Notes under the pieces: generated by a model
What the model was told of the DNA's origin: nothing
The model's database searches: none
The model's input: the letters and a program-made list of their open reading frames with translations, nothing else
Program-made: the position numbers and the translations under genes
Shown here: positions 1 to 64,000 of the stretch, one piece after another
How the letters are laid out: every line of letters begins with the position of its first letter
How positions within the stretch are numbered: the stretch's first letter is position 1
Source of the DNA: Leadbetterella sp.
Lineage (GTDB): Bacteria > Bacteroidota > Bacteroidia > Cytophagales > Spirosomataceae
Direction of reading: 5' to 3'
DNA: 64,000 bases
Assembly (NCBI GenBank): GCA_019638185.1
Contig: JAHBUH010000005.1
Location: 61,300-125,299 of the forward strand

Positions 1-252
1 GGTATTCGCACTGTTCAGGGTGCTTAATGCCGTTACCACTATCAAAATAATGACTCCCAGCAGGTAGAAGTTAGAGGTGATCTTGGAAATGGGGCTGAGC
101 AGCACATCGGTGATGTTGGAATAATTCAGGATATTAATGCCCAGCTGGCTGTAATAAAGCGCTTCGCCCAGTATGCCCAGGATAACCATGTACAGGTAAC
201 CTATAGTAAGTACGCCCTGGATACCCTGGGACTGGTAGAGTCTTTTAATCAT
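1..252 (-). CDS. Hypothetical membrane protein, 5' part only (runs off the window edge)
   Basis: Manual translation, not in ORF track: ATG at 252, open to base 1: MIKRLYQSQGIQGVLTIGYLYMVILGILGEALYYSQLGINILNYSNITDVLLSPISKITSNFYLLGVIILIVVTALSTLNSANT, two hydrophobic stretches. Confidence 0.7.
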   Translation of the reverse strand, partial: MIKRLYQSQGIQGVLTIGYLYMVILGILGEALYYSQLGINILNYSNITDVLLSPISKITSNFYLLGVIILIVVTALSTLNSANT

Positions 253-282
253 ATATACCGCTAATCAGGCTGCAAATTAAAT

Positions 283-311
283 AAAAAAACCGCCCTTTTA
301 CAGGCGGTTTT
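283..311 (-). terminator. Intrinsic terminator after the acrB-like gene
   Basis: AAAACCGCC (286-294) pairs with GGCGGTTTT (303-311); on the minus strand the stem is followed by a U7 tract, 20 nt after the stop at 331. Confidence 0.8.
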
Positions 312-330
312 CTGATAAAAAGACGATTTC

Positions 331-3300
331 TTAATATTCCTTCACATCCCGGTGCTCGTAAGACTCTGTCAGGAGTTTATCTACAGGCAGCTCGGGTTTA
401 TTGAGTCCCAGGCGATTCAGGAGGCTGTCAAACATCTGGTAAACCACGGGCACTACGATCAGCGTCAGGAACAGCGAACTGATCAGGCCCCCGATAATTA
501 CCCAGGCCAGGCCGTTTTTCGATTCCGATCCGCTACCTGAGGCCAGGGCGATAGGCAGCATACCGAACACCATGGCGATGGTGGTCATCAGGATGGGACG
601 CAGACGGGCGTGGTTAGCCAGGATCAGCGCCTCACGGGTGCTCTTTCCTTCGGCCCGCAGCTGGTTCGTAAAGTCCACCAGGATGATGGCGTTCTTGGCC
701 ACCAGACCGATTAGCATGATCATCCCCAGCATGGTGAAAATGTTCAGGGTGTTATTCGTCAGTGCCAGGGCCAGCAGGGCGCCGATCACCGCCAGCGGGA
801 TAGAGAACAATACCACAAACGGGTGCACAAAGCTGTTGTAAAGGGCCACCATGATGAAGTACACCAGGATCACCGAAAGGATGATGGCGATACCCAGGGT
901 ACCAAAACCTTCCGACTGCATTTCCATATCCCCGCTCCAAACGTAGCTTACACCACCGGGCTTGGGAAGGGAATCCAGCTTAGGCTGCCATCCGGCTACG
1001 ACCACGGAGGCAGGAACCCCTACCGCCTGCGACTGCACCTTGATGGCCGTACTCTTGTCTCTTCTTTCCAGCTGGCTGGGACCTGAGCTTTCCCGTACCG
1101 CAGCAAACTGCGACAGCCGGATCAGCTCACCCCGCTTATTGGTGAAGAGGGTATTGCTCACATCGTTCACGTTTTTCCGGTCATAGTCGTCAAACCGCAC
1201 GTTAATGTCATATTCGTATTGTCCCTGGCGGAACTTACCGTTCGTGTTCCCGTTAAAGGCCGTCTGCATGGTAGCACCCACCGTGGAAAGATCCAGGCCC
1301 AGGGCCGCCATTTTGTCGCGGTCTACTTCTACGGAGATCTCGGGGTTACCGCTTTCCGCCGATAATTTGGCTTCTACCGCACCCGGTATTTTCTTCAGCT
1401 CGGCCAGCGCCTGTTCAGCGTAAAGGGTCACGCTGTCGCGGTCCGAACCCACCACCACCAGCTCAATAGGCGCCTGGTCAGCTGTACCGATAAAGCTCAC
1501 CGGCAGGGTCTTGATCTTGGCACCTACCAGCAGGTGCTGTAGCTCCTTCTTGATTTTAGCGGCATATACATCCGTGGCATCTGCCCGTTTTTCCTTATCT
1601 ACCAGCTTCACCATGATCTCGGCCTTATACGCCGGGGCCAGGGTGGCCACCATACCGTCACTCGACTGCCCCACAGAGGTGATCAGCGAGATGATCTCCG
1701 GCTTTCCGCTCAGGAACTCCTCGGCCCGCTGGGTCAGCTGGTTGGTTTGTTCAATAGCCGCATCCTTAGGCAGCTCGATCTGCACAAAGAACTCGCCCCG
1801 GTCAGAAGAGGGGAAGAATTCCCCGTTAATATAGCCGGCACCCACCAGGATAAAGGAGGAGAAGAACATCACAATCACAATTAACAGCGTGACGAACTTA
1901 TGGCCTAAACACCACTCCAGGATACTGGTGATCCAGCGGGTAAAGCGGTTCAGTTGCTCTTCAAACCACAGGATGAAACGGCTGAAGAAGTTACTGCCGT
2001 TAATCACTTCCAGCTTACCGAAACGCGAGGTCAGCAGGGGAACTATGGTAAACGAGGTCAGCAGGGAAAGCAATACCGAGATCACCACCACCAGACAGAA
2101 TTCACGGAGGATATCCGAAACCATACCCGTAGAAAGGGCTATGGGCAGGAACACCACCACAATTACCAGCGTAATGGAAATTACCGTAAAACCGATCTCT
2201 TTGGCACCGTCATAGGCCGCCCTTACCCGGTTTTTACCCATCTCCATGTGACGGTAAATATTTTCAATTACCACAATGGCGTCATCCACCAGGATACCTA
2301 CCACCAGGGATAGCCCCAGTAGTGACATCATGTTCAGGGAGAAGCCCATCAGGTTCATTCCAATGAAGGTAGCGATCAGGGATACCGGGATAGCCACCAT
2401 TACAATGAGGGAGTTCCGGAGGCTGTGCAGGAAGAACAGCATGATCACCGCCACCAGCACAATGGCCAGGAAGAGGTCAAATACCACGGCATTGGCGGAT
2501 TTCAGCGTATACTCGGAGGTATCGTTCGCCACGCCTATCTTCAGCCCTTCGCGGCTGTACTGGTTCTCCACCTTGGTCAGGATCTCCCGGGTAGCCCGGC
2601 TTACTTCCACGGCGTTCGCATCCGACTGCTTCAACACCTGGAGCGATATGGCACTCTTACGGTTTACCCTGGAGATCTTTTCCACATCTTTCTGGGCATC
2701 CTGCACGTCAGCTATATCCCGCAGACGCACCTGGGCACCCGTAGGACCGTCAGCGATCACCAGGTTACGGAGTTCTTCCACGTTTTTATATTTTCCGGAC
2801 AGACGCACCAGGATGTCCTGGTTATCTGATTTGATACTACCCGTAGGGAAGTCCAGGTTAGAACCCAGGATGGCCTGTTGCACCTGCAGGATAGACAGGT
2901 TATAACCTTCCAGCTTGGAGGCATTGATATTTACCTGGATCTCCCTTTCCTGTCCACCGATCAGGTTCACCTGTGCCACACCCGGTACCCGCGAAAGAAT
3001 GGGCTGGATCTGCTTGTCGATCAGGTCATAAAAAGTGGCGTCATCCAGGTTTGCCGTGGCAGAAAGGGTAAGGATGGGCAGGTCATCAAAGGAGAACTTG
3101 TTCAGCGAGGGTGCCTCGGCGTCATCCGGCAGCTGCGACAGCATGGCGTTAATTTTCCGCTGGGCGTCATTCAGGGCCAGGTCTACGTTAGCGCCGGGCC
3201 GGAGTTCAATGATCACCAGCGAGAGGCTCTCATACGAGGTAGCGTCCAGTTTTTTGATGTTTTCGAGCGATGCCACCGCATCCTCGATCTTTTTGGTGAC

Positions 3301-3486
3301 GGTGTTTTCCACCTCACCCGGCGATGCTCCCGGATATACCGTAGCAATAGACACTACCCCCGGCGAGAATTTGGGCAAAAGCTCATAATTCAGGCTGAAG
3401 TAGCTCAGTATACCGAATAGAGTGAGCGCGGTAAAGACCACAATCACAATAGACGGCCTTCTTATGGATATGTCAGCTATTTTCAT
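331..3486 (-). CDS. RND efflux permease, AcrB/AcrD/AcrF family
   Basis: 1051 aa, 12-TM RND pattern, GILVDDAIVVIENI and RLRPILMTT motifs. Confidence 0.95.
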   Translation of the reverse strand: MKIADISIRRPSIVIVVFTALTLFGILSYFSLNYELLPKFSPGVVSIATVYPGASPGEVENTVTKKIEDAVASLENIKKLDATSYESLSLVIIELRPGANVDLALNDAQRKINAMLSQLPDDAEAPSLNKFSFDDLPILTLSATANLDDATFYDLIDKQIQPILSRVPGVAQVNLIGGQEREIQVNINASKLEGYNLSILQVQQAILGSNLDFPTGSIKSDNQDILVRLSGKYKNVEELRNLVIADGPTGAQVRLRDIADVQDAQKDVEKISRVNRKSAISLQVLKQSDANAVEVSRATREILTKVENQYSREGLKIGVANDTSEYTLKSANAVVFDLFLAIVLVAVIMLFFLHSLRNSLIVMVAIPVSLIATFIGMNLMGFSLNMMSLLGLSLVVGILVDDAIVVIENIYRHMEMGKNRVRAAYDGAKEIGFTVISITLVIVVVFLPIALSTGMVSDILREFCLVVVISVLLSLLTSFTIVPLLTSRFGKLEVINGSNFFSRFILWFEEQLNRFTRWITSILEWCLGHKFVTLLIVIVMFFSSFILVGAGYINGEFFPSSDRGEFFVQIELPKDAAIEQTNQLTQRAEEFLSGKPEIISLITSVGQSSDGMVATLAPAYKAEIMVKLVDKEKRADATDVYAAKIKKELQHLLVGAKIKTLPVSFIGTADQAPIELVVVGSDRDSVTLYAEQALAELKKIPGAVEAKLSAESGNPEISVEVDRDKMAALGLDLSTVGATMQTAFNGNTNGKFRQGQYEYDINVRFDDYDRKNVNDVSNTLFTNKRGELIRLSQFAAVRESSGPSQLERRDKSTAIKVQSQAVGVPASVVVAGWQPKLDSLPKPGGVSYVWSGDMEMQSEGFGTLGIAIILSVILVYFIMVALYNSFVHPFVVLFSIPLAVIGALLALALTNNTLNIFTMLGMIMLIGLVAKNAIILVDFTNQLRAEGKSTREALILANHARLRPILMTTIAMVFGMLPIALASGSGSESKNGLAWVIIGGLISSLFLTLIVVPVVYQMFDSLLNRLGLNKPELPVDKLLTESYEHRDVKEY

Positions 3487-3496
3487 TAGGTATCAA

Positions 3497-3625
3497 TTTT
3501 TAGCTTTTAGCTAAGAGCCTTGAGCTATGAGCCGTGCGGCGGACCGCTTTATTCATTGACAGCAGGCTACATTTTGCCTGGTTCGTCTTTGATTCTCATA
3601 GCTCACAGCTCATCACTCATAGCTA
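3497..3625. repeat. Intergenic element with inverted heptamer arrays and GCGGCGGACCGC core
   Basis: Left TTTTTAG-CTTTTAG-CTAAGAG-CCTTGAG-CTATGAG (3497-3531); right CTCATAG-CTCACAG-CTCATCA-CTCATAG (3595-3622); CTCATAG is the reverse complement of CTATGAG. Confidence 0.65.
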
Positions 3626-3633
3626 GGGTATTT

Positions 3634-4692
3634 TTATTTCTGAATTTCGATGGCTACGCCGTCCTGGAGGTTGATCTGCCCGGAAATTACCACGGTTTGT
3701 CCTTCCGACAGCCCGCTCAGGATCTCTACGTTATCACCGAAAATGCTTCCGGGCGTTACCCGGGTAAGGGTTACCTTGTTACCGTTTACCACATATACCT
3801 GGCCGTTTCTCACACTCCCCACAAAGGCCGTACGCGGTACGGTCAGGATAGGAGCCGTTTTGGCAAAGTTAAAATTAGCAGAAGCATACATCCCCGATTT
3901 CACTTCGGAAGCGCCGGTAGGGTTCAGCTTGATCTCAATAGGGAAGTTCAGGGAATTATCCGCCTTCACCGAAATGAAAGAAACATAACCGCTGAAGGTC
4001 TTGTCCGGGAACACCGGGATTTTGATATCCACCTTGTCGCCCTTCTTCAGCTGCACCACCTGCTTCTCGTTCACGTTCACGTTCAGCTTCAGGCTGGAAA
4101 CGTCTACAAGATCAAACAGCTTGGTACCGGGGGAGGCATAAGAGCCCAGCTCAATGTACTTTTTGTTAATAATACCGGAGATGGGCGCTTTGATCTGTAC
4201 GTCACCGATCCGCTTCTGGATCTGGTCGATCCCGTTCTGGGCATTCTTAACGGCCAGGTTGATCTCGTCTACCTGCGCCTGGGTTACGCCGCCGGTTTTC
4301 AGTGCGCTCTCCAGCCGGTTTTTATCGGTCAGCAGTTTCTGGTATTGCTCTTTGGCATTCTGCAGGTCCAGGGCCAGGTACTTATCTTCCACGGTGGCCA
4401 GGATCTGTCCTTTGCCCACGCGGTCACCTTCCTTCACCCGGAGAGAAGTGATCCTTCCGGATACTTCCGACATAAATTCCAGGTCCTGGTTAGGTACAAA
4501 ATTACCGTTAGCCACAAAATCCAGGTCTATGGGCTTCACTTCCGCGTTAGCCACCTTCACGGGTACGGCACCGCCGGAAGCATTCACCACGTCTACCTTA
4601 GCCTGGTTTTCTTTCTTATTTTTACTCAGGATATACGCTATGGCTCCACCGAATCCTGCGAGTACTAGTATGGTAATGAGTATACGTTTCAT
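3634..4692 (-). CDS. RND efflux periplasmic adaptor (MFP)
   Basis: 352 aa, N-terminal TM anchor, lipoyl-like SEVSGRITSLRVKEGDRVGKGQIL and IKAPISGII motifs, between TolC and AcrB genes. Confidence 0.93.
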   Translation of the reverse strand: MKRILITILVLAGFGGAIAYILSKNKKENQAKVDVVNASGGAVPVKVANAEVKPIDLDFVANGNFVPNQDLEFMSEVSGRITSLRVKEGDRVGKGQILATVEDKYLALDLQNAKEQYQKLLTDKNRLESALKTGGVTQAQVDEINLAVKNAQNGIDQIQKRIGDVQIKAPISGIINKKYIELGSYASPGTKLFDLVDVSSLKLNVNVNEKQVVQLKKGDKVDIKIPVFPDKTFSGYVSFISVKADNSLNFPIEIKLNPTGASEVKSGMYASANFNFAKTAPILTVPRTAFVGSVRNGQVYVVNGNKVTLTRVTPGSIFGDNVEILSGLSEGQTVVISGQINLQDGVAIEIQK

Positions 4693-4708
4693 TGTTTATC
4701 TTTTTATT

Positions 4709-6061
4709 TTAGTTTATCGCCAGGTTTTTGATTTCCCCCCGGGCTTTCATTAATTCTATTTCAGCTACCTTGAATTGCAGCAGTGCATCGCTGTAGGCAT
4801 TTTGCGTACTGGTCAGCTCTGACTCCGCATTCAGCAGATCGGTCAGGTTCACCAGGCCCAGGCGGAAGTTACTGTTGATGTTTTCGTACACTTCCTTGGC
4901 CAGCTCCAGGTTAGCCCGCTGATTCTCAATGGCCTCAATGCTGTTCTGCATCTGTATTTTGGCGTTGTCATAAGCCATCTTCAGGGCATTGGAGGTCATA
5001 TTGATCTCTTCCCGGTTTTTCAGGATATCCACTTTGGCCTGGTCTACCCGGGCTTTCTTGGCCCCCCCGTCAAAAATCGGGATGTTGATATTTAACGCGA
5101 AATTCATCATGCTGTAATTCAGCGCACCCGGGAAGTACAGGTTAAACCGGTTACTCTGGCTGTTCTGGATGTATGAGCCGCTCAGGGAGGCGGTAGGGTA
5201 AAACTCCGCCCGCTTGGCATCCAGGTTCAGGCCCAGCAGTTCGTCCTGTTTGCGGAGTACCTTCACACTCAGCAGGGATTCCGGATCCAGCTGAGGGGTG
5301 ATCTTCAGGCTGGCCGCCAGTGACTCCAGCTTCCGGATGTCTTCATCCGGGAGCACGATGTTTTCCGACATCGGCATGGCCATGGAGTACTTCAGTACAT
5401 TCTTCTGAAGCTCAATGGCGTTCAGGAGCTGCATCTTCTGGGTTTCCAGGTTCACACGGTTTACCCGGATCCGGTCCACATCGATCTTCTTGCCCAGGCC
5501 GTTCTCGTACAGGCCCTGCAGTACGCCCTGAAGCTTATTGATCCGCTCCAGGTTATCGTCTATCAGCCCCAGCTTGTGCTGGTTCACCAGCACCTGGTAG
5601 TAGTTGGTGGCTACCTGCTGAACCACGTTTTCCTCGCTGAGCTCTTTCATGAGGTTATAAAACTCGGCACTGCCGCGGGCGGCCTTCAGACCGGTGAATA
5701 GCTGCTGGTTATACAGCTGCTGGCTGACCTGCAGATGGGTCATGGCATTCCAGGTCTGGCCGGCCTTAATAGCGATAAATTCACCGGGTGTACCCCCGAA
5801 AGCCTCTGCAGGCAGTACAAACTGCTGTACTACGGGGTTTAGGGTGAGGCTGGAAACCGCGCTGATCTGGGGCTTGGCACTGGCCCGGGTTTCTTTCACC
5901 ACGTTCAGACCGTTTTCAATATCCAGCTGGGCCTTTTTAATGTTCTCACTGTTCGCCAGCGCATATTTAATAGCGTCCTGCAAGGTGAGTGTTGTCTGTC
6001 CGGAAGTTCGGAGAGCGGAAATGAACAGGAACATTCCCGCAATTAGCATTCTAGATTTCAT
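4709..6061 (-). CDS. TolC-family outer membrane efflux protein
   Basis: 450 aa, signal peptide, LTLQDAIKYAL start, NIPIFDGG motif, operon with MFP/RND. Confidence 0.92.
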   Translation of the reverse strand: MKSRMLIAGMFLFISALRTSGQTTLTLQDAIKYALANSENIKKAQLDIENGLNVVKETRASAKPQISAVSSLTLNPVVQQFVLPAEAFGGTPGEFIAIKAGQTWNAMTHLQVSQQLYNQQLFTGLKAARGSAEFYNLMKELSEENVVQQVATNYYQVLVNQHKLGLIDDNLERINKLQGVLQGLYENGLGKKIDVDRIRVNRVNLETQKMQLLNAIELQKNVLKYSMAMPMSENIVLPDEDIRKLESLAASLKITPQLDPESLLSVKVLRKQDELLGLNLDAKRAEFYPTASLSGSYIQNSQSNRFNLYFPGALNYSMMNFALNINIPIFDGGAKKARVDQAKVDILKNREEINMTSNALKMAYDNAKIQMQNSIEAIENQRANLELAKEVYENINSNFRLGLVNLTDLLNAESELTSTQNAYSDALLQFKVAEIELMKARGEIKNLAIN

Positions 6062-6335
6062 CCAATGAGTGTTTTGTTGGGACTGTAAATACAGTGTTAT
6101 TCAATTAAGTATAGCTTTGCGTATTTCGGGAGGCAAAGTTCGGCAAGTTTTTTTTGCATAAAAAGATAAAATCATTTAAACGGACATTTTTGGGTATGAA
6201 ATTCATAGACGTAAGAGGGTTATTTTCAAATTTTTAACTATTCAAAGAATATTTTGCAATTATCATAAACCAATTATTTGTACAAAAATAGCCGGCCCGG
6301 GTGACAGCCCTGTGTCAGTAGCCTTTATCAGGTAT

Positions 6336-7091
6336 CTATTTTCCTTCCAGCCAGTTCATCAGCGGAGTATGCTTTTCTTTACTGACAGTGATGGTCTCAT
6401 CATGGGGCACGGTCAGCAGCAGGGCCAGCTTACGGGCGCCGTAATTTTCTACTGACCTTATGGCATTCCGGCTGACCAGGTACTGGCGGTTAGCCCGGAA
6501 AAAACCGGAGCCCAGCCGCGCTTCCAGGTCATCCAGCGTACGGGTGATAAAATAAGATTTCTCATCAAAGGTCTTCAGCAGGATGGTTTCATTCCGGATA
6601 CAGATCAGGGCGATGTCCTTTTCAGAAACCGGGATGATCTGGTCTTTGTAATGCACCAGCACCGAAGTGGTCCGGGGCCGTTGGTCCAGCACATTCAGCA
6701 GGGCTTCCAGGTTATTGGGGGCCGGGGCCAGGATCTTCTTCAGGTTTTTGTATTTATCCAGCGCGTTTTTAATGGTATTCACCGAAAACGGCTTCAGGAT
6801 ATAGTCGATGCCGTTCGTTTTGAAGGCATTCAGGGCGTATTCGTCGTAAGCGGTACAGAAAATGACAGGGATATCCGTCTTCCTCTCGCGGAAGATCTCA
6901 AAGCTCAGGCCGTCACCCAGCTGGATATCGGAAAAGATCAGGTCGGCTTCCACCGGTCCTTCAAAATAATCCAGCGCTTCCTTCACCGAGCTCAGGCTGG
7001 CTACGATCTCCGTGGCCGGTTCCGTACGCTGAATGACCTCTGCCAGGTCTTCAGCGGTAAGCTTTTCATCTTCTATGATGATGATCTTCAT
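6336..7091 (-). CDS. LytTR-family response regulator
   Basis: Receiver (IIEDE, DIQL, FCTAYDEYA, KP) plus C-terminal FFRANRQYLV LytTR motif. Confidence 0.93.
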   Translation of the reverse strand: MKIIIIEDEKLTAEDLAEVIQRTEPATEIVASLSSVKEALDYFEGPVEADLIFSDIQLGDGLSFEIFRERKTDIPVIFCTAYDEYALNAFKTNGIDYILKPFSVNTIKNALDKYKNLKKILAPAPNNLEALLNVLDQRPRTTSVLVHYKDQIIPVSEKDIALICIRNETILLKTFDEKSYFITRTLDDLEARLGSGFFRANRQYLVSRNAIRSVENYGARKLALLLTVPHDETITVSKEKHTPLMNWLEGK

Positions 7092-7093
7092 AA

Positions 7094-8188
7094 TTAAATA
7101 GTTTCCGTAACAGGTGACAATAGGTTTTCAGCATTCAAAATCCGGATCTTCACGATAAAATCTTCGCGGTTCTCGATGATCTGCACGCAGTCTCCGGAGA
7201 GTATCCGGTAACGCTCGGAGAGGTTACTGAGGCCGTTACCGGTAGATTCCGACATCGACCTTTTGGGCTGGAGATTATTTTTTACTTCCACCCATCCGGC
7301 CGCGTCCGAGATCAGGATCTTCAGCGGGGCCGCCGTGGTCAGCTCATTGTGCTTAATAGCGTTTTCCAGCAGGGGCTGCAGGGAAAAAACGGGCAGGTAG
7401 CCGCTTTCGGTGTCGGCGATGTCCACCTCGTAATGCAGGGCATTCCCGAACCGGATCTTCTGCATCTCCATGTAGTCACGGCAGATCTTCAGCTCTTCGG
7501 CCAGAGGCACCAGCACTTTTTTATTCTGGTTTACGGAGGCCCGCAGGAAATCCGACAGGCTGATGAGGTATTCTTCGGCCGTGTCCGGGTATTTCCGGAT
7601 CAGGGATTTCAGCACATTCAGCGCATTGAAAAGGAAATGGGGCTGGATTTGCTGCCGGAGCAGCTGGTTTACCGTTTCAGCGTTTATGGTTCGCAGCTGC
7701 GAGTTTTCCAGGTCTACTCTCACCTTCATGTCCTGGAGAATGATAAAATTATGCAGGAAGTACGTCATGGTATAGATAACCGTGCTGGCTACGAAAAAGA
7801 ACAGGTACACCCAGTTACCCAGCCGGATCATTTCTTCACTGACATAAACCACTGTCATGTATCCCTTTTTAATGAGGAAAACATACAGGGAATGGAACCC
7901 GAAGAAAATAACGGCCGTGCTAAAAACGCCGCAGAGAAAATGGCGCTTATCATTAATGCTCACGTAGCTGTCCTGCAGGGGGCTCCTTTTGTAAAAACCT
8001 TTCAGAAGACAGAGGTTAAGCAGGCTGAAACTATAGAAAAGCAGGAAATTACTGACCACCCGGTAGACCACGGCAAACCAGCTTTCATCCTGCATAAAAG
8101 AGCCGAGAAAGGAGATCATCGAGACCGTAAGTGCAAATGCTAAACTGTATTTCAGAATATTCCGTACGGGAATTTCATAATCTTTCAT
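7094..8188 (-). CDS. LytS/YehU-type sensor histidine kinase
   Basis: N-terminal TM helices, QIQPHFLFNALN, LQPLLENAIKH, GNGLSNL motifs; 2-nt gap to the LytTR gene. Confidence 0.92.
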   Translation of the reverse strand: MKDYEIPVRNILKYSLAFALTVSMISFLGSFMQDESWFAVVYRVVSNFLLFYSFSLLNLCLLKGFYKRSPLQDSYVSINDKRHFLCGVFSTAVIFFGFHSLYVFLIKKGYMTVVYVSEEMIRLGNWVYLFFFVASTVIYTMTYFLHNFIILQDMKVRVDLENSQLRTINAETVNQLLRQQIQPHFLFNALNVLKSLIRKYPDTAEEYLISLSDFLRASVNQNKKVLVPLAEELKICRDYMEMQKIRFGNALHYEVDIADTESGYLPVFSLQPLLENAIKHNELTTAAPLKILISDAAGWVEVKNNLQPKRSMSESTGNGLSNLSERYRILSGDCVQIIENREDFIVKIRILNAENLLSPVTETI

Positions 8189-8436
8189 ACCGCAAAGTTA
8201 CGGCAATGCGGCTGTCCGGTAAAAACAGATTAACTCCAAAGCGGACAAAACCGGCTGTGAGTCAGTTTACTTAGAGGAGGAGGCAGTGGTAGGTGAAAGG
8301 GCCGGCCGGAACTTCGCGATGACTAATTATATATTTAGTTGGCCGTATTACTTCTCCGATTTTATTCGTAAATTACGGACTGTTCCGGTACCCCACAAAC
8401 CCACCGGGAGGTATATTATTTAATCAAAATTTAATT

Positions 8437-11241
8437 ATGAAACGACAGATTTTCAGCCTGGTGCTTACTTTATGCATAAGCACATGGAGTTTTGCACAAA
8501 ACATCAATTTAACCGACAAGCTCCCCATGGACCCTGCCGTGAAGGTGGGAAAACTGCCTAACGGGCTGACCTACTACATCCGCAAGAACGTGGAGCCTAA
8601 AAACCGGGCCGAGCTGCGGCTGGTGATCAAAGCCGGCTCTATCCTGGAGACCGAACCGCAGCGCGGGCTGGCCCACTTTATGGAGCACATGAATTTTAAC
8701 GGCACCAAGAACTTCCCGAAGAATGAGCTGGTGAACTTCCTGGAAAAGAGCGGTATCAAGTTTGGCGCCGATCTGAACGCCTACACCAGTTTTGATGAAA
8801 CGGTGTATATGCTGCCCGTGCCTACGGATACCCTGGCGAAATTTGAAAAATACCTTTCCGTACTGGCCGACTGGTCCGGAAATGCCACTTTAGACCATTC
8901 GGAGATCGATAAAGAACGGGGAGTGGTGATGGAAGAGGCCCGCCTGGGCAAAGGCGCCCGCCAGCGGATCAATGAAAAACTGTATCCCGTGCTTTTCCGG
9001 GGCTCCCGGTATGCCGAAAGGCTGCCTATAGGCCTGGAAAGTGTGATTCAGAATGCCCCTTACGATGAATTTAAGAAATTTAAAGAGCAGTGGTACCGCC
9101 CTGACCTGGAGGCGGTGGTGGCCGTGGGCGACTTTGACCCGGCCGTGGTGGAAGGGATGATCAAAAAGCTCTTCGGAGGCTTCAAAAACCCGAAAAATGC
9201 CCCGGCCAGAACCGAATATAAAGTGCCTTTGTCCGGTGGGACAGATGCCATCGTGATCACCGATAAGGAGCAGCCCTACAGCATGGTGCAGCTGTTTTAC
9301 CTGCAGCCTGAACGCAAGGAGATCACCGGCGCTAACCGCCGGGAGGCCATGATCCGGTCTTTATTTAATACCATGATCAGCCGCCGCCTGAGCGAGCTCC
9401 AGCAGAAAGCCGATCCGCCTTTCCAGTTCGGTATGAGCGGGTATTCTTCTTTCCTGGCCGGCCTGGATGCCCTGAATGCCATAGCCGTAGCCAAAGGAAA
9501 CGATGTGGAGAAAGCGCTGATCGCCGTGCTGGATGAAAACCAGCGGGCCGCTCAGTTCGGGTTTACCCAGGGTGAACTGGACCGGGCCAAGCTGTCGTAC
9601 AAAACCGGGGTGGAAAAGCAGTTTGCCGAAAGAGATAAGACGAACTCGGCTAGTTTTGTGGATGAGCTGGTGCAATGTTTCCTGGATAATGTGGTGATGA
9701 CGGATATTGCGTTCGATAAAACCCTGATGGATCAATACCTGGACGGCATTAAACTGGAAGAAGTGAATGCTTTTGTGAAGCAGGTGATCACCAAAGAAAA
9801 CCGCGTACTGGCCCTGATGGGACCGGAGGCCGCTAAAGACGTCCTGCCTACCGCTGACCGCCTGAAGCAGCTGCTGGATAATACCGGAACTAACATCACC
9901 GCCTATGTAGACGAGGCCGTAGCGGCCTCACTGGTGGCGAAAGTGCCGGCCCCGGGCAAGATCCGCTCCGAAAAGCAGGTGCCTGAAGTGGGTGTAACGG
10001 AGATCGTGTTTGAAAACGGCGTGAAGGTAAATCTGAAACCTACCGACTTTAAAAATGACGAGATCGTTTTCCGCGGAACCCGCTGGGGCGGCACCTCGCT
10101 TTACCCGGATGCCGATGCCGATAATGCCACGTATGCCTCTTTTGTGGCTTCCAGCAGCGGTAACGGCACGCTGACCTCGCCCCAGCTCACTAAGTTTATG
10201 TCAGGCAAAGTAGCCCGGGCCAATGCCTCTGTGGGCAATATTTCGGAAGGATTCTCGGGTATGTCGAACATAAAAGACCTGGAAACCGCCCTGCAACTGG
10301 TTTACAATAAGTTTACGGATAACCACCTGGATAAAGAAGTGGTGACGGGGGCTATCGGTAACCAGCGCGACTACCTGGCTAACATGGAAGCTACCCCTAC
10401 GCCGGAGAAGGTGTACAGTGACACCCTGCAGTCGGTGATTTATAACTACCACCCGCGGGTACGCCCCATGACTTCCGCCCGCTGGGCCGCCCTGAACCCC
10501 GAACGCGCCATGGAGATCTTTAAAGAGCGCTTTGCAGATGCATCCGGTTTTGAGTTTACCTTCGTGGGTAATTTTGATGTGGAAAAGATCAAGCCCCTGC
10601 TGGCTACCTACCTCGGAAGCCTGCCTTCCAGCGGGAAAAAGCCGGAATATAAGGATTTAGGCATTTATCCGCCTAAGGGCAAAGTGTCTAAAACCGTGAA
10701 GAAAGGAAGCGAGGACAAGGCAAACGTTACCCTGCTGTTTACCGGTGAGTACCAGCCGAATGATACGGATGAGCTGCTGTTAACCGCCCTGGGCGAGATT
10801 CTCCAGATCAAGCTGACCGAGAAGCTGCGGGAAGAAGAAGGCGGTGTGTATTCACCGTACGCCAGTATGCGGACTAACCGTTATCCTACGCCCCGCTACC
10901 AGCTCATCGTGGGCTTTGGATGTGCGCCGGCCAATGTGGAGAAGCTGATCACGCTTACCCAGGAGGAGATTGCGAAGATCCGCCAGAACGGGGGTACCCG
11001 TGAGGATATTGAAAAATATGTGAATAACGAAAAACTGAATTTCCAGACTAACCTGAAGAACAATAACTACTGGCTGAATGCCCTTTCTGATAAGTACCAG
11101 AAGGGTGAGGATATCAAAACCATCCCTATGGCCGATAAAAAACTGGAAAAAGTAACCGTGGAAAGTACGAAGGCCATTGCGCAAAAGTACCTGACAGGGG
11201 AGAATTTTATCCGGGTAGTACTGCTTCCGGAGGATAAATAA
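8437..11241 (+). CDS. M16-family zinc metallopeptidase (PqqL-like)
   Basis: 934 aa, signal peptide, inverted zinc motif HFMEH, NAYTSFDETVY, LREEEGGVYS. Confidence 0.92.
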   Translation: MKRQIFSLVLTLCISTWSFAQNINLTDKLPMDPAVKVGKLPNGLTYYIRKNVEPKNRAELRLVIKAGSILETEPQRGLAHFMEHMNFNGTKNFPKNELVNFLEKSGIKFGADLNAYTSFDETVYMLPVPTDTLAKFEKYLSVLADWSGNATLDHSEIDKERGVVMEEARLGKGARQRINEKLYPVLFRGSRYAERLPIGLESVIQNAPYDEFKKFKEQWYRPDLEAVVAVGDFDPAVVEGMIKKLFGGFKNPKNAPARTEYKVPLSGGTDAIVITDKEQPYSMVQLFYLQPERKEITGANRREAMIRSLFNTMISRRLSELQQKADPPFQFGMSGYSSFLAGLDALNAIAVAKGNDVEKALIAVLDENQRAAQFGFTQGELDRAKLSYKTGVEKQFAERDKTNSASFVDELVQCFLDNVVMTDIAFDKTLMDQYLDGIKLEEVNAFVKQVITKENRVLALMGPEAAKDVLPTADRLKQLLDNTGTNITAYVDEAVAASLVAKVPAPGKIRSEKQVPEVGVTEIVFENGVKVNLKPTDFKNDEIVFRGTRWGGTSLYPDADADNATYASFVASSSGNGTLTSPQLTKFMSGKVARANASVGNISEGFSGMSNIKDLETALQLVYNKFTDNHLDKEVVTGAIGNQRDYLANMEATPTPEKVYSDTLQSVIYNYHPRVRPMTSARWAALNPERAMEIFKERFADASGFEFTFVGNFDVEKIKPLLATYLGSLPSSGKKPEYKDLGIYPPKGKVSKTVKKGSEDKANVTLLFTGEYQPNDTDELLLTALGEILQIKLTEKLREEEGGVYSPYASMRTNRYPTPRYQLIVGFGCAPANVEKLITLTQEEIAKIRQNGGTREDIEKYVNNEKLNFQTNLKNNNYWLNALSDKYQKGEDIKTIPMADKKLEKVTVESTKAIAQKYLTGENFIRVVLLPEDK

Positions 11242-11246
11242 GAACT

Positions 11247-11810
11247 ATGGCACTCACTGCATCTAATATGATGAACTTAGGGACAACGGCACCGGATTTC
11301 CGGTTGCCGGATGTCCTGAGTGATACAGAGCGCTCACTGGAGGAGCTCCGGGGGGAAAAAGGCACCCTCGTTATGTTTATCTGTAACCACTGCCCTTATG
11401 TGATCCATGTGATGCCGGAGATCCTGCGGATAGCGGCAGATTACGGCTCAAAAGGCATAGGAGTGGTGGCCATCAGCTCTAATGACGTGGTGGCCTATCC
11501 CCAGGACTCGCCGGAGAAAATGAAGGAATTTGCCGGGCACTGGAAGCTGGATTTTCCGTACCTGTATGATGAGACCCAAAGCGTGGCCCGGGCCTACGAT
11601 GCCGCCTGTACCCCTGATTTTTATTTGTTTGATGCCCATCTGAAGCTGGCGTACCGGGGCCGGCTGGACGAGTCACGGCCGCGCGAGGAAAATCCCAAAC
11701 CCCTGACCGGGAAAGACCTGAGAGGGGCGCTGAATGCGCTTTTATCCGGGCAGCCGCTATCGGAGATCCAGTTCCCGAGTATGGGTTGTAATATCAAATG
11801 GAAGGCCTAG
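11247..11810 (+). CDS. Thioredoxin-fold redoxin (AhpC/TSA-like)
   Basis: FICNHCPYV motif, YDAACTPDFYLFD, C-terminal GCNIKWK. Confidence 0.88.
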   Translation: MALTASNMMNLGTTAPDFRLPDVLSDTERSLEELRGEKGTLVMFICNHCPYVIHVMPEILRIAADYGSKGIGVVAISSNDVVAYPQDSPEKMKEFAGHWKLDFPYLYDETQSVARAYDAACTPDFYLFDAHLKLAYRGRLDESRPREENPKPLTGKDLRGALNALLSGQPLSEIQFPSMGCNIKWKA

Positions 11811-11867
11811 AGGCCGGAACAGGTAATAGGATGCTTAGGGCATTGCGCGCCGGGCGGCGGCACCGGA

Positions 11868-12944
11868 TCAGGGCTTGAAAACCTCTTTCACTGCTTCCAG
11901 GAAACTGCGCCCGAACCGCGTGCAGGGCTCCAGGTGATTGCCTTCGGCCCACTCGTTCCAGGAATTGATGAAGACCAGCTGCTCGTCTTCCGGGAAGTCT
12001 TTCACGTCATTAACGGCGTCTATCAGCGAGGCCTTGAAGTCTTCCACGTTCTGGTTAGCCAGGATCACCGCGTTTTCTCCTTTCCGGGCGGTATTGTCAA
12101 ACCCCACAATAGGGCAGGGGAATCCTTTGTAGCGGATTTTGTGAATGCGGGCCCGGTCCTTGTATTGCTTGTAATCATAGACCTTCAGGGTGGGATTCAG
12201 CACGCCCTGCATCAGGTTCCGGATCATGCGTTTCGGCGTAAAACCGTCTATCCAGAATTCCGACAGCAGGTTATGCCGGGTTTGGAAATGGATGGCACTG
12301 TCAAAACCGATGTCTGCCGGGTTTTTATCCGGGTCATGGGAGTTACTTCCCACAAAATAGGGTTTCGGGATCCCGTTTTCCCGGCATACCGCCTCAAAGA
12401 TGGCCATCATCCGGGACGCATCCGGGAGGTCAAAGGGCTTGTAGACCAGGAACAGGGGGCGCCCGTTAATCTTAATGTATCTTTCGTCTTTGAAGGAACT
12501 CACCAGCCACTCGGCGTGGGCGCGGTGGTCTTCATCGCTGTATTTTTGTTCTATCAGGGTGATGCTTTCCTGGTCTTTGCCTTCCCAGCGGCGTGACCAC
12601 GTCTCATTGGCCCAGAAGTAGCAGAAAGGGAAATCCGGCTTTTTAGAGTCCAGGATCTCATCAATGGGCTGATGGAGCAGCCGTTTCCCCGAAAACCAGT
12701 AGTGGTAATAACAAAAGCCTTCTATGCCGTACGCACGGGCCATCTGCGCGTGCAGTTCGCGGGTTTCCGGCACCCGGAGGTCATAATAGCCGTTATCCGT
12801 AGGAAGCTGGGGTTGGTAATGGCCTTTAAAGAGCGGTTTGGCCGCAGTAACATTAGTCCACTCCGTAAATCCTTTTCCCCACCAGGCATCGTTTTCCGGA
12901 ACCGGGTGGTACTGCGGTAAATAAATCGCTAAGGCTTTCGGCAT
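11868..12944 (-). CDS. WbsX-like / GH99-like domain protein
   Basis: AIYLPQYHPVPENDAWWGKGFTEW start, FCYYHYWF, INSWNEWAEGNHLEP. Confidence 0.88.
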   Translation of the reverse strand: MPKALAIYLPQYHPVPENDAWWGKGFTEWTNVTAAKPLFKGHYQPQLPTDNGYYDLRVPETRELHAQMARAYGIEGFCYYHYWFSGKRLLHQPIDEILDSKKPDFPFCYFWANETWSRRWEGKDQESITLIEQKYSDEDHRAHAEWLVSSFKDERYIKINGRPLFLVYKPFDLPDASRMMAIFEAVCRENGIPKPYFVGSNSHDPDKNPADIGFDSAIHFQTRHNLLSEFWIDGFTPKRMIRNLMQGVLNPTLKVYDYKQYKDRARIHKIRYKGFPCPIVGFDNTARKGENAVILANQNVEDFKASLIDAVNDVKDFPEDEQLVFINSWNEWAEGNHLEPCTRFGRSFLEAVKEVFKP

Positions 12945-13784
12945 TTACTTTTTCAAAAGATTGGTTATGAAAGGAGGCAGTACCTGGCCCATAAACCAGT
13001 TAAAGTTTTTCTTAACTTTTACTCCATCATAATTATCCCTGTTGAAGTGGGTGCCTTCCGGGATCTCTTCTCCAGGACGGGCTTTAAATAAGGTGGATTT
13101 TTTACCCGGAATGATCTCGCCCTCGGGCCTTCCTACCGTAAAGTAAAACAGCCCTATGGATTTCCGGGTCATGCCCGGAGGGCAGCTGATGATCTCCGGC
13201 ACGCCGTGGTAGTTATAGTCGGTTACATCAAACACCACCAGGCGGTTAAACAGGGGCGCCAGTTTCACCTCGCAGCGGGTCATGTCGGTGTCCCACAGCT
13301 CCAGGTCGCCCTTATATTCCGGTTTCCAGTCTTTGTTCAGGTAAAGGATGGCATTGATCCGCCGGGACAGGTGCGGGAGCTTGCCGTGCATGTTAAAGTC
13401 GGCATGTACGCCCAGTTTCCCGCCCGGTTTCAGCTGATGCAGTCCGCCGCCCACAAAATACGGGTCAGGCATCAGGTTTTTGATCCCCGTGAGGGTTTCC
13501 AGGAAGTAGATAAAGGGAGCAGAATTAAACTGGTACAGCAGCTGGGAGGTGAAGTCAGAAACTTTTTCCTCGCCCTGGGCTTCCAGTTTTCCCTCAAAAT
13601 AATTCTCGTATTCTTTCCAGATCTTGACGTCCGGGCTCGGAAAGTCCGCTAACACCTGCTCCAGGGGCTCAGGGTCCATGAAGTTGTCAATGGCAATGTG
13701 AGGAAACGGTTTAGCGCTTTTATATTCTTTTGCTCTGGAGCTGGCCAGCTTCTGTAATTCTGCTGTATTAAAATATAACTTCAT
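12945..13784 (-). CDS. 2OG-Fe(II) oxygenase
   Basis: PFPHIAIDNF, GGGLH...LGVHADFN (HxD), YHG and RKS motifs. Confidence 0.88.
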   Translation of the reverse strand: MKLYFNTAELQKLASSRAKEYKSAKPFPHIAIDNFMDPEPLEQVLADFPSPDVKIWKEYENYFEGKLEAQGEEKVSDFTSQLLYQFNSAPFIYFLETLTGIKNLMPDPYFVGGGLHQLKPGGKLGVHADFNMHGKLPHLSRRINAILYLNKDWKPEYKGDLELWDTDMTRCEVKLAPLFNRLVVFDVTDYNYHGVPEIISCPPGMTRKSIGLFYFTVGRPEGEIIPGKKSTLFKARPGEEIPEGTHFNRDNYDGVKVKKNFNWFMGQVLPPFITNLLKK

Positions 13785-13947
13785 TGAATAGTTCTGATAA
13801 GCGGATACACTTCAAAAAAGTATTTTCCCTGTTTTGAGCCACAAATATACGATTTAAAAAGTGATTGTGCCCATTAAAAAGAACTTAAATAATTTGGTTC
13901 GGGTCTGAGTGCGAGGGAGAAAAGGGGGCCGGATGGCCCTGAACCGG

Positions 13948-15738
13948 CTATTCGTCTCCGGATTCCAGGGTTTTGGTGATCTTGTCAATATTCAGGCTGT
14001 TCGCCATGGCAGTAAAGATCTCATAATAAGTGCCTTTACGGTCAAAAAGCTCTTCGTGCACGCCGCTTTCCACAGCCCGGCCCTGCTCCAGCACCACGAT
14101 GTTTGTGGCATCAATGATCTGGGAAATGCTATGAGAGATGATGATGACGGTCCGGTTAGCCTTAATGGCGTCCAGGCTTTTTTTGATCTGCTCCGTGGCT
14201 ATGGCATCCAGGCTGGCGGTGGGCTCATCCAGGAAGATAATGGGCGGGTTTTTCAGGAAGAGCCGGGCTATGGCTATGCGCTGTTGCTGGCCGCCGGAAA
14301 GCGAACGCGCGTCCGACTGGTAGCCCTCCGGCAGCAGCAGGATCTGGTCATGGATATAGGCTTTTTTAGCCGCGTCCTCCACTTCAGCATCCGTGGCCTC
14401 CGGCTCGCCGTAACGGATATTCTCCGCAATGGTGCCTTTGAAAATGTGGTTTTTCTGCAGCACCAGCCCGATGTTTTTCCGGAGCTCCGTGGTGTTATAG
14501 TCGGCCAGGTCTACACCGTCAATGAAGATCTTGCCGCGAGTAGGCTCATAAAATTTATCCAGCAGGTTCACAATGGTGCTTTTCCCGGCGCCGCTGAGGC
14601 CCACCAGGGCGGTGGTCTGGTCAGGCGGGATGGTCATGCTCACGTTAAAAAGCGCCTGGGTGCCGTTCGGGTACACGAAGTCCACGTTACGCAGCTCGAT
14701 CCGCCCTTTGACCTTTTTAGGGATATACGTACCGCTGTTTTCGATCTGGTGATCCGACTCCAGGATATCGAAAAACCCTTCGGAATAGATGAGGGCATCG
14801 TTTACCTCGTCATAGATGCGGTGGAGCTGCCGGATAGGGGCGGAAATGTTCCCGAAGAGCATCACGTGGAACATGATGGCGCCAATGGTCATCCTTCCCT
14901 CCAGCACAAACCAGGCCGTCAGGATGATGATGATCACTACGCCCACCTGCTCGATCAGGCTTTTGACGCTGTCAAAGATAAAGGCGGTCTTGCGGGTCTC
15001 CAGCTGGTTATTGGTCATGTCGTGCTGGATCACCCGGTGCTTTTCGGCTTCGGCAGACTCCCGCACAAACGACTTGATGACGGTAATGGACTCGATCAGG
15101 CTGATGATGCTGTGGTTTTTAGTTTCACGGTAATTCCGCATCTTCCGCCGGAAACCGCTCAGCTTATTGGCCTGGTATTGGCTGATGTAAAAATAAATGG
15201 GTACTATGCAGAGGCTGACCAGCCCGATCCAGAAGTTGGCCGAAAACATGGCGATCAGCGCCACAATGGCATTGGCAAACAGCGGGAAGATATCAATGAA
15301 AAAGTTCTGCACTAACCGGGTTAGGCTGCTGATCCCGGTGTCAATCCGCGTCTGGAGCTTACCGCTCTCGTTTTCAGTAGAGGTATAAAAGGCCAGACGG
15401 TAGGTCAGGATCTTCTCCACGATGGACTGGGAGAAATCACGGGCAATCAGGATCCGCAGCCGCTCCCCATAGTATTTCTGGCCAAACTGCACCAGGGAAT
15501 TCACGATTTCCTTGCCCAGCAGGATGCTACTGATCACCGTAAGCAGGGAGAAGCCCTTGCTCAGCGGCTCCTTAGCCACCATCAGGTCAGAGATGGAATC
15601 TACCGTATACCGCAGGATATAGGCGTTAACCTGCGCCGCAAATGAACCCACCACCGTAAGGGTAAGCGTCAGGATCACCAGGGTGTTATACGGCCTGACA
15701 AAGGGCCGGAGCTTTTTATATAGTGCGCCTAAAGTCAA
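13948..15738 (-). CDS. ABC transporter, fused permease and ATPase
   Basis: 596 aa (TTG start), TM domain, Walker [17 protein letters not shown] signature, LDEPTASLD. Confidence 0.92.
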
Positions 15739-15867
15739 ATTTTTGTCTTTAAATCAGAGTCCAAACCTACACATAAATACGGATTTTGCTGAATAAGAAC
15801 GTATTTATGTCCACGTGCCGGGGAAATTTATAGGCCAAGGAGGGCATCTTGTAGACATAGAGTTCGT

Positions 15868-16986
15868 TTATTTCACCTTCAAAAACCGCCGGGTCAGGTA
15901 CTTCCGCACCGGCTCATCATACAGTTTTAAGGAAACCCAGGCCAGCAGGATACTGACCACCACCAGCGCGGCGGCTCCCGGGAAGGACTCCATGAAGGTC
16001 AGGTTTTCATTTTTCACCCAGGCAAAGTACCAGTAAATGAAGGGGTAATGCACCATATAAAGAGGGTAGGAGATATCGCCCAGGAATTTGCAGATACGGT
16101 CTGTGACGGGGTTCGTGATTTGAGCGGAGGCGCCCAGGTACACCAGCAGGGGGAAGACCAGGATCACACAGAGGGCATCGTACAGGCCGTTCATCCAGAA
16201 GTTTTCCGCACCGCCTATCCGCGGGATGGCCGATAGAATCACGATGACCAGGCCACCGATCCAGAACACCCCTTTTACTTTCACAGGCTTAAAGATGCGG
16301 GAAAGCAGCAGGCCGGCCGGGAAGGCAAACAGCAGCCGCAATGAGCCCCCCAGCATACCTGTAGGTGTCATGGAGAATCCTACGCACAGGTCCCCTTCGG
16401 GCCCGAACATGGCATAGGCAGCCAGCCCCATACCGGCCAGTAAAACCAGTACGGAAAGCGCCCGGGTGGAGAGCTTACGGAGAAGCAGAATATAGAGGAT
16501 ATTACCGATATATTCAAAAAACAAAGACCAGCTGGGCCCGTTCAGGGGGTACATTTCACCCACCCCCCGGATCTCCGAACCGGGTGTGGCGGGAATCAGG
16601 AAAAGATTCAGCAGGGTAGCTACCATCAGCATGGATACGGATATGAGCGACACATCCCACACTTCACAGCCCTGCAGGTAGAATAAAGCAGCCCCGATCA
16701 GCGCGCCCAGCACCACCATGGGGTGCAGGCGTATGACCCGGCGTTTCAGGAAGTCGGCCGTGGTCATGCTTTTATGATCATAGGCATAGCCCATCACAAA
16801 ACCCGAAAGGATAAAGAAGAAATCCACCGCCAGGTACCCGTGATTGATCTCCTGGTCTAAATGACTGGTGGCAAAAGCCTCAAATACGTGAAAGCAGAGA
16901 ACCGTCAGTGCCGCTACTCCACGGAAACCGTCAAGGACGTTATAGTGGGGCTTGGTATCTGCAAATGCTGAAGAAGGTGTTATCAT
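15868..16986 (-). CDS. Acyltransferase family 3 (membrane O-acyltransferase)
   Basis: LDGFRGVAA, VDFFFILSGF, WSLFFEY, LGDISYPLYMVH motifs; about 10 TM helices. Confidence 0.9.
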   Translation of the reverse strand: MITPSSAFADTKPHYNVLDGFRGVAALTVLCFHVFEAFATSHLDQEINHGYLAVDFFFILSGFVMGYAYDHKSMTTADFLKRRVIRLHPMVVLGALIGAALFYLQGCEVWDVSLISVSMLMVATLLNLFLIPATPGSEIRGVGEMYPLNGPSWSLFFEYIGNILYILLLRKLSTRALSVLVLLAGMGLAAYAMFGPEGDLCVGFSMTPTGMLGGSLRLLFAFPAGLLLSRIFKPVKVKGVFWIGGLVIVILSAIPRIGGAENFWMNGLYDALCVILVFPLLVYLGASAQITNPVTDRICKFLGDISYPLYMVHYPFIYWYFAWVKNENLTFMESFPGAAALVVVSILLAWVSLKLYDEPVRKYLTRRFLKVK

Positions 16987-17108
16987 TTTATGCTGTATTT
17001 ATAGATGTCTTTCCTGGCAGAAACGGCAAAAATACAAATTAATTAATAAACGTTCGGGGTAGATTTGCAGTCCAATAGCCGTAACTTGTACATCAATAAA
17101 AATAGTAA

Positions 17109-17822
17109 ATGAAAAATCTGCTTCTTTTTACCCTGGTAATTTTAGGTGTTTCGTGCACCCGCAATGCTTATAATCATCATAACAGCATGAATTCCCTGGA
17201 CTGGTCCGGGCGCTATGAAGGCACCCTGCCCGGTAAAAAAGGCGGTTCAGAGCCGGTGGTATTGGTCCTGAAAGAAGACCTGTCCTATGAAATGACCCGT
17301 AACGGCCGGAAGTCGGAAGGCGGTTTCGCCTGGGGGCCGGACGGCGGCAGCATCATCCTCCCCGAAGAGTCGCTGTATCTTTTCGTAGGCGAGAATTTCC
17401 TGAAAGCGGTCACCCGCAAAGGTAAAGAGGTGGAAGGCGGCAAATACCGGCTGAATAAAACAGAGGACCGCAGCATAAAGGAAAAATACTGGAAGCTCAT
17501 CGAATTAAACGGCAAGCCCGTAACGGTCAGTGAAGGCGGCCGCGAACCCCACCTGATCATCCGGCGGGAAGATAACCGGGTAACCGGTAATGGCGGCTGC
17601 AACGGCTTTGGCGGCACCTATGAACTGAATGAAGCCACCGGAAGAATCCGCTTTTCAAAAGTAGCCGCTACCCTGATGGCCTGCCCATGGGATAACGTGG
17701 AGGGGGAGTTTTTTGAAGTGCTGGATAAAGTAGATAACTTCACCACTGACGGCAAGTTCCTGAGCCTGAATAAGGCCAGAATGGCGCCGCTGGCCCGTTT
17801 TGAGGTGGTGTATTTGAAATAG
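17109..17822 (+). CDS. Lipoprotein, NlpE N-terminal plus META (HslJ-like) domain
   Basis: Lipobox GVSC; SLDWSGRYEGTLP (NlpE-N-like); GNGGCNGFGGTY and ATLMAC (META). Confidence 0.85.
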   Translation: MKNLLLFTLVILGVSCTRNAYNHHNSMNSLDWSGRYEGTLPGKKGGSEPVVLVLKEDLSYEMTRNGRKSEGGFAWGPDGGSIILPEESLYLFVGENFLKAVTRKGKEVEGGKYRLNKTEDRSIKEKYWKLIELNGKPVTVSEGGREPHLIIRREDNRVTGNGGCNGFGGTYELNEATGRIRFSKVAATLMACPWDNVEGEFFEVLDKVDNFTTDGKFLSLNKARMAPLARFEVVYLK

Positions 17823-17890
17823 GGGGTGGAAAATACGGCACCGGTCGTGGGGTATCGGTAACTGGTATCATGTGTTAAACTGTGTAAGTT

Positions 17891-17930
17891 AAAAAAGGAG
17901 GCAGTTCAATTTTGGAGTGCCCCTTTTGTT
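17891..17930. terminator. Probable bidirectional terminator between convergent genes
   Basis: AAAAAAGG-A-GGCA...TGCC-CTTTTGTTT imperfect stem with A and T tracts on either side. Confidence 0.5.
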
Positions 17931-17979
17931 TTGCCCGGAGGAGGGAAATGGGGGTAGTAATTCGCTTTTGAAGCCCAAA

Positions 17980-20900
17980 TTAGTAGTTAATTGTTATTCT
18001 GTTTGGAGTATTAAAATCACTTATATGTGGAGGTAAATAACAGGTATAATATATAGAAAAGTATGCTCCTTGACATCTGGGAATATCTCCTTTTAATTTC
18101 AAATATTGAAACTTATTAGATTTTCGCGTTGTATAAATTATATTTTCAGGATTTGGCAGCAAACAACCATTATATCCATTGGGCACCGCAGTAGATAAGA
18201 ATGTCTCAGGATGTTTATTGGTAAAAATAATCTCATATCGTTCATACTCCATATTATTTCTAAGTTCAGTACCTACAAAAGTTGTTCCCATCGTTTGGGG
18301 CATAATAAGTTGATTTGAGTTACAGGTTTCCTCAATAGGGGTACAAGCTAAAACGTGTATTGCAGAAGAAGCTATAGAAGTTTGACAGTCTGTACTACAT
18401 CTAGCTGTATATACTCCCACACCTACATTTATACTTGCTCCGCTCATATTATTACTCCATGTAATTGTCCCATTACATCCAGCAGCCGTAAGAGTAGCCT
18501 GTTCTCCATCACATATTGTCGTTTTGTTAACACTTATAACCGGTGGAGTCGGTGAGTTTGTACTATTGACTGTTACGCTATTGGATTGCTTAGCATCACA
18601 CCCTATCTTACTACACGTAGCCGTATAACTCCCTACTCCCACCGATATCGAAGCCCCTGCACCACCATTACTCCATGTCACTGTTTCACCGACACATCCT
18701 GTAGCCGTCAAAGTAGCCTTTTCTGTACCACAGACCGAGGTTTTATTCGTAGATATTGTAAATGTAAAATTACAGGGCTCTTTCTCATCTATCACCGTTC
18801 CCTCGTTAGAAGCCCCGCTTACACATCCTTCTATCACACACTGAGCGGTATAGGTGCCTGCACCTGCACTGATTTGATTTCCGGTGTCGCCTGTACTCCA
18901 TTTGATTGTGCCGCCACAGTTCGAAGCATACAGTGTTATGGTTTGGCCTGCCGTTACCGTTCCTGAACCGGGTATGATCACCGGAGCCGGTGGAGGGTTA
19001 AGACAATTTCCAATCGTAAAGTCGGTCATAGCGCTGGCGCTACCTTCGCAGCTGTTAGCGGCTTTGCATTTGGCGTAGTGAAAATGACGGCCGGTTGCTG
19101 ACTCGTAGTATTTACTGCCTGACCCGATGTGCTGATTGCCGCTGTTGTACCACTCTACTGCGTGAGAGCCACACCCGGTGGCTTCTATTTCTACGGTGGT
19201 TCCCGTATTAAACGGCGAGTTTCCTTTCACAGTAACGGATGGCACGGGGAGGGGGGTTACACATTGCCCTATCTGAACTCTCACCCAGCCTGAAAGCTCA
19301 CTTTCACAATTATTCGCACCCTGGGTACACGTAGCTCTGAAATACTGGTCGCCCACACTGTTTATACTGTGTACTACGTTGTTAGAAATTTTTGCTCCAC
19401 CCGAATTGTACCAGGTGATGGTGCCCCCATCGCAGCCATGAGCCTGCAGGAATACGGTAGTGCCTTCTTCATAGACCGTGTTTCCGTCTATAACGGTATC
19501 TCCTATCTTGGCAAAGGCATACGGTGCAGCAGGTGGATTGGTACATTTCTCTACACGAATGACTATATAGCCGGTAAAACCACTTTCACAGCCGTTATGA
19601 TCTTTACAGGTAGCTTTGTAGTAATAGGGGCCTCCAATACCTATATGACTAAAATCCGCTCCCGTGCCTACCATCTGGTCTCCCGAGTTATACCAGATTA
19701 CGGTACCGGAGCAGCCTCTCCCGTACAGCGGGATGGAGCTGCCGTATTCCGCCGTTTGGCCATCATAAGGAGAAGATATGGCGGGCGGCTCAGGTGTGCA
19801 GCTGCACTTATCAATATGGATGTTTTCATCACTGAAGTTACTCTCACAGCCATCAGGTGTAACACATTTCACCCTGTATTGATAATACCCGTTTTCGGTT
19901 TCCTTTCTCATAAGGTAGTTGTCCATATAGGCCAGGTATTCGTCGTTACGATACCATTTTAGGATACCGCCATTGTTGCACGTCGTAGCATGCAGTTCCG
20001 TTTCCGTGCAGGAGGTCCAGCCGCCGGGCATCTTGGTGAGGGTAGGCCCCGAAGGCCTGGCTAAGAGGTTAAGTGTGACCCTATTGGAGGGATCACTGTA
20101 GCACTCGTTGAGTTTGCATCGGATTTTATAGGTAAACTGCCGGGGGGTAGAGAGGTCCGGATGAGCTACTGTCCGGGTATTTCCGCCGCTTGTCCACGGA
20201 CCCTCATTTTCTGACCATTGCAATACACCCGGGCAGAAAACTGATGCGGTTAACGTGGCTTCCATACTGGCACAGTAGTGCTCCTCTGTGCGGGAAGATA
20301 CTAACTTCGGGGCAGCTAACGGGTTATATACGGTAATGGTTATCTCATTGGTAACTACTTCTATGCAGTTCAGATCATAACACCGGGCGGTGTAAGTGGT
20401 GCTGATTTCAGGGCTAACGGTAACGGTGGCTGTAGTGGCCCCGTTTGACCATTCCACGGCATGCGGGCATCCTGTAATAGTCAGTGTGGTACTGTAGCCT
20501 TTGCATATACTGCTGTTATCGGCTGTGGTAGAGATAGACGGGGCGAAATTGACTTTGGGGGTAACGATGAATTCATTGTCTTTTACTTCTACCAGGAGTG
20601 AAGCGCCCGATTCCAGTTTAATTTCATTGGTTACCGGGTTAGCGTTTCCGCCCTTGGTGTTCAGCATATAACTGAAACCCGAAGTTTCGTTAAATGTAAA
20701 CAGGTAATCTGACGTTATTTCTTTTGCAGAAGCGGCACAAGCCTTTAACTTTATTTTTCCGCTCAGCAGGGCATTAATCTTACGATTGCAGCCAAAGGTG
20801 ACGTAGGCCTTTTCTAATGAGGCATCCAAAGGATGGATTCCCGAAGTGGTGCCTTTATCCAGGGCAATGAGCTTGTCAGCACCGGCCTGGCCTATTAATC

Positions 20901-21837
20901 CCCCGTTTATGTCCATAAACAACCCGCTGGAAGGTATTTTGGCTAATTTTCCTCCGTCTTTTTGAAGGATAATTCCCGGTAGGCGCAGGTTAAAGTTACC
21001 CAGGGATACCCCCTGCCAGTAATTGCCTGACTCTGCTCCGCATTTCGGCAAACCCGGAGGGTTCTGGCGAATACTGAAATCTATCAGGGCATTACTACCT
21101 GATTCAAAATGAAAGCCGAATTCTTTGATTTGGCGGGAATGGAAATGATTTGCTACACGGGCCTGCAGAAAAATATCGTTCCAGTCATAAACCGTTTGCG
21201 AAGCAAACACCAAAGCCAGCGGAAGCTCCGGATGTATACTTTTTCCTTCACTATCTTCCTGGTTTACGCTGTTAAATATTTTCAGATAACCAGACAGCGT
21301 CAGTTTTTCAAAAGCTCCGCAGTTAAAACTCAGCCGCGTGTCCTGGTCCAGGCCCAGCACCATGGTATTGCCGGACATAGCCACTTCAAAAAACTTGTTT
21401 TTGCCGGCCAGCAAACTCACCGCTTCCGGACTTAGCTGGGCATTTTTTTCGGAGCTGAGCAGCCCGGGAAGCAGGCGCATTTCTCCCTTAAAGCCGTGTT
21501 TGGCCGAAAAACCGATAGCGGGGCTGTTAAAATAAAGCACCTGGCCGGGCATTTCAGGATTAGGTACAAAGCGGGCTCCCACTTCTAAGGTAGAACCGCC
21601 GGCCGTAAAGTTCATGGCCGTAACCACGATGTCATACGTATGCTCATCTATGGTGGTGCGGAACACCACCGGCAAAGACGAAAGGCCGGACTCCGGAATG
21701 CTGCCTGAGCTCACACTCACTACCCGCCCTTTACTGACGGCTTCATTAATGGCTCCCTCTATTTGGGCTCCCGTAAGGGCGGTTTGCGAATAACCGAAAA
21801 GCGGCAGAAAAAATAAAAATGTAAATAGTGCTCTCAT
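17980..21837 (-). CDS. Secreted Cys-rich protein with Ig-like repeats, no T9SS CTD
   Basis: 1285 aa, signal peptide ending GYS-Q; about 8 repeats of type PxAP...TLTAxGCxGxVxWSNG...YTAxC; unique N-terminal about 420 aa; AT-rich 3' end. Confidence 0.8.
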   Translation of the reverse strand: MRALFTFLFFLPLFGYSQTALTGAQIEGAINEAVSKGRVVSVSSGSIPESGLSSLPVVFRTTIDEHTYDIVVTAMNFTAGGSTLEVGARFVPNPEMPGQVLYFNSPAIGFSAKHGFKGEMRLLPGLLSSEKNAQLSPEAVSLLAGKNKFFEVAMSGNTMVLGLDQDTRLSFNCGAFEKLTLSGYLKIFNSVNQEDSEGKSIHPELPLALVFASQTVYDWNDIFLQARVANHFHSRQIKEFGFHFESGSNALIDFSIRQNPPGLPKCGAESGNYWQGVSLGNFNLRLPGIILQKDGGKLAKIPSSGLFMDINGGLIGQAGADKLIALDKGTTSGIHPLDASLEKAYVTFGCNRKINALLSGKIKLKACAASAKEITSDYLFTFNETSGFSYMLNTKGGNANPVTNEIKLESGASLLVEVKDNEFIVTPKVNFAPSISTTADNSSICKGYSTTLTITGCPHAVEWSNGATTATVTVSPEISTTYTARCYDLNCIEVVTNEITITVYNPLAAPKLVSSRTEEHYCASMEATLTASVFCPGVLQWSENEGPWTSGGNTRTVAHPDLSTPRQFTYKIRCKLNECYSDPSNRVTLNLLARPSGPTLTKMPGGWTSCTETELHATTCNNGGILKWYRNDEYLAYMDNYLMRKETENGYYQYRVKCVTPDGCESNFSDENIHIDKCSCTPEPPAISSPYDGQTAEYGSSIPLYGRGCSGTVIWYNSGDQMVGTGADFSHIGIGGPYYYKATCKDHNGCESGFTGYIVIRVEKCTNPPAAPYAFAKIGDTVIDGNTVYEEGTTVFLQAHGCDGGTITWYNSGGAKISNNVVHSINSVGDQYFRATCTQGANNCESELSGWVRVQIGQCVTPLPVPSVTVKGNSPFNTGTTVEIEATGCGSHAVEWYNSGNQHIGSGSKYYESATGRHFHYAKCKAANSCEGSASAMTDFTIGNCLNPPPAPVIIPGSGTVTAGQTITLYASNCGGTIKWSTGDTGNQISAGAGTYTAQCVIEGCVSGASNEGTVIDEKEPCNFTFTISTNKTSVCGTEKATLTATGCVGETVTWSNGGAGASISVGVGSYTATCSKIGCDAKQSNSVTVNSTNSPTPPVISVNKTTICDGEQATLTAAGCNGTITWSNNMSGASINVGVGVYTARCSTDCQTSIASSAIHVLACTPIEETCNSNQLIMPQTMGTTFVGTELRNNMEYERYEIIFTNKHPETFLSTAVPNGYNGCLLPNPENIIYTTRKSNKFQYLKLKGDIPRCQGAYFSIYYTCYLPPHISDFNTPNRITINY

Positions 21838-22865
21838 TTGGATATAGTGGTTAAAATATCTTCAACTTGCTTGTATAGTGCCGGATCGCTGATGTGTTCG
21901 TTATAGTATTTTTTCAGGAAATCTGCTTCCTGCTGTTCAAGGGTTTCCCGTTTCTGACAATAGTCCTTCAGCAGTTTAATGGCATCCTGTAGTTTTGAAT
22001 TCCTGAAATAATAACCGCTCTCTGCCATAAAAAACCGGCCGGCTATACTAAGTTCGTCTACTCCGATAGACTTTAAGGCAGCCTGCATAAATTTAAGTTT
22101 TGAAAAGCTGAAACGCTCCGCTCTTTCGGAATGGAGGCTCCACATAATCACATTTTCGAGAGCCTGGTTTACTTCTTCCCGCCCGTAGCGGGTGTAGTAC
22201 TCTTCCCGGTGGTTAAGGATTTGCATAAACAGCGGATGCTCGTCATCGGTGAGTACTTTCTGAAGAATCATAAACCCATCGTCTTTGGGAGGCTCTGCGC
22301 CCGTAAGTAAGCCGTAGGCCTGCATGGCTTCTATGTTCAGGTTTTCATCAGAGGTATACCGGGCCAGGTAAGCCAGGTTTACCAAAAAGTCGGGCTGCCG
22401 GTAACCCTCCCTAAAGGCCTGTTTCTGAGCGGGCCAGTTGGCTTTGGGGTCGAGAGCCCGCGCAGCAAAAGCCATAATGGAGGTTTCGTTATTCTGAGGG
22501 TCGCCCGCCGGATAAACCGCCAGCAGTGTGCTGTCCGCCTGCCAGAAAGTAAGCAGCGGTGTAGACATCACATTCAGTTCCAGGTTTTGACGGAATGCCC
22601 TACCGTCTTCCGAATTTACCTCCAGTTTATAATTTACGAAGGTGGTATTGTAATGTCCGCCAATGGTACTGTTTATGGCAAAAGTTTCCAGAAAATGTTC
22701 ACAGTGGGGGCAGCCGTCAGCATGAATCATGATAAAAAGCGGTTTCCGTAAAACTTCTGCTTTACGAAAAGCCGACTGCAGGTCTCCGTTCTCAAAATTT
22801 ATCTGAGAGAAAGCCGTAAGCGGAAACAGCAGAATTAATAGTAGTTTATTTTTTATTAATCGCAT
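21834..22865 (-). CDS. Exported thioredoxin-family protein (CPHC active site)
   Basis: Likely start MRLIKN at 22865 (track starts at 22883); signal peptide; KPLFIMIHADGCPHC; overlaps next gene by 4 nt. Confidence 0.82.
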   Translation of the reverse strand: MRLIKNKLLLILLFPLTAFSQINFENGDLQSAFRKAEVLRKPLFIMIHADGCPHCEHFLETFAINSTIGGHYNTTFVNYKLEVNSEDGRAFRQNLELNVMSTPLLTFWQADSTLLAVYPAGDPQNNETSIMAFAARALDPKANWPAQKQAFREGYRQPDFLVNLAYLARYTSDENLNIEAMQAYGLLTGAEPPKDDGFMILQKVLTDDEHPLFMQILNHREEYYTRYGREEVNQALENVIMWSLHSERAERFSFSKLKFMQAALKSIGVDELSIAGRFFMAESGYYFRNSKLQDAIKLLKDYCQKRETLEQQEADFLKKYYNEHISDPALYKQVEDILTTISK

Positions 22866-22921
22866 AGAGTTTATGTATATCATTTCTTAGATAGTTTGTA
22901 GAATCTTTATATTTCGGGCTT

Positions 22922-23114
22922 CTATTTGGTCTTCCACTTCTCATACACCGCCTTTTTGAGAAAAAGTTTAGTTAATGAATCCCTGCTTAAGGTAGAATTA
23001 TCTATTTTGTTACCATCACTGTCCCAATACGCCCATTTCTCATATTGAAATTCTATTCTTTCAAAGAAGGAGTCATTGATTTCCCAGTTGCCGGTGGAAG
23101 ATTTTTTTAAATAA
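22922..23114. repeat. 193-nt direct repeat, copy 1
   Basis: Matches 24270-24462 at 189/193 nt by manual alignment; encodes the identical last 63 aa of immunity C and B. Confidence 0.9.
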
Positions 23115-23593
23115 CCTCGAAATACTTCTTTCATCACAATATTGTGAAGTTCCTCAAAAGTATTTGGAACATAACGTATTTGCTGATTTCGTGGAGCGAC
23201 AAGATATGGGCCATAAAAAAAGAACCACTTATCATCAATTTTAATCCCATATATGTAATGTATCCCATCATGAGTAGCATCATCATATTTTGATAGTTGT
23301 ACCTTTATAGCTCCTATCAACTTATTACCTTCACTTTTAAAACATAAAAGGGAGTCTAATTCCCATGTATTAACTTTCAGATTTTGGATTATTTTCAGAT
23401 TGCTATCTATCCAATTATTCAAGCTGTCATTCATTTGAGAATATGCCTTTTCATACTCTTTTTCTCCTACAATTCCAATAGAATGCTTGCGATAGAGCAA
23501 AGTATAGTCTTCAGAAGTTTCTTTACTCTTTTTTTGCTCGCAAGCAACTAGCAAAATCACTAGAATCAATATAATTTTATTTTTTATTAACAT
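22922..23593 (-). CDS. Putative immunity lipoprotein C (orphan cassette C)
   Basis: 223 aa, lipobox LVAC; paralog of 24270-24944 and 25119-25768 (shared GIxIxxKWxFF and YLKKSS...WEIN motifs); start overlaps stop of upstream toxin-tip fragment. Confidence 0.7.
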   Translation of the reverse strand: MLIKNKIILILVILLVACEQKKSKETSEDYTLLYRKHSIGIVGEKEYEKAYSQMNDSLNNWIDSNLKIIQNLKVNTWELDSLLCFKSEGNKLIGAIKVQLSKYDDATHDGIHYIYGIKIDDKWFFFYGPYLVAPRNQQIRYVPNTFEELHNIVMKEVFRGYLKKSSTGNWEINDSFFERIEFQYEKWAYWDSDGNKIDNSTLSRDSLTKLFLKKAVYEKWKTK

Positions 23594-24008
23594 GTCCTGG
23601 CTCTTCTTGTTTTAGTTCAAATATCCACCCATAATTACTAATACTATGACTATTCAAGAAACTTTTAGGAACTTCAATAGAAAAATCTTCATACATTTCG
23701 TACACCGGTACAGGATTACCTGCTCGGTCTTGGCCTATCCGGATTATCCTGGTTTTCAGGACTGGCCGTGTGGTGGTATAGCTGTCCGGAATAAATGCAC
23801 GCCCACTTTTTACAGTAGCAATTTCCAGACCTCCCACGGCGCATTGGGGAGCCACACCATCCTGTTTCCAAAGAAAATCCGCATTTTTTTCGCCCAGATT
23901 ACTTCCGTATTGCCAAACCTGTTGCCAACGATCCGGATTTACCGAGCCTCCGCAACCGTTTTCAGGCGCAATAATATAATAGCCTCCCCACCGTATACGG
24001 CCTCCCAG
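23577..24008 (-). pseudogene. Orphan toxin C-terminal fragment C (in frame with RAYT fragment)
   Basis: QDGVAPQCAVGGLE...KSGRAFIP...SHSISNYGWIFE, homologous to fragments at 24928-25110 and 25752-25940. Confidence 0.65.
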
Positions 24009-24146
24009 CTGCTCTTGGCAGAACTTAAAGCTGGCCCAAAGTATATTTCTATAGACCTTTCTTGTAAAAACATCCACCCAATCTACAATGGTAAAGGTCA
24101 TAAAGTGAGGTGCTTCTTGACTTCGTATAACATAACCTTCTTTCAT
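24009..24146 (-). mobile_element. N-terminal fragment of REP-associated tyrosine transposase (RAYT, IS200/Y1-like)
   Basis: MKEGYVIRSQEAPHFMTFTIVDWVDVFTRKVYRNILWASFKFCQEQ matches the recalled Bacteroidota RAYT start (HFxTxTxxxWxDxF...SxxxCQ); truncated before the HUH motif. Confidence 0.75.
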
Positions 24147-24169
24147 TTCATTTTCTTTTAAGTATTTAT

Positions 24170-24217
24170 GCGGTCAGAGACCGCTAAACACCCTCCCTAC
24201 GTCTGAAGACGTGGGAG
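24170..24217. repeat. Two REP-like hairpins upstream of the RAYT fragment
   Basis: GCGGTC-AGA-GACCGC (24170-24184) and CTCCCTACGTC-TGAA-GACGTGGGAG (24193-24217). Confidence 0.6.
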
Positions 24218-24269
24218 AGCGGGGAGAACGGGGTAAAAGGTATAATATCTATTAGAACTCTTCGGACTT

Positions 24270-24462
24270 TTATTTTGTCTTCCACTTCTCATACACCGCC
24301 TTTTTGAGAAAAAGTTTAGTTAATGAATCCCTGCTTAAGGTAGAATTATCTATTTTGTTACCATCACTGTCCCAGTACGCCCATTTCTCATATTGAAATT
24401 CTATTCTTTCAAAGAAGGAATCATTGATTTCCCAGTTGCCGGTGGAAGATTTTTTTAAATAA
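24270..24462. repeat. 193-nt direct repeat, copy 2
   Basis: See 22922-23114; offset 1348 nt. Confidence 0.9.
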
Positions 24463-24944
24463 TTCCTATAAGCATTTTTTATAGCTATTTCATGAAGTTG
24501 CTCAAAACTAAGGGAGGTTCCTCGTTTACGAGAAATAACCATTGTAGCACCAACAAAAAAATACCATTTCTTCTCTATTGCTACACCATATAAATACCAA
24601 ATGTCGTCTTGTGTGCAATTGGGTTTGTTACATTGCAATGACAATGTTGTAACTAACTTGTTTCTAAATCTATTAAAACACATTACATTATCTAATTTAT
24701 AAGGATAAAGTTCTAAAGCCGGAAATGCCTTAACGTTATTTCCTTGCCAATTCTTTAGAGAATCCTTAATTGCTTGATGGACCTCATTGTAAACTTCTTT
24801 ACCAATCAAATTTTGAGATTGAGTAATTACTCGCCTTTCAATAGCATACAAATTCGTACCTTCTTTTTCCCTTTCATTAGGATAGCATCCTAGTAAAAGA
24901 GGGAAAAATAGATAAAATAGCTTTTTTTTATTTGGGTATAACAT
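24270..24944 (-). CDS. Putative immunity lipoprotein B (orphan cassette B)
   Basis: Likely start MLYPNKKKLFYLFFPLLLGC at 24944 (track starts at 24983); lipobox LLGC; paralog of Imm A and C. Confidence 0.7.
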   Translation of the reverse strand: MLYPNKKKLFYLFFPLLLGCYPNEREKEGTNLYAIERRVITQSQNLIGKEVYNEVHQAIKDSLKNWQGNNVKAFPALELYPYKLDNVMCFNRFRNKLVTTLSLQCNKPNCTQDDIWYLYGVAIEKKWYFFVGATMVISRKRGTSLSFEQLHEIAIKNAYRNYLKKSSTGNWEINDSFFERIEFQYEKWAYWDSDGNKIDNSTLSRDSLTKLFLKKAVYEKWKTK

Positions 24945-25110
24945 AACCAGGTAATCCATTTTGACGTTCAAATATCCACCCATAATTACTAATACTATGG
25001 CTTTTCACAAAACCCTTTGTAGTAACGTTTGTGAGTATAAATGTACGACCACTTTTACTTGTCAGGCTTTCCAAACGTTCTACAGAACATTGCGCAACTA
25101 CACCATCTTG
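24928..25110 (-). pseudogene. Orphan toxin C-terminal fragment B
   Basis: QDGVVAQCSVERLESLTSKSGRTFILTNVTTKGFVKSHSISNYGWIFERQNGLPGYVIPK*; 24968-25083 matches 25798-25913 at 110/116 nt. Confidence 0.65.
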
Positions 25111-25118
25111 CCTATTTT

Positions 25119-25768
25119 TTAGTATAATTTCTTTGACGAGGTATTTCTCTTGTTCCAATTTGATTCTATGACTGACTTTGTCCACCATCTTTCCCATTCT
25201 TCCTCAGTTTCAAATTTACCCTTATGAATAGCTAATATTCTGTCGATATCACTAAAAAACTCCTCATTGATTTCCCATTCATCACTAGAAGATTTTTTTA
25301 AGTAACCCTGAAATACTTTTTTCATGGCGATGTCGTGGAGTTGGGTGAAGGTTAATGATTTCCCCTTTTCTCTAGGTAGAACCATATAAGGACCACTAAA
25401 AAAATACCACTTGTCTTCTATCTGGACTCCATAAAAAAAAGTAATTCCGTCACCCTTCCCTTTCGAATCGGAATTCCTAACTTTAAGAGCCATGATAGAT
25501 TTTGTCCCATCTTTGTTTACACAAAAGTTGAATCAATTTCACTATCATTTATTGTATATTGGTATGACTTAAGACTAGCGTTTTGCCAAGAAATCAAAGA
25601 ATCTTGTGCCGACTTATATAATTTCAAATAATTTCCATTTAGTGATTGATCTGAATATTGAAATATCAACTTTTCATTTAATAGACCAGCATCCTTATTA
25701 TCATTGATACAGCCTAATAATAAAATATTAATAACAATGATTAGACAACACTTATTTAGACTTAACAT
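25119..25768 (-). pseudogene. Putative immunity lipoprotein A, split by a 1-nt frameshift
   Basis: MLSLNKCCLIIVINILLLGC... (start 25768) ends ...EIDSTFV*; one extra T in the run at 25523-25526 gives EIDSTFCVNKDGTKSIMALKV, joining 25119-25493 into a 216-aa paralog. Confidence 0.75.
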
Positions 25769-25940
25769 AACCAGGAGCTCCTTCTTTAATTGTTCCATCA
25801 AATATCCATCCATAATTTCCAATACTATGGCTTTTCACAAAGCCCTTTGTAGTAACGTTTGTGGGTATAAATGTACGACCACTTTTACTTGTCAGGCTTT
25901 CCAAACCTTCTACCGCACACTGTGGAGCTACGCCATTTTG
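25752..25940 (-). pseudogene. Orphan toxin C-terminal fragment A (no start codon, missing from ORF track)
   Basis: Manual translation QNGVAPQCAVEGLESLTSKSGRTFIPTNVTTKGFVKSHSIGNYGWIFDGTIKEGAPGYVKSK*. Confidence 0.7.
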
Positions 25941-25951
25941 TAACCTGCTCT

Positions 25952-25971
25952 GCTTAGTCTCCTGACTAAGC
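25952..25971. repeat. REP-like perfect hairpin at the 5' edge of cassette A
   Basis: GCTTAGTC-TCCT-GACTAAGC, flanked by near-direct repeats TAACCTGCTC (25941) and TTACCTGCTC (25979). Confidence 0.6.
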
Positions 25972-26127
25972 GGAAGTGTTACCTGCTCTCTGATCGGAAT
26001 ACTCCCAAAAAATAAAAATACAATTTCAAAGGGCTTTATTATCAGTCAAATACTGATTTGTAATCTTCTATTATTAACTTTTAAACCCACAATAAAAATA
26101 ACCACCAACTTCTTTGATATATTACCA

Positions 26128-26155
26128 AACCTCATTTCGATCAAGAAATGAGGTT
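26128..26155 (-). terminator. Perfect 11-bp hairpin, possible terminator or processing stem
   Basis: AACCTCATTTC-GATCAA-GAAATGAGGTT, 5 nt after the stop at 26161; weak U tract. Confidence 0.4.
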
Positions 26156-26160
26156 ACCAG

Positions 26161-26388
26161 CTAATTTGAAAAATTGCCTGAGTTATTTTTTTCTTTAATA
26201 AACCATTTTTTATAAACTATTACGTAAACTACAGATGATATAATGCCTCCTCGAATAACATTTGCAGGGATATCAAATTCAACATATAATCTTCCTTTTG
26301 GTACTTGTGCTTCAAAGCCTAAAGGTCCATTTAATAGAACATGAGTAATACCATTTTCACTCTCTTGTAAAATTTTTGTTTCTAACAT
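26161..26388 (-). pseudogene. TreTu-like ADP-ribosyltransferase toxin remnant
   Basis: LQESENGITHV...FEAQVPKGRLYVEFDIP resembles the recalled TreTu core VQESxxGxTHV...QAxxGSxYVEFDVP; the upstream RWMS motif is absent and the end diverges. Confidence 0.55.
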
Positions 26389-26409
26389 TCTTACTTACAA
26401 ACTTATCTA

Positions 26410-26952
26410 TCATGGTCGTCCTGGATTCATAGGATCATAAATATAAAATCGAATATTAGGGTTAGACTTAGTCCCATTCGGATAATATAATAGTTTCTTA
26501 TCTTTCTTTTTTATAGAGTAATATGGTCTAACAGGTTCAAAATCATTGGCCAATTCTTTGACGGTTCCTCCGCTTCTAATTACAGATATTAACTCCACAT
26601 CACTATAATATTTTGAACCCCAAAATTTGTGAAATAGCAATCCTCTTCCAATAGAACTAGGTCCTGAATTTCTATTTACTGTTAATCCTTCTTCATAAAA
26701 AGTTTGTATAAAAAAATTGACATTTTTAATTTTCAAAGAGTCTTTAAAATTAGCATTTACATAAAACGAGTCTACTAAAGCTATTAAGTCCAAATTGTCT
26801 TTCGGTGGATGATTAATAACATAGTAATGTACAACCTTTGTACTGTCGTAATCTGCCCACCTGAGCTTAAAAATTTCTGCTTGTTTTTCTTTGCAGCTTA
26901 AACTAGTTAACACCACTATAAAAATGAATAGTATATTTCTAATAATTTCCAT
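26410..26952 (-). CDS. Putative cognate immunity lipoprotein of the 2276-aa toxin
   Basis: 180 aa, lipobox SLSC, AT-rich, start overlaps the toxin stop by 14 nt. Confidence 0.7.
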   Translation of the reverse strand: MEIIRNILFIFIVVLTSLSCKEKQAEIFKLRWADYDSTKVVHYYVINHPPKDNLDLIALVDSFYVNANFKDSLKIKNVNFFIQTFYEEGLTVNRNSGPSSIGRGLLFHKFWGSKYYSDVELISVIRSGGTVKELANDFEPVRPYYSIKKKDKKLLYYPNGTKSNPNIRFYIYDPMNPGRP

Positions 26953-29900
26953 TGATAGTTTCGTTAAATTTTATAACTGTAATAAATGGCATTTTGCAAT
27001 GTTTTTTTGAGTGCTGCAATATAAACCATGAACGAAAACCACTCATCTGTGAGAATAATAATTTTTCTTTAGGATCAATATCTAATGAATCGAGTCCAAA
27101 ATGGTCAAATATTTCAATATCAAAGGATGCCGTATAGGATCTATTGTCTTTATTTAGAATAAATTTTGTTAAATTAATACCATATCCCCAGGTATCGTTA
27201 ACTGCTATACCTAATCCTGTAAATTTGTCATCCCAAGTTGGAGATGGAATATCTTCTCTCCTCAGGGGGTCTCCTATAGGTCTAGGATTACCGACTTCAT
27301 ATGTTATAACTCCCTTATTTTTAATAAATTCTTCATCATTTTTAAGTTTAAATTCAAGATTTTGTTTTATTCTATTTATAAATAATCTAGTATTCTGATG
27401 CGTTTTACCTGCTTCTGTTAAATCTGGATTAGAATATTCTCCACCTACGCCAGAAATAAACTTATCAACCATTGCAAAGTTATTTTCAAATAAATTAATT
27501 GACATAGGAGCAATCATTATTTTCCACGCACCTATTAACTCTCTTTCCGATAAGCCCAACTCTTCTCTAGTCTTATAATTTAATTGTATAATCTCCTCAT
27601 CTTCCATATCACAGCTCATCATGTCATGGTGTGGGCCGGTATTATCATGATTCATACCTTTTTTATGAAACGACCGGGCTATCAGGTAAGGTGTAAAGCT
27701 CTTATCATAAATCTCCTGAGGCAGAAAGCCCTCTTTGCACAGGCTGGTACAGGCAGTGCTGCCCTGCCTCTGTTCCGCATATCCGCTGGGGGTGCAGGGT
27801 GTTATTCCTTCCCGGTAAAAACCGGCAAAAGCATTGTGATTGTCTTTTTCAAAATACACGGAGTATTCTCCTTCCCACCATTTATCAGCTTGGTTAGTGG
27901 TTTTCACCTTTATTTTAGTAGGACTTAAAACGGTAATGGTTACCCCGTCTTTAGGTGTAAAAGTGTAGGCTCGGGTATGAGGGTATTTTCTTACGGTAAA
28001 CGGTTGCTCTCCACCTACTCGGGCACCGGCAATAGCCACCACCGCCACTTCACCCACCGATTCTACTTCCACCAGTCCCGACAGTTCCTTACTAACCTTA
28101 GCTTGGGTAGTGGCGGTATTGTTTCTGCCGTCTTTTACTATTACAGAGTAGGTGCCGTCCGGCAGGTTATTAAACACATTGTTTTCATGAAATGTGCTGC
28201 CGCCGTCTATACTGTATTGGTAGGGTGGTGTACCACAACCGGCATATACGGTAATAGAATTAGTAGTACCGGAAACACAATTTTCATAAGTCAAGGAAGT
28301 AGAAATCTCAAGCGGGTGGTCATTTTCTAAGGTTACTTCCTTAACCCCCACGCATCCCGAAGCGTCAGACACTGTAATAGTATAAGTTCCCGGGCTGACA
28401 TTTTCAAAATAAGGGGACGTTTGCGATTGCTGGTTATTTAGTTTATATGTATAGGGCTCCTCTCCATCCAGCGGTATAACGGTAATGGTGTTAGTCTTTT
28501 GCCCTGGGATACAATTAGCGTACGCTATTGAAGTATCAAAATCAAGAGTTTTACTATCTTCCACCACTGCCACTGCACTCGCCGTACAGTTAAACGCATC
28601 TTTCACAGTTACGGTATAGTTACCGGCATCCAGGTTCTCAAAGACCGGGGAGTCCTGGAAATCTAGGCCGTTGATACTGTACCGGTAGGGCGGATTTCCA
28701 CCGGTAACCGTAACGGTTATCTTACCATTGGCTCCGCAGGCTGCGTTTTGCACGGCAGGTATTACGATAGGAGGATCGAATGGATGATAGGTAAAGCTGG
28801 CCGTGCAGCCGTTTTTATCTCTTACTGACACGGTCATATCTGTGTTTTCCAGGTTATTGAAAACACTCATGTTTCCGGTATAAGTATCCTTTCGTGTGGA
28901 TACGATATACGTGTAAGGCAACTGTCCCCCCTGTGGGCTTAAACTTACATTTACGCGAGTTGCAGGGTTATCGTTGCAAGCCGCATTTTCCCCGGAATCG
29001 GTGTATACCTGTCCGGTCAGAGTTAGCACCGGAATGTCAGGTAAGGTGATTTGTTGCGATACAGAACAGCCTTCATTTTCAACCTCTACTTTAATAAAAT
29101 GTGTTCCGGGGCCTGCATTAATGTCCATATTTACACCACCTGAACCGCTCTTCTTTGCTACCTGCTTATCATTGAGGTAAAACGTGTAATTAAAATATTT
29201 AGGGTTATATATTCCATCATCACCGTTTTTCATGATGAGCTGATTTTCTACATTGATATGAATAATTGAGTTTGAAGAGCCACAGATTATCCGTGGAGGA
29301 GAAACCGTAAGAGCTAAGGTGTTAGTTGTGATTTCAACTTCATTATTCTCATATTTAGATGTTTCCAGTTTACATTCATTAGCATCAATGCCTGATATTT
29401 TGTACCGGCCGCTCGATAAGCCATCGATGGTTATATTTCTTTTTTCAATAGTTTTTGAATATCTGTAACCATTGTCAGATTCTATGTTTAAAGTTAGTGG
29501 TAGTTTGGCATAGGGGAATTCAAGTTCCAATGACGCTGGTTTACAAATATGTTTTTTGACCCTTACATTCACAATGGAGTTTTTTTCAAAATATTTGATA
29601 GCAGTATAAGATGGAAAAAGTCCCCGGCTGTATTCTTTGTTCCATTCCTCAGAGGTTACTGTTTCAATTCGTACGGGAGCTCCTTTATTTTTTATTTTTA
29701 CCAGATACTCATGCCCCTGAACAAACAACACTTTTTCACGTACTGTACCCATACTGTCTTTAACTTTTATCGCAAATGAATGACTTTTGATTTTTTTATC
29801 GATCAGGTAGTTTTGGAGACCGGTTATCTTATTATGTGTTTGCCAGGAATCATCTTGATAATTATATGTATAAGGCTCCTTTCCACAAATAGGTGTGATA

Positions 29901-32900
29901 TAAACGGTATTTTCACAATCGTAAAATTTAGAGATGTTAAAGTCCAGGGAGGTGGTACGCCTAACTTCTACCGTTTTCGGTGAGCTCTTACATCCATTAG
30001 CATCGGATACTGAAATAGTATAGGTGCCGGTAACCAGATCTGAAAGTTCTAACGATGCTTCATCGGAAGTGTATTCTGAAGTAGTACCGTTAGCCCCTGT
30101 AAGATAATAGGTAAACGGGGCTATACCTGAGGCTTTAAGACGGATTACATCCACTTCACTACATCGTTTAGTTGACTCTACTTCCAGTTTCGGTTCAAAA
30201 GGCTCAAACCGGCACCATTTACCTGATTGAAAATCATAACTGTACCATTGGTTACCGGTAGTTCTTGCAATCGTGTATTTAAATCCTATTTTCCAGTATT
30301 CTGTTCCACTGTCTTCATAATACATATCTCCGTTTGGAGCCATTTGGACCATAATATTTTTATATGATTTATCGATCTGATACATCAGCATATCCAATGA
30401 TTCATAGTTTGCAGAATTATTTTTTAACGTTTCCAGGTAACACTTGGGTATTTCTTCATGGGTTGCAAAGCAGTTTTCATCACCAGGGGTCAATCGGGGA
30501 ATCACCATTATCATTACTACCTCCGGTGGAGATAATTCTTCAAAAGTGGTGTCGGGAAGGAAATGGTAGGTGCTATCATTATATATTCCTTCTTTAGTGG
30601 CCGGTTTAATTTTTTTCTCCCTGACATTACCACAAAACATCCATTTATGTAATCGAACTTTTTTGCAGTGTAGTAATCGTCGCAAACTATAGCTGACCTC
30701 ATATTGATTACAGTTATTTTGAGCCCATACTAAACAGGTATTGTAGTCAAAATTACATAAAGGAAAAGGAGATGGCACATTCATTTTATAATACATTTCA
30801 CCGGGTAATGCACTGTTTATGGTGGGTTCCGTTTCATTGTTTTGTATGCAGATATCCTTTTCAATATCTTTTAATGGACTCCCGGTACCTACTCCTGAGC
30901 CTGAATTATTTCCGTTTGAGGTATTTTCGTCCTTTTCCTTGCAATCCAATACCCGAGTGACAGATATTAATCTGGCATCATCTATAGAGCAATTCTGATA
31001 GAGGTACTTATCATAAGTAGGTCTAAGGCAATTGCCATCTAATGGATGCACACCTGACTCAAGCAGTGTTATTACTGTTAAACCCTTTGGGTCCCAGAGA
31101 GTTGGCCAGGAAGTACACCCCACATTAAATACACATGAACCTTTGTAATAACAATCCTGAACCGCTAATTCATTTGAGGTCAATATCTGGCTTATTCCTG
31201 AGGAGCTTGCAGATACCAGAGCAAATATTGCTGTATTAGCTAGTGAAAAGAGTTTTTTGCCTTTATCAAAAGCGGTTACTTTGATTATACTATTGGTAGG
31301 TTCATTTATGATTAAATAATTTTTTTCGGTATAGATTACGACTGTAAAGCCATCATTCTTGGTATATTCAATTTTGTATGATTTATGCTCTTTATTCTTG
31401 TCCCATATGATTTTATAACTTAGACTGTCATTTTCCATGACCATCAAATTTTCAATGGGTGGAAAAGCTGACTTCAAAGTAGTGAACTCCTTAGGCCCAA
31501 AGTTATCCTCTGATTTTTCAGCTATTCCTTTGATGGTAAAATTATAAGTGCTGTTTTGGGTCAGCTCACCCAGCAGGAGTGTAGGCTTAGTCACCTCTTT
31601 CACCACTACTCCCTGCTCTTCCGTCTGATAACTTACCAGATATTTTGTAAATCTTTTATCCCCCTTCCAGGTAATGGTAGCTTCGGAGTCGGTTATGTTT
31701 TTCACCACCACATCCATGATTTTGGGTAAATCATCGGTAGGCTCTTTGCGTTTTTCGATGTCCGCTTTAATTTTCTCTGTGATGGCCTTTATCTCCATTT
31801 TCCACTCCCGGTTTTCCGGGCAGCCGGGTCCGCTTTCTAGAGTAGCGATATTGGCCTCCAGTACATGGATCAGGGGCTGAGTGCGGCTAAGTACTTCATC
31901 ACCTTCCATATCCAGTTCGTCGTACAGGTCAGCTACCTCCTGAGCCCACTCCTGCAGCCCCTGCCGGGCCAGCAGGTGCTTTTGCAGCAGGCTTTGCCGC
32001 GCCTCATCGGTAACGGCTTTCCCTTCACAAAGGTCTTTCCCGGTAGTGCTGAGCTCTTCACTCAGCTGTGTAATCACCTGGTCCCGGCTGACGTAGATAC
32101 TGGCAGAATCAGTACGGGTTCTCACCGTGTGGATCAGGTCTGTTTCTTCCTGCCGGATTTGCCCGGAAGTGAGACCGTTCCTCACCCGGAAATAGCCGTT
32201 TACGTGCGTTACACAGCCGCCGTTTTGATCCGGGCTCTGGCGCCGGATCTCTACATTACTGAACTCCACCGGCATTTTATGGTCATCCAGGAAAGGCATC
32301 TTTACCAGCCCCTTTCCGCTGAAGATATTATTTCCGCCTGATACCTGTGTGAGCACTACCAGGTAGTCATAGATGGTTACCAGGTCACCGGCTTTGAGGG
32401 CGAGTAAATCCAGACTCCCCTGGATCACATGGCCTTCAGGATGCTGGTCAGAGCATTCCTCATAACTGTGCAGCTGGGAGTAACAGGGTATGCGGGTGGG
32501 GTCTGAAGGAATGAGGTCCTCAAAAGTCTGTGGCAGAGGCGCTGTACTCATGGTCTGAGCTCCGGGGTTTCCGGAGGAGGCTACGGGCTGACTAAGCGGA
32601 TTTAGTACCCGTTCCCGGAGCTGCTCCAGTTCCTGGTCTGCCGGGCCTTCGGCCTGCCAGGTGACCATCTCTGATTCGGGGCTTTCATTTCCGATCTCAC
32701 AGACTGTAATTACCTTAAATTCATAATCCAGTTCCGGGTTCAGACTCACCAGGCTCACTCGGGTGCCCAGGGTGGTTTGCTCTGTCCAGCCGGTCTGGTT
32801 TTCGGAGCGGTACAGCAGCTTATAGCCGGTGGCTTGTGCATAGACATTCCAGGATATATTCAGCCTTCCGGGTGCTACGGCGTTCACCTGCAGGCCGGTA

Positions 32901-33769
32901 GGCGGCTTACATGCCTCTCCAAACCGGAACCAGGTTACTTCACTGAAGCCCTGGTTCTGAAATTCAAGGTTAGCGCTCAGGTCTTCTACCTGGACCTGGA
33001 AAGCATAGCGTTTTCCTACTTTCAGGGGCAGGTCAGAGGCTTTGAGTTGGTAGCTGGTGCCGCGCTGGGGTGGGATTTCAAAGCAGGTCTGGCTGGAGGT
33101 GATGGCCGCACTGGGGTTTTCATCTTCGGCCACTTCACATACTTTTCCACGGTAGCTGATGAGGTTAGATCCGGTGGCGGTGTGGCGGGGCATCCACTGC
33201 AGCAACACGCTCTGGGGGCGGGTAACGGGCTGCTCCGAGCCTATGAGGGGCAGGTTAATGACCGGCGGGAGGGCGTAGGCCACGGAAAAGAAGGTTTCGG
33301 CGGTGTTAGAGACCTGCCGGCCGGTACCGGCTTCATAAGCTGTAACTTTAAAGGTATAGAACCCTTCGGGGAGCTTACCGTTAAACAGGGTATTTTCACT
33401 GACCCCTGAAGTGGCCAGTATGCCCGGCCGGAAGTAATCCCGCAGGTCTGTACCCCTGAGGCTGCGGCGGGAGCCTTTGGTAAGTGTAATATAATCCGGC
33501 GCTACATAGCCCGGCACGCTGCCGGCTTCTATTCCCAGGCCTACTCCTGTAATCTGCCAGCCCAGGTAAACATCCACAGTGCTTTTAGTGAGGTCTTTTA
33601 GAATAAGGTCAAGGCTCAGTACCTGGCTGTTACTGAAGTACTCGGGCAGCTTCAGGCTCGCTTTTTGAACAAAGACATGGGCCTGCACCGGGTAGTTGTC
33701 GCCGGTCAGCTGGGCATACCCCCGGATGGAGAGTACTAAAATCGTAAAGAGTGTAAATATTTTTTTCAT
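26939..33769 (-). CDS. Large secreted polymorphic-toxin-like protein: signal peptide, TANFOR-like domain, FN3, SprB-like repeats, DUF3289-like tip
   Basis: 2276 aa; NYPVQ...LPEGFYTFKVTAYE N-terminus; FN3 (CKPPTGL...LNISW...YEFKV); GGxPPYxYS...YTVTVKD repeats; tip NDTWGY...IFDHFGLD...GFRSWFILQH...PFIT; no PNP/YPNP CTD. Confidence 0.8.
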   Translation of the reverse strand: MKKIFTLFTILVLSIRGYAQLTGDNYPVQAHVFVQKASLKLPEYFSNSQVLSLDLILKDLTKSTVDVYLGWQITGVGLGIEAGSVPGYVAPDYITLTKGSRRSLRGTDLRDYFRPGILATSGVSENTLFNGKLPEGFYTFKVTAYEAGTGRQVSNTAETFFSVAYALPPVINLPLIGSEQPVTRPQSVLLQWMPRHTATGSNLISYRGKVCEVAEDENPSAAITSSQTCFEIPPQRGTSYQLKASDLPLKVGKRYAFQVQVEDLSANLEFQNQGFSEVTWFRFGEACKPPTGLQVNAVAPGRLNISWNVYAQATGYKLLYRSENQTGWTEQTTLGTRVSLVSLNPELDYEFKVITVCEIGNESPESEMVTWQAEGPADQELEQLRERVLNPLSQPVASSGNPGAQTMSTAPLPQTFEDLIPSDPTRIPCYSQLHSYEECSDQHPEGHVIQGSLDLLALKAGDLVTIYDYLVVLTQVSGGNNIFSGKGLVKMPFLDDHKMPVEFSNVEIRRQSPDQNGGCVTHVNGYFRVRNGLTSGQIRQEETDLIHTVRTRTDSASIYVSRDQVITQLSEELSTTGKDLCEGKAVTDEARQSLLQKHLLARQGLQEWAQEVADLYDELDMEGDEVLSRTQPLIHVLEANIATLESGPGCPENREWKMEIKAITEKIKADIEKRKEPTDDLPKIMDVVVKNITDSEATITWKGDKRFTKYLVSYQTEEQGVVVKEVTKPTLLLGELTQNSTYNFTIKGIAEKSEDNFGPKEFTTLKSAFPPIENLMVMENDSLSYKIIWDKNKEHKSYKIEYTKNDGFTVVIYTEKNYLIINEPTNSIIKVTAFDKGKKLFSLANTAIFALVSASSSGISQILTSNELAVQDCYYKGSCVFNVGCTSWPTLWDPKGLTVITLLESGVHPLDGNCLRPTYDKYLYQNCSIDDARLISVTRVLDCKEKDENTSNGNNSGSGVGTGSPLKDIEKDICIQNNETEPTINSALPGEMYYKMNVPSPFPLCNFDYNTCLVWAQNNCNQYEVSYSLRRLLHCKKVRLHKWMFCGNVREKKIKPATKEGIYNDSTYHFLPDTTFEELSPPEVVMIMVIPRLTPGDENCFATHEEIPKCYLETLKNNSANYESLDMLMYQIDKSYKNIMVQMAPNGDMYYEDSGTEYWKIGFKYTIARTTGNQWYSYDFQSGKWCRFEPFEPKLEVESTKRCSEVDVIRLKASGIAPFTYYLTGANGTTSEYTSDEASLELSDLVTGTYTISVSDANGCKSSPKTVEVRRTTSLDFNISKFYDCENTVYITPICGKEPYTYNYQDDSWQTHNKITGLQNYLIDKKIKSHSFAIKVKDSMGTVREKVLFVQGHEYLVKIKNKGAPVRIETVTSEEWNKEYSRGLFPSYTAIKYFEKNSIVNVRVKKHICKPASLELEFPYAKLPLTLNIESDNGYRYSKTIEKRNITIDGLSSGRYKISGIDANECKLETSKYENNEVEITTNTLALTVSPPRIICGSSNSIIHINVENQLIMKNGDDGIYNPKYFNYTFYLNDKQVAKKSGSGGVNMDINAGPGTHFIKVEVENEGCSVSQQITLPDIPVLTLTGQVYTDSGENAACNDNPATRVNVSLSPQGGQLPYTYIVSTRKDTYTGNMSVFNNLENTDMTVSVRDKNGCTASFTYHPFDPPIVIPAVQNAACGANGKITVTVTGGNPPYRYSINGLDFQDSPVFENLDAGNYTVTVKDAFNCTASAVAVVEDSKTLDFDTSIAYANCIPGQKTNTITVIPLDGEEPYTYKLNNQQSQTSPYFENVSPGTYTITVSDASGCVGVKEVTLENDHPLEISTSLTYENCVSGTTNSITVYAGCGTPPYQYSIDGGSTFHENNVFNNLPDGTYSVIVKDGRNNTATTQAKVSKELSGLVEVESVGEVAVVAIAGARVGGEQPFTVRKYPHTRAYTFTPKDGVTITVLSPTKIKVKTTNQADKWWEGEYSVYFEKDNHNAFAGFYREGITPCTPSGYAEQRQGSTACTSLCKEGFLPQEIYDKSFTPYLIARSFHKKGMNHDNTGPHHDMMSCDMEDEEIIQLNYKTREELGLSERELIGAWKIMIAPMSINLFENNFAMVDKFISGVGGEYSNPDLTEAGKTHQNTRLFINRIKQNLEFKLKNDEEFIKNKGVITYEVGNPRPIGDPLRREDIPSPTWDDKFTGLGIAVNDTWGYGINLTKFILNKDNRSYTASFDIEIFDHFGLDSLDIDPKEKLLFSQMSGFRSWFILQHSKKHCKMPFITVIKFNETINGNY

Positions 33770-33778
33770 AACTTAACC

Positions 33779-35548
33779 TTACCTGTTCACTTTTAGGGAT
33801 TTATTCAGGACATTGAAATTATATACATAACCCAGGGTAAAGGTATATTCCGTGAAATCCGGAATCATCCGCGTGGTACTTCGGGCTTTGCGATCCAGCA
33901 CTACGGCATCAAAACGTATCCGGTGGTTATCCGGCAGCGTATAGATGAGCCCGTATCGCAGGTTAATGATACTTTCTTTCACCTCCGGCATCCGGCCCAG
34001 GGTATACATCGTATTCAGCTGGTTATTGACTTTTCCAAAAGTCTTGGTAAGCACCAATGAGGGGCCAAACTGCCGGTCAGGCATACCCGCAAAGTAGCTG
34101 TCACTGTAAAACAGGGCCGTAGACAGGCTCATTTTTTGTTTTTGCAGCTCCAGGGTATAATCCAGGCTGGCATTGGTCATGTTATTGGCCGCTTTCTGGT
34201 TTCCGTTCTGATCCTGGCCCCGCTGAAACAGCCCCATGACACTGAGGCTCCGGCTGAGGTTTTCGTTATCGGATGGAATCCGCCACGACAGCGCGGTTTG
34301 CAGGTTACTGTTGATCTGGCGGAAAGCCAGCGTATCAAGGTAATTGTAAGGGGTGGCCTGCGCGAGATAAGCAAAATTGGACTGGGTATTGGAAAAACTG
34401 GTAAAATTGGAATACGACAGGTTAACGTTTATGTTCTCGTGGGGTACCAGCACCAGGTTAGCACTGCCCACCCAGCGGTTCAGGGTCTTCAGTTTTTGTT
34501 TGTCCACATTGTCGCGCTGCATCCCCAGGTTAGCACTCAGGGTAACTTTTCCCTGCATAAATACGGAAGAGTAACGCCCGGAAAAGGTTTCGAGGTCATT
34601 GGTAAAAAAGTAAGCGCCCAGCGTACGGTATCCGGGCGGCACACGGGTGTATTCTGCTCCCAGGTTAAAGGTCTTTCCATTATAATTGATAAAGCCCTTG
34701 TAAGCCCCCAGGTACTGCGTGGTGGTTTTAGGAGTCAGGGTGCCCAGGAAAGTAGGTTTACGGCTGCCCGGGCGGTCATCGGCCCGAAGGTCCGTGGTAA
34801 TGCCGGACCAGGCGGTTTCTCCCCCTATGGTCAGGAAGTTAAACAGCCCTTTTTCCAGCTTCAGCGATACCACCGAGTTTTCCATGGGTGGAATGCCCAG
34901 GCTGTCCAGGTTATAGGGAAGGGAATGGAGCTTATCTTTAGCGGTAAAGAATATGATTTCAGCTTTATCCTGTTTTTTTCGATAGCCGGCCATCACGCCC
35001 CAGCCGGTACGTTTGTAAGAGGGCATATTGTTCCTGACGGTATTGTGTACATCTACCCGCACGGCCCGCATCAGGTTACCGGTCATGGCTGCTACATAAA
35101 AGGGCATTTTGGCCGGTTTATATTCCACACCCACACCGTCAAAGCGATGCCCGGCCAGCGTATACGGCGAAAAATTCATGGAAGCCGTGCCCAGGTGGAG
35201 GGTAAGGCCCTTATAGGTGGGCCGCATGATGAGCCGGTTCAGGGGCTGGGCAAACCGGTAGTTACGGTCAAAGGGGTGCGAAAAGTTAATGTTCTGGTTG
35301 GATAAGCTGAAGGCCACCGGCATTTTTACCTTTCCGAATAAGTCCATGGTGAGGCTGCCCGTAAAGAGGGTATTAAACGGGATGCTCCGGTTTTCCAGGC
35401 CGGTGGTGTTATAGGAAGTAAAGTTAGCTCCTGCCATTCCGTTTACTTTTATACCTGCCCTTTTCAGGTGATCAGTTTCCTGTTTCACCTGCCCGGATAC
35501 TGCACCGGCCAGAAACAAAAACATACTGGTAATCAGTTTTCTTTTCAT
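33779..35548 (-). CDS. Putative outer-membrane beta-barrel of the toxin module
   Basis: 589 aa, signal peptide, alternating amphipathic strands, YTRVPPGYRTLGAYFFTND motif, beta-signal-like FTLGYVYNF near the end. Confidence 0.7.
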   Translation of the reverse strand: MKRKLITSMFLFLAGAVSGQVKQETDHLKRAGIKVNGMAGANFTSYNTTGLENRSIPFNTLFTGSLTMDLFGKVKMPVAFSLSNQNINFSHPFDRNYRFAQPLNRLIMRPTYKGLTLHLGTASMNFSPYTLAGHRFDGVGVEYKPAKMPFYVAAMTGNLMRAVRVDVHNTVRNNMPSYKRTGWGVMAGYRKKQDKAEIIFFTAKDKLHSLPYNLDSLGIPPMENSVVSLKLEKGLFNFLTIGGETAWSGITTDLRADDRPGSRKPTFLGTLTPKTTTQYLGAYKGFINYNGKTFNLGAEYTRVPPGYRTLGAYFFTNDLETFSGRYSSVFMQGKVTLSANLGMQRDNVDKQKLKTLNRWVGSANLVLVPHENINVNLSYSNFTSFSNTQSNFAYLAQATPYNYLDTLAFRQINSNLQTALSWRIPSDNENLSRSLSVMGLFQRGQDQNGNQKAANNMTNASLDYTLELQKQKMSLSTALFYSDSYFAGMPDRQFGPSLVLTKTFGKVNNQLNTMYTLGRMPEVKESIINLRYGLIYTLPDNHRIRFDAVVLDRKARSTTRMIPDFTEYTFTLGYVYNFNVLNKSLKVNR

Positions 35549-35552
35549 GGCT

Positions 35553-38500
35553 CTAATTCAGTAAAAGTACTTTAGTAGTGAGTACGGCGTTTCCGGAATG
35601 TACCGTGAGAATGTACGTATCCTGTATGAAATTCGTGATTTTGATGTCTTCCTCGTAATCTTTCTGACCGGTGAATTTTTCTTCATACATGAGCATGGCA
35701 TTGGAGGAACGGACCAGTCGCACGTGGATATCCTGGGATTTGGAGAGTTTGACTTTTAGGGTAAACTTACCAAAGTTAGGGTTGGGAGCCACTGCTATAG
35801 ACTGGAGAATGTCATACTCCTGGAAGTAGAGGGAGTCATTGGTACTGCCGATATCTTCTTTCGTGAAGATCTTAATCTCTCTTACCTTGCGGTTTTCACA
35901 GTCGCCTTTAATAGCCAGCATTTCAATGGTGTAAACACCGGGCTGGTCAATACGGAAAGTCATATCGGTATTGGAGTGCTGAATAGACCGGGCTTCGCCG
36001 GGCAGCTTCCATAGGATCTGGTCAGGAGCGGGCCTTGAAATGTCAAGGGCATACACCGTGTCGGCCACAAATGCCTCCACGGTCATCAGGAAGTCAGCTT
36101 CCATGAGGTTGCTGTTGTGTTTTAACGTATAGCTGCCGCTGATACTGCATCCTGTAGCATTCGATACGGTCAGGCCGTAGGTGCCGGCTTCCTTCACAGT
36201 GATGGTGTGGCGGATGCTTTCTATGGGCTGGCCGTTAAAAGTCCATACTACGTTTTTATCCGGGTTCCCGGACTCCAGCATCACTTCCTGCCCCCGGCAG
36301 AATTCGTTTTGCGTGGGAAAGTGTATAGGATTCAGCGGCTCGGCTTCGCTTATGTGTGTGGGTAGGGTCAGCCGGCATCCGTTAGCATCCTTCACCCGTA
36401 TTTCATAGGCTCCGGCCGGGAGGCTGCTGAAAGCGTAAGAGCCGTTGGTAAATTGAGCCAAAGTACTATCAGCCAGATACACCCCATACCCGCCCACGCC
36501 GCCGCTCACTTCTAAAGAAATGGCGGCATTGGCATCGCCCGCACACACCGGCGAAACCGTAGACAGCTCTGCTGCCAGTGCCTTGGGCCACAGTAGCTTT
36601 ACCAGGGAGACCGTGTCTTCACAGCCCCGCCGGTCTGTCACCTTAAAGCTGTACTCGCCCTGGCTGAGGCCGGTAAAAAGCCCGTTCTTCTGGTCAAAGA
36701 TATTGTCGCGGTAGTAGGTATTTCCACCGTTTCCGCCGGTGCTGATCACGTTTATTTTTCCGTTGGCTTCGCCGGCGCAGAGGGGATCGGCTTTGGAAGT
36801 CAGGCTCAGCACCAGGAGTTCGGGCTGGGTGAGGGTCAGGCTGGCCTTGTGGGTACATTGGTGCTGGTCAGTGATATAAAAGGTGTAATCACCGGCGGCC
36901 AGCTGGTCAAATACCGGGCTGCCGAAAAACGAGACGCTGTCTTTGGAAAAGCTGTAGGCCGGCGTGCCGCCCCAGGCTTCCACGGTTACCACCCCGTTTT
37001 TCTCCCCGTAGCACCGCACCGTATCGGTATACATGGGCCGCAGCTCCAGCTTCTCCGGCTGGATCAGCCGGATAGATTTAGATACCAGGCAGGCGTGGTC
37101 ATCTTTTACGGTCAGTTCGTATCCGCCGGCTTTCAGTTTGCCGAAATGCGTGTCTGCCTGGTAATCTGCCTTGTTTAAGGTATAGGTATACGGCGTCACG
37201 CCGCCCCAGGCCTGCACATCCAGCTCGCCGGTGTTATCGTCAAAACAGAGGTTATCTTTTTTGGTGACGGTGCTTTCCAGCAGCGGGGGCTGGGTAAGGG
37301 TAACGCGGATGCTGTCCTGGCAGCCCAGGCGGTTCATGGCCCGCATCATGTACTGGCCGGCGGTCAGGCTACTGAAGGTATTACTGCTACCAAAGCCGCC
37401 GTTATTAATGGCGTACGTAAACGGGGCCATGTTATTATTGCCGGCCACGCTGATGCTTCCGGATGCATTTCCGAAACAATCAATGTTTTGGGTGTGGGTT
37501 ATCTGTATGTCCGCCCGGTTTTGTTCTTTGATCTCCACACTCAGCACCGTGATGCAGCTCTGAGGCTGATCTTTGATAAATACGGCATATACGTTAGGTG
37601 AAAGATTACTGAACGAACGTCTGGGACCGTACGCACTGCCGCTGAGTGAGAGCTGGTAGTTGCCGTTTCCGCCGGTAATGGGATTTACCTCCAGGTTAGC
37701 ATCGGCTACATTACAGGAGATGGGGTGAATGGTGTGGCCCGCTTTCAGGCTGCCCGGTAGCGAAAGGTCTACCTCCTTTTTGTAGGAACACAAACTATCA
37801 CTCACCGTCACGATGTAACTGCCGTTATACAGGCTGCCGAAGTCGGGGGTGTTTTGCACCCCTTGCAGGGTAGAAATACTGTAACTGTAAGGTTGGCGCC
37901 CGCCCTGTGTGTTCATAATGCTAATGCTGCCATTGTTCTGGTCACAGGCTGTGGGCAGGTTTTTGCTGATATGGAAGGTGATGTTCGTACTTTTGGGAAT
38001 GATGGTGACCGTATAATCTTCCTGACAGCCCCGTACATCCGTAGCCGTCACCCTGTAATCTCCGGCCTTCAGGTTTATGAAATGCCCTGTAGTATTAGAA
38101 ATGTCTGCGATAGGATTAAACTGAAAGTCTTTGCCCCACAGCCGGTAACTGAAACCCCCGTTAGAGCCGTCTGCCTGCACCAGGGCCTCGCCCCGGCTGT
38201 ATTCCAGGCAGTTTACATCCTCCTTCTTCAGCATGCTGATCCGGATGGGAGTGGGCTCAGTAAGGGTAAGGCTGCCCAGCGTAAACGCACAGGCATTCCC
38301 ATCCCTGACCTGCAGGGTATAGCCTCCGGCCGCCAGGCCGGTAAATACCGCTGAGCTCTGGTAGGGTGAGCCGCTCAGGCTGTACTGATACGGAAGCGTT
38401 CCTCCCGAAGCCGCAAACTCTAACCTTCCCGAAAGGTCACTGTTACACACCAGGTTACTGCTGCCGGCCAAGGCCGCGTTTAAAGCCGCTGCGGGTTGGA

Positions 38501-40727
38501 GCAGAGTGGTAGATACCGCTGCCGTACAGCCGTGGGTATCCTGCACGGTAAAGCTTTTGGATCCTGCATTCAGACTGCTAAAGGAGGCGGAAGCCTGCAG
38601 CGATCCGCCACCCAACTGGTATTGATAAGCCGGAGTGCCCCCACTGGCCAGCAGGGTGATTGAACCCGTGCTTTCGCCATAGCATTTAATATTCACCGAA
38701 GCATCTACCACCAGCTGGAGCAGAGGCGGCTGGGTGAGGGTTACGATATTGGATTCCGCCCCGCAGCCGTTGGCATCTTTTACCCGGATCTTGAAATTAC
38801 CCATGCTCAGGGTATCCAGGGTAATGCCTGCGGCAGCGGCTGTATAGTTTAGGGCGTTAGTAGAATAGCTGTATCCGCCTACTCCGCCGGTAGTGTTTAC
38901 GGCCACACTGCCGGTACTGCCCCCGTAACACAGCACGTGATGGTTTACAGCGGCCGTTACCCCCAGCGGGGAAGGCTGGCTGACCGTAATACCGGGTAAG
39001 GTAATCTGGCACAGGTCATCCTTTACCGTAACCGTATATACCCCGCTGGAAAGCCCGGTAAACGAAGCGGAGCTTTGAAATGCTGCGCTGCCCAAAGCAT
39101 ACTGCAAACCCCCTGCCGGGGCCGAAGCGGAGGCATCTACGGTGATGGTGCCGGTGGGGTCCCCGTGGCAAAGTACAGCAGATACCTGTGTAACGGCCAG
39201 TAAACGGCTCTGCGGATGAAGGGTGAGCTCCACACTTTTTTTACAACCCGCCGCATCGCGGATGTAGAACGTTTTGGTACCGGCACTCAGCCCGTTAAAG
39301 ACCGCCTGGTTACCGTAAGTTACATCATCGGCGGAATACTGATAAAAACCCGCTCCGCCGGATGCGCTGAGGGTTACACGGGCATCGGCTCCGTCTAAAC
39401 AGCTCAGCTGCTGAGTAATGCTACCGGATACATTCATCACCGGGTTTTCGCCTACACTGATGGTCTTTTGAGCGCTGCAGCCCGAGGCATCCCGCACATA
39501 AATGGTGTAGTTACCGGCACTCAGGCCACCGAGAGTGGTATTGGAGCTGAAAGATATATTATCAGTGGAATATTGAAGCGGAGCCTGGCCACCGGTAACA
39601 TTCAGCGTAATGCTTCCGTTGCTGCCGCCGCTGCAGCCCACGTTGGTCATCGTCTCATTGATGACCATGTCCTGGGCCACGTAGAAGTTCTGCCGCACCA
39701 CCCTGATGCCGTCAATAATGGCCTGCACCCACTGGTTCCCGGAGGCACCGGGTGTCCAGGTAACCCCCGTGGTATACGGCAGCAGGCCGCCGTTAGAAAG
39801 GCTGCCGCTGCTGGCGGAATAGATGACGGTCCGGTTAATACTTTTGCGTTCCACCCCGTCAATAAACAGCTTAAAAGTGCCCTCGTTAAACGTAAAAAGA
39901 AATTTACTGCTGCTGAAATCCCCCGTCAGGTTCTGGGTATCTTCACTTCCGTCATAGTTAAACTGCTTAATGAGGATAGAAGAATTACTGAGGAACTGAA
40001 CGGATAGTGGCCCTACAAAAAACTCATTCTTATCCGACTGGCCGTTATGGGTGTATTCCAGTGAAAGGGGCGTTTGGCCTGACCAGCTGGCATAGGAAAA
40101 CAGATCTGCGGCGCCGTTAGCGGCGATGCTCCCGTTGGCATTGACGGTCATGGTGGTGGAGGTGATCCCCAGCTTATCTATATCAAATGTGCCTGAAGTG
40201 ATGGGGCTGCCGTTAATTTTGTAAACCCCCGTGGTATAATTGCTGCTGGTAGAGGCCACCATCAGGCCGATACGGTGCAGTGCATGGGAGTTAATATTGA
40301 CCGGCTCGCATTTACCTACATTAAGGTAGGAGCTGAGGCGGCTGTAAGGCAGGGTTTCGTCGTGGGAGCCGATACCGTTACCCGGATAGGAGGCGCCGCC
40401 CGGAACCTCCACATACACGTAGTCGTCGGTTACAGTCACCGGCGGGGTGGTGTTGCCACAGGCATCTTTCACCGTGAGAACATCGCCCACTTTGAGGTAT
40501 CCGAACGGGAACCGGAACTGGCAGATACCCCCGCCGCAATACCCGTAATGGAAGTCGGTATGCTCTGCTCCATTAATATACATTTTCAGCCCGCTGCCGT
40601 AACAGAGCGCGTTTACATTATAAACCGTAAACGAAGTGGAGGTATACCGCTGCTGGTAGAGGTGTAACTGCTGTGCGGCGGAATTGAAAGAAAGAAACAG
40701 TAAAAAAAGAGGTAGAAGTTTTTTCAT
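35553..40727 (-). CDS. T9SS type-A CTD cargo protein with many SprB repeats
   Basis: 1724 aa, signal peptide, about 20 repeats C..G..G.I...A.GG..PY.YS...F..L.AG.Y...V.D...C, PKD-like segment, C-terminal IAVAPNPNFGKF...YILTV...TTKVLLLN. Confidence 0.9.
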   Translation of the reverse strand: MKKLLPLFLLFLSFNSAAQQLHLYQQRYTSTSFTVYNVNALCYGSGLKMYINGAEHTDFHYGYCGGGICQFRFPFGYLKVGDVLTVKDACGNTTPPVTVTDDYVYVEVPGGASYPGNGIGSHDETLPYSRLSSYLNVGKCEPVNINSHALHRIGLMVASTSSNYTTGVYKINGSPITSGTFDIDKLGITSTTMTVNANGSIAANGAADLFSYASWSGQTPLSLEYTHNGQSDKNEFFVGPLSVQFLSNSSILIKQFNYDGSEDTQNLTGDFSSSKFLFTFNEGTFKLFIDGVERKSINRTVIYSASSGSLSNGGLLPYTTGVTWTPGASGNQWVQAIIDGIRVVRQNFYVAQDMVINETMTNVGCSGGSNGSITLNVTGGQAPLQYSTDNISFSSNTTLGGLSAGNYTIYVRDASGCSAQKTISVGENPVMNVSGSITQQLSCLDGADARVTLSASGGAGFYQYSADDVTYGNQAVFNGLSAGTKTFYIRDAAGCKKSVELTLHPQSRLLAVTQVSAVLCHGDPTGTITVDASASAPAGGLQYALGSAAFQSSASFTGLSSGVYTVTVKDDLCQITLPGITVSQPSPLGVTAAVNHHVLCYGGSTGSVAVNTTGGVGGYSYSTNALNYTAAAAGITLDTLSMGNFKIRVKDANGCGAESNIVTLTQPPLLQLVVDASVNIKCYGESTGSITLLASGGTPAYQYQLGGGSLQASASFSSLNAGSKSFTVQDTHGCTAAVSTTLLQPAAALNAALAGSSNLVCNSDLSGRLEFAASGGTLPYQYSLSGSPYQSSAVFTGLAAGGYTLQVRDGNACAFTLGSLTLTEPTPIRISMLKKEDVNCLEYSRGEALVQADGSNGGFSYRLWGKDFQFNPIADISNTTGHFINLKAGDYRVTATDVRGCQEDYTVTIIPKSTNITFHISKNLPTACDQNNGSISIMNTQGGRQPYSYSISTLQGVQNTPDFGSLYNGSYIVTVSDSLCSYKKEVDLSLPGSLKAGHTIHPISCNVADANLEVNPITGGNGNYQLSLSGSAYGPRRSFSNLSPNVYAVFIKDQPQSCITVLSVEIKEQNRADIQITHTQNIDCFGNASGSISVAGNNNMAPFTYAINNGGFGSSNTFSSLTAGQYMMRAMNRLGCQDSIRVTLTQPPLLESTVTKKDNLCFDDNTGELDVQAWGGVTPYTYTLNKADYQADTHFGKLKAGGYELTVKDDHACLVSKSIRLIQPEKLELRPMYTDTVRCYGEKNGVVTVEAWGGTPAYSFSKDSVSFFGSPVFDQLAAGDYTFYITDQHQCTHKASLTLTQPELLVLSLTSKADPLCAGEANGKINVISTGGNGGNTYYRDNIFDQKNGLFTGLSQGEYSFKVTDRRGCEDTVSLVKLLWPKALAAELSTVSPVCAGDANAAISLEVSGGVGGYGVYLADSTLAQFTNGSYAFSSLPAGAYEIRVKDANGCRLTLPTHISEAEPLNPIHFPTQNEFCRGQEVMLESGNPDKNVVWTFNGQPIESIRHTITVKEAGTYGLTVSNATGCSISGSYTLKHNSNLMEADFLMTVEAFVADTVYALDISRPAPDQILWKLPGEARSIQHSNTDMTFRIDQPGVYTIEMLAIKGDCENRKVREIKIFTKEDIGSTNDSLYFQEYDILQSIAVAPNPNFGKFTLKVKLSKSQDIHVRLVRSSNAMLMYEEKFTGQKDYEEDIKITNFIQDTYILTVHSGNAVLTTKVLLLN

Positions 40728-40732
40728 GTGTT

Positions 40733-41920
40733 TTAAGGGATAATCAGGGAGTCATCAGTCTGAAAGGAATATTCCAATCCTTTATCGGGGTCGGAAAGGC
40801 GGAAGGATATGCGGTAGGTTCCTTTGGGTAAATCAGCCGGCAGGGTAATGCCCAGCGTTTCTGTGGCCGCATAATAGATGCCGTTAAAAATGTAAGATTT
40901 TGAACCCGGGGAGAGGGTTACCTGGTAAAAGCGGTAAGGCTGTGCCCTGAAGTTAAAGGTGGTAAAAAGCAGGGTGCCTTTCTGGTCATACTTCTGCATG
41001 CGGGCAAAAGGAAGTTCCCCGGAAAAAGCCGTAAACGTTTTATCTTTTTCCCGGCTTACCTTTCTGTCGGTAAGATTCACCACCTGCACGGTATACCGGC
41101 CGGCCGTAAAATCCTTGGCCACATAATATTCTAAAGTATCCTTATGAAGGGCAGCGGGCAGTACCGTCAGGGAGTCAACTCCTCTTTTCAGGCGAATGGC
41201 GTACCGGAACACGGCCGGGTTTAAGTAGGCGGCCACTATCTTTAAGGTATCGGGCGGAAAAAGGTTCTCCCGATTCAGAATTTTAACCCGGGGAGCCGGC
41301 TGGGTGAAGCGCAGAGGCTGCCTATAGCCTGCCTCCAGGCTCTTTACTTTGACTTTCAGGGTATATTCTCCGGGTGGGGTTTCCAGCGGGATGCGCACCC
41401 GCAGCGTACTGTCGCTGACATAGCTGAAAGGGAGGGTCAGGGAGGTGGTTCCCTGTTCGGCCGTAACCCGTATATCCAGCGGAAAATCACCGAAATACCT
41501 CCCCTGAACGTGAAAATCAAAGCCCGCTTCCACGCTGTCGGCCGAAACGGATGACACCACGGGCCGGGGTTGGTCTTCGGTAGAAATACTGACGGTGTAA
41601 ATGACCTTGGTGCCGTTTGGCGATACCACCGTGTAATAAACCGTGCGGGTGAAGTCCTGGGGCACGGCAGAGGCCGGGATAATTTCACCGGTGCCGGATA
41701 ATCGGATCAGCGGTTTTAAAGAACGCAGGGGAGTTTGGTAGGGCAGTACCAGCTGAATGGTTCTTTTATCGGGGTCAATCACGGCATGGGCCGACTCATA
41801 GCCCTCGAGTTTAAACTCCGCAATAAGAGGGCTTTCGGAATCGTGGTCTACCGCATCTGTACAGGAAAACATCATTCCTGACAGGAAAATAAGCCACAGG
41901 GCAGTGCGTTTTGCTATCAT
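40733..41920 (-). CDS. Lipoprotein with DUF5018-like and IPT/TIG-like domains
   Basis: Lipobox MFSC then acidic TDAVDHD; PASAVPQDFTRTVYYTVVSPNG; later VQGRYFG Ig-like segments. Confidence 0.72.
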   Translation of the reverse strand: MIAKRTALWLIFLSGMMFSCTDAVDHDSESPLIAEFKLEGYESAHAVIDPDKRTIQLVLPYQTPLRSLKPLIRLSGTGEIIPASAVPQDFTRTVYYTVVSPNGTKVIYTVSISTEDQPRPVVSSVSADSVEAGFDFHVQGRYFGDFPLDIRVTAEQGTTSLTLPFSYVSDSTLRVRIPLETPPGEYTLKVKVKSLEAGYRQPLRFTQPAPRVKILNRENLFPPDTLKIVAAYLNPAVFRYAIRLKRGVDSLTVLPAALHKDTLEYYVAKDFTAGRYTVQVVNLTDRKVSREKDKTFTAFSGELPFARMQKYDQKGTLLFTTFNFRAQPYRFYQVTLSPGSKSYIFNGIYYAATETLGITLPADLPKGTYRISFRLSDPDKGLEYSFQTDDSLIIP

Positions 41921-41978
41921 AGTGGTTGCCTGGGTGAAAGGGTTCTAGTGTATGAGTGAAAAAGTGGAGGAAAGGTAT

Positions 41979-42030
41979 AAAAAAATATTGTACAACTAAA
42001 ACTTTAATCTAAAATTTTAATTGTACAATA
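41979..42030 (-). terminator. AT-rich terminator after acs (or operator, see findings)
   Basis: TATTGTACAA (41986-41995) and TTGTACAATA (42021-42030) inverted repeat; stem extends to about 20 bp with G-U pairs; followed by U7 on the minus strand. Confidence 0.6.
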
Positions 42031-42051
42031 AATACAGGGTAAAATCAAACG

Positions 42052-43947
42052 TTACAATTTCTTCGCCCCTTCAGCGATCTCATCCACCACGCCCGGATCC
42101 AGCAGGGTGGAGGTGTCGCCCAGGCTGTTGTATTCGCCTTCGGCTATTTTCCGGAGGATACGGCGCATGATCTTACCCGACCGCGTTTTGGGCAGGCCGG
42201 AAACAAACTGGATTTTGTCCGGTTTGGCAATGGGCCCGATGATCCGGGAAACGGTCATCAGGATATCCCGCTTCATCATGGAGTCTTCGTCCTGGGGATC
42301 CTCACAGATCACAAAAGCGTGCACGCCCTGTCCTTTCACCTCGTGCGGGTAGCCCACCACGGCGGATTCCACTACGCCCGTGTGGCTGTTAATGGCATTT
42401 TCCACTTCTGCCGTGCCTATCCGGTGCCCGGATACGTTCAGTACGTCATCTACGCGGCCGGTGATCCGGTAATAGCCGTCTTTGTCACGCAGGCAGCCAT
42501 CGCCGGTAAAATATTTCCCGGGGTAAGTAGAGAAGTAGGTGCTTTTGCAGCGTTCGTGGTCGCCCCAGGTGGTACGGATGATGGAAGGCCAGGGATAGGT
42601 GATGCACAGGTTTCCGTTTACGCCGTTTCCTTCTATGGTGAGGCCGTTCTCATCCACCAGCTCCAGTTGAACCCCCGGCAGGGGCAGGGTGGCAAAAGAG
42701 GGTTTGGTTTTCGTGATTCCCGCCAGAGGGGATATCATGATGCCACCGGTTTCCGTCTGCCACCAGGTGTCTACTATGGGGCATTTGCCTTTTCCGATGT
42801 TATCGTTATACCAGTGCCAGGCCTCTTCGTTAATGGGTTCTCCCACCGAGCCCAGTACCCGCAGTGAGCTCAGGTCTTTGCCTTCCAGGTATTCCAGGCC
42901 AAAGCCCATGAGTGAGCGGATGGCCGTAGGGGCCGTATAAAGAATGTTTACGCGGTGCCGGTCTACGATGTCCCAGAGCCGCCCGGCGTCAGGGTAGGTG
43001 GGAACGCCCTCAAACATAACGGTAATGGCGCCGGCCAGCAGGGGGCCGTAAACCAGGTAAGAGTGACCGGTGATCCAGCCCACGTCTGCCGTACAGAAGA
43101 AAACATCGCCGGGGTTATATTGGAATACGTTCTCAAAGGTGTAGGAAGTGTACACCATGTAGCCGCCGCAGGTATGCACCACGCCCTTGGGCTTACCGGT
43201 AGAACCGGAAGTATAAAGAATGAACAGGGGATCTTCAGAATCCATTTCTTCTGCCGGGCATTCCAGCTCCACGTGCTTCACCTCGGATTCCCACCAGTAG
43301 TCCCGGCCCTTGATCATGGAGATAGGCGTGCGGGTATGGGTGGCTACGATGACCTTCTTCACGGACGGACAGCCGATCAGTGCATCATCCACGGTTTCTT
43401 TCATGGGGATATGCTTGGAGCCCCTCACGGAGCCGTCAGTGGTGACCACCAGCTCGCACTGGGAGTCATTTATCCGGTCAGAAATAGACTGGGAGGAAAA
43501 TCCACCGAAGATCACCGAGTGGATGGCACCAATACGGGCGCAGGCCAGCACGGCCACGGCCAGCTCGGGGATCATGGGCATGTAGATACACACCCGGTCA
43601 CCCTTCTTCACCCCGTGTTTTTTGAGCACGTTGGCAAAACGGCACACGCGATCCAGCAGCACCCGGTAGGTGATCACTTCAGGCTCATCTTCGGGGTCAT
43701 TAGGCTCCCAGATGATGGCCGGGTGGTTCGGTTTGGCTTCTGCGTGGCGGTCCAGGCAGTTTTCGGTGATATTGAGCTTTCCGTTCCGGAACCATCTTAC
43801 GCTGTAGTCGTCAAAACTCCAGTCCAGCACTTTGGTCCAGGGTTTTTTCCAGGTAAATTCCTGGGCTATGGCGGCCCAGAACGTTTTGGGGTCTTCTATA
43901 CTGTCTTTATAGGCCTCGTGGTAGTCGTCAATCGTTCTTATTCTCAT
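42052..43947 (-). CDS. acs: Acetate--CoA ligase
   Basis: YTSGSTGKPKG, DTWWQTETGG, GRVDDVLNVSGHR, PKTRSGKIMRR. Confidence 0.97.
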   Translation of the reverse strand: MRIRTIDDYHEAYKDSIEDPKTFWAAIAQEFTWKKPWTKVLDWSFDDYSVRWFRNGKLNITENCLDRHAEAKPNHPAIIWEPNDPEDEPEVITYRVLLDRVCRFANVLKKHGVKKGDRVCIYMPMIPELAVAVLACARIGAIHSVIFGGFSSQSISDRINDSQCELVVTTDGSVRGSKHIPMKETVDDALIGCPSVKKVIVATHTRTPISMIKGRDYWWESEVKHVELECPAEEMDSEDPLFILYTSGSTGKPKGVVHTCGGYMVYTSYTFENVFQYNPGDVFFCTADVGWITGHSYLVYGPLLAGAITVMFEGVPTYPDAGRLWDIVDRHRVNILYTAPTAIRSLMGFGLEYLEGKDLSSLRVLGSVGEPINEEAWHWYNDNIGKGKCPIVDTWWQTETGGIMISPLAGITKTKPSFATLPLPGVQLELVDENGLTIEGNGVNGNLCITYPWPSIIRTTWGDHERCKSTYFSTYPGKYFTGDGCLRDKDGYYRITGRVDDVLNVSGHRIGTAEVENAINSHTGVVESAVVGYPHEVKGQGVHAFVICEDPQDEDSMMKRDILMTVSRIIGPIAKPDKIQFVSGLPKTRSGKIMRRILRKIAEGEYNSLGDTSTLLDPGVVDEIAEGAKKL

Positions 43948-44001
43948 TGTTTTACTTAAGGTTGGTCATGTAAGGCAAATCTAGGGATATATCCCGTGGG
44001 A

Positions 44002-44934
44002 TCACAGAAATTTATCTACTTCTTTATAGGCATTGATCAGGGCTTTTTCTCCTTCCGCTCCCTTACCGAAGTTACCGTGCTCCATGCCGAAGATGAACGA
44101 GCGGCCCGATTCTTTGGCCTTCTGATAGATATGTTTGAATACGTTTTTGTAGTTGATCTCACCCGTGGTAGGTTCTTTCCGGCCGGGTTCATCCCCGATC
44201 TGGAAATAGGCTATCTCGTCCCAGGCCCAGTTGATGTGCTGGATGAGCCGGCCCTCGTTTTTCTGCATGTGATAGATGTCAAAAAGAATCTTGCAGGTGG
44301 AGCTGCCTACGGCTTTGCAGATCATATAGCTCTGGTCAGAGTGCCGCAGGAAGAGGTCAGGATTATCACTCAGGGGCTCCATCACCATTACCAGCCCGTG
44401 GGGTTCAAAGATCTCCGCCGCTCTTTTGTAGGTTTCGATCACATTCCCGGTCTGTATGCCCAGGGGCAGTTCCCGGGCAAAATACCCGGGCACCACGGTC
44501 ATGTATTTCCCGTTCACCCGCTTCGCCACCTCCACCGCTTCTTTGCAGCGCTTCAGGAACGCGTCGTTAAATTCTTTTTTCCCGGTGGTGAGCGAGGTCT
44601 TCCAGTTATCACCGGCATCAATCACAAACACGCCCATGTCCATGTTCAGCTTAGCCAGGCGTTCGCCGATCTTCTTCTGGATATCCGGCGTACGGTCCAT
44701 CATGCCGTTATCTTCAAAAGAACGGAAACCGTTAGCCGCCATGAAGTCCAGCTGGGCCAGCAGGTCGGCCCCGGCAGATTCCTTAAACATCCCGAAATGC
44801 GGGGCGTAGCTCAGGTTAAAGTTATATTTTTCAGTGGCCCCGTCCGCAGCCAATGAAGTAAGGGGAATTCCGCCGATACCTAGTAATGAGGCAGATGTAA
44901 AAGTACTTTTGAGAAATGAACGCCTGGAATCCAT
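44002..44934 (-). CDS. Tat-exported hydroxypyruvate-isomerase-family TIM barrel
   Basis: Likely start MDSRRSFLK at 44934; FDIYHMQ, QIGDEPGRKEPTTGEINY, GMEH motifs. Confidence 0.85.
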   Translation of the reverse strand: MDSRRSFLKSTFTSASLLGIGGIPLTSLAADGATEKYNFNLSYAPHFGMFKESAGADLLAQLDFMAANGFRSFEDNGMMDRTPDIQKKIGERLAKLNMDMGVFVIDAGDNWKTSLTTGKKEFNDAFLKRCKEAVEVAKRVNGKYMTVVPGYFARELPLGIQTGNVIETYKRAAEIFEPHGLVMVMEPLSDNPDLFLRHSDQSYMICKAVGSSTCKILFDIYHMQKNEGRLIQHINWAWDEIAYFQIGDEPGRKEPTTGEINYKNVFKHIYQKAKESGRSFIFGMEHGNFGKGAEGEKALINAYKEVDKFL

Positions 44935-45089
44935 ATTTGATCGTTTTGGGTTTCTTGATATCAATGTGAAGTAAGAAAAAAATATTGAAAATTTTAATTT
45001 TAATCTTGTTTTAGTTCTATCTTTGTGCCACTATTTAACCTTAAATGCCATCATGAAGAGTCTCCCGGAAATGATTTCGGGAGGCTTTT

Positions 45090-45455
45090 TCATTTTACAG
45101 CGATAATGGATATTTCCACGTTCACATCCCGCGGTAAGCGCGCCACCTGTACGGTCTCCCGGGCCGGCGGGTTTTCTGTAAAGAAGGTCCCATACACTTC
45201 ATTCAGGGTAGCAAAGTCATCCATATTTTTCAGGAAGATGCTGGATTTCACCACGTGAGAGTAGTCCATTCCGGCTTCGGCCAGGATATGCCCTATGTTT
45301 TCCAGGATCTTCCGGGTTTCTGCGGGGATATCATTCAGCGGCGCCAGGTCCAGGGCGATCTGCCCCGAGATGTACAGGGTGTTTCCGGCCAGTATGGCCT
45401 GGGAGTAAGGCCCGATGGCTGCGGGCGCTTTTTCGGTATAAATTACTTTTTTCAT
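45090..45455 (-). CDS. RidA/YjgF family enamine deaminase
   Basis: APAAIGPYSQA, ISGQI, PARETVQVARLP, VEI. Confidence 0.93.
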   Translation of the reverse strand: MKKVIYTEKAPAAIGPYSQAILAGNTLYISGQIALDLAPLNDIPAETRKILENIGHILAEAGMDYSHVVKSSIFLKNMDDFATLNEVYGTFFTENPPARETVQVARLPRDVNVEISIIAVK

Positions 45456-45569
45456 TATGTTTATGATTGATAACTGTAAAAATAATAGTCTTTGCCGGGG
45501 AATTGTCCCGAATCCGATAATTTAATTGATGAATAGTGCCTAACTTTGTTCATAAAAATCAATAATAAT

Positions 45570-47195
45570 ATGCATAACGCAATATTCAATATTCCGAAAC
45601 CTGTGAACGAGCCGGTATTAGGCTATGCCCCGGGAAGTAAAGAGAAAACGGCCCTGGAAGCTGCCTTAAAGGAAGCCCGGAGCCGGCAGGTGGAGGTTCC
45701 CATGTATATCGGGGAGCGCACCGTACATACCGATACCAAAATCCGCTTATCGCCCCCTCATGACCACCAGCACGTGCTGGGACATGCGTCAGGAGGTAAT
45801 GCCGAGCACGTGCAGCAGGCCATTGATGCCGCCCTGGCCGCACGGGGAGCCTGGGCCGCGTTACCCTGGAGCGAGCGGGCCGCCATTTTCCTGAAGGCCG
45901 CCGATCTGCTGGCGGGCCCGTACCGCTGGAAAATGAACGCCGCCACCATGCTGGGCCAGTCTAAAAATGCCTTCCAGGCGGAGATCGATTCGGCCTGTGA
46001 GCTGATCGACTTCCTGCGTTTTAATGCTGCTTTTTACGAGGAGATCATGCAGGAGCAGCCGGTGTCTTCTCCCGGAGTATGGAATAAAATGGAGTACCGC
46101 CCGCTGGAGGGTTTTGTGTTTGCCCTGACTCCCTTTAACTTTACGGCCATTGCCGGAAACCTGCCGGCATCTGCCGCCCTGATGGGGAATGTGGTGGTAT
46201 GGAAGCCGTCTAATACGCAGATCTACTCGGCTAACGTGATCATGGAGATCTTCCGCGAAGCCGGCCTGCCTGACGGCGTGATTAACCTGGTGTATGTAGA
46301 CGGCCCTACCGCCGGCGACGTGATCTTCCGGCACCCTGATTTTGCAGGTATTCACTTTACCGGAAGCACCGGCGTATTTCAGAATATCTGGAAGACCATC
46401 GGCGAGAATATTCACCGGTATAAGTCGTATCCCCGCATAGTGGGTGAAACGGGCGGAAAAGACTTTGTGATAGCGCATAAATCAGCTAATGCCAAAGCCG
46501 TGGCCGTAGGACTGGTCAGAGGCGCATTTGAATACCAGGGCCAGAAGTGTTCAGCGGCCTCCAGGGCGTATATCCCTTCTAACCTGTGGGAAGAAGTGAA
46601 AGGGTATATGGTGGAAGACCTGGCGGGTATTAAGGTAGGCCCTACTGAAGATTTCTCGAATTTCGTGAACGCGGTGATCGATGAGAAGGCCTTTGATAAG
46701 ATCACCGGCTATATCACCCGGGCCCAGGCGCATGAAAATGCGGAGATCATTTCCGGGGGAAAATTTGATAAGTCGAAAGGCTATTTTATAGACCCTACCG
46801 TGATCCAAACCACCGATCCGCTGTATGAAAGCATGCAGGAGGAGATCTTCGGGCCGGTGCTTACGATATACGTTTATGATGAAAATAAATGGGAGGAAAC
46901 CCTGAAGCTGGTAGACAGTACCTCGCCTTATGCCCTCACAGGTGCGGTTTTTGCTACTGACCGCTATGCCATTCACCAGGCTACCCAACTGCTGGAAAAT
47001 GCGGCGGGTAATTTTTATGTGAATGATAAGCCTACCGGCGCAGTGGTGGGCCAGCAGCCTTTCGGCGGTGCCCGGGCTTCCGGAACTAACGATAAGGCCG
47101 GCTCCAAGCTGAACCTGCTGCGGTGGGTGAATGCCCGGACTATTAAGGAGACCTTTGTTTCGCCTACGGATTACCGCTACCCGTTCCTGGGGTAA
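45570..47195 (+). CDS. pruA: L-glutamate gamma-semialdehyde (P5C) dehydrogenase
   Basis: Likely ATG at 45570 (track start 45546 is a TTG inside a TAACTTTG -7 box); NEPV, FTGST, ETGGKDF, YQGQKCSAAS, EEIFGP, SGTNDKAGS. Confidence 0.93.
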   Translation: MHNAIFNIPKPVNEPVLGYAPGSKEKTALEAALKEARSRQVEVPMYIGERTVHTDTKIRLSPPHDHQHVLGHASGGNAEHVQQAIDAALAARGAWAALPWSERAAIFLKAADLLAGPYRWKMNAATMLGQSKNAFQAEIDSACELIDFLRFNAAFYEEIMQEQPVSSPGVWNKMEYRPLEGFVFALTPFNFTAIAGNLPASAALMGNVVVWKPSNTQIYSANVIMEIFREAGLPDGVINLVYVDGPTAGDVIFRHPDFAGIHFTGSTGVFQNIWKTIGENIHRYKSYPRIVGETGGKDFVIAHKSANAKAVAVGLVRGAFEYQGQKCSAASRAYIPSNLWEEVKGYMVEDLAGIKVGPTEDFSNFVNAVIDEKAFDKITGYITRAQAHENAEIISGGKFDKSKGYFIDPTVIQTTDPLYESMQEEIFGPVLTIYVYDENKWEETLKLVDSTSPYALTGAVFATDRYAIHQATQLLENAAGNFYVNDKPTGAVVGQQPFGGARASGTNDKAGSKLNLLRWVNARTIKETFVSPTDYRYPFLG

Positions 47196-47225
47196 AAGGC
47201 GGCCGTTTAAGAGGCGCTGATAAAT

Positions 47226-47263
47226 AAACTGCCTGAAGAGAGTCTTTCCTCTTCAGGCAGTTT
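47226..47263. terminator. Bidirectional intrinsic terminator
   Basis: AAACTGCCTGAAGAG-AGTCTTTC-CTCTTCAGGCAGTTT, perfect 15-bp stem between convergent genes. Confidence 0.85.
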
Positions 47264-47353
47264 ATGTATCCGGGTACCCTCCGTACCGGTTTGGCTCACG
47301 GATAGAATCGCGCCAGCCGGGGTGTCCCCGCCCTCAAATGCCGGCCGGGCCCG

Positions 47354-48262
47354 CTATTTTTCCCGCGCGGTCTGGCTGGTAAAGGTACTCTCAAAAATCT
47401 TATCCGCATTTCCCGTTTCAAAACCGTCTCTGCGGTGTTCCCGCTTTATTTCTTCGGGTTTCAGGTGGGCAAACTGCGGTAAAACTCTCCGTTCGGCAAA
47501 TTCCACGTAGCTGCCTGAGATGGTGTGAAGGTCGCCTTCCGCAAAACGCGCGCTGATCATTTCAGCCACGGTGGAGCTTTGCAGCAGTCCGCCGTCAGGG
47601 CTGACCTTTATTTTGCTGCCGGAGTCGTTAAGCTTTATCCCGATCCTCTCCAGGAAGGCATTAAACTCCTCCAGGGTGTTATAGCCCGGTTTCAGGTTAT
47701 GTACGGAAATGGTGTAATGATTCAGGTAATACCGGTTATAAATCACCCAGGCCGCGTATTCACTTTCCTTCAGTAGTATTTCGTAGTCGGCCCAGTCGGG
47801 CGTTCTCCACAGCGGCTGGTGGAGGAAGCGGTCTATGGCTTCGCCGTCGGTCAGGTCCAGGGCGTCTGCGGGGTCTGAGGTTACTTCATCCGTATAGGAG
47901 CGGATGAGGCGCTGGGCCGTTTCGCTGAGGTCATTGACCCGGAGTTCACTGACAAAAATCCGTGGGAAGTGCGGCTCAGGCGGCGAAAACCAGTAAGCAT
48001 CCAGTTTTTTGCCTTCAAAATAGAAGTAATCTCTTTTCTCATACCCCAGTGCCAGGAAAATCTTCTCAAAAGATTTTATGCCCAGGTGCTCCACTCCCAT
48101 GGTGCGGAAAGCCACATGGTCATTTTCAATCTCGCCGGCGTCGGCAATGATGCCTTCAGTCACCATGGCCCGGGTTATTTTTTTTACATCCGGAACCCGT
48201 TCGGAATAGCGTTTCATGAGCCCTTCGAGGGTTACCTCGAGGGGGGATAAGTTATCTTTCAT
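47354..48262 (-). CDS. DUF1338 protein (2-oxoadipate dioxygenase/decarboxylase HglS-like)
   Basis: DHVAFRT, ESEYAAW...NHYT, GGLLQSST, SYVEFAER motifs. Confidence 0.85.
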   Translation of the reverse strand: MKDNLSPLEVTLEGLMKRYSERVPDVKKITRAMVTEGIIADAGEIENDHVAFRTMGVEHLGIKSFEKIFLALGYEKRDYFYFEGKKLDAYWFSPPEPHFPRIFVSELRVNDLSETAQRLIRSYTDEVTSDPADALDLTDGEAIDRFLHQPLWRTPDWADYEILLKESEYAAWVIYNRYYLNHYTISVHNLKPGYNTLEEFNAFLERIGIKLNDSGSKIKVSPDGGLLQSSTVAEMISARFAEGDLHTISGSYVEFAERRVLPQFAHLKPEEIKREHRRDGFETGNADKIFESTFTSQTAREK

Positions 48263-48271
48263 AGGTGTAAA

Positions 48272-48316
48272 GTTTTAGCTGTTAGTCGCGGCGGCCGCTT
48301 CTAATAGCTCATAGCT
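48272..48316. repeat. Second heptamer-flanked GCGGCGGCCGC intergenic element
   Basis: GTTTTAG-CTGTTAG-TCGCGGCGGCCGCTT-CTAATAG-CTCATAG-CT; same layout as 3497-3625. Confidence 0.6.
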
Positions 48317-49373
48317 GTTTGTGCCGGTAGAATTTTCCGTTTTCCGTGTTTAAAAAATCTTCGAAACTGATCTCCTCCTGCTTGATGAAGCCTTTTTGAG
48401 GCAGTTTGCCGTCAGCTACCATCTCCACCACGGCGGCTATGGAGGCGGCGGTGGTCCAGGAAATGGCACGCCAGTGCTGCCCGTCGATCTCCACCGGGTA
48501 ATAGGCCTCATAAAACTCCTCGCGGGCTATTTCATTGTCCTTCCAGCCTTCTATGACAGCGTAAACGTAGACCACGTCTTCCTGTACGGGTGGCTTAGCC
48601 TCTGTAAGTATCTGCTCTACCAGCTCCCGTTTTTCTTTCAGGATCAGTTCATAGAGCAGAAACTTCATCAGCTTGGCATGACCGGGATAACGGATGGTCT
48701 TGTAGTTGAGGGTATCCACTTTCCCGGCGTAGGTGTCGCACATGGTACCCAGTCCGCCCGAGGTGCTGAACGCCTCAAACTCATTTCCCTCTATCTGGAT
48801 ATATTCCAGTCCGTCCAGAGAGGGTACCATTTTCTTTACGCCATTGTGGATAACTTCGGCATCGTTCAGGTACTCGTTAATCACGCCGGCCGGTGACCAG
48901 GTGAACGAGTACCCCAGAAGGCCGTTCGGGTAGCGGGGAAGGGCTCCTACACGCAGCTCAATATCGCGTAGGCGGGTGAATCGTTTGGCCAGGTGGGCAC
49001 CTACTATCCCGATCAGCCCCGGAGCCAGGCCGCACTGCGGCGCCATGGCGGCGGTAGCGGTTTTGGAAAGCTCCATGATGGCATTGGTAGTAGGTACGTC
49101 TTCCGTCAGGTCAAAGTAATGGATCCCGTTTTTATGAGCAACTTTCGCGATATTCAGGTTCAGGTTATACGGCATGGCGGAGGCCACGGCATCAAAGCCG
49201 GGGAGGGTTTTTTCCAGGAAGGCCACATCTGACACGTCGCCCTGGATCACCTCAAAGGGTAATTCCACTGCCGGCTTTCGTTTGTCGAGGCCGGTTACCG
49301 TAAAACGTTTGGCGAGTAAGATGCCTACCAGAGAGCCCACCTTACCCATGCCTATTACAAGTACATTTTTCAT
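48309..49373 (-). CDS. Saccharopine dehydrogenase-family protein (lysine 6-dehydrogenase-like)
   Basis: GMGKVG Rossmann motif, YFDLTED, PQCGLAPG, TWSPAGVINEY, KTIRYPGH. Confidence 0.88.
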   Translation of the reverse strand: MKNVLVIGMGKVGSLVGILLAKRFTVTGLDKRKPAVELPFEVIQGDVSDVAFLEKTLPGFDAVASAMPYNLNLNIAKVAHKNGIHYFDLTEDVPTTNAIMELSKTATAAMAPQCGLAPGLIGIVGAHLAKRFTRLRDIELRVGALPRYPNGLLGYSFTWSPAGVINEYLNDAEVIHNGVKKMVPSLDGLEYIQIEGNEFEAFSTSGGLGTMCDTYAGKVDTLNYKTIRYPGHAKLMKFLLYELILKEKRELVEQILTEAKPPVQEDVVYVYAVIEGWKDNEIAREEFYEAYYPVEIDGQHWRAISWTTAASIAAVVEMVADGKLPQKGFIKQEEISFEDFLNTENGKFYRHKQL

Positions 49374-49586
49374 GTTTTAATAGTTTGGGGAATGCACATG
49401 ACAGCGCATGCGCATAAATAATAAAATAAATATAAGGGGCGTTGCAAAAATGCACGCCGGAGAGGAATGTCAGAGGAAGCCTGACTAGCAAATATCAGGA
49501 ACAAACGAACAGGCGCTACGCAGGTAGGCCAGTCGGGCAAGGAAATATTTAAGATCTTTGAACAATGCGGGGCTGAATTATCCGCT

Positions 49587-49618
49587 CAAATATAGGCAAG
49601 GCTAAGATGAGGGGCAAA
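49587..49618 (-). promoter_or_regulatory. Bacteroidota primary-sigma promoter of the lysine-catabolic operon
   Basis: Minus strand TTTG-N20-TATATTTG, exact match to the -33/-7 consensus; implies a leader of about 200 nt. Confidence 0.75.
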
Positions 49619-49647
49619 TTTTATCATGAATTTTTTAAAGATGGATT

Positions 49648-50913
49648 TCAGGTGAGGTTTTTCAGGGCCGCAGCGCCCAGCAGCGCCCGCCGGTAGATGC
49701 TTTCCCTTTTCTTACCGCATTCCGGAGAGGAGTAATCTTCCGTCAGGATCTTGGCGGCGTGTTCCGTGAAGTTATTCTGCAGCTCCGGGTTATTCAGGAG
49801 CTGGTGGGTGGCAATGATGAAGTCATCTGCGCTATCGGCTATCTTACAGTTCAGGTCATTTATCATAGGTAGCCCTTCTGCCCCCACGGAGGTACTTACT
49901 ACCGGTACGTGATAGGATACCCCTTCCAGGATCTTCATGCGCATGCCACTGCCTATCCGGAGCGGCACAATCATCACGGATCCCCGCATCACGGTCTCCA
50001 GGTCAGGCACAAAACCCTCAAAGGTGACATGGCTGTAGTTTTCAAACCATTTCTTTTTTTCTGCCGACCAGCGCCCCACGATACTCAGGTGCACGCCGGG
50101 GTTAAGCCGTTGGATCTCGCTCCAGCAGTTACTCAGGAACCAGTCTATGCCATCCAGGTTAGGGTAGTGCTGGTCCGGCCCCAGGAAAAGCAGGCGGTTT
50201 CGCGAAATAAAAGGCTTATTAATCTCGTGTTCAAACATCACCATTGGAAGGGGCGATACTTCCAGTTTGTCTTTGTGCACCCCGTCCTGGAGCAGGATCT
50301 GCTTGTCGGTTTCCGTCAGGCACACCACTTTATCAAAGCGGTTGATCAGCCCGATCTCCAGGATTTTAGTGTTCTGGATCTTCCAGTCGTCTGCAGTGCG
50401 GTGATCCTGCAGGGTGCCTTTTTCCAGCATCATCCGCTTATAACGGATCTCGTGATGTACAAATATCTTGGGGATGTCCGGGGGGATGAAATGCACCAGG
50501 GGGGCAAGGTCTATAAAATCAATCTGCACCAGGTCAAAAATCCCCAGGAGGATCTCACTCTGAAAAACATTCAGGAGGTCTTCAAAGTAATAGTTGACCA
50601 TATCAGAGGTATTCAGCAGCATTTCCTGCTCCATGACCTGCTCTTTGGTGAGTTTGCGCTGCCTGCCGCTGATTTTTTTCAGGAAGTCTACTACCACGCC
50701 GTCTTTGGGCGCCCCGGGCGACTGCCGGAAGGTTTTAATGTTTACATCCGGCCAAAGCTTCCTCAGTTCGCTGAGGTTATTTTCCGTACTTTCCGGAACA
50801 ATGAAGGTTACAGCATGATTTTCCCGCAGGGATTCCACCATCCGGAAAGTGCCGCTTTTGCCACCGTCATTGATGGGATAGGGGAATACTAATGTGACCA
50901 GCAGGATGTTCAT
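49648..50913 (-). CDS. Glycosyltransferase family 4
   Basis: FPYPINDGG start, PNLDGIDWF, PLRIGSGMRMKILE, VVSTSVGAEG. Confidence 0.9.
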   Translation of the reverse strand: MNILLVTLVFPYPINDGGKSGTFRMVESLRENHAVTFIVPESTENNLSELRKLWPDVNIKTFRQSPGAPKDGVVVDFLKKISGRQRKLTKEQVMEQEMLLNTSDMVNYYFEDLLNVFQSEILLGIFDLVQIDFIDLAPLVHFIPPDIPKIFVHHEIRYKRMMLEKGTLQDHRTADDWKIQNTKILEIGLINRFDKVVCLTETDKQILLQDGVHKDKLEVSPLPMVMFEHEINKPFISRNRLLFLGPDQHYPNLDGIDWFLSNCWSEIQRLNPGVHLSIVGRWSAEKKKWFENYSHVTFEGFVPDLETVMRGSVMIVPLRIGSGMRMKILEGVSYHVPVVSTSVGAEGLPMINDLNCKIADSADDFIIATHQLLNNPELQNNFTEHAAKILTEDYSSPECGKKRESIYRRALLGAAALKNLT

Positions 50914-50918
50914 GACTG

Positions 50919-51914
50919 TTATACCGGTAATTTTTCAAAGAAAAGGTAAATCCTGAAAGTAACGGCCGTCAGGAATTTTTTCAGCGCACTTTTCGAAGGA
51001 GCGGGGGGGACAGGCTTCAGGTAAAAACAACGGATCGTCTTCAAATATTCGTTACCGTTAGCTTTCAGTTTAGCCCGGTAGCTTTTGAAAAGCTCCACCA
51101 GGTCCGGCCGGTTATTCAGGTCAAAACGGTCCTGCCATCGGGAGATATTGACCGGATCACTGATGTTAATGCCGCTGTAATGATAAAATACCAGCGGTAC
51201 ACCGTTAGCCTGGTATTTTCCGTTTTCCAGGCTGAGGGTACGTTCATGCAGGTTCCAGTAGGAAATATTATAGCCGGGGTACTTGTCTATTTTCACGCCT
51301 TCGTAGTAAAGCGGGACCATATTGCAGTACAGCTGGTCTACAAACATCCCGTTCTGGATATCCATATAGCACTCTGTTTTCAGCTTTATCATCCACCAAT
51401 TTAGGAATTTAAAGGTTTCCTCTGATCGTTTAACGGCTAAAAATCCTAAATTATATATCCCGTTAACGAACATTTGCTGTTCGGTACGGGTTTTTTTGTC
51501 GAAAATGGGGGTATAAAAATGGGGCGTGAGGATGATATTATGAGTATCCAGGCCCTCTTCAATTCCGGTCAGCCGGTCAAAAATCTCAATATCGGGATCG
51601 AAATAAATGATGCGCTCAATATCCGGCCGGGTGTTAAAAAAGTAATTGAAATAGAAGGGTTTAACGGCCGTGTTCAGCTCGGTGATGTCATACCGGTCCG
51701 TCATTTCATCAAAGCCGTCTATGCCCAGGGTATGTACTTCCAGCAGGTTCAGGCCGGCCAGCCGGCTCCTGTCCACCCCGCTGCCTTCAATTTTATCACA
51801 CAGGCCTATCACAAACTCGTAATCGGGATTGGTTTGCCGGATGGAATCGGCCAGGATCTTAGCCTGGGCCAGGTAGTTGATGGAACAGATGGTAAATGCG
51901 AACTTTTGAGCCAT
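50919..51914 (-). CDS. Glycosyltransferase, GT-A (GT8-like)
   Basis: Likely start MAQKFAFTICSINYLAQA at 51914; ELNTAVKP, YFDPD, GIYNLGF, DQ, NISYWNLHER, FYHYSG. Confidence 0.8.
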   Translation of the reverse strand: MAQKFAFTICSINYLAQAKILADSIRQTNPDYEFVIGLCDKIEGSGVDRSRLAGLNLLEVHTLGIDGFDEMTDRYDITELNTAVKPFYFNYFFNTRPDIERIIYFDPDIEIFDRLTGIEEGLDTHNIILTPHFYTPIFDKKTRTEQQMFVNGIYNLGFLAVKRSEETFKFLNWWMIKLKTECYMDIQNGMFVDQLYCNMVPLYYEGVKIDKYPGYNISYWNLHERTLSLENGKYQANGVPLVFYHYSGINISDPVNISRWQDRFDLNNRPDLVELFKSYRAKLKANGNEYLKTIRCFYLKPVPPAPSKSALKKFLTAVTFRIYLFFEKLPV

Positions 51915-52028
51915 ACTCTGGGATAAAAGATGACAAAAATACAACCCGAATTCTGAATAAGCAATTCTCTCATTTCTTATTCAGGGATAAGTGCTTTTTT
52001 ACCCGGACTTCATAAACGCCTGAGCCGG

Positions 52029-52496
52029 CTATGGGTATCGTTTAATCACCTCCTCCAGTCGCTCATCCGGTGTGAAAGGGAGCGTTTCCACCAGCTTTAC
52101 CTTTTTGTAGCCCGGGTGGAGGGTGTTAATGATCACGTTTTGGTTCTCCGGTACCACGGCTGAGGGCACGCGGAGGCAGAGGTGCTCTGAGCGGTCAAAC
52201 CAGTCGTCACCGATGCGCTGGCAGGCGTTATAATTTCTGAAGTTTCGCCAGTTAAGGGGCAGTTGGGAAGTGGCAATGTCCAGGAAGGAGGCATGGGGCG
52301 GCAGGTAAATGACCATGATCCGGAAGTCGTTATTAAAACCCAGGCCCCGCCGGTGATGCAGGGTCTCCAGGTAGGCCAGGGATACATTCCCGGCCGTATA
52401 CAGTACTTTTTTACCCTCGCTGTTCCAGCGCCCTTCCATTCCGCCGGCAAAGAGCGAGTTCGCGTATTTTTTGTGGACTATCCTGTAAACCAGCAT
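52029..52496 (-). CDS. RES-domain toxin (NAD+-degrading MbcT/ParT family)
   Basis: YRI...GRWN...LAYLE...VPSAVVP...INTLHP (R, E, S residues). Confidence 0.9.
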   Translation of the reverse strand: MLVYRIVHKKYANSLFAGGMEGRWNSEGKKVLYTAGNVSLAYLETLHHRRGLGFNNDFRIMVIYLPPHASFLDIATSQLPLNWRNFRNYNACQRIGDDWFDRSEHLCLRVPSAVVPENQNVIINTLHPGYKKVKLVETLPFTPDERLEEVIKRYP

Positions 52497-52505
52497 AATA
52501 GTGAA

Positions 52506-52970
52506 TTATAAGGGGTAACCCTGAGCCAGTTTTTCTATTTCTTCATAGACCAGGTCCACACCACCCGGGGTGGTGATCAGGTCCATGGGCCTCTCATCCG
52601 AATGGAAGAAAGGGCGGTTCATCCAGAGTGAAAACTCTTCAAAAGAACCGAATATCTCTTCTCCCAGGTCATACAGGTTAATGAGCTTCAGCAGGTGCTC
52701 ACTGTAATTAGGATCCAGGAATTTTTTCTGCTCACGGTAATTACTGATGGTGCGGGGCGACAGGTTAATAACGGAGGCCAGGGTTTTCTCCGGCATATTA
52801 ATGGCATCTGCCAGCGAGTAGAATACCTCCGTTTTTACGCCTTCCCGGGCTTTTTTAATCAGGCGGTATTCATCTTTAATGGCATAGCTCCTGAAAACCG
52901 GTGCGCCGTACATGACGGCAGGCTCAGCTACTTCAGAAGGCGACTCTTTCGGAATTTTATATTTAGCCAT
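52506..52970 (-). CDS. Xre/MbcA/ParS antitoxin
   Basis: HTH-like LASVINLSPRTI, C-terminal W...P...PMDLITTPGGVDLV...LAQG; directly upstream of RES. Confidence 0.9.
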   Translation of the reverse strand: MAKYKIPKESPSEVAEPAVMYGAPVFRSYAIKDEYRLIKKAREGVKTEVFYSLADAINMPEKTLASVINLSPRTISNYREQKKFLDPNYSEHLLKLINLYDLGEEIFGSFEEFSLWMNRPFFHSDERPMDLITTPGGVDLVYEEIEKLAQGYPL

Positions 52971-52981
52971 GACGCTGTGTT

Positions 52982-53018
52982 TTTTTTACAAAAGTAGTAA
53001 TTTTTCAATTGTAAAAAA
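52982..53018. promoter_or_regulatory. Candidate TA promoter and autoregulatory operator
   Basis: TTTTTTACAA-N17-TTGTAAAAAA inverted repeat overlapping a minus-strand TACTTTTG -7 box (52989-52996). Confidence 0.45.
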
Positions 53019-53030
53019 GAATTTTTTCAT

Positions 53031-54383
53031 TTATTCTTCCAGCTTCATCCGGATCCGCCATTCGGTGGGCAGGTAGTTATTGGTACGCTCGACGATGATT
53101 TTCACCCAGCCCAGCGCCAGGTTTTCATACGTGGCCAGCGCCCAGCCGTTCCGGTGCTCAGGCAGCTCAAAGGCTTCTTTTTTCAGGTAAAGCAGGGCGT
53201 CTCTTTCCGGCAGGTCAATCCGCTGAACTTCTTCGGAAACCAGTCCCGATAAGGCCAAAGCATGCGAAGGAATGAAATCATTGCCCTTAAAATGGCCCAG
53301 TTCCAGCCCGGAGGAGCGTTTCTGCAGGGCCCTGAGCACCGAGCCGGTCTCATTCAGGAGACTTTGTTTTATGGCGATGATCACGCCGTCATTTTTCAGG
53401 AAATATTCAAAACTTCCATAGGCTTCCGGCCGGATCCACCGGGCCAGCAGCTCGGCCTGCCGGCGGGGCAGCCGGGGGATGTTCGGCTTGCCTTTAACAT
53501 ACCGCTCGTCGCGACTTTTATTCCGGAAAGCCGCCACATAAAAGCCTTCTCCTTTTACCCGGTGAGGGAAAAACTGGAGCCCGGGGTTTCCTTTTACGAT
53601 CCCCCATGCCTCCGGGACCTCGATTTCCACCGGCTCAAAATCCAGTGTCCGGGTCAGCCAGTGTGCATTTTCCTGGTTTTCAGGTGCGTTATAGGTGCAG
53701 GTGGAATAGACCAGGAGGCCATCCGGGGCCACCAGCATGGCCGCTGCACTCAGGATACGCTTCTGGCGGGCCGAGCAGATCAGGACATTTTCTTCTGACC
53801 ACTCGTTTACGGCATCGGGGGTTTTGCGGAACATCCCTTCACCTGAGCAGGGGGCATCTACCAACACAATATCAAAAAATCCTTCCAGGTCAGCAAAGGT
53901 CTCCGGGTCCTGGTTAACCGTGATCACGTTCGGGAAACCCCATTTCAGCAGGTTTTCTTTCAGGATACTTACCCGGCTTTTGATGACCTCGTTAGCCACC
54001 AGCAGGTCATTTTCAGATAGCAGCGATGCCAGGAGGGTGGTTTTACCCCCCGGTGCGGCACACAGGTCCAGCACCCTCAGCGGCCGGCCGGCCGGTGTAT
54101 GGTTTTTGATAATGTGTTCGATGATCATGGAGGAGGCCTCCTGCACATAGTAAGCACCGGCATGAAACGCCGGGTCCAGTGTAAATACCGGCCGGTTTTC
54201 CAGGTAATAGCCCCAGGAAGACCAGGGAACGGGATCGTTTAGCGCGAAGGCCGGTTTAAACGGCTTGGCCGGGTTTAAACGGATGCTGACCGGCGATTCG
54301 GTCTGAAGCGCTTTTTCAAATTCCCCGTAGGTATCTCCTAAAATGGTTTTCAGACGGTCTGAAAATTTTTCCGGCAGGTTCAT
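53031..54383 (-). CDS. RsmB/RsmF (NOL1/NOP2/Sun) RNA m5C methyltransferase
   Basis: QEASSM, LDLCAAPGGKT, DAPCSGEG, YSTCT, C-terminal PUA-like region. Confidence 0.92.
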   Translation of the reverse strand: MNLPEKFSDRLKTILGDTYGEFEKALQTESPVSIRLNPAKPFKPAFALNDPVPWSSWGYYLENRPVFTLDPAFHAGAYYVQEASSMIIEHIIKNHTPAGRPLRVLDLCAAPGGKTTLLASLLSENDLLVANEVIKSRVSILKENLLKWGFPNVITVNQDPETFADLEGFFDIVLVDAPCSGEGMFRKTPDAVNEWSEENVLICSARQKRILSAAAMLVAPDGLLVYSTCTYNAPENQENAHWLTRTLDFEPVEIEVPEAWGIVKGNPGLQFFPHRVKGEGFYVAAFRNKSRDERYVKGKPNIPRLPRRQAELLARWIRPEAYGSFEYFLKNDGVIIAIKQSLLNETGSVLRALQKRSSGLELGHFKGNDFIPSHALALSGLVSEEVQRIDLPERDALLYLKKEAFELPEHRNGWALATYENLALGWVKIIVERTNNYLPTEWRIRMKLEE

Positions 54384-54409
54384 GATGTTTATTAAGTTTG
54401 GGTGAGCGT

Positions 54410-54916
54410 TTAACGGTGGCTCATCAGTACGATAGGCCGCTGAAGCGCCAGGTTATTCGGGTAAGAAATGATCACCCCTTCATCGGTTTCGATATGAATA
54501 TTAAAAAAAGTGATGTCGTGCACTTTGCCTTCCACGGAGTCGTCTTTGTCCATGATCCGGATTCGGGAACCTATTTTAAACGGCGAATTGAAAAATAGAA
54601 TGATGGAGGCCGTCACGTTACTGATGATAGACCACTGGGCAAACAGCGCCACCCCCACCACGGCAAAAACCGAGGCAAAATAGACCGAAAGGCCTTTTAC
54701 GGAAATGTCCCATACGATGCCCAGGATAATGAACAAAAGGATGGCCAGGGTGAAGTTAAAAAACTTATTGGCATAAACCCGCTGCGAATCATCCAGCTCA
54801 TGTTTCCGGGCATGGTTCCGGATGATGAGGCGGGAAATCTCCCGGATAACAAAAAGGAGAATAAAGGCGATCAGGCTGATGCCTATCTTCATGTACAATT
54901 CTTCGGTTTTAAGCAT
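54410..54916 (-). CDS. Small MscS-family mechanosensitive channel protein
   Basis: Likely start MLKTEE at 54916; three TM helices, PFKIGSRIRI, GKVHDITFF, YPNN. Confidence 0.82.
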   Translation of the reverse strand: MLKTEELYMKIGISLIAFILLFVIREISRLIIRNHARKHELDDSQRVYANKFFNFTLAILLFIILGIVWDISVKGLSVYFASVFAVVGVALFAQWSIISNVTASIILFFNSPFKIGSRIRIMDKDDSVEGKVHDITFFNIHIETDEGVIISYPNNLALQRPIVLMSHR

Positions 54917-55084
54917 TATGTCAATTTTTCTGTAAAAATATTCAATTCCCGGCCAAAAACCGGCTTTTATCCTACATACCTTCAGGGAAAAGAGATTTAA
55001 AACCCCTTTATGATTTTCAGGCTTATCCCGCCGGCCTTCATGCAAAAGGCCCTGACGGCCCCCGTAAACCGGATTTTCCGGAGT

Positions 55085-55831
55085 TCAGGAATGCAGCCAG
55101 CGGTAGAAATTCCGGAATTCTTCCTGCCACAGGGTTTCGTTATGTTCCCCGCCCTTGATGATGCTGAGACGGGTTTCAAAACCGCAGCTCAGCAGCACGT
55201 CATTCAGGTGTACCAGGTTCTGGCGGGTATATTTCCCCTCCCGGGTACCGGCGCTCAGGTAGAATTTCGTGGGGTAGTGGCGGCCTGTCATCCGCACCAG
55301 GGAATAGAGGGCAGGTGCCGCCCAGAGCGAAGGCGAGAAAACGCCCGCCAGGGAAAAGACATCCTGGTGCTTAAAGGCAGTATAAAAGGCGCTTAATCCG
55401 CCCATGGAACTGCCCACCAGGGCCGTATACTCCCTTTCGGGGCGCGTACGGAGTTTTGAATCCACAAAGTTTTTAAGCCCGTTTGCCACAAAATCAGCGT
55501 AGGCATTGCCCTCCTGCGAAAAATTTCCATGCCGGTCAAAAGGCGTATATTCCTTTACCCGGTTACGCTTTCCGTGCTCAATACCGATCAGGATGCATTC
55601 CGGAATGCCCCAGGCCTGCTTCAGTTCACGCATCACCGTGTGGGCCTCCCAGCCGGTGCCGAAAGCCGCTTTCCAGCCTTCGAAAACGTTCTGCCCGTCA
55701 TTGAAATAGATCACCGGGTAGCGTTTTTCCGGTTCCTCAAAATAATCTTCCGGCAGGAAAGCCCAGACTTTCCGCCGTCTTTTCAGGGCCGGTATCCGGA
55801 TGCCTTTGGCCAGGAGAAAAGGATGTTCCAA
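55085..55831 (-). CDS. Putative esterase, alpha/beta hydrolase
   Basis: YPVIYFNDGQN, GSSMGG nucleophile elbow, GGEHNE. Confidence 0.88.
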   Translation of the reverse strand: MEHPFLLAKGIRIPALKRRRKVWAFLPEDYFEEPEKRYPVIYFNDGQNVFEGWKAAFGTGWEAHTVMRELKQAWGIPECILIGIEHGKRNRVKEYTPFDRHGNFSQEGNAYADFVANGLKNFVDSKLRTRPEREYTALVGSSMGGLSAFYTAFKHQDVFSLAGVFSPSLWAAPALYSLVRMTGRHYPTKFYLSAGTREGKYTRQNLVHLNDVLLSCGFETRLSIIKGGEHNETLWQEEFRNFYRWLHS

Positions 55832-55854
55832 GATGAATGCTTTGATTAGCGCTT

Positions 55855-56397
55855 TCAGCCCACTTTCAGCGCCTCTTTCTGAGGGATCAGGTGGGAAAAC
55901 AGCGGGTTATGATGGATCATATACAATTTGGCGCAGGCTTTGGCATCTGACAGCGCGTTATGATGGCGCAGGTCTATGCCGTAAAGCTTGGAGCAGGCGG
56001 CCAGGTTCACTTTGGGAAGCCCCTTCCGGCGGTAGATCTTGACCGTGCAATCCCATTTTTTGGGGAGCTGCAGCTCGTCAAAATTCAGTCCGGCACTTAA
56101 CATACTGTAATACAGGATCTCGCGATCAAAAGAGGCATTATGCGCCACCATCTTTTTCCCCTGCAGGATAGCCTTTAACCGGGGATAGATCTCACTGAAT
56201 GTGGGCGCATTTACGGTGTCTCTGGCCCGAATACCGTGTACGCGGGAGTTATAAAAGTTATACTCGTTATTGGGGGGCTGGATAAGGGTATAATATTCTT
56301 CCATGATATCCAGGCCTTTTACCCAAACCACTCCTACAGCGCAGGCACTGTCTTTCTGTGCCGTAGCGGTTTCAAAATCTATTGCTACAAATTCCAC
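55855..56397 (-). CDS. DEDDh 3'-5' exonuclease (Pol III epsilon-like)
   Basis: AIDFETA, VAHNASFD, HHNALSDA. Confidence 0.92.
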   Translation of the reverse strand: MEFVAIDFETATAQKDSACAVGVVWVKGLDIMEEYYTLIQPPNNEYNFYNSRVHGIRARDTVNAPTFSEIYPRLKAILQGKKMVAHNASFDREILYYSMLSAGLNFDELQLPKKWDCTVKIYRRKGLPKVNLAACSKLYGIDLRHHNALSDAKACAKLYMIHHNPLFSHLIPQKEALKVG

Positions 56398-56398
56398 C

Positions 56399-56632
56399 TT
56401 ATCTCAGTTTTCTTTCCCAGTGATCGGCTTCTTTCCGGCGGTTCATTTCACCGGATCGGAGGGAGGCGGCCAGTTCCGGATGCATAACCCCTTTAGAGGT
56501 CAGATGCCATGATCCGCAATCTTCGCATGGGTAAACCGTTACCGATGAATTCATTTCAAACCGGCTGCGAACCTCCAGTAAAGCCATCACTGCTAATTCT
56601 TCCGAAAGATATGAACGTTTAGGACAACTCAT
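56399..56632 (-). CDS. Small hypothetical protein with CxxC...H motif
   Basis: 77 aa, MSCPKRSY...YPCEDCGSWHLTS; 1-nt gap to the exonuclease gene. Confidence 0.7.
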   Translation of the reverse strand: MSCPKRSYLSEELAVMALLEVRSRFEMNSSVTVYPCEDCGSWHLTSKGVMHPELAASLRSGEMNRRKEADHWERKLR

Positions 56633-56876
56633 TATTTTTTTTAAAACCGTTTTTAAGAAAGATAGTTCAGGAAATCCGGTTTTTCTACCTCACTATAAAA
56701 AAAATTAAAACGGAGCGTTAATATATAAACCACTTAGAATGAATACTATATCTGTTAGTAAACGTTTACAAACGAATACAAACGTTTATTAACCGGTTTA
56801 TTTCCCGAAAGGGTTACAATTTTACGGAGTGGACACAACAACCCTCTTATTTTTAACAATTTAAACAGCGATCATC

Positions 56877-57266
56877 ATGGCAGCGTTAAACAAAGTATTG
56901 TTAATCGGCAATCTGGGCGCAGACCCCGAAGTAAAAACACTCCCCAGCGGCGACAAAGTAGCGAGTATCCGCCTGGCCACTACGGAAACGTATAAAAATA
57001 AAAACGGTGAACGGATGGAGGATACCGAATGGCACCGGGTAGAATTCTGGGGCGGGCTGGCCGGTATTGTGGAACAGTATGTAAAGAAGGGCGACAGCCT
57101 TTATGTGGAAGGCCGCATCCGTACGGAGAAATATACGGACACTAATCAGGTAGAGCGTTACTCCACCAAGATCCGGGCCACGAACATGCAGATGCTAAGC
57201 CGCAAGTCCCAGGCGGGTAACGAAGCACTCCCGGCTCTTCCGGAAGACGACGGGCTTCCGTTCTGA
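56877..57266 (+). CDS. ssb: Single-stranded DNA-binding protein
   Basis: LNKVLLIGNLGADPE, TEWHRV, VEGRIRT, acidic tail DDGLPF. Confidence 0.96.
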   Translation: MAALNKVLLIGNLGADPEVKTLPSGDKVASIRLATTETYKNKNGERMEDTEWHRVEFWGGLAGIVEQYVKKGDSLYVEGRIRTEKYTDTNQVERYSTKIRATNMQMLSRKSQAGNEALPALPEDDGLPF

Positions 57267-57340
57267 GGAATAAGACAAGCTATATGGATTTCCGTATCTT
57301 AGCTCATTCTTCCGGAAGGTGGCAGACTTCCGTTCTGAGG
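57237..57340 (+). repeat. Degenerate duplication of the ssb 3' end
   Basis: 57237-57268 and 57309-57340 match at 27/32 nt, including the TGA. Confidence 0.7.
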
Positions 57341-57508
57341 GGGTAAGCAGCCGGCTTGTGCGGATTCCTGACCGGGTAAAGTGGGGAATACTGATTTCCG
57401 GATTTATTTATCCGAGGGTTTAGTAGCACGGAAAAGAGAAAATGCCGCCCTTTTTGGAATAAACCGGAGAATATGACCTAATTTTGAGGGATTTTTATAC
57501 CCTATAAG

Positions 57509-57916
57509 ATGAGTACTGTTCAGGATAGCCTGCTTTATATTACTACGTTTTTCATGCTTTTAGCTACCTGGCGGGGGTTCAGCGGCGCCTCCCGGATCGG
57601 GATGTTTGAGCAAAAACACTGGGTAATGCTGCGGCTGATCTGTTTTCTCAGCTACGTTAACCTGATGTGGGCTTTGGTGGAGGTGGCGCAGGAGGTATTC
57701 CGGAATGCTGACCCTAACCAGTTTCTGAAAGCAGAGATCCTGGCGCTGTTCTTTGTGGCCGTATGGGTCAGCCTGGGTTTAGGCAAGATTCGCGGCACAT
57801 TGATTCACGGCAAAAAATATGCTACCGTGTTCCTGTATTTCGGGATTGCGGTGGTGGTTATGCTGGCATTGCTGGTTTACCTAAAGCTTTGGAAATATGC
57901 CGGTCTTGTTTTTTGA
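57509..57916 (+). CDS. Hypothetical membrane protein (4 TM)
   Basis: 135 aa, four hydrophobic segments. Confidence 0.7.
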   Translation: MSTVQDSLLYITTFFMLLATWRGFSGASRIGMFEQKHWVMLRLICFLSYVNLMWALVEVAQEVFRNADPNQFLKAEILALFFVAVWVSLGLGKIRGTLIHGKKYATVFLYFGIAVVVMLALLVYLKLWKYAGLVF

Positions 57917-58280
57917 TGGAGAATGTGTATTGTGTAACGGTGTGGCCCGCAGAGTAGCAGAAAGTAACCCTTCGGGGAATATCCGTTTTGCTTCCCTGCA
58001 AGGTGCCTATGCCGGAAGAACATTGAAAAAAGATCTCCTGACGGCTGAAACCCTGGTTTTCATAGATACGGACCGCCTCTTTACCCGGTCAGAAGCGGTG
58101 TTTGAAGTGTTAAGACACCTGCCCGCCTGGCGCTGGCTGAGGGTCTTCCGCTTTATTCCGCGGGGTCTGGCCGACAAGCTCTATGACTTTGTGGCCGCCC
58201 GCCGGATCCGCTGGTTCGGCCGGCAAACCGACTGCCGTATTCTTCCCCCTGGCCTGAAGGAGCGCTTCATCGCTGACTAA
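57897..58280 (+). CDS. DCC1-like thiol-disulfide oxidoreductase (DUF393/YuxK)
   Basis: FFDGECVLC, RFASLQ, YDFVAARRIRWFG...C. Confidence 0.88.
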   Translation: MPVLFFDGECVLCNGVARRVAESNPSGNIRFASLQGAYAGRTLKKDLLTAETLVFIDTDRLFTRSEAVFEVLRHLPAWRWLRVFRFIPRGLADKLYDFVAARRIRWFGRQTDCRILPPGLKERFIAD

Positions 58281-58359
58281 ACCATTTATTCCCTTCAAAT
58301 TTCTAAAATGTAATCTGGGCTAAAAGCCGTAGATTTGTGGGCTTATCGCATACGGCATT

Positions 58360-61350
58360 ATGTTTAGAATTGGGCTCATTGTTATACTGTTAGGGACGCT
58401 GGTTTCCTGCAAGAAAAATTCAGAAGATCGGTTTGACCGCTTTCCGGCGGGAAAAACCAAAGAATTTATCACCCTGGAAGGGATAAACGTACCTGATAAT
58501 GAGCTGGAAGCCGGGCTTTTTGCCGCTGAGCCGGATGTATTTAACCCTACTAACATGGATATTGACCATAAGGGAAGGGTATGGCTCTGCGAAGCGTATA
58601 ATTACCGGAATGATGTAAACCACATCCCCTACGAGAAAAAGGGCGATAAAATTCTGATCCTGGAGGATACAGACGGCGACGGGAAGGCCGATACCAGCAA
58701 AGTGTACTACCAGGGCGAAGACGTAAACGCAGCACTGGGAATCTGCGTGCTGGGGAACCGGGTGATCGTTTCCGCCAGTCCGAATGTATTCATGTTTACC
58801 GATGAGAACGGTGACGACATACCGGATAAAAAGGAAATTCTTTTCAAAACCGTGGGCGGCCTGCAGAGTGACCACGGAGTTCACGCCATGGTCTTCGGTC
58901 CGGATGGCAAGCTCTATTTTAATTTCGGTAACCACGGCATAGGCCTCACAGATCCTCAGGGCCAGCCCCTCAAAGACATCTACGGGCGTGAAATAGGCCA
59001 GACCCTGAAGCCTTTCCAGGACGGGATGGCCGTACGGTGCGATATAGACATGAAAAACTTTGAGGTGATGGGCTGGAACTTCAGGAATAATTATGAGCTC
59101 TGCCTCGACTCCTTCGGCCGGATATGGCAGAGCGATAATGACGATGACGGGGTGAGAAGTAACCGCATTAACTATGTTTTGCCCTACGGGAATTACGGTT
59201 ATAAAGATGAGATGACCGGCGCCGACTGGCGGGCGTACCGGACCAATAAGGAGGATTCGGTTTGGAAGCAGCACTGGCACCAGAATGACCCGGGTGTGGT
59301 GCCTAATCTGAAGGTAATAGGGGCGGGATCACCTACGGGCATTTTTGTGTATGAAGGCTCGCTGCTTCCGGCGAAATACAAAGGGGCGGTTTTCCTGGGC
59401 GATGCCATTAATAACGACATCATCGCTTACGGGATCCGTAAACGGCAGGCCGGCTATGAATTAAGCCGGGAGGTAGTGCTGGATGCTTCGGAAAAAGACC
59501 AGTGGTTCCGGCCTTCGGATGTGGCGGCGGGCCCTGACGGGTCTGTTTTTGTAGCCGACTGGTACGATGTAAGCGTAGGCGGACACTTTATAGGTGACCT
59601 CGAAAAGGGCCGGATTTACCGCGTATACCCCCGGGGAAAAGGAAAATATAAGGTTCCGCAATACGATTTTACGAATACGGCTTCCTGCCTGGAAGCTTTG
59701 AAAAACCCGGCCAATTCAGTCCGCTACATGGCCTGGACGGCCCTGAAGCAGAAAGGGACTGCCGCTGAAAAAGAACTGTACGCGCTGGCCAAAGGAGACG
59801 ATCCGGTATTTACGGCACGGGCCCTTTGGCTACTGAAAGACCTGAATCCGGCTTACCCGGAGGAGTTTTCCCGCCACCCGGATGAAGACGTAAGGGCGGC
59901 CACGGTACGGATGGCCCCCCGGGAAAATAACTCGGCTTTTCTTACCCGGATGGCTCAGGATCCGTCTTACCAGGTGAAGCAGGCGGTAGCCACCCGGATT
60001 TACCTGACGGAGAATGCGGAGGCCTGGTTGAACCTGGCCAATGCCTACACCACCGGCGACCGCTGGTACCTGGAGGCGCTCGGAATCGGGGCTACCGGGC
60101 ACTGGGATACCTACCTGGAAAAATACCTGGCCGGGAAATCCTGGCTGAATAACCCCGATGCCCGGGATATCATCTGGAGAAGCCGCAGTAAAAATACATC
60201 GGGATACCTGGCGGAAATTATCCGGAATACGCCTTTTGAAAGTGCATTGCGCTATTTCAGGGCTTTTGATTTCCAGGACGTTCACGCCCGGAACACCGCC
60301 CTGCTGACTTTACTGGGGAGCTCCCGTGATGAAGAAGAAAAGCTGCTTATTTTCAAGCATTTCGATACGGAATCCATTTTGCAGAATGCGGATTTTCAGA
60401 AGATGATCCCCGGGGTGCTGGCCGGTATAAAAAATGAGCACGATTTCCTGGATATCGTGTTGAAATACCGGCTTTCAGGAGAACGGACGCGCGTTCTGAA
60501 TATCCTGGATAAGAGCGAAGACCCTGCGCTTTACCGGCAGGCGGCGGATGTGGCCAATGCCCTGTTTGGTGTAGGCATATTAAAAGAAGCCCTGAACCGG
60601 AAACCCCTGGATAAGGATTTTGCCGTGAGGCGGATAACGCGGATGGGCCTGGTGGATCATGAAGTGATGACCAAGCAGCTGATCCAGGTGTTTACAAACC
60701 GGAAGTACCCGTTTGAGCTGCGGGAGGCGGCCGTTCTGGCCATGGAGGGCTATATGAGCGACGTCCGCCTGTGGGACCTCATGAAGGTCAATAAAGTGAG
60801 CAAAGAGCTGATCCCGGCCGCCAAAGAGGTGCTTCGCAAAACTTTCCATAACGACATCAAAGTGGAGTTTGAACACGTTTACGGCAGCCCGGAAGCTGTT
60901 CAGGCTTCTCCCATGCCCGATTTCAAGTTGGGTAAAGGGGACGTAGCAAAAGGAAAAGCAGCCTTTCAGAATATGTGTTCGGTCTGCCACAGCGACGGCT
61001 CCATGGGCAGCGATTTCGGGCCTTCACTGGCATCTATCGGTAAAAAACTGACTAAAGAAGGCCTTTACAATGCTATAGTCTATCCTAACCAGGGAATTAA
61101 CCTGGGCTACGAGACCAGCCTGATCACCTTAAGCGACGGCTCCACCTTAAAGGCCATTGTTACCAGTAAAACCTCAGACGCTTACCTGGTGAAAGTACTG
61201 GGGGAAAAGGAGCAGCGGAGTTATCCGCTTAACCAGGTGAAATCTGTTCAGGTGGTGGAGAAGGAATCGTTTATGCCGCCGTTTCCGCTGGCGGAACAGG
61301 ACATGCTGGACCTCGTGTCTTACCTTTCGGGCCTGAAGAAAGGTTCGTGA
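58360..61350 (+). CDS. PVC-type heme-binding CxxCH lipoprotein with dehydrogenase-like beta-propeller
   Basis: Lipobox LVSC; FAAEP..NPTNMDID.KGRVW; GPDGSVFVADWYD; HEAT-like region; CSVCH heme motif. Confidence 0.85.
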   Translation: MFRIGLIVILLGTLVSCKKNSEDRFDRFPAGKTKEFITLEGINVPDNELEAGLFAAEPDVFNPTNMDIDHKGRVWLCEAYNYRNDVNHIPYEKKGDKILILEDTDGDGKADTSKVYYQGEDVNAALGICVLGNRVIVSASPNVFMFTDENGDDIPDKKEILFKTVGGLQSDHGVHAMVFGPDGKLYFNFGNHGIGLTDPQGQPLKDIYGREIGQTLKPFQDGMAVRCDIDMKNFEVMGWNFRNNYELCLDSFGRIWQSDNDDDGVRSNRINYVLPYGNYGYKDEMTGADWRAYRTNKEDSVWKQHWHQNDPGVVPNLKVIGAGSPTGIFVYEGSLLPAKYKGAVFLGDAINNDIIAYGIRKRQAGYELSREVVLDASEKDQWFRPSDVAAGPDGSVFVADWYDVSVGGHFIGDLEKGRIYRVYPRGKGKYKVPQYDFTNTASCLEALKNPANSVRYMAWTALKQKGTAAEKELYALAKGDDPVFTARALWLLKDLNPAYPEEFSRHPDEDVRAATVRMAPRENNSAFLTRMAQDPSYQVKQAVATRIYLTENAEAWLNLANAYTTGDRWYLEALGIGATGHWDTYLEKYLAGKSWLNNPDARDIIWRSRSKNTSGYLAEIIRNTPFESALRYFRAFDFQDVHARNTALLTLLGSSRDEEEKLLIFKHFDTESILQNADFQKMIPGVLAGIKNEHDFLDIVLKYRLSGERTRVLNILDKSEDPALYRQAADVANALFGVGILKEALNRKPLDKDFAVRRITRMGLVDHEVMTKQLIQVFTNRKYPFELREAAVLAMEGYMSDVRLWDLMKVNKVSKELIPAAKEVLRKTFHNDIKVEFEHVYGSPEAVQASPMPDFKLGKGDVAKGKAAFQNMCSVCHSDGSMGSDFGPSLASIGKKLTKEGLYNAIVYPNQGINLGYETSLITLSDGSTLKAIVTSKTSDAYLVKVLGEKEQRSYPLNQVKSVQVVEKESFMPPFPLAEQDMLDLVSYLSGLKKGS

Positions 61351-61411
61351 GCCCTTGCTGAGAATAGGATGCCGGGGGATTCAGAAATCGCTCCCTTTTC
61401 CGGCCCGAAAA

Positions 61412-61589
61412 GACTTATGAGAAGGTTTTGAGGTGAGTAGGCTTACCAGAAAATTTATAAAATGGCCTATGTGAGGGTTTTGAGGTGGGTCAGCTTACCA
61501 GAAAAACTTATAAAATGGCTTATGAGAGGGCTTTGAGGTGGGCCCGTTTCCCGGAAAAACTTATAAGATGGCCTTGAGGTGGGTCAGCT
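61412..61589. repeat. About 3.5 tandem copies of a 53-nt unit overlapping the HAD gene 3' end
   Basis: Full units 61455-61507 and 61508-61560 (TTATAAAATGGC..ATG.GAGGG.TTTGAGGTGGG...AAAAAC), partial 61412-61454, and the gene end 61561-61589. Confidence 0.8.
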
Positions 61590-62235
61590 CCGTGATCACT
61601 TCACGGGAAGAAACACCGCCGGCCGGATCAAAGTGAATGAAGGGCAGGCCGGCATTTGCAGATCCGGTTTTATCGGCTATCTCGTCATCACCGATGTAAA
61701 TGGAGCTGTCCGGCGTGGTGCCGGCCGACTTTAAAGCATACTCAAAAATCTTCCTGTCGGGCTTTTTAGCTCCCGAAATATCACTGGTAATAATATGGCG
61801 GAAATAAGAAAGGATACCGCTTTCGGTCATTTTCCGGGTCTGGATGTCCAGGAAACCGTTACTGATGATATGCAGCTGGTATTTGGGGCGTAAATATTCC
61901 AGCACGTCCAGTGCTCCTTCCATGAGGTGCTTCTGCACGGGCAGGAGGCGCATGAATTCCTCGTTCATGGCCAGGGATTCTGCTTCGGTGCAGGATACTT
62001 CCAGGCTGAGCAGGGTATTTCTGAAACGGAAGCGCCGCAGCTCATCGTGGGTGATGGTATTGGCTTCCAGCTGTCGCCAGAGCCCTTTGTTAATCACCCG
62101 GAAGGCGGAGACAAAGGCCTCGTACGAAACCCGTCCGGCCAGCTGGTGTGCATGAATTTCTTTCAGGCAGGCTTCCGAATTCCGTTCAAAATCCCAGAGG
62201 GTATGATCCAGGTCAAAGAAAACGTGGCGGATCAT
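61561..62235 (-). CDS. YjjG-family HAD pyrimidine nucleotidase
   Basis: FFDLDHTLWDF, IISNGF, KKPDRKIF, IGDD. Confidence 0.9.
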   Translation of the reverse strand: MIRHVFFDLDHTLWDFERNSEACLKEIHAHQLAGRVSYEAFVSAFRVINKGLWRQLEANTITHDELRRFRFRNTLLSLEVSCTEAESLAMNEEFMRLLPVQKHLMEGALDVLEYLRPKYQLHIISNGFLDIQTRKMTESGILSYFRHIITSDISGAKKPDRKIFEYALKSAGTTPDSSIYIGDDEIADKTGSANAGLPFIHFDPAGGVSSREVITELTHLKAIL

Positions 62236-62540
62236 TCTTCGGGCAGGATAAGGCGCTCTACCGGCTTATCGTTCAGGATATGGCTTTGGAAGATCTCGTC
62301 TACGTCTTCCGGGGTCACGTTTCCGTAGAAAACCCCTTCCGGGTAGACCACCATTCCGGGGCCAAACGCACATACGTCCAGGCAGCCGGTCTTTTGGGCC
62401 CGCATCACCCGGTTCAGGCCGTTTTCTTTGATCTTCTCTTTGAAAAGGTCTACCAGCTCCATTCCCCGGTCACTCCCGCAGCATTTTTTAGGGGCGGGCT
62501 TGTCATTGGTACAGATAAAGATATGTTTTTTGTATTTCAT
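62232..62540 (-). CDS. Thioredoxin-like [2Fe-2S] ferredoxin
   Basis: HIFICTN...CC, TGCLDVC..GP..VVYPEGVFY. Confidence 0.92.
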   Translation of the reverse strand: MKYKKHIFICTNDKPAPKKCCGSDRGMELVDLFKEKIKENGLNRVMRAQKTGCLDVCAFGPGMVVYPEGVFYGNVTPEDVDEIFQSHILNDKPVERLILPEE

Positions 62541-62541
62541 C

Positions 62542-63291
62542 TTATGAATTCCAGATATCCCATGACTTTTCGGCCTGGTATACCAGCATTTGATAACCGT
62601 TTATCGTTTTGGCACCCTGTGCTTTCCCTTTCTTCATGAAAAGTGTTTCTTCCGGGTTATACACCAGGTCATAGAGGAAATGGGCGCTGCTCAGCTGCTC
62701 ATAGTCTATTTCGGGGGCGGTATCCGTTTTGGGATAAGTGCCCAGCGGGGTGCAATTAATGATCAGGGTATGATCTTCCAGCAGGGTATTGGCTTCCGGG
62801 TAGGAGATGCGGTCATCACCGGCGGTCCGGGATACCAGCTTATACGGGATGCCCATGTCATCCAGGGCCACGCGTATGGCACGCGCTGCACCGCCGTTCC
62901 CCAGCACCAGGGCATTCAGAGGTTTAGCTCCGGCCAGGAATTCCTCCAGTGAGCGCCGGAAACCATAGTAATCGCTGTTATAGCCCTTCAGGCGTCCGTC
63001 AGCTTGTATTTTTAACACATTAACGGCCCCGATGCGTTCGGCGGCCGGATCGATCTCCGAAAGATAAGGCAGTACATTCAGCTTATGCGGAATGGTCACA
63101 TTCAGCCCTCTCAGGCCTTCGGTTTCTGCCAGGATAGCCGGTAAAGCCCGGATGTCCTCTATTTCAAAGAGGTCATAGCGGTGGGTACCCGTAAGGCCCG
63201 TCGCTTCAAATTTTTCGGTGAAGTATCGTTTGGAAAAAGAGTGGGTGAGGGGAAACCCGATCAGCCCGAATCTGTGTTTACTGTTTTCCAT
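62542..63291 (-). CDS. aroE: Shikimate dehydrogenase
   Basis: HSFS, GLNVTIPHK, IGAVN, NSDYYGF, GNGGAA, INCTPLG, DLVYNP, MLVYQA. Confidence 0.94.
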   Translation of the reverse strand: MENSKHRFGLIGFPLTHSFSKRYFTEKFEATGLTGTHRYDLFEIEDIRALPAILAETEGLRGLNVTIPHKLNVLPYLSEIDPAAERIGAVNVLKIQADGRLKGYNSDYYGFRRSLEEFLAGAKPLNALVLGNGGAARAIRVALDDMGIPYKLVSRTAGDDRISYPEANTLLEDHTLIINCTPLGTYPKTDTAPEIDYEQLSSAHFLYDLVYNPEETLFMKKGKAQGAKTINGYQMLVYQAEKSWDIWNS

Positions 63292-63336
63292 ATTGAGTAA
63301 GTATCACCGGTTTCCCAGGCGGCTGTTTATGTCCTT

Positions 63337-63990
63337 TCAGGCCGCCTGCTTTTTCCCGAATTTCATTTTGATAAACCCGATGATCATGGGCAGCACCGAG
63401 ATAAAGATAATGCTTAAAACCACTTTTTCAAAGTTAGCCTTCACCCATTCATTGGTACCCAGGAAGTAACCCAGCAGAGTAATACTGGTCACCCAAACCA
63501 CCGCACCGATGATGCAGAAGAGGATATAGCGCGGGTAGCGCATGCTGCCGGCTCCGGCCACAAAGGGCGCTACCGTACGGATAATGGGCATGAAACGGGC
63601 CAGGATCACGGCCACACCGCCGTGTTTGGCGTAAAATTCTTCGGTTTGTTCAATGTATTCCCGCTTCAGAAACAGGATCTTCTCCCGTGACTTAATGTAA
63701 TGGCCGAAACGGCTGCCTACAAAATAGTTCACGTTGTCACCCAGCAGGGCAGCTCCGATCAGCAGGGGGATCACCAGGGTCACATCCAGCTGCCCGGTGG
63801 AGGCGGCCAGGAGCCCCACGGCAAAAAGCAGGGAGTCACCGGGCAGGAGCGGCATGATGATCAGGCCGGTCTCCACAAATATCACCAGGAAAAGCAGCGC
63901 ATAGGTCAGCTTATCGTACTCGGCCAGGAATTGTTGCAGAACAGTGAGTGGGTCTTTTAAAAAATCTAGGATGAAGTGAATCAGCTCCAT
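63337..63990 (-). CDS. DedA/VTT-domain membrane protein
   Basis: FVETGL...PLLPGDSLLF, GDNVNY, ARFMPIIRTVAPF. Confidence 0.93.
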   Translation of the reverse strand: MELIHFILDFLKDPLTVLQQFLAEYDKLTYALLFLVIFVETGLIIMPLLPGDSLLFAVGLLAASTGQLDVTLVIPLLIGAALLGDNVNYFVGSRFGHYIKSREKILFLKREYIEQTEEFYAKHGGVAVILARFMPIIRTVAPFVAGAGSMRYPRYILFCIIGAVVWVTSITLLGYFLGTNEWVKANFEKVVLSIIFISVLPMIIGFIKMKFGKKQAA

Positions 63991-64000
63991 GGTCAGTTAT

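Follow-up and report, generated by a model that had tools for sequence, protein, structure and literature searches.

A predicted TANFOR-class toxin–immunity locus of Leadbetterella sp. in which an unannotated outer-membrane barrel family accompanies the carrier head

How does a giant toxin that would be exported by Sec and carries no T9SS signal leave the cell? The question goes back to the TANFOR polymorphic toxins defined by Jana, Salomon & Bosis (2020, Life Sci Alliance; PMC7073777), beside which SprB/Por_Secre_tail genes are enriched and for which the export route was left open. It is raised again by a 24-kb block in the window analysed here, a stretch of 64,000 nucleotides from Leadbetterella sp. 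(GCA_019638185.1, contig JAHBUH010000005.1, positions 61,300 to 125,299). As judged from its sequence, the block is a polymorphic toxin–immunity locus of the TANFOR class. It shares with the published members a Sec signal peptide, an N-terminal TANFOR-type head, a carrier rich in Fn3 and SprB repeats, a variable toxin without a CTD, downstream immunity and an adjoining SprB/Por_Secre_tail gene, and differs from them in having a head too divergent for the curated model TIGR02542 (PMC7073777). An earlier note on this DNA knew of no characterised system with this export logic, but both the class and the enrichment of its SprB/Por_Secre_tail neighbours had been published in 2020 (PMC7073777).

The block comprises 14 ORFs between 17980 and 41920, all of them encoded on the minus strand (Table 1) at the coordinates given in the earlier note, and its account of gene order, strand, spacings and both bracketing hairpins was borne out by the ORF list and by folding against shuffled sequences. 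The core genes are separated by gaps of 5, 4 and 9 nt, the next pair overlaps by 14 nt, and the thioredoxin gene and the 1285-aa gene overlap by 4 nt. The 5′ palindrome, which separates the block from the acetyl-CoA synthetase gene, was equalled in stability by 0 of 200 shuffles, and is likely to be the terminator of that upstream gene. Because both flanking genes are unrelated housekeeping genes, the edges of the block are correct. Most of the domain calls that had been made by eye (SprB repeats, CTD, fn3, thioredoxin CPHC and lipoboxes, the last carried by the small proteins of the block) proved right. The tip had been described as AT-rich; the GC drop is present, but the description understated a pattern that is far wider than the tip. 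GC falls from ~0.5–0.59 to 0.31–0.47 from about residue 750 of the 2276-aa carrier onward and remains low through the immunity and orphan genes to about 22.9 kb, which suggests that the stretch from carrier residue ~800 to the last orphan cassette was acquired by recombination.

Table 1. Features of the block and its flanks, numbered by position in the window
Feature	Position	Strand	Description
Acetyl-CoA synthetase	42052-43947		Unrelated housekeeping flank
Hairpin, 5′ boundary	41979-42030	minus	Perfect 21-bp AT-rich palindrome and U run; -19.6 kcal/mol, z = -6.8
395-aa lipoprotein	40733-41920	minus	Signal peptide ending ...MMFSC; Ig-like/DUF5018-like stretches
1724-aa SprB-repeat protein	35553-40727	minus	11 SprB repeats and probable type-A T9SS CTD
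589-aa outer-membrane beta-barrel	33779-35548	minus	About 24-26 strands (residues 33-583); C-terminal FTLGYVYNF motif
2276-aa carrier	26939-33769	minus	Sec signal peptide, TANFOR-like head, Fn3, low-GC stalk with SprB repeats, pre-toxin region, DUF3289 tip
TANFOR-like head of carrier	32915-33769	minus	Residues 1-285; signal peptide and two Fn3/Ig-like beta-sandwiches
DUF3289 toxin tip of carrier	26942-27472	minus	Residues about 2100-2276; DHFGLD and FRxWFxLQH motifs intact
180-aa lipoprotein	26410-26952	minus	…LTSLSC; candidate cognate immunity; 14-nt overlap with toxin gene
75-aa TreTu-type toxin C-terminal remnant	26161-26388	minus	PF24691, E = 4e-9, 37.5 bits against a cut-off of 27
Orphan cassette A	25119-25904	minus	50-aa tip fragment (25752-25904); paralogous lipoprotein split in two ORFs (25517-25822, 25119-25493)
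Orphan cassette B	24270-25197	minus	89-aa tip fragment (24928-25197); 237-aa lipoprotein (24270-24983)
Orphan cassette C	22922-24146	minus	189-aa ORF (23577-24146); 223-aa lipoprotein (22922-23593)
349-aa secreted thioredoxin-like protein	21834-22883	minus	Thioredoxin_7, CPHC motif
1285-aa secreted protein	17980-21837	minus	N-terminal ~400-aa X domain (residues 41-450), then Cys-paired repeats
Terminator-like hairpin, 3′ end of block	17891-17930	minus	Weaker stem and U run; -13.8 kcal/mol, z = -1.9
META/NlpE lipoprotein	17109-17822	other strand	Unrelated housekeeping flank

The 2276-aa carrier begins with the signal peptide MKKIFTLFTILVLSIRGYAQ, and a Pfam scan found fn3, SprB and a C-terminal DUF3289 in it. 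TIGR02542 gave no match to the carrier at E ≤ 10, and a genome-wide search with the same model at E ≤ 1 also passed it over, matching two paralogues (59.6 and 42.7 bits, neither of which reaches the cut-off of 67 bits). In BLASTP, the carrier head was 29% identical to these two TIGR02542-positive paralogues over 280–300 residues (E = 1e-13 and 4e-16), and it is solely via this homology that the head is predicted to be TANFOR-like. A profile built from 26 barrel-linked heads, one TIGR02542-positive paralogue included, scored the carrier head at E = 7.8e-100. The earlier note had described a toxin devoid of a T9SS CTD, a TpsA/Rhs core and any T6SS/T7SS marker, and each of these points stood. Pfam/NCBIfam scans detected no T9SS CTD family (Por_Secre_tail TIGR04183/PF18962 or type-B) on the 2276-aa or the 1285-aa protein and no Rhs core, PAAR/VgrG/Hcp or LXG/WXG marker on the carrier, in whose head, a generic Fn3-like tandem, nothing suggests a translocation signal.

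The carrier tip matched DUF3289 (PF11692) at 60.4 bits against a Pfam cut-off of 25 (E = 2.6e-16) and PDB entries 9jdi and 9jg8 at E = 1e-19, with DHFGLD and FRxWFxLQH conserved in the alignment to 9jdi. DUF3289 is reported to be a colicin-M-like, periplasm-acting antibacterial toxin and T6SS effector, and periplasmic toxicity and its neutralisation by cognate immunity were demonstrated for proteobacterial homologues only (PMC11148199, PMC12135965). These effectors, including that of Aeromonas jandaei (PMC12135965), share with the present tip both motifs and an immunity gene directly downstream, and the same domain is predicted to act in the periplasm here; the carrier differs from them in being a Sec-dependent TANFOR protein. 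The candidate immunity protein of the DUF3289 tip, the 180-aa lipoprotein, is unrelated both to DUF943, the immunity family of DUF3289 T6SS effectors (PMC11148199), and to the 95-aa membrane protein of Aeromonas, and a word-based search of 5.8 billion proteins returned no homologue of it. The pairing of tip and adjacent immunity gene read from the window is conserved in Dyadobacter: a TANFOR locus of Dyadobacter diqingensis holds a tip module 50% identical to that of the carrier. Behind this module are encoded three lipoproteins, which share 28% identity with the window's (E = 1e-8 to 1e-10), and an orphan tip fragment.

The earlier note had taken the locus for a polymorphic toxin system and had proposed that neighbourhoods of barrel homologues be surveyed for conserved N-termini and variable tips; both were found among 52 barrel-linked carriers. 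Their heads are conserved, and their tips comprise at least 12 different toxin Pfam families, the unrelated tips including AHH, WHH, Col-Pyo DNase, EndoU, Endonuclea_NS_2, lysozyme, VgrG3_C, GH19, ADP-ribosyltransferase, C39_2 and PT-TG, while the majority have no toxin Pfam match. The closest carrier ortholog is 49% identical over the first ~820 residues only, and its tip is unrelated. Downstream of the immunity gene, the TreTu_C remnant is a displaced tip with no immunity gene behind it, and in orphan cassette C the first ~50 residues of the 189-aa ORF are the start of a RAYT/IS200-like transposase and residues about 45–189 a tip of the same family as in cassettes A and B. This family sits at the very C-terminus of 824 proteins; among the best 150 of these, at least 11 carry TANFOR heads. 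The reading of these genes as orphan tip/immunity cassettes is upheld by a tip family that terminates full-length TANFOR proteins elsewhere.

The 589-aa barrel is not described in the searchable literature. No Pfam/NCBIfam family was found in any of the 43 barrel members tested, and ShlB, POTRA and Bac_surface_Ag likewise gave no Pfam match in them. The AF2 model (pLDDT 77) has no plug, POTRA or other periplasmic domain, and its nearest folds in Foldseek are other wide barrels, namely ushers, MtrB, LptD and TonB-dependent receptors, though this likeness is generic, with TM-scores of 0.2–0.5 and a best query-normalised value of 0.48 (MtrB). Jana et al. (2020) mention neither the barrel nor the X domain nor any outer-membrane partner, because the enrichment test in that paper used annotated domains only (PMC7073777).

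Across a wider sampling, the barrel is a consistent partner of the carrier. Of 80 barrel loci, 65 have a TANFOR head downstream in the same orientation; of the 54 in which the sequence continues for 8 kb or more beyond the barrel, 49 do. In a sample of 301 Bacteroidota genomes, the head occurs in 50, the barrel in 50 and both in 47 (Fisher p = 1e-47). Starting from the head, a barrel was found within 16 kb on the same strand for 56 of 76 matches, and no barrel was detected nearby for the remaining 20. Barrel and head distances correlate (r = 0.91, 67 pairs, a value reached in 0 of 999 permutations), and the barrel and head paralogues inside this genome co-diverge too. One genome of the same order has barrel, head and X domain at scattered sites. 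On these sequence comparisons, the barrel is an unannotated family and a constant partner of TANFOR heads. We infer that it may export or anchor the toxin; adjacency and co-divergence of barrel and head would also be expected from plain co-inheritance of neighbouring genes.

Considering the data as a whole, we propose as the best and a probable explanation that this is a TANFOR-class toxin–immunity locus in which the barrel is the dedicated outer-membrane translocator and/or anchor of the carrier. The carrier would enter the periplasm via Sec, and its head would engage the barrel encoded directly upstream, which, with about 24–26 strands and no plug, may offer room for a folded domain to be held or passed through and could thereby serve as translocator, anchor or both. 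Outside the cell, the stalk would extend away from the surface and present the toxin at its distal end, and the toxin would reach the periplasm of a neighbour and attack the cell wall precursor pathway, sibling cells being protected by the lipoprotein. The ushers PapC/FimD, LptD/LptE and MtrB/MtrA resemble the barrel in width and house or pass a partner protein or Ig-like subunits; the barrel lacks the plug and the N-terminal and C-terminal domains of the ushers. The layout also parallels CdiB/CdiA (type Vb), with the gene for a dedicated outer-membrane barrel immediately preceding that of a giant carrier, a constant N-terminal domain, a variable C-terminal toxin, and then an immunity gene and orphan cassettes. 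However, the barrel has no POTRA, is not Omp85-like and has about 24–26 strands against the 16 of CdiB, and the carrier has a head of two Fn3-like sandwiches in place of a TPS beta-helix and an Ig/Fn3/SprB stalk in place of FHA repeats. Two-partner secretion/CDI was rejected on the absence of sequence or fold homology, with neither a POTRA/Omp85 barrel nor a TPS domain.

A T9SS route, as hypothesised by Jana et al. (2020), appears rather unlikely. The toxin would then cross the outer membrane via SprA, by means of the TANFOR head or together with the CTD-bearing SprB protein, and the barrel would be a post-secretion anchor like PorP/SprF, or a regulator. The published neighbourhood enrichment (PMC7073777) agrees with this route, and this genome encodes SprA, as do all 47 genomes with barrel and head, compared with 237 of 301 overall, though the 47 of 47 is confounded by phylogeny, the SprA-negative genomes listed belonging, bar one, to a single family. 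Here the gene immediately ahead of the barrel is of the SprB/Por_Secre_tail type, its CTD being borderline (Por_Secre_tail 28.0 bits against a cut-off of 27; TIGR04183 22.2 against 23). The earlier note had placed this CTD-bearing partner in the core of an export module, which does not hold across loci: only 15 of 45 barrel loci have such a gene upstream, and two thirds have none directly upstream of the barrel. The toxin itself has neither a type-A nor a type-B CTD. T9SS type-B cargo with PorP/SprF (e.g. SprB/SprF) does share with the present module its occurrence in Bacteroidota, a giant repeat-rich surface protein encoded alongside an outer-membrane barrel of its own, and the presence of several such paralogous pairs in a genome, but the recognition element here would be N-terminal and not a C-terminal CTD. 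Moreover, the barrel is unlike PorP/SprF or any Pfam family: at 589 aa it is about twice the size of PorP/SprF (about 300–350 aa), and PorP_SprF gave no match in the 43 members at E ≤ 0.1, which together rule out a PorP/SprF-type identity.

The genome contains four barrel-plus-TANFOR pairs. Since its three paralogous modules have no recognisable toxin tip, the barrel/TANFOR module is not itself an antagonism device. These three modules carry CarboxypepD_reg repeats and Fn3 partners, and, along with the many barrel-linked carrier tips that match no toxin Pfam family, they accord with a module used mainly for assembly of surface filaments or adhesins. The toxin tip would then be a secondary cargo, set free by, for instance, proteolytic cleavage in the pre-toxin region and acting as a diffusible, receptor-needing bacteriocin like colicin M, which is a diffusible bacteriocin. 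We regard this as improbable; it fits most of the evidence for the dedicated translocator or anchor and differs from it in the last delivery step only, and polymorphic toxins typically show orphan cassettes and tip exchange whether they are soluble or contact-dependent. A silent or decaying relic is a highly improbable reading of the locus, as is that of the barrel as an ordinary porin beside the carrier by chance: the 3′ half of the block is rich in fragments (the TreTu_C remnant, truncated tips, the split lipoprotein and the transposase fusion) and the closest carrier ortholog is frameshifted, but the six large genes are all intact and tightly packed, the catalytic-region motifs of the tip are conserved, and chance adjacency of barrel and carrier is excluded by the co-occurrence and adjacency statistics.

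The 1285-aa protein had been assigned to the system, and its X domain, which belongs to no known family, speaks for the assignment by recurring in barrel loci (36 of 80) and sitting inside TANFOR proteins elsewhere. The domain was found in 28 of the 301 genomes, 26 of which have a TANFOR-like head and 25 of these a barrel too, and it is often in the same open frame as the head. The 1285-aa protein would be a split-off part of the carrier/barrel machine. More tentatively, though as a serious possibility, barrel, TANFOR head and X domain (fused or split) may form an unrecognised outer-membrane secretion or display pathway of Bacteroidota that needs no C-terminal T9SS signal and is CDI-like but unrelated to CDI, with the N-terminal head as targeting or anchoring signal and each barrel paralogue serving its own giant cargo, whether toxin or adhesin. 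If so, the published TANFOR toxins would gain their missing export route, and the barrel is a concrete, testable candidate for the exit step left open in 2020 (PMC7073777). Should the barrel be a translocator or anchor, it would represent a new, undescribed route of protein export or display in the outer membrane of Bacteroidota, and TANFOR proteins, toxins and adhesin-like paralogues alike, would become a defined cargo class. Among the same consequences, the class would be about three times commoner than reported (17% of the sampled genomes here against 5.8%; PMC7073777). The curated model misses divergent heads such as that of the 2276-aa carrier. The TANFOR repertoire also gains a colicin-M-like DUF3289 tip and a new candidate family of immunity lipoproteins; DUF3289 is not named in the searched text of the 2020 paper or in five of its supplementary files (PMC7073777).

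The gene for the 395-aa lipoprotein keeps its place, two genes ahead of the barrel, in the Spirosomataceae-type loci L003–L010, and this lipoprotein, like the SprB/CTD protein, is a lineage-specific accessory; the two are possibly adhesins that hold cells together. A homologue of the thioredoxin-like protein is encoded downstream of the carrier in the closest relative, and this protein probably supports disulfide formation in the Cys-rich repeats.

The ORFs from 41920 down to 17980 all lie on the minus strand, with the coordinates that the earlier note had given them (Table), and the core genes are spaced by 5, 4 and 9 nt and then overlap by 14 nt. The window corresponds to positions 61300-125299 of contig C35 of the source Bacteroidota genome (G000; 4.2 Mb, 39 contigs); among the genomes of the collections, an uncultured Lacihabitans MAG is closest to it. 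Both hairpins that the note had placed at the borders of the block proved real when compared with shuffled sequence, and the genes beyond them are unrelated, encoding an acetyl-CoA synthetase upstream and, on the opposite strand, a META/NlpE lipoprotein downstream. Promoter and terminator scans gave matches no more frequent than in shuffled sequence. The GC content falls from approximately 0.52 to 0.29-0.43 across 23-32 kb of the window. The break lies within the gene of the 2276-aa carrier, at approximately codons 750-820 (0.49-0.59 before, 0.31-0.47 after), and falls where homology to the Lacihabitans ortholog ends; the values remain low through 22922. The approximately 8.4 kb encoding the stalk, the tip, the candidate immunity protein and the orphan cassettes looks like imported DNA.

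Features of the locus and of related loci (positions are those of the window unless a contig or locus is named)
Feature	Position	Strand	Description
Upstream hairpin	41979-42030		Perfect 21-bp AT palindrome and U run, z = -6.8
1724-aa protein		-	11 SprB repeats, borderline type-A T9SS sorting domain (Pfam/NCBIfam)
Barrel, 589 aa	33779-35548	-	No Pfam or NCBIfam family
Carrier, 2276 aa	26939-33769	-	Signal peptide, Fn3 and SprB repeats, C-terminal DUF3289 (E = 2.6e-16)
180-aa lipoprotein	26410-26952	-	Candidate immunity protein
Displaced tip, 75-aa ORF		-	TreTu_C match, 37.5 bits (cut-off 27)
Intact orphan lipoprotein	24270-24983	-	
189-aa ORF	23577-24146	-	Transposase-like N-terminus, orphan toxin tip
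Intact orphan lipoprotein	22922-23593	-	
349-aa protein		-	Thioredoxin_7 fold, CPHC motif
1285-aa protein	17980-21837	-	No Pfam or NCBIfam family
Small ORFs		-	No Pfam or NCBIfam family
Downstream hairpin	17891-17930		Modest terminator-like stem and U run, z = -1.9
Paralogous locus, G000	C35:174851-186922	+	
Paralogous locus, G000	C12:138211-150676	-	
Paralogous locus, G000	C4:98642-109836	-	
Very large protein, G000	C37:112464-119525	-	Cys-paired repeats
Three tandem thioredoxin-like genes, G000	C14:55209-58114	-	
Tandem-head locus (Cytophagales MAG)	L012:9926-20161		One barrel, two head genes
Barrel, G215	C1:1692921-1694603		
X-domain protein, G215	C1:1664585-1665742		
Head, G215	C1:2967268-2968155		

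Jana, Salomon & Bosis (2020; PMC7073777) defined the TANFOR-headed proteins of Bacteroidetes, which carry Sec signal peptides, as polymorphic toxins. Neither TIGR02542, the curated TANFOR model, nor any other NCBIfam model matched the head of the carrier. TIGR02542 does match two other giant proteins of the source genome, to which the first approximately 285 residues of the carrier are 29% identical (E = 1e-13 to 1e-16). Furthermore, a profile built from 26 barrel-linked heads matched the window head with E = 7.8e-100 and revealed a fourth head copy in the source genome. The AF2 model of the head (pLDDT 88.6) consists of two Fn3/Ig-like sandwiches, and Foldseek returned generic Fn3 tandems only, with no specific relative. 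Because TIGR02542 fails, so that TANFOR membership rests on homology to the paralogues together with the profile match, and because the Foldseek matches are only generic, we call this a divergent TANFOR-like head, one that would have been missed by the published survey. The locus is a new, divergent member of the published TANFOR toxin class. In other Bacteroidota classes (G013, G040, G220, G184, G023 and others of the genomes sampled), the second sandwich alone (profile positions approximately 120-290) matches at the start of proteins of 4000-6400 aa, with a barrel also nearby, and the head may thus be modular.

The locus is very probably a toxin-immunity system. The tip matches PDB entries 9jdi and 9jg8 ('DUF3289 family protein') with E = 1e-19, DHFGLD and FRxWFxLQH being conserved, and DUF3289 has been reported as a colicin-M-like toxin active in the periplasm and is a validated T6SS effector with its immunity gene downstream (PMC11148199, PMC12135965). 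At the closest orthologous locus, that of Lacihabitans, the lipoprotein, the SprB/CTD protein and the barrel are 47%, 72% and 82% identical, respectively, to those of the window; identity in the carrier (49%) is limited to the first approximately 820 residues, the remainder being unrelated, and a thioredoxin homologue (60%) comes next. Among 52 barrel-linked carriers, the last 300 residues have a mean column identity of 9%, and the tips belong to the families AHH (two carriers), WHH, Col-Pyo DNase, EndoU, Endonuclea_NS_2, phage lysozyme, VgrG3_C, GH19, ADP-ribosyltransferase, C39_2 and PT-TG, with DUF3289 in the window carrier only. According to the earlier note, constant C-termini and a lack of immunity turnover at homologous loci would refute its polymorphic-toxin reading; the homologous loci do not show this pattern, so the reading stands.

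In a carrier of Dyadobacter diqingensis, the C-terminal 440-residue module is 50% identical to that of the window and the N-terminal part only 27%, which suggests exchange of tip modules among carriers. Behind the Dyadobacter toxin gene, without a gap, lies a gene for a 164-aa lipoprotein with 28% identity to the 180-aa lipoprotein of the window; after it come an orphan DUF3289 fragment of 50 aa and two further paralogous lipoproteins. A word-indexed protein search with the 180-aa lipoprotein returned no homologue, the homologues having come from the Dyadobacter locus itself. This conserved pairing of tip and lipoprotein is the best evidence for the 180-aa lipoprotein as the candidate cognate immunity protein. 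The DUF3289 tip and this candidate immunity family, neither listed before, are new for the TANFOR class; DUF3289 is absent from five supplementary files of PMC7073777.

Further downstream are three orphan cassettes, each with a tip fragment and a paralogous lipoprotein. In an exhaustive HMMER search, 824 proteins had the orphan-tip family at their very C-terminus, and at least 11 of the best 150 of these carry TANFOR heads. Overall identity between the two intact orphan lipoproteins is 53%, but their last 24 residues (STLSRDSLTKLFLKKAVYEKWKTK) are the same, which fits recent gene conversion between the 3' ends of their genes. Over its first approximately 50 residues, the 189-aa ORF matches the N-terminal part of proteins of 186-187 aa at two other loci (L065 and L033). 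These homologues have the HUH-type motif H-I-H-L-L and suggest a RAYT/IS200-like Y1 transposase origin for the N-terminus of the ORF, for which a PDB search returned no match. Because its frame passes into an orphan toxin tip ahead of the HUH motif, the ORF marks a junction formed by recombination.

The part of the locus that deserves attention is the constant barrel and X domain, neither of which is described in the literature searched. Pfam domains are absent from all of the more than 630 homologues of the barrel, whose database names are generic or unsupported. Its AF2 model, based on a 43-sequence alignment (pLDDT 77, pTM 0.64), has approximately 24-26 strands over residues 33-583 and lacks a plug, a POTRA domain and any other periplasmic domain. 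The best-ranked Foldseek hits are generic wide barrels (TonB-dependent receptors, PapC/FimD ushers, MtrB, LptD and SlpA), with a best query-normalised TM-score of 0.48 to MtrB and no specific relative among them. Pfam and NCBIfam models gave no family match, whether run on the window barrel or on 43 family members. Identification as PorP/SprF, Omp85/TpsB, an usher or a TonB-dependent receptor was rejected for lack of a model match, and the 'TonB-dependent receptor' and 'porin' labels in some homologue records are likewise backed by no model.

The barrel is linked to the head. Among 80 barrel loci drawn from one-genome-per-species contigs, 65 have a same-strand TANFOR-head ORF, usually directly downstream, as do 49 of the 54 loci for which 8 kb or more of sequence follows the barrel. 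Head and barrel were each present in 50 of 301 evenly sampled Bacteroidota genomes, and 47 genomes had both (Fisher p = 1e-47, uncorrected for phylogeny). A same-strand barrel lay within 16 kb of 56 of 76 head matches, 43 times directly upstream, and this is probably an undercount because no more than four candidates per genome were scored in the search for barrels. Furthermore, pairwise distances of barrels and of their adjacent heads were correlated (r = 0.91, 67 pairs), with none of 999 permutations as high, and the window pair is approximately 28% identical to the other three source-genome pairs, both proteins alike. At L012, a single barrel is followed by two tandem TANFOR-head genes (1235 and 1120 aa), so that one barrel may serve more than one cargo. 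G215, from the order of the window genome, is an exception to the adjacency rule, its barrel, X-domain protein and head being dispersed.

The X domain (residues 41-450 of the 1285-aa protein) has neither a Pfam match nor a PDB sequence match. It occurs at 36 of the 80 barrel loci, either behind the carrier or between it and the barrel, and in 28 of the 301 genomes, 26 of which have a TANFOR-like head and 25 of those 26 also a barrel. In many genomes of this sample it shares an open frame with the head, and one locus (L039) likewise encodes an X domain-TANFOR fusion. In the window it is split onto its own gene, which overlaps the thioredoxin gene by 4 nt and is translationally coupled to it. 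Elsewhere in the source genome, a very large protein on C37 has Cys-paired repeats in common with the 1285-aa protein (31-42% identical, at many offsets) and lacks the X domain, and the tandem thioredoxin-like genes on C14 are distant relatives (24-29% identity) of the locus thioredoxin.

SprB and Por_Secre_tail domains are enriched near TANFOR genes, and export of the toxins by the T9SS has been speculated, in a paper that mentions no barrel or other outer-membrane partner (PMC7073777); the export route itself is addressed nowhere in the literature searched on TANFOR. The earlier note had made the CTD protein part of the export module, which does not hold as a general rule: the gene upstream of the barrel carries Por_Secre_tail at only 15 of 45 loci. 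SprA occurs in the source genome, in 237 of the 301 genomes and in all 47 with both barrel and head, a co-occurrence that is only weak evidence since the SprA-negative genomes listed are, all but one, from a single family. We propose the following scenario. After Sec export, the head would dock to or thread through its own wide barrel, which may translocate the carrier, anchor it, or both. The stalk would display the tip at the cell surface, from which the tip would reach the periplasm of a neighbouring cell, and the lipoprotein would protect kin. The balance tilts somewhat towards the barrel being a dedicated outer-membrane partner in export or anchoring, and we hold with moderate confidence the combined statement of a toxin-immunity locus with the barrel in that role.

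The barrel/TANFOR module is not toxin-only. The three paralogous loci of the source genome have the order barrel, TANFOR protein (approximately 1950-2070 aa), Fn3 protein (approximately 650-670 aa) and further exported proteins ending with a lipoprotein, and the C4 carrier, the sole paralogous carrier scanned, contains CarboxypepD_reg repeats, with no toxin tip recognisable. The Fn3 partner, found at all three of these loci and at approximately 22 of the 80 barrel loci, is absent at the window locus and was rejected as a part of it. Next to the C4 copy are genes for a protein of 976 aa and a response-regulator-like protein of 212 aa, which, judging by size and N-terminal sequence only, are a candidate two-component pair.

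Follow-up and report, generated by a model that had tools for sequence, protein, structure and literature searches.

A probable fossil array of lipase-like toxin tips and retained lipoprotein immunity genes behind a TANFOR-like polymorphic toxin in Leadbetterella sp.

Orphan cdiA-CT/cdiI and rhs-CT/immunity arrays, and the orphan immunity islands of the Bacteroidales, consist of promoter-less 3' toxin fragments and cognate immunity genes stacked downstream of a full-length toxin gene, and are shaped by recombination with retention of immunity. Orphan immunity in gut Bacteroides is reportedly the subject of a published study (PMC12247911). TANFOR-type toxins, a class of Bacteroidota weapons that was recognised only recently and has hardly been studied, were described in Bacteroidetes by Jana, Salomon and Bosis (2020, PMC7073777). 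The T6SS Btle/Btli systems of Bacteroides fragilis deploy immunity proteins with lipoprotein signals, coded for by tandem paralogous genes (PMC13699834).

The window, a stretch of 64,000 nucleotides from a Leadbetterella sp. genome, contains an array of this known kind, sited on the minus strand 3' of a giant secreted polymorphic toxin gene, with the gene order running from that toxin through a 180-aa lipoprotein to the tip fragments (Table 1). The region is very probably a fossil array, in which displaced lipase-like tips and retained immunity genes lie behind a TANFOR-like toxin and now serve, at most, for immunity.

Table 1. Features of the array and of the adjoining toxin gene, with window coordinates
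Feature	Coordinates	Strand	Size and state	Distinguishing characters
Immunity gene C	22922..23593	-	223-aa lipoprotein, intact	lipobox LVAC
Tip fragment C	23577..24008	-	143 aa	profile positions 166-274 of 274; Asp and His motifs, no Ser nucleophile
IS200-like (Y1/HUH) transposase N-terminal fragment	24009..24146	-	46 codons	in-frame fusion to tip C
Spacer	24147..24269	-		two stable hairpins; fold z-score -3.3
Immunity gene B	24270..24944	-	224-aa lipoprotein, intact	lipobox LLGC
Tip fragment B	24928..25110	-	~60 aa	profile positions 214-273 of 274
Immunity gene A	25119..25768	-	pseudogene	lipobox LLLGC; single frame shift near 25528
Tip fragment A	25752..25940	-	~63 aa	profile positions 208-274 of 274
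TreTu_C remnant	26161..26388	-	75 aa	orphan of a third tip family; Pfam PF24691, E 4e-9
180-aa lipoprotein	26410..26952	-	180 aa	overlaps end of main toxin; presumed immunity to DUF3289 tip
Resident polymorphic toxin	26939..33769	-	2276 aa	signal peptide, TANFOR-like N-terminus, FN3, SprB repeats, pre-toxin module, DUF3289 tip

Three homologous tips had been proposed in an earlier note on this DNA, and their mutual alignment confirmed that Q(D/N)GV..QC.V..LE, KSGR.FI and SHSI.NYGWIF are common to all of them; a search of the whole 4.2-Mb genome with tip C yielded these three and no others (E 9e-7 to 4e-100), and they matched a profile of full-length toxin domains with E values of 3e-30, 1e-20 and 5e-16. 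The coupling described between each tip and its immunity gene was likewise reproduced, the immunity ATG lying within the G(Y/H)V codons of the tip in all three pairs (GGTTATGTT, GGTTATGTT and GGACATGTT) with an overlap of exactly 17 nt in each case, as were the 830-nt distance between A and B and the 110 identities in their best 116-nt window (25798-25913), which forms part of a repeat identical at 129 of 143 nt. Tip C is indeed the longest fragment, by virtue of an earlier start in the domain and a subfamily-specific insertion of ~35 aa; the short form being the common one, internal deletion from a C-like form was rejected as the origin of tips A and B. The 5' end of tip B coincides with the QDGV (Asp) motif, a few nt past the stop of immunity A. 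As had been supposed, a paralogous lipoprotein gene coding for a lipobox Cys comes after each tip, but immunity A is not intact: the frame break divides it into pieces at 25517-25768 and 25119-25493, and three-frame translation indicated that the family motifs resume in another frame. The true start of immunity B, at 24944, is downstream of that chosen by the ORF finder.

That the tips differ from the tip of the resident toxin was borne out, since the latter is a DUF3289 domain with no lipase core, but the accompanying remark that they could not be assigned to a known toxin fold can now be refined. To judge from motifs and models, each is the Asp- and His-bearing C-terminal part of a predicted alpha/beta-hydrolase (lipase-like) toxin domain of 270-350 aa. 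Tip C retrieved 249 representative homologues from 1.8 billion proteins, among them the anticipated full-length proteins ending in the motif, on TANFOR-like carriers; the motif was C-terminal in every homologue, with no instance of a housekeeping protein bearing it at a non-terminal position. The proteins bearing the domain range from roughly 300 to 1600 aa or more, and present in order the motifs FxNGY, (A/C)HSMG (Ser), QDGVAPQ (Asp) and SHxIxNYxWIF (His), where (A/C)HSMG precedes DG(V/I)xP by 60-80 aa and the His motif lies some 25 aa short of the C-terminus. H-S-x-G, D and H were invariant in alignments of 17 and of 35 full-length domains, and in the profile of 274 positions Ser, Asp and His occupy positions 153, 216 and 251 respectively. 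The tips in the window comprise the Asp and His parts only, the Ser half being missing, and they therefore cannot be active. A Cys-His (papain or NlpC/P60-like) interpretation of QC...SHS was rejected because the Cys is variable (C/S/K/Q/I/A), whereas the D of QDG and the H are invariant and the HSMG serine is present upstream in all long homologues.

A model of the full-length domain from locus L007 (pLDDT 81, pTM 0.82) was used to search the PDB, and although the scores were weak (best E 2e-3, TM 0.2-0.4), the top ranks were mainly alpha/beta-hydrolases, including Bacillus LipA, cutinases, feruloyl esterases, PGAP1, a Tle-VgrG complex and, as the top fold match, 4o5p, which we take to be Tle1. 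A sequence profile search of the PDB matched LipA at its AHSMG elbow. Model scans placed the tips, the immunity proteins and the full-length domains in no Pfam or NCBIfam family, so that neither the toxin nor the immunity family has a model in these collections. The established Tle families (DUF2235, Lipase_3, DUF3274, PGAP1, PLDc) gave no match at E <= 0.01 in 10 full-length proteins and none at E <= 1 in 17 domains; DUF900 (PF05990) was matched by 3 of the 17 (best E 0.051, gathering score not reached) and Lipase_2 by a single member with E of at least 0.05. Given these weak fold scores and the lack of a family model, the hydrolase assignment rests on the motifs and the predicted structure. 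The most likely identity of the toxin domain is a lipase or esterase, which would attack the target-cell envelope from the periplasmic side, the lipoprotein nature of the antidote being an indication that the envelope is the target. Two clades of this hydrolase family adjoin housekeeping genes and have no immunity gene, and the domain is thus not toxic in every context.

An alpha/beta-hydrolase other than a lipase, acting as an esterase or amidase on peptidoglycan O-acetyl groups, lipoproteins, LPS or other envelope esters, is rather unlikely but must be weighed, as the fold family covers many activities and the fold search also retrieved cutinases, feruloyl esterases and the deacylase PGAP1; however, at the nucleophile elbow it is true lipases that come closest in sequence and fold, with AHSMG as in Bacillus LipA, and the presumed T6SS lipase effector Tle1 is among the fold matches. 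Furthermore, while Tox-ABhydrolase-2, with the same motif pattern NG...HSxG...D...H, was given no substrate by Zhang et al. 2012 (PMC3482391), lipase effectors typically have lipoproteins for immunity, as in Btle/Btli (PMC13699834).

Across Bacteroidota species genomes the domain was counted at 260 loci. An immunity homologue was present directly downstream of full-length toxins at 32 of 80 fetched loci (~40%), a number that takes in all toxin-branch loci having space downstream, and the motif is therefore found upstream of this lipoprotein family elsewhere. The immunity-linked domains cluster apart from the two clades without an immunity gene, and at 14 loci between two and four immunity paralogues are interleaved with tip fragments. 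Family-wide, the immunity ATG lies 17-20 nt inside the last codons of the toxin and the lipoprotein is ~220 aa in length; the GG(N)TATGTTA overlap, with its ATG in GYV, recurs often across genera. The immunity C model (pLDDT 87) is of mixed helix and sheet, and a fold search of the PDB with it returned nothing significant, the weak NTF2/VirB8-like matches having E values of at least 0.1. Profile comparison of the 180-aa DUF3289-linked lipoprotein with immunity A, B and C found only the lipobox in common.

A TANFOR-like N-terminus, defined as a match to that of the main toxin in the window, of carrier L009, or both, was present in all 16 of the complete full-length proteins with linked immunity; L009 itself, the contig of which ends just past the gene, is also a TANFOR-like carrier. 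The first 900 aa of the window toxin did not match the TANFOR model (TIGR02542) at E <= 1, and carriers L014 and L009 scored 22-26 bits against a cut-off of 67; the N-terminus of the window toxin was 27-29% identical to those of L014 and L009 (E 6e-18 and 3e-22). A 2275-aa Dyadobacter protein (L006) combines the N-terminal part and pre-toxin module of the 2276-aa window toxin with this lipase-like tip in place of DUF3289. Upstream of the window toxin, at 35553-40727, is coded a 1724-aa T9SS substrate with nine SprB repeats and a Por_Secre_tail (CTD). A full-length lipase-tipped copy was present neither in the 4.2-Mb genome, of which 5% is unassembled, nor in 30 relatives. The earlier inference thus survives to the extent that these are orphan tip and immunity cassettes from a relative with the same carrier, but not in respect of swappable tips in this genome.

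The array is a low-GC recombinational mosaic (32-44% GC, against about 49% for the window) that varies between near-identical strains. Cassettes A and B are identical at 39 of 40 positions in the 5' part of the tip and random-like in the 5' half of the immunity gene, while B and C are identical at 40 of 40 in the immunity 3' end, the last ~230 nt of immunity B being nearly identical to immunity C (repeat D1: 250 nt, 91%; windows of 39-40/40 identity). Strain variants L092-L095 (97-99% identity) lack the segment 25797-25111, immunity A included, the deletion lying exactly between the 143-nt A/B repeats, and the transposase segment is absent from the L092 and L093 contigs. Considered over the family, the 5' ends of the orphans are concentrated at profile positions 142-154, 199-220 and 241-245, adjoining the Ser, Asp and His positions respectively.

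The 46-aa transposase piece, which supplies the ATG of a 189-aa ORF (23577-24146), is a fragment rather than a gene: alone it had no Pfam match, and it stops before the HUH motif. Transposase-like ORFs adjacent to toxin arrays in L017, L026 and L077 have N-termini 35-53% identical to it; the 184-aa protein from L017, to the N-terminus of which the piece is 37% identical, matches Pfam Y1_Tnp (PF01797). The same fusion to tip C recurs with 99% identity in a protein of another assembly (P0004), and no full-length RayT-like gene was found elsewhere in the genome. The spacer hairpins consist of CGTCT-TC-AGACG inside a longer stem and GCGGTC-TCT-GACCGC, and a further hairpin, GCTTAGTC-AGGA-GACTAAGC (25950-25969; fold z-score -4.0), precedes tip A. 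The proposal that the spacer hairpins belong to a genome-wide REP family found no support, there being one exact copy and 12 at two mismatches, compared with three for a control pattern. The TreTu_C stump beside the array has no immunity gene after it.

Between the window and L092, immunity C exhibits four nt differences (three synonymous and one nonsynonymous, hence one aa), and immunity B, which is intact in L092, nine, of which seven are nonsynonymous and two synonymous, a pattern compatible with relaxed or diversifying selection, albeit from small counts. That the tips and immunity genes are neutral debris, decaying after horizontal acquisition as low-GC DNA and under no selective maintenance, is improbable. 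Immunity A is frameshifted here and deleted in sister strains, immunity B has its 7:2 ratio, the cognate full-length toxin is absent from the genome and 30 relatives, and the TreTu_C stump without an immunity gene adjoins the array, all of which would accord with decay; but in both strain types immunity B and C retain their full length and an intact lipobox, the 3:1 ratio of immunity C runs the other way, and other genera commonly have arrays in which two to four immunity paralogues remain intact. That the tips form a living reserve, able to recombine into the resident gene and so give the toxin another warhead, is very unlikely: at loci with a full-length lipase-tipped toxin (L007, L017, L048, L014, L055) orphans do share conserved core-coding stretches with the toxin and have ends clustered at conserved motifs, and inter-cassette recombination is evident both in the window and between strains, but here the resident toxin ends in DUF3289, with neither a lipase core nor another copy in the genome, and the fragments are without the Ser half of the domain, so that a homologous swap would yield no functional toxin.

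If the region is, as we favour, an array of displaced tips and retained immunity genes, new variants would have entered by recombination at conserved motif-coding stretches within the catalytic domain, each entry moving the previous C-terminal sub-domain downstream together with its immunity gene; such displacement would explain why the orphans retain the Asp/His part only. In the present lineage the lipase core would subsequently have been lost, leaving the carrier with its DUF3289 tip, and with that core gone the three fragments would be catalytically dead and beyond recombination back. For want of a homologous lipase core in the resident toxin, the tips would represent no stock that could be exchanged here by homologous recombination. 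The immunity genes may be what still functions: intact immunity B and C, if expressed, could still protect against neighbours firing lipase-tipped toxins, and immunity A would be decaying.

A bolder interpretation, which we advance tentatively and lean slightly against as a whole, is that the locus belongs to an undescribed toxin-immunity family, comprising the first lipid-targeting warhead of TANFOR type and a new lipoprotein immunity fold, and diversifying below the domain level. The stretches coding for the Ser, Asp and His motifs would then serve as built-in recombination handles, with only the C-terminal sub-domain and the 5' half of the immunity gene exchanged; exchange so limited would place the determinants of immunity specificity within the final 60-130 hydrolase residues. 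The natural orphan arrays themselves suggest where such determinants lie. With this locus and those related to it, the TANFOR-type toxins gain a widespread tip-immunity pair, and one that gives a convenient experimental handle in that the predicted catalytic Ser is easy to mutate and the immunity is modular; for this genome, the array represents the ordinary leftovers of past tip replacements together with retained antidotes.

Compared with the TANFOR class (PMC7073777), the locus has in common a large Sec-signal protein in which a conserved N-terminal domain and FN3/SprB-type repeats are joined to a variable C-terminal toxin, an immunity gene downstream of it, and an SprB/CTD T9SS substrate encoded nearby. 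It differs in that the main text of that paper lists nuclease, peptidoglycan-hydrolase and ADP-ribosyltransferase tips and contains neither the word "lipase" nor "orphan", and in that the N-terminus of the window toxin is unmatched by TIGR02542, the carriers of the lipase-like tip matching below threshold. In contrast with cdiA-CT and rhs-CT orphans, the stretch kept here is part of the catalytic domain itself, with the Asp and His motifs, rather than a pre-toxin motif (VENN or PxxxxDPxGL), and the resident toxin now bears an unrelated tip. As with Tle1-Tle7/Tli of the T6SS, a predicted alpha/beta-hydrolase with a Ser-Asp-His triad would serve as an antibacterial toxin, and as with Btle/Btli (PMC13699834) immunity would reside in lipoproteins coded for by tandem paralogues; unlike the T6SS Tle proteins, however, the domain matches neither the Tle1-5 Pfam families nor Lipase_3, has an (A/C)HSMG elbow rather than GxSxG, and would be delivered by TANFOR-like carriers rather than a T6SS, with an immunity protein modelled as mixed helix and sheet rather than TPR. 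The AHSMG pentapeptide is identical to that of the class 2 lipases (Bacillus LipA, Pfam Lipase_2). The motif order NG ... HSxG ... D ... H is that of Tox-ABhydrolase-2 (PMC3482391) and DUF900, but the former was listed for no Bacteroidetes and is paired with SUKH immunity, as distinct from the lipoproteins deployed here.

Inspection of the array confirmed the earlier note's observation that the three tips (toxin C-terminal fragments A, B and C) can be aligned through the common motifs Q(D/N)GV..QC.V..LE, KSGR.FI and SHSI.NYGWIF, and established that they are the sole matches in the whole 4.2-Mb genome. As had been stated, the immunity ATG lies within the tip's G(Y/H)V codons in each of the three cassettes, cassettes A and B are spaced 830 nt apart, and the A and B tips are identical at 110 of 116 positions in their best 116-nt stretch; the overlap between tip and immunity gene measures 17 nt in all three. 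The claim that each tip is followed by a paralogous lipoprotein held in so far as all three downstream proteins belong to one family with a lipobox, and called for a sole correction: immunity A is broken, the family motifs switching frame at ~25528 (…EIDS / FCVNKDGTKSIMALKV…) and the gene thereby being split into two ORFs. The GC content of the array was 32–44%, compared with ~49% for the window, and the low-GC tract extended from ~23000 to ~31000, running on into the main toxin in its 3′ half.

Features of the array and its surroundings (window coordinates)
Feature	Position	Strand	Remarks
1724-aa SprB/CTD T9SS substrate (Por_Secre_tail)	35553-40727		two genes upstream of main toxin
589-aa protein	33779-35548		between T9SS substrate and toxin gene
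Main toxin, 2276-aa secreted protein	26939-33769	minus	FN3 + SprB repeats, DUF3289 domain at end
180-aa lipoprotein		minus	overlaps stop of main toxin
TreTu_C toxin-domain stump, 75 aa	26161-26388	minus	after 180-aa lipoprotein
Hairpin of cassette A	25950-25969		5′ edge of cassette
Tip A	25752-25940	minus	
Immunity A	25119-25768	minus	
Tip B	24928-25110	minus	
Immunity B	24270-24944	minus	
Spacer, 123 nt	24147-24269	minus	two hairpins; before transposase fragment, 5′ edge of cassette C
Transposase fragment, 46 codons	24009-24146	minus	in-frame fusion to tip C
Tip C	23577-24008	minus	
Immunity C	22922-23593	minus	
Thioredoxin-like 349-aa protein	21834-22883	minus	directly downstream of array
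1285-aa Cys-rich repeat protein	17980-21837	minus	downstream of array

The hairpins that border cassettes C (GCGGTC-TCT-GACCGC, and CGTCT-TC-AGACG inside a longer stem) and A (GCTTAGTC-AGGA-GACTAAGC) on their 5′ side are stable, and no repeated family of them was found in this genome. The TreTu_C stump, flanked by the DUF3289 immunity gene and tip A, is not accompanied by an immunity gene, and strain variant L092 carries an identical copy. The thioredoxin-like gene keeps its position in the strain variants, and the adjacent Cys-rich protein has no recognised domain. The 589-aa protein, a candidate partner of the system in the outer membrane, is without a Pfam or NCBIfam match.

Exhaustive searching with tip C by HMMER recovered 249 representative homologous proteins, 128 of them at E <= 1e-10; they range up to about 1600 aa in length, and the match invariably occupies their extreme C-terminus. 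A metagenomic 625-aa protein, P0005, shows 68% identity to tip C. Nearly all long homologues have (A/C)HSMG 60–80 residues upstream of DG(V/I)xP, and an SH motif ~25 residues before the end. Two alignments, one of 17 and one of 35 full-length domains, defined a unit of 260–350 aa, beginning with a hydrophobic strand with FxNGY at its end, the invariant residues of which include H-S-x-G, the D of QDG, and H; judged from these alignments, their order is that of the Ser-Asp-His of alpha/beta-hydrolases. The Cys of the tip's "QC" was considered for a catalytic-type role and rejected, being not conserved. A confident AlphaFold model of the domain from a Dyadobacter locus, L007 (pLDDT 81, pTM 0.82), gave top-ranked PDB fold matches that were mainly alpha/beta-hydrolases, albeit with weak scores (best E 2e-3), including Bacillus subtilis lipase A, cutinases, PGAP1, a Tle-VgrG complex and 4o5p, which we take to be Pseudomonas Tle1. 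A profile search of PDB sequences reached Bacillus-type lipases at an identical AHSMG elbow (E 0.08–0.3). Neither Pfam nor NCBIfam has a model that covers the domain. By virtue of the residue order and the fold matches of the predicted model, the tips, which had been considered unassignable to a known toxin fold, thus appear to be parts of an alpha/beta-hydrolase-type domain. On the 274-position profile, which places Ser at 153, Asp at 216 and His at 251, tip C covers 166–274, tip B 214–273 and tip A 208–274; since all three exclude the serine, none can be an enzyme. No full-length toxin domain was detected in this genome (95% complete), or in 30 relatives (18 of the same genus).

Scanning species-representative genomes located 260 loci with the domain, 80 of which were fetched, all from Bacteroidota except for one MAG with a seemingly misassigned label. 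In 32 of the 80, the toxin's last codons contain the start of an immunity B/C homologue (E as low as 1e-40), and many genera have GG(N)TATGTTA as the context of this overlap, so that the motif does recur elsewhere upstream of this lipoprotein family. Two to four immunity paralogues alternate with tip fragments in 14 loci, with four, for example, in both L007 and L017. A confident model of the immunity protein (pLDDT 87) was helical in its N-terminal part, after which came an antiparallel sheet; it gave no significant match in a PDB fold search, and the immunity proteins have no Pfam family.

The search from tip C, as proposed in the earlier note, yielded full-length proteins ending in the motif, of which the immunity-linked examples are TANFOR-like carriers: all 16 that are complete match the TANFOR-like N-terminus of the main toxin, that of L009 (a carrier of the same type whose contig ends just past the gene), or both, whereas neither N-terminus has a match among the proteins that lack an immunity gene. 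Two carriers match the TANFOR model TIGR02542 over its full length at a score below threshold; the window's toxin N-terminus has no match to that model, and is 27–29% identical to the N-termini of those two carriers. The 2275-aa protein of Dyadobacter diqingensis (L006) is 31% identical to the main toxin over its first ~880 residues and has the same pre-toxin module (…WEGEYSVYFEKDNHNAFAGFYRE…C.EG.LP…), which is followed by the lipase domain rather than the DUF3289 of the main toxin. At that locus (7862–13051), the toxin-immunity pair precedes an orphan tip without an intact immunity gene; beyond this tip come a 185-aa ORF on the minus strand, whose identity is uncertain, and another carrier gene with an N-terminus nearly identical to that of the first, indicating tandem duplication of the carriers.

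A maximum-likelihood tree placed the immunity-linked domains, which have long branches and come from many families, apart from two clades without any immunity gene (L025, L030-L038, L040-L045, L051-L054, L056-L065, L067, L069-L076, L078-L080, L082-L084), and the only two loci lacking one within the toxin group were contig-end cases. It follows that the hydrolase family is divided into one branch of toxins and others of non-toxins. The immunity-less proteins, roughly 300–820 aa (mostly 399–504) in one clade and about 880 aa in the other, come for the most part from Crocinitomicaceae and other Flavobacteriales, with housekeeping genes adjoining several of them; they may represent a non-toxic ancestral enzyme, the source of the toxin tip. 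Members of these clades are signal-peptide proteins, and the housekeeping neighbours look like queA, metK and hisS.

The cassettes proved to be mosaics. Cassettes A and B are identical at 39 of 40 positions across the 5′ part of the tip; from the last tip codons on, and throughout the immunity gene's 5′ half, their identity is random-like. In B and C, the final ~230 nt of the immunity genes match at 39–40 of 40 positions (repeat D1), and the remainder is diverged. Among the 44 orphan fragments from all loci, 5′ ends cluster beside the stretches coding for the Ser, Asp and His motifs, a pattern that recombination in conserved DNA would produce. Comparison of window 22035–29090 with four strain-variant metagenomic contigs (L092, 1–6193; L093; L094; L095) revealed the same locus at 97–99% identity with two cassettes: the immunity A segment 25797–25111 was lost, with the 143-nt A/B repeats as the exact limits of the deletion. 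The hairpin spacer, transposase fragment and 5′ part of tip C (24229–23796) were likewise lacking. Immediately past the junction, ~100 nt of tip C in the variants were only about 83% identical. The transposase–tip C fusion recurs at 99% identity in a third assembly (P0004), and it is our conjecture that the fused transposase start could supply translation for the tip C–immunity C pair. IS200-like transposase genes or fragments also adjoin arrays in unrelated Bacteroidota (L017 63–617, the protein of which matches Pfam Y1_Tnp; L026 8959–9186; L077 8215–8475), echoing the 46-codon fragment in the window.

The observations are in keeping with lipase-type tips having been displaced one after another on a TANFOR-like carrier, the whole tip then being replaced by other families, TreTu followed by DUF3289; alternatively, the entire low-GC block may have been imported. 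Diversification may plausibly work inside the catalytic domain. Immunity B and C, intact in both strain types, are the parts that could still function, while immunity A is decaying.

Arrays in which a polymorphic toxin is followed by orphan tips and immunity genes are of a well known kind, and the carrier class has been on record since 2020; it is the toxin domain and immunity family that are without a library model. Jana, Salomon and Bosis (PMC7073777) describe gene neighbourhoods of TANFOR polymorphic toxins with which the SprB/CTD T9SS substrate near the toxin accords; the main text of their paper mentions neither lipase tips nor orphan arrays. The toxin domain, though reaching no library model, resembles both class 2 lipases and the NG, HSxG, D, H motif pattern of Tox-ABhydrolase-2 (Zhang et al., PMC3482391). 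As the immunity proteins are lipoproteins, we infer that the target of the toxin lies in the periplasm or envelope, and lipoprotein immunity of this type parallels that of the Tle/Tli and Btle/Btli lipase effector systems (PMC13699834).
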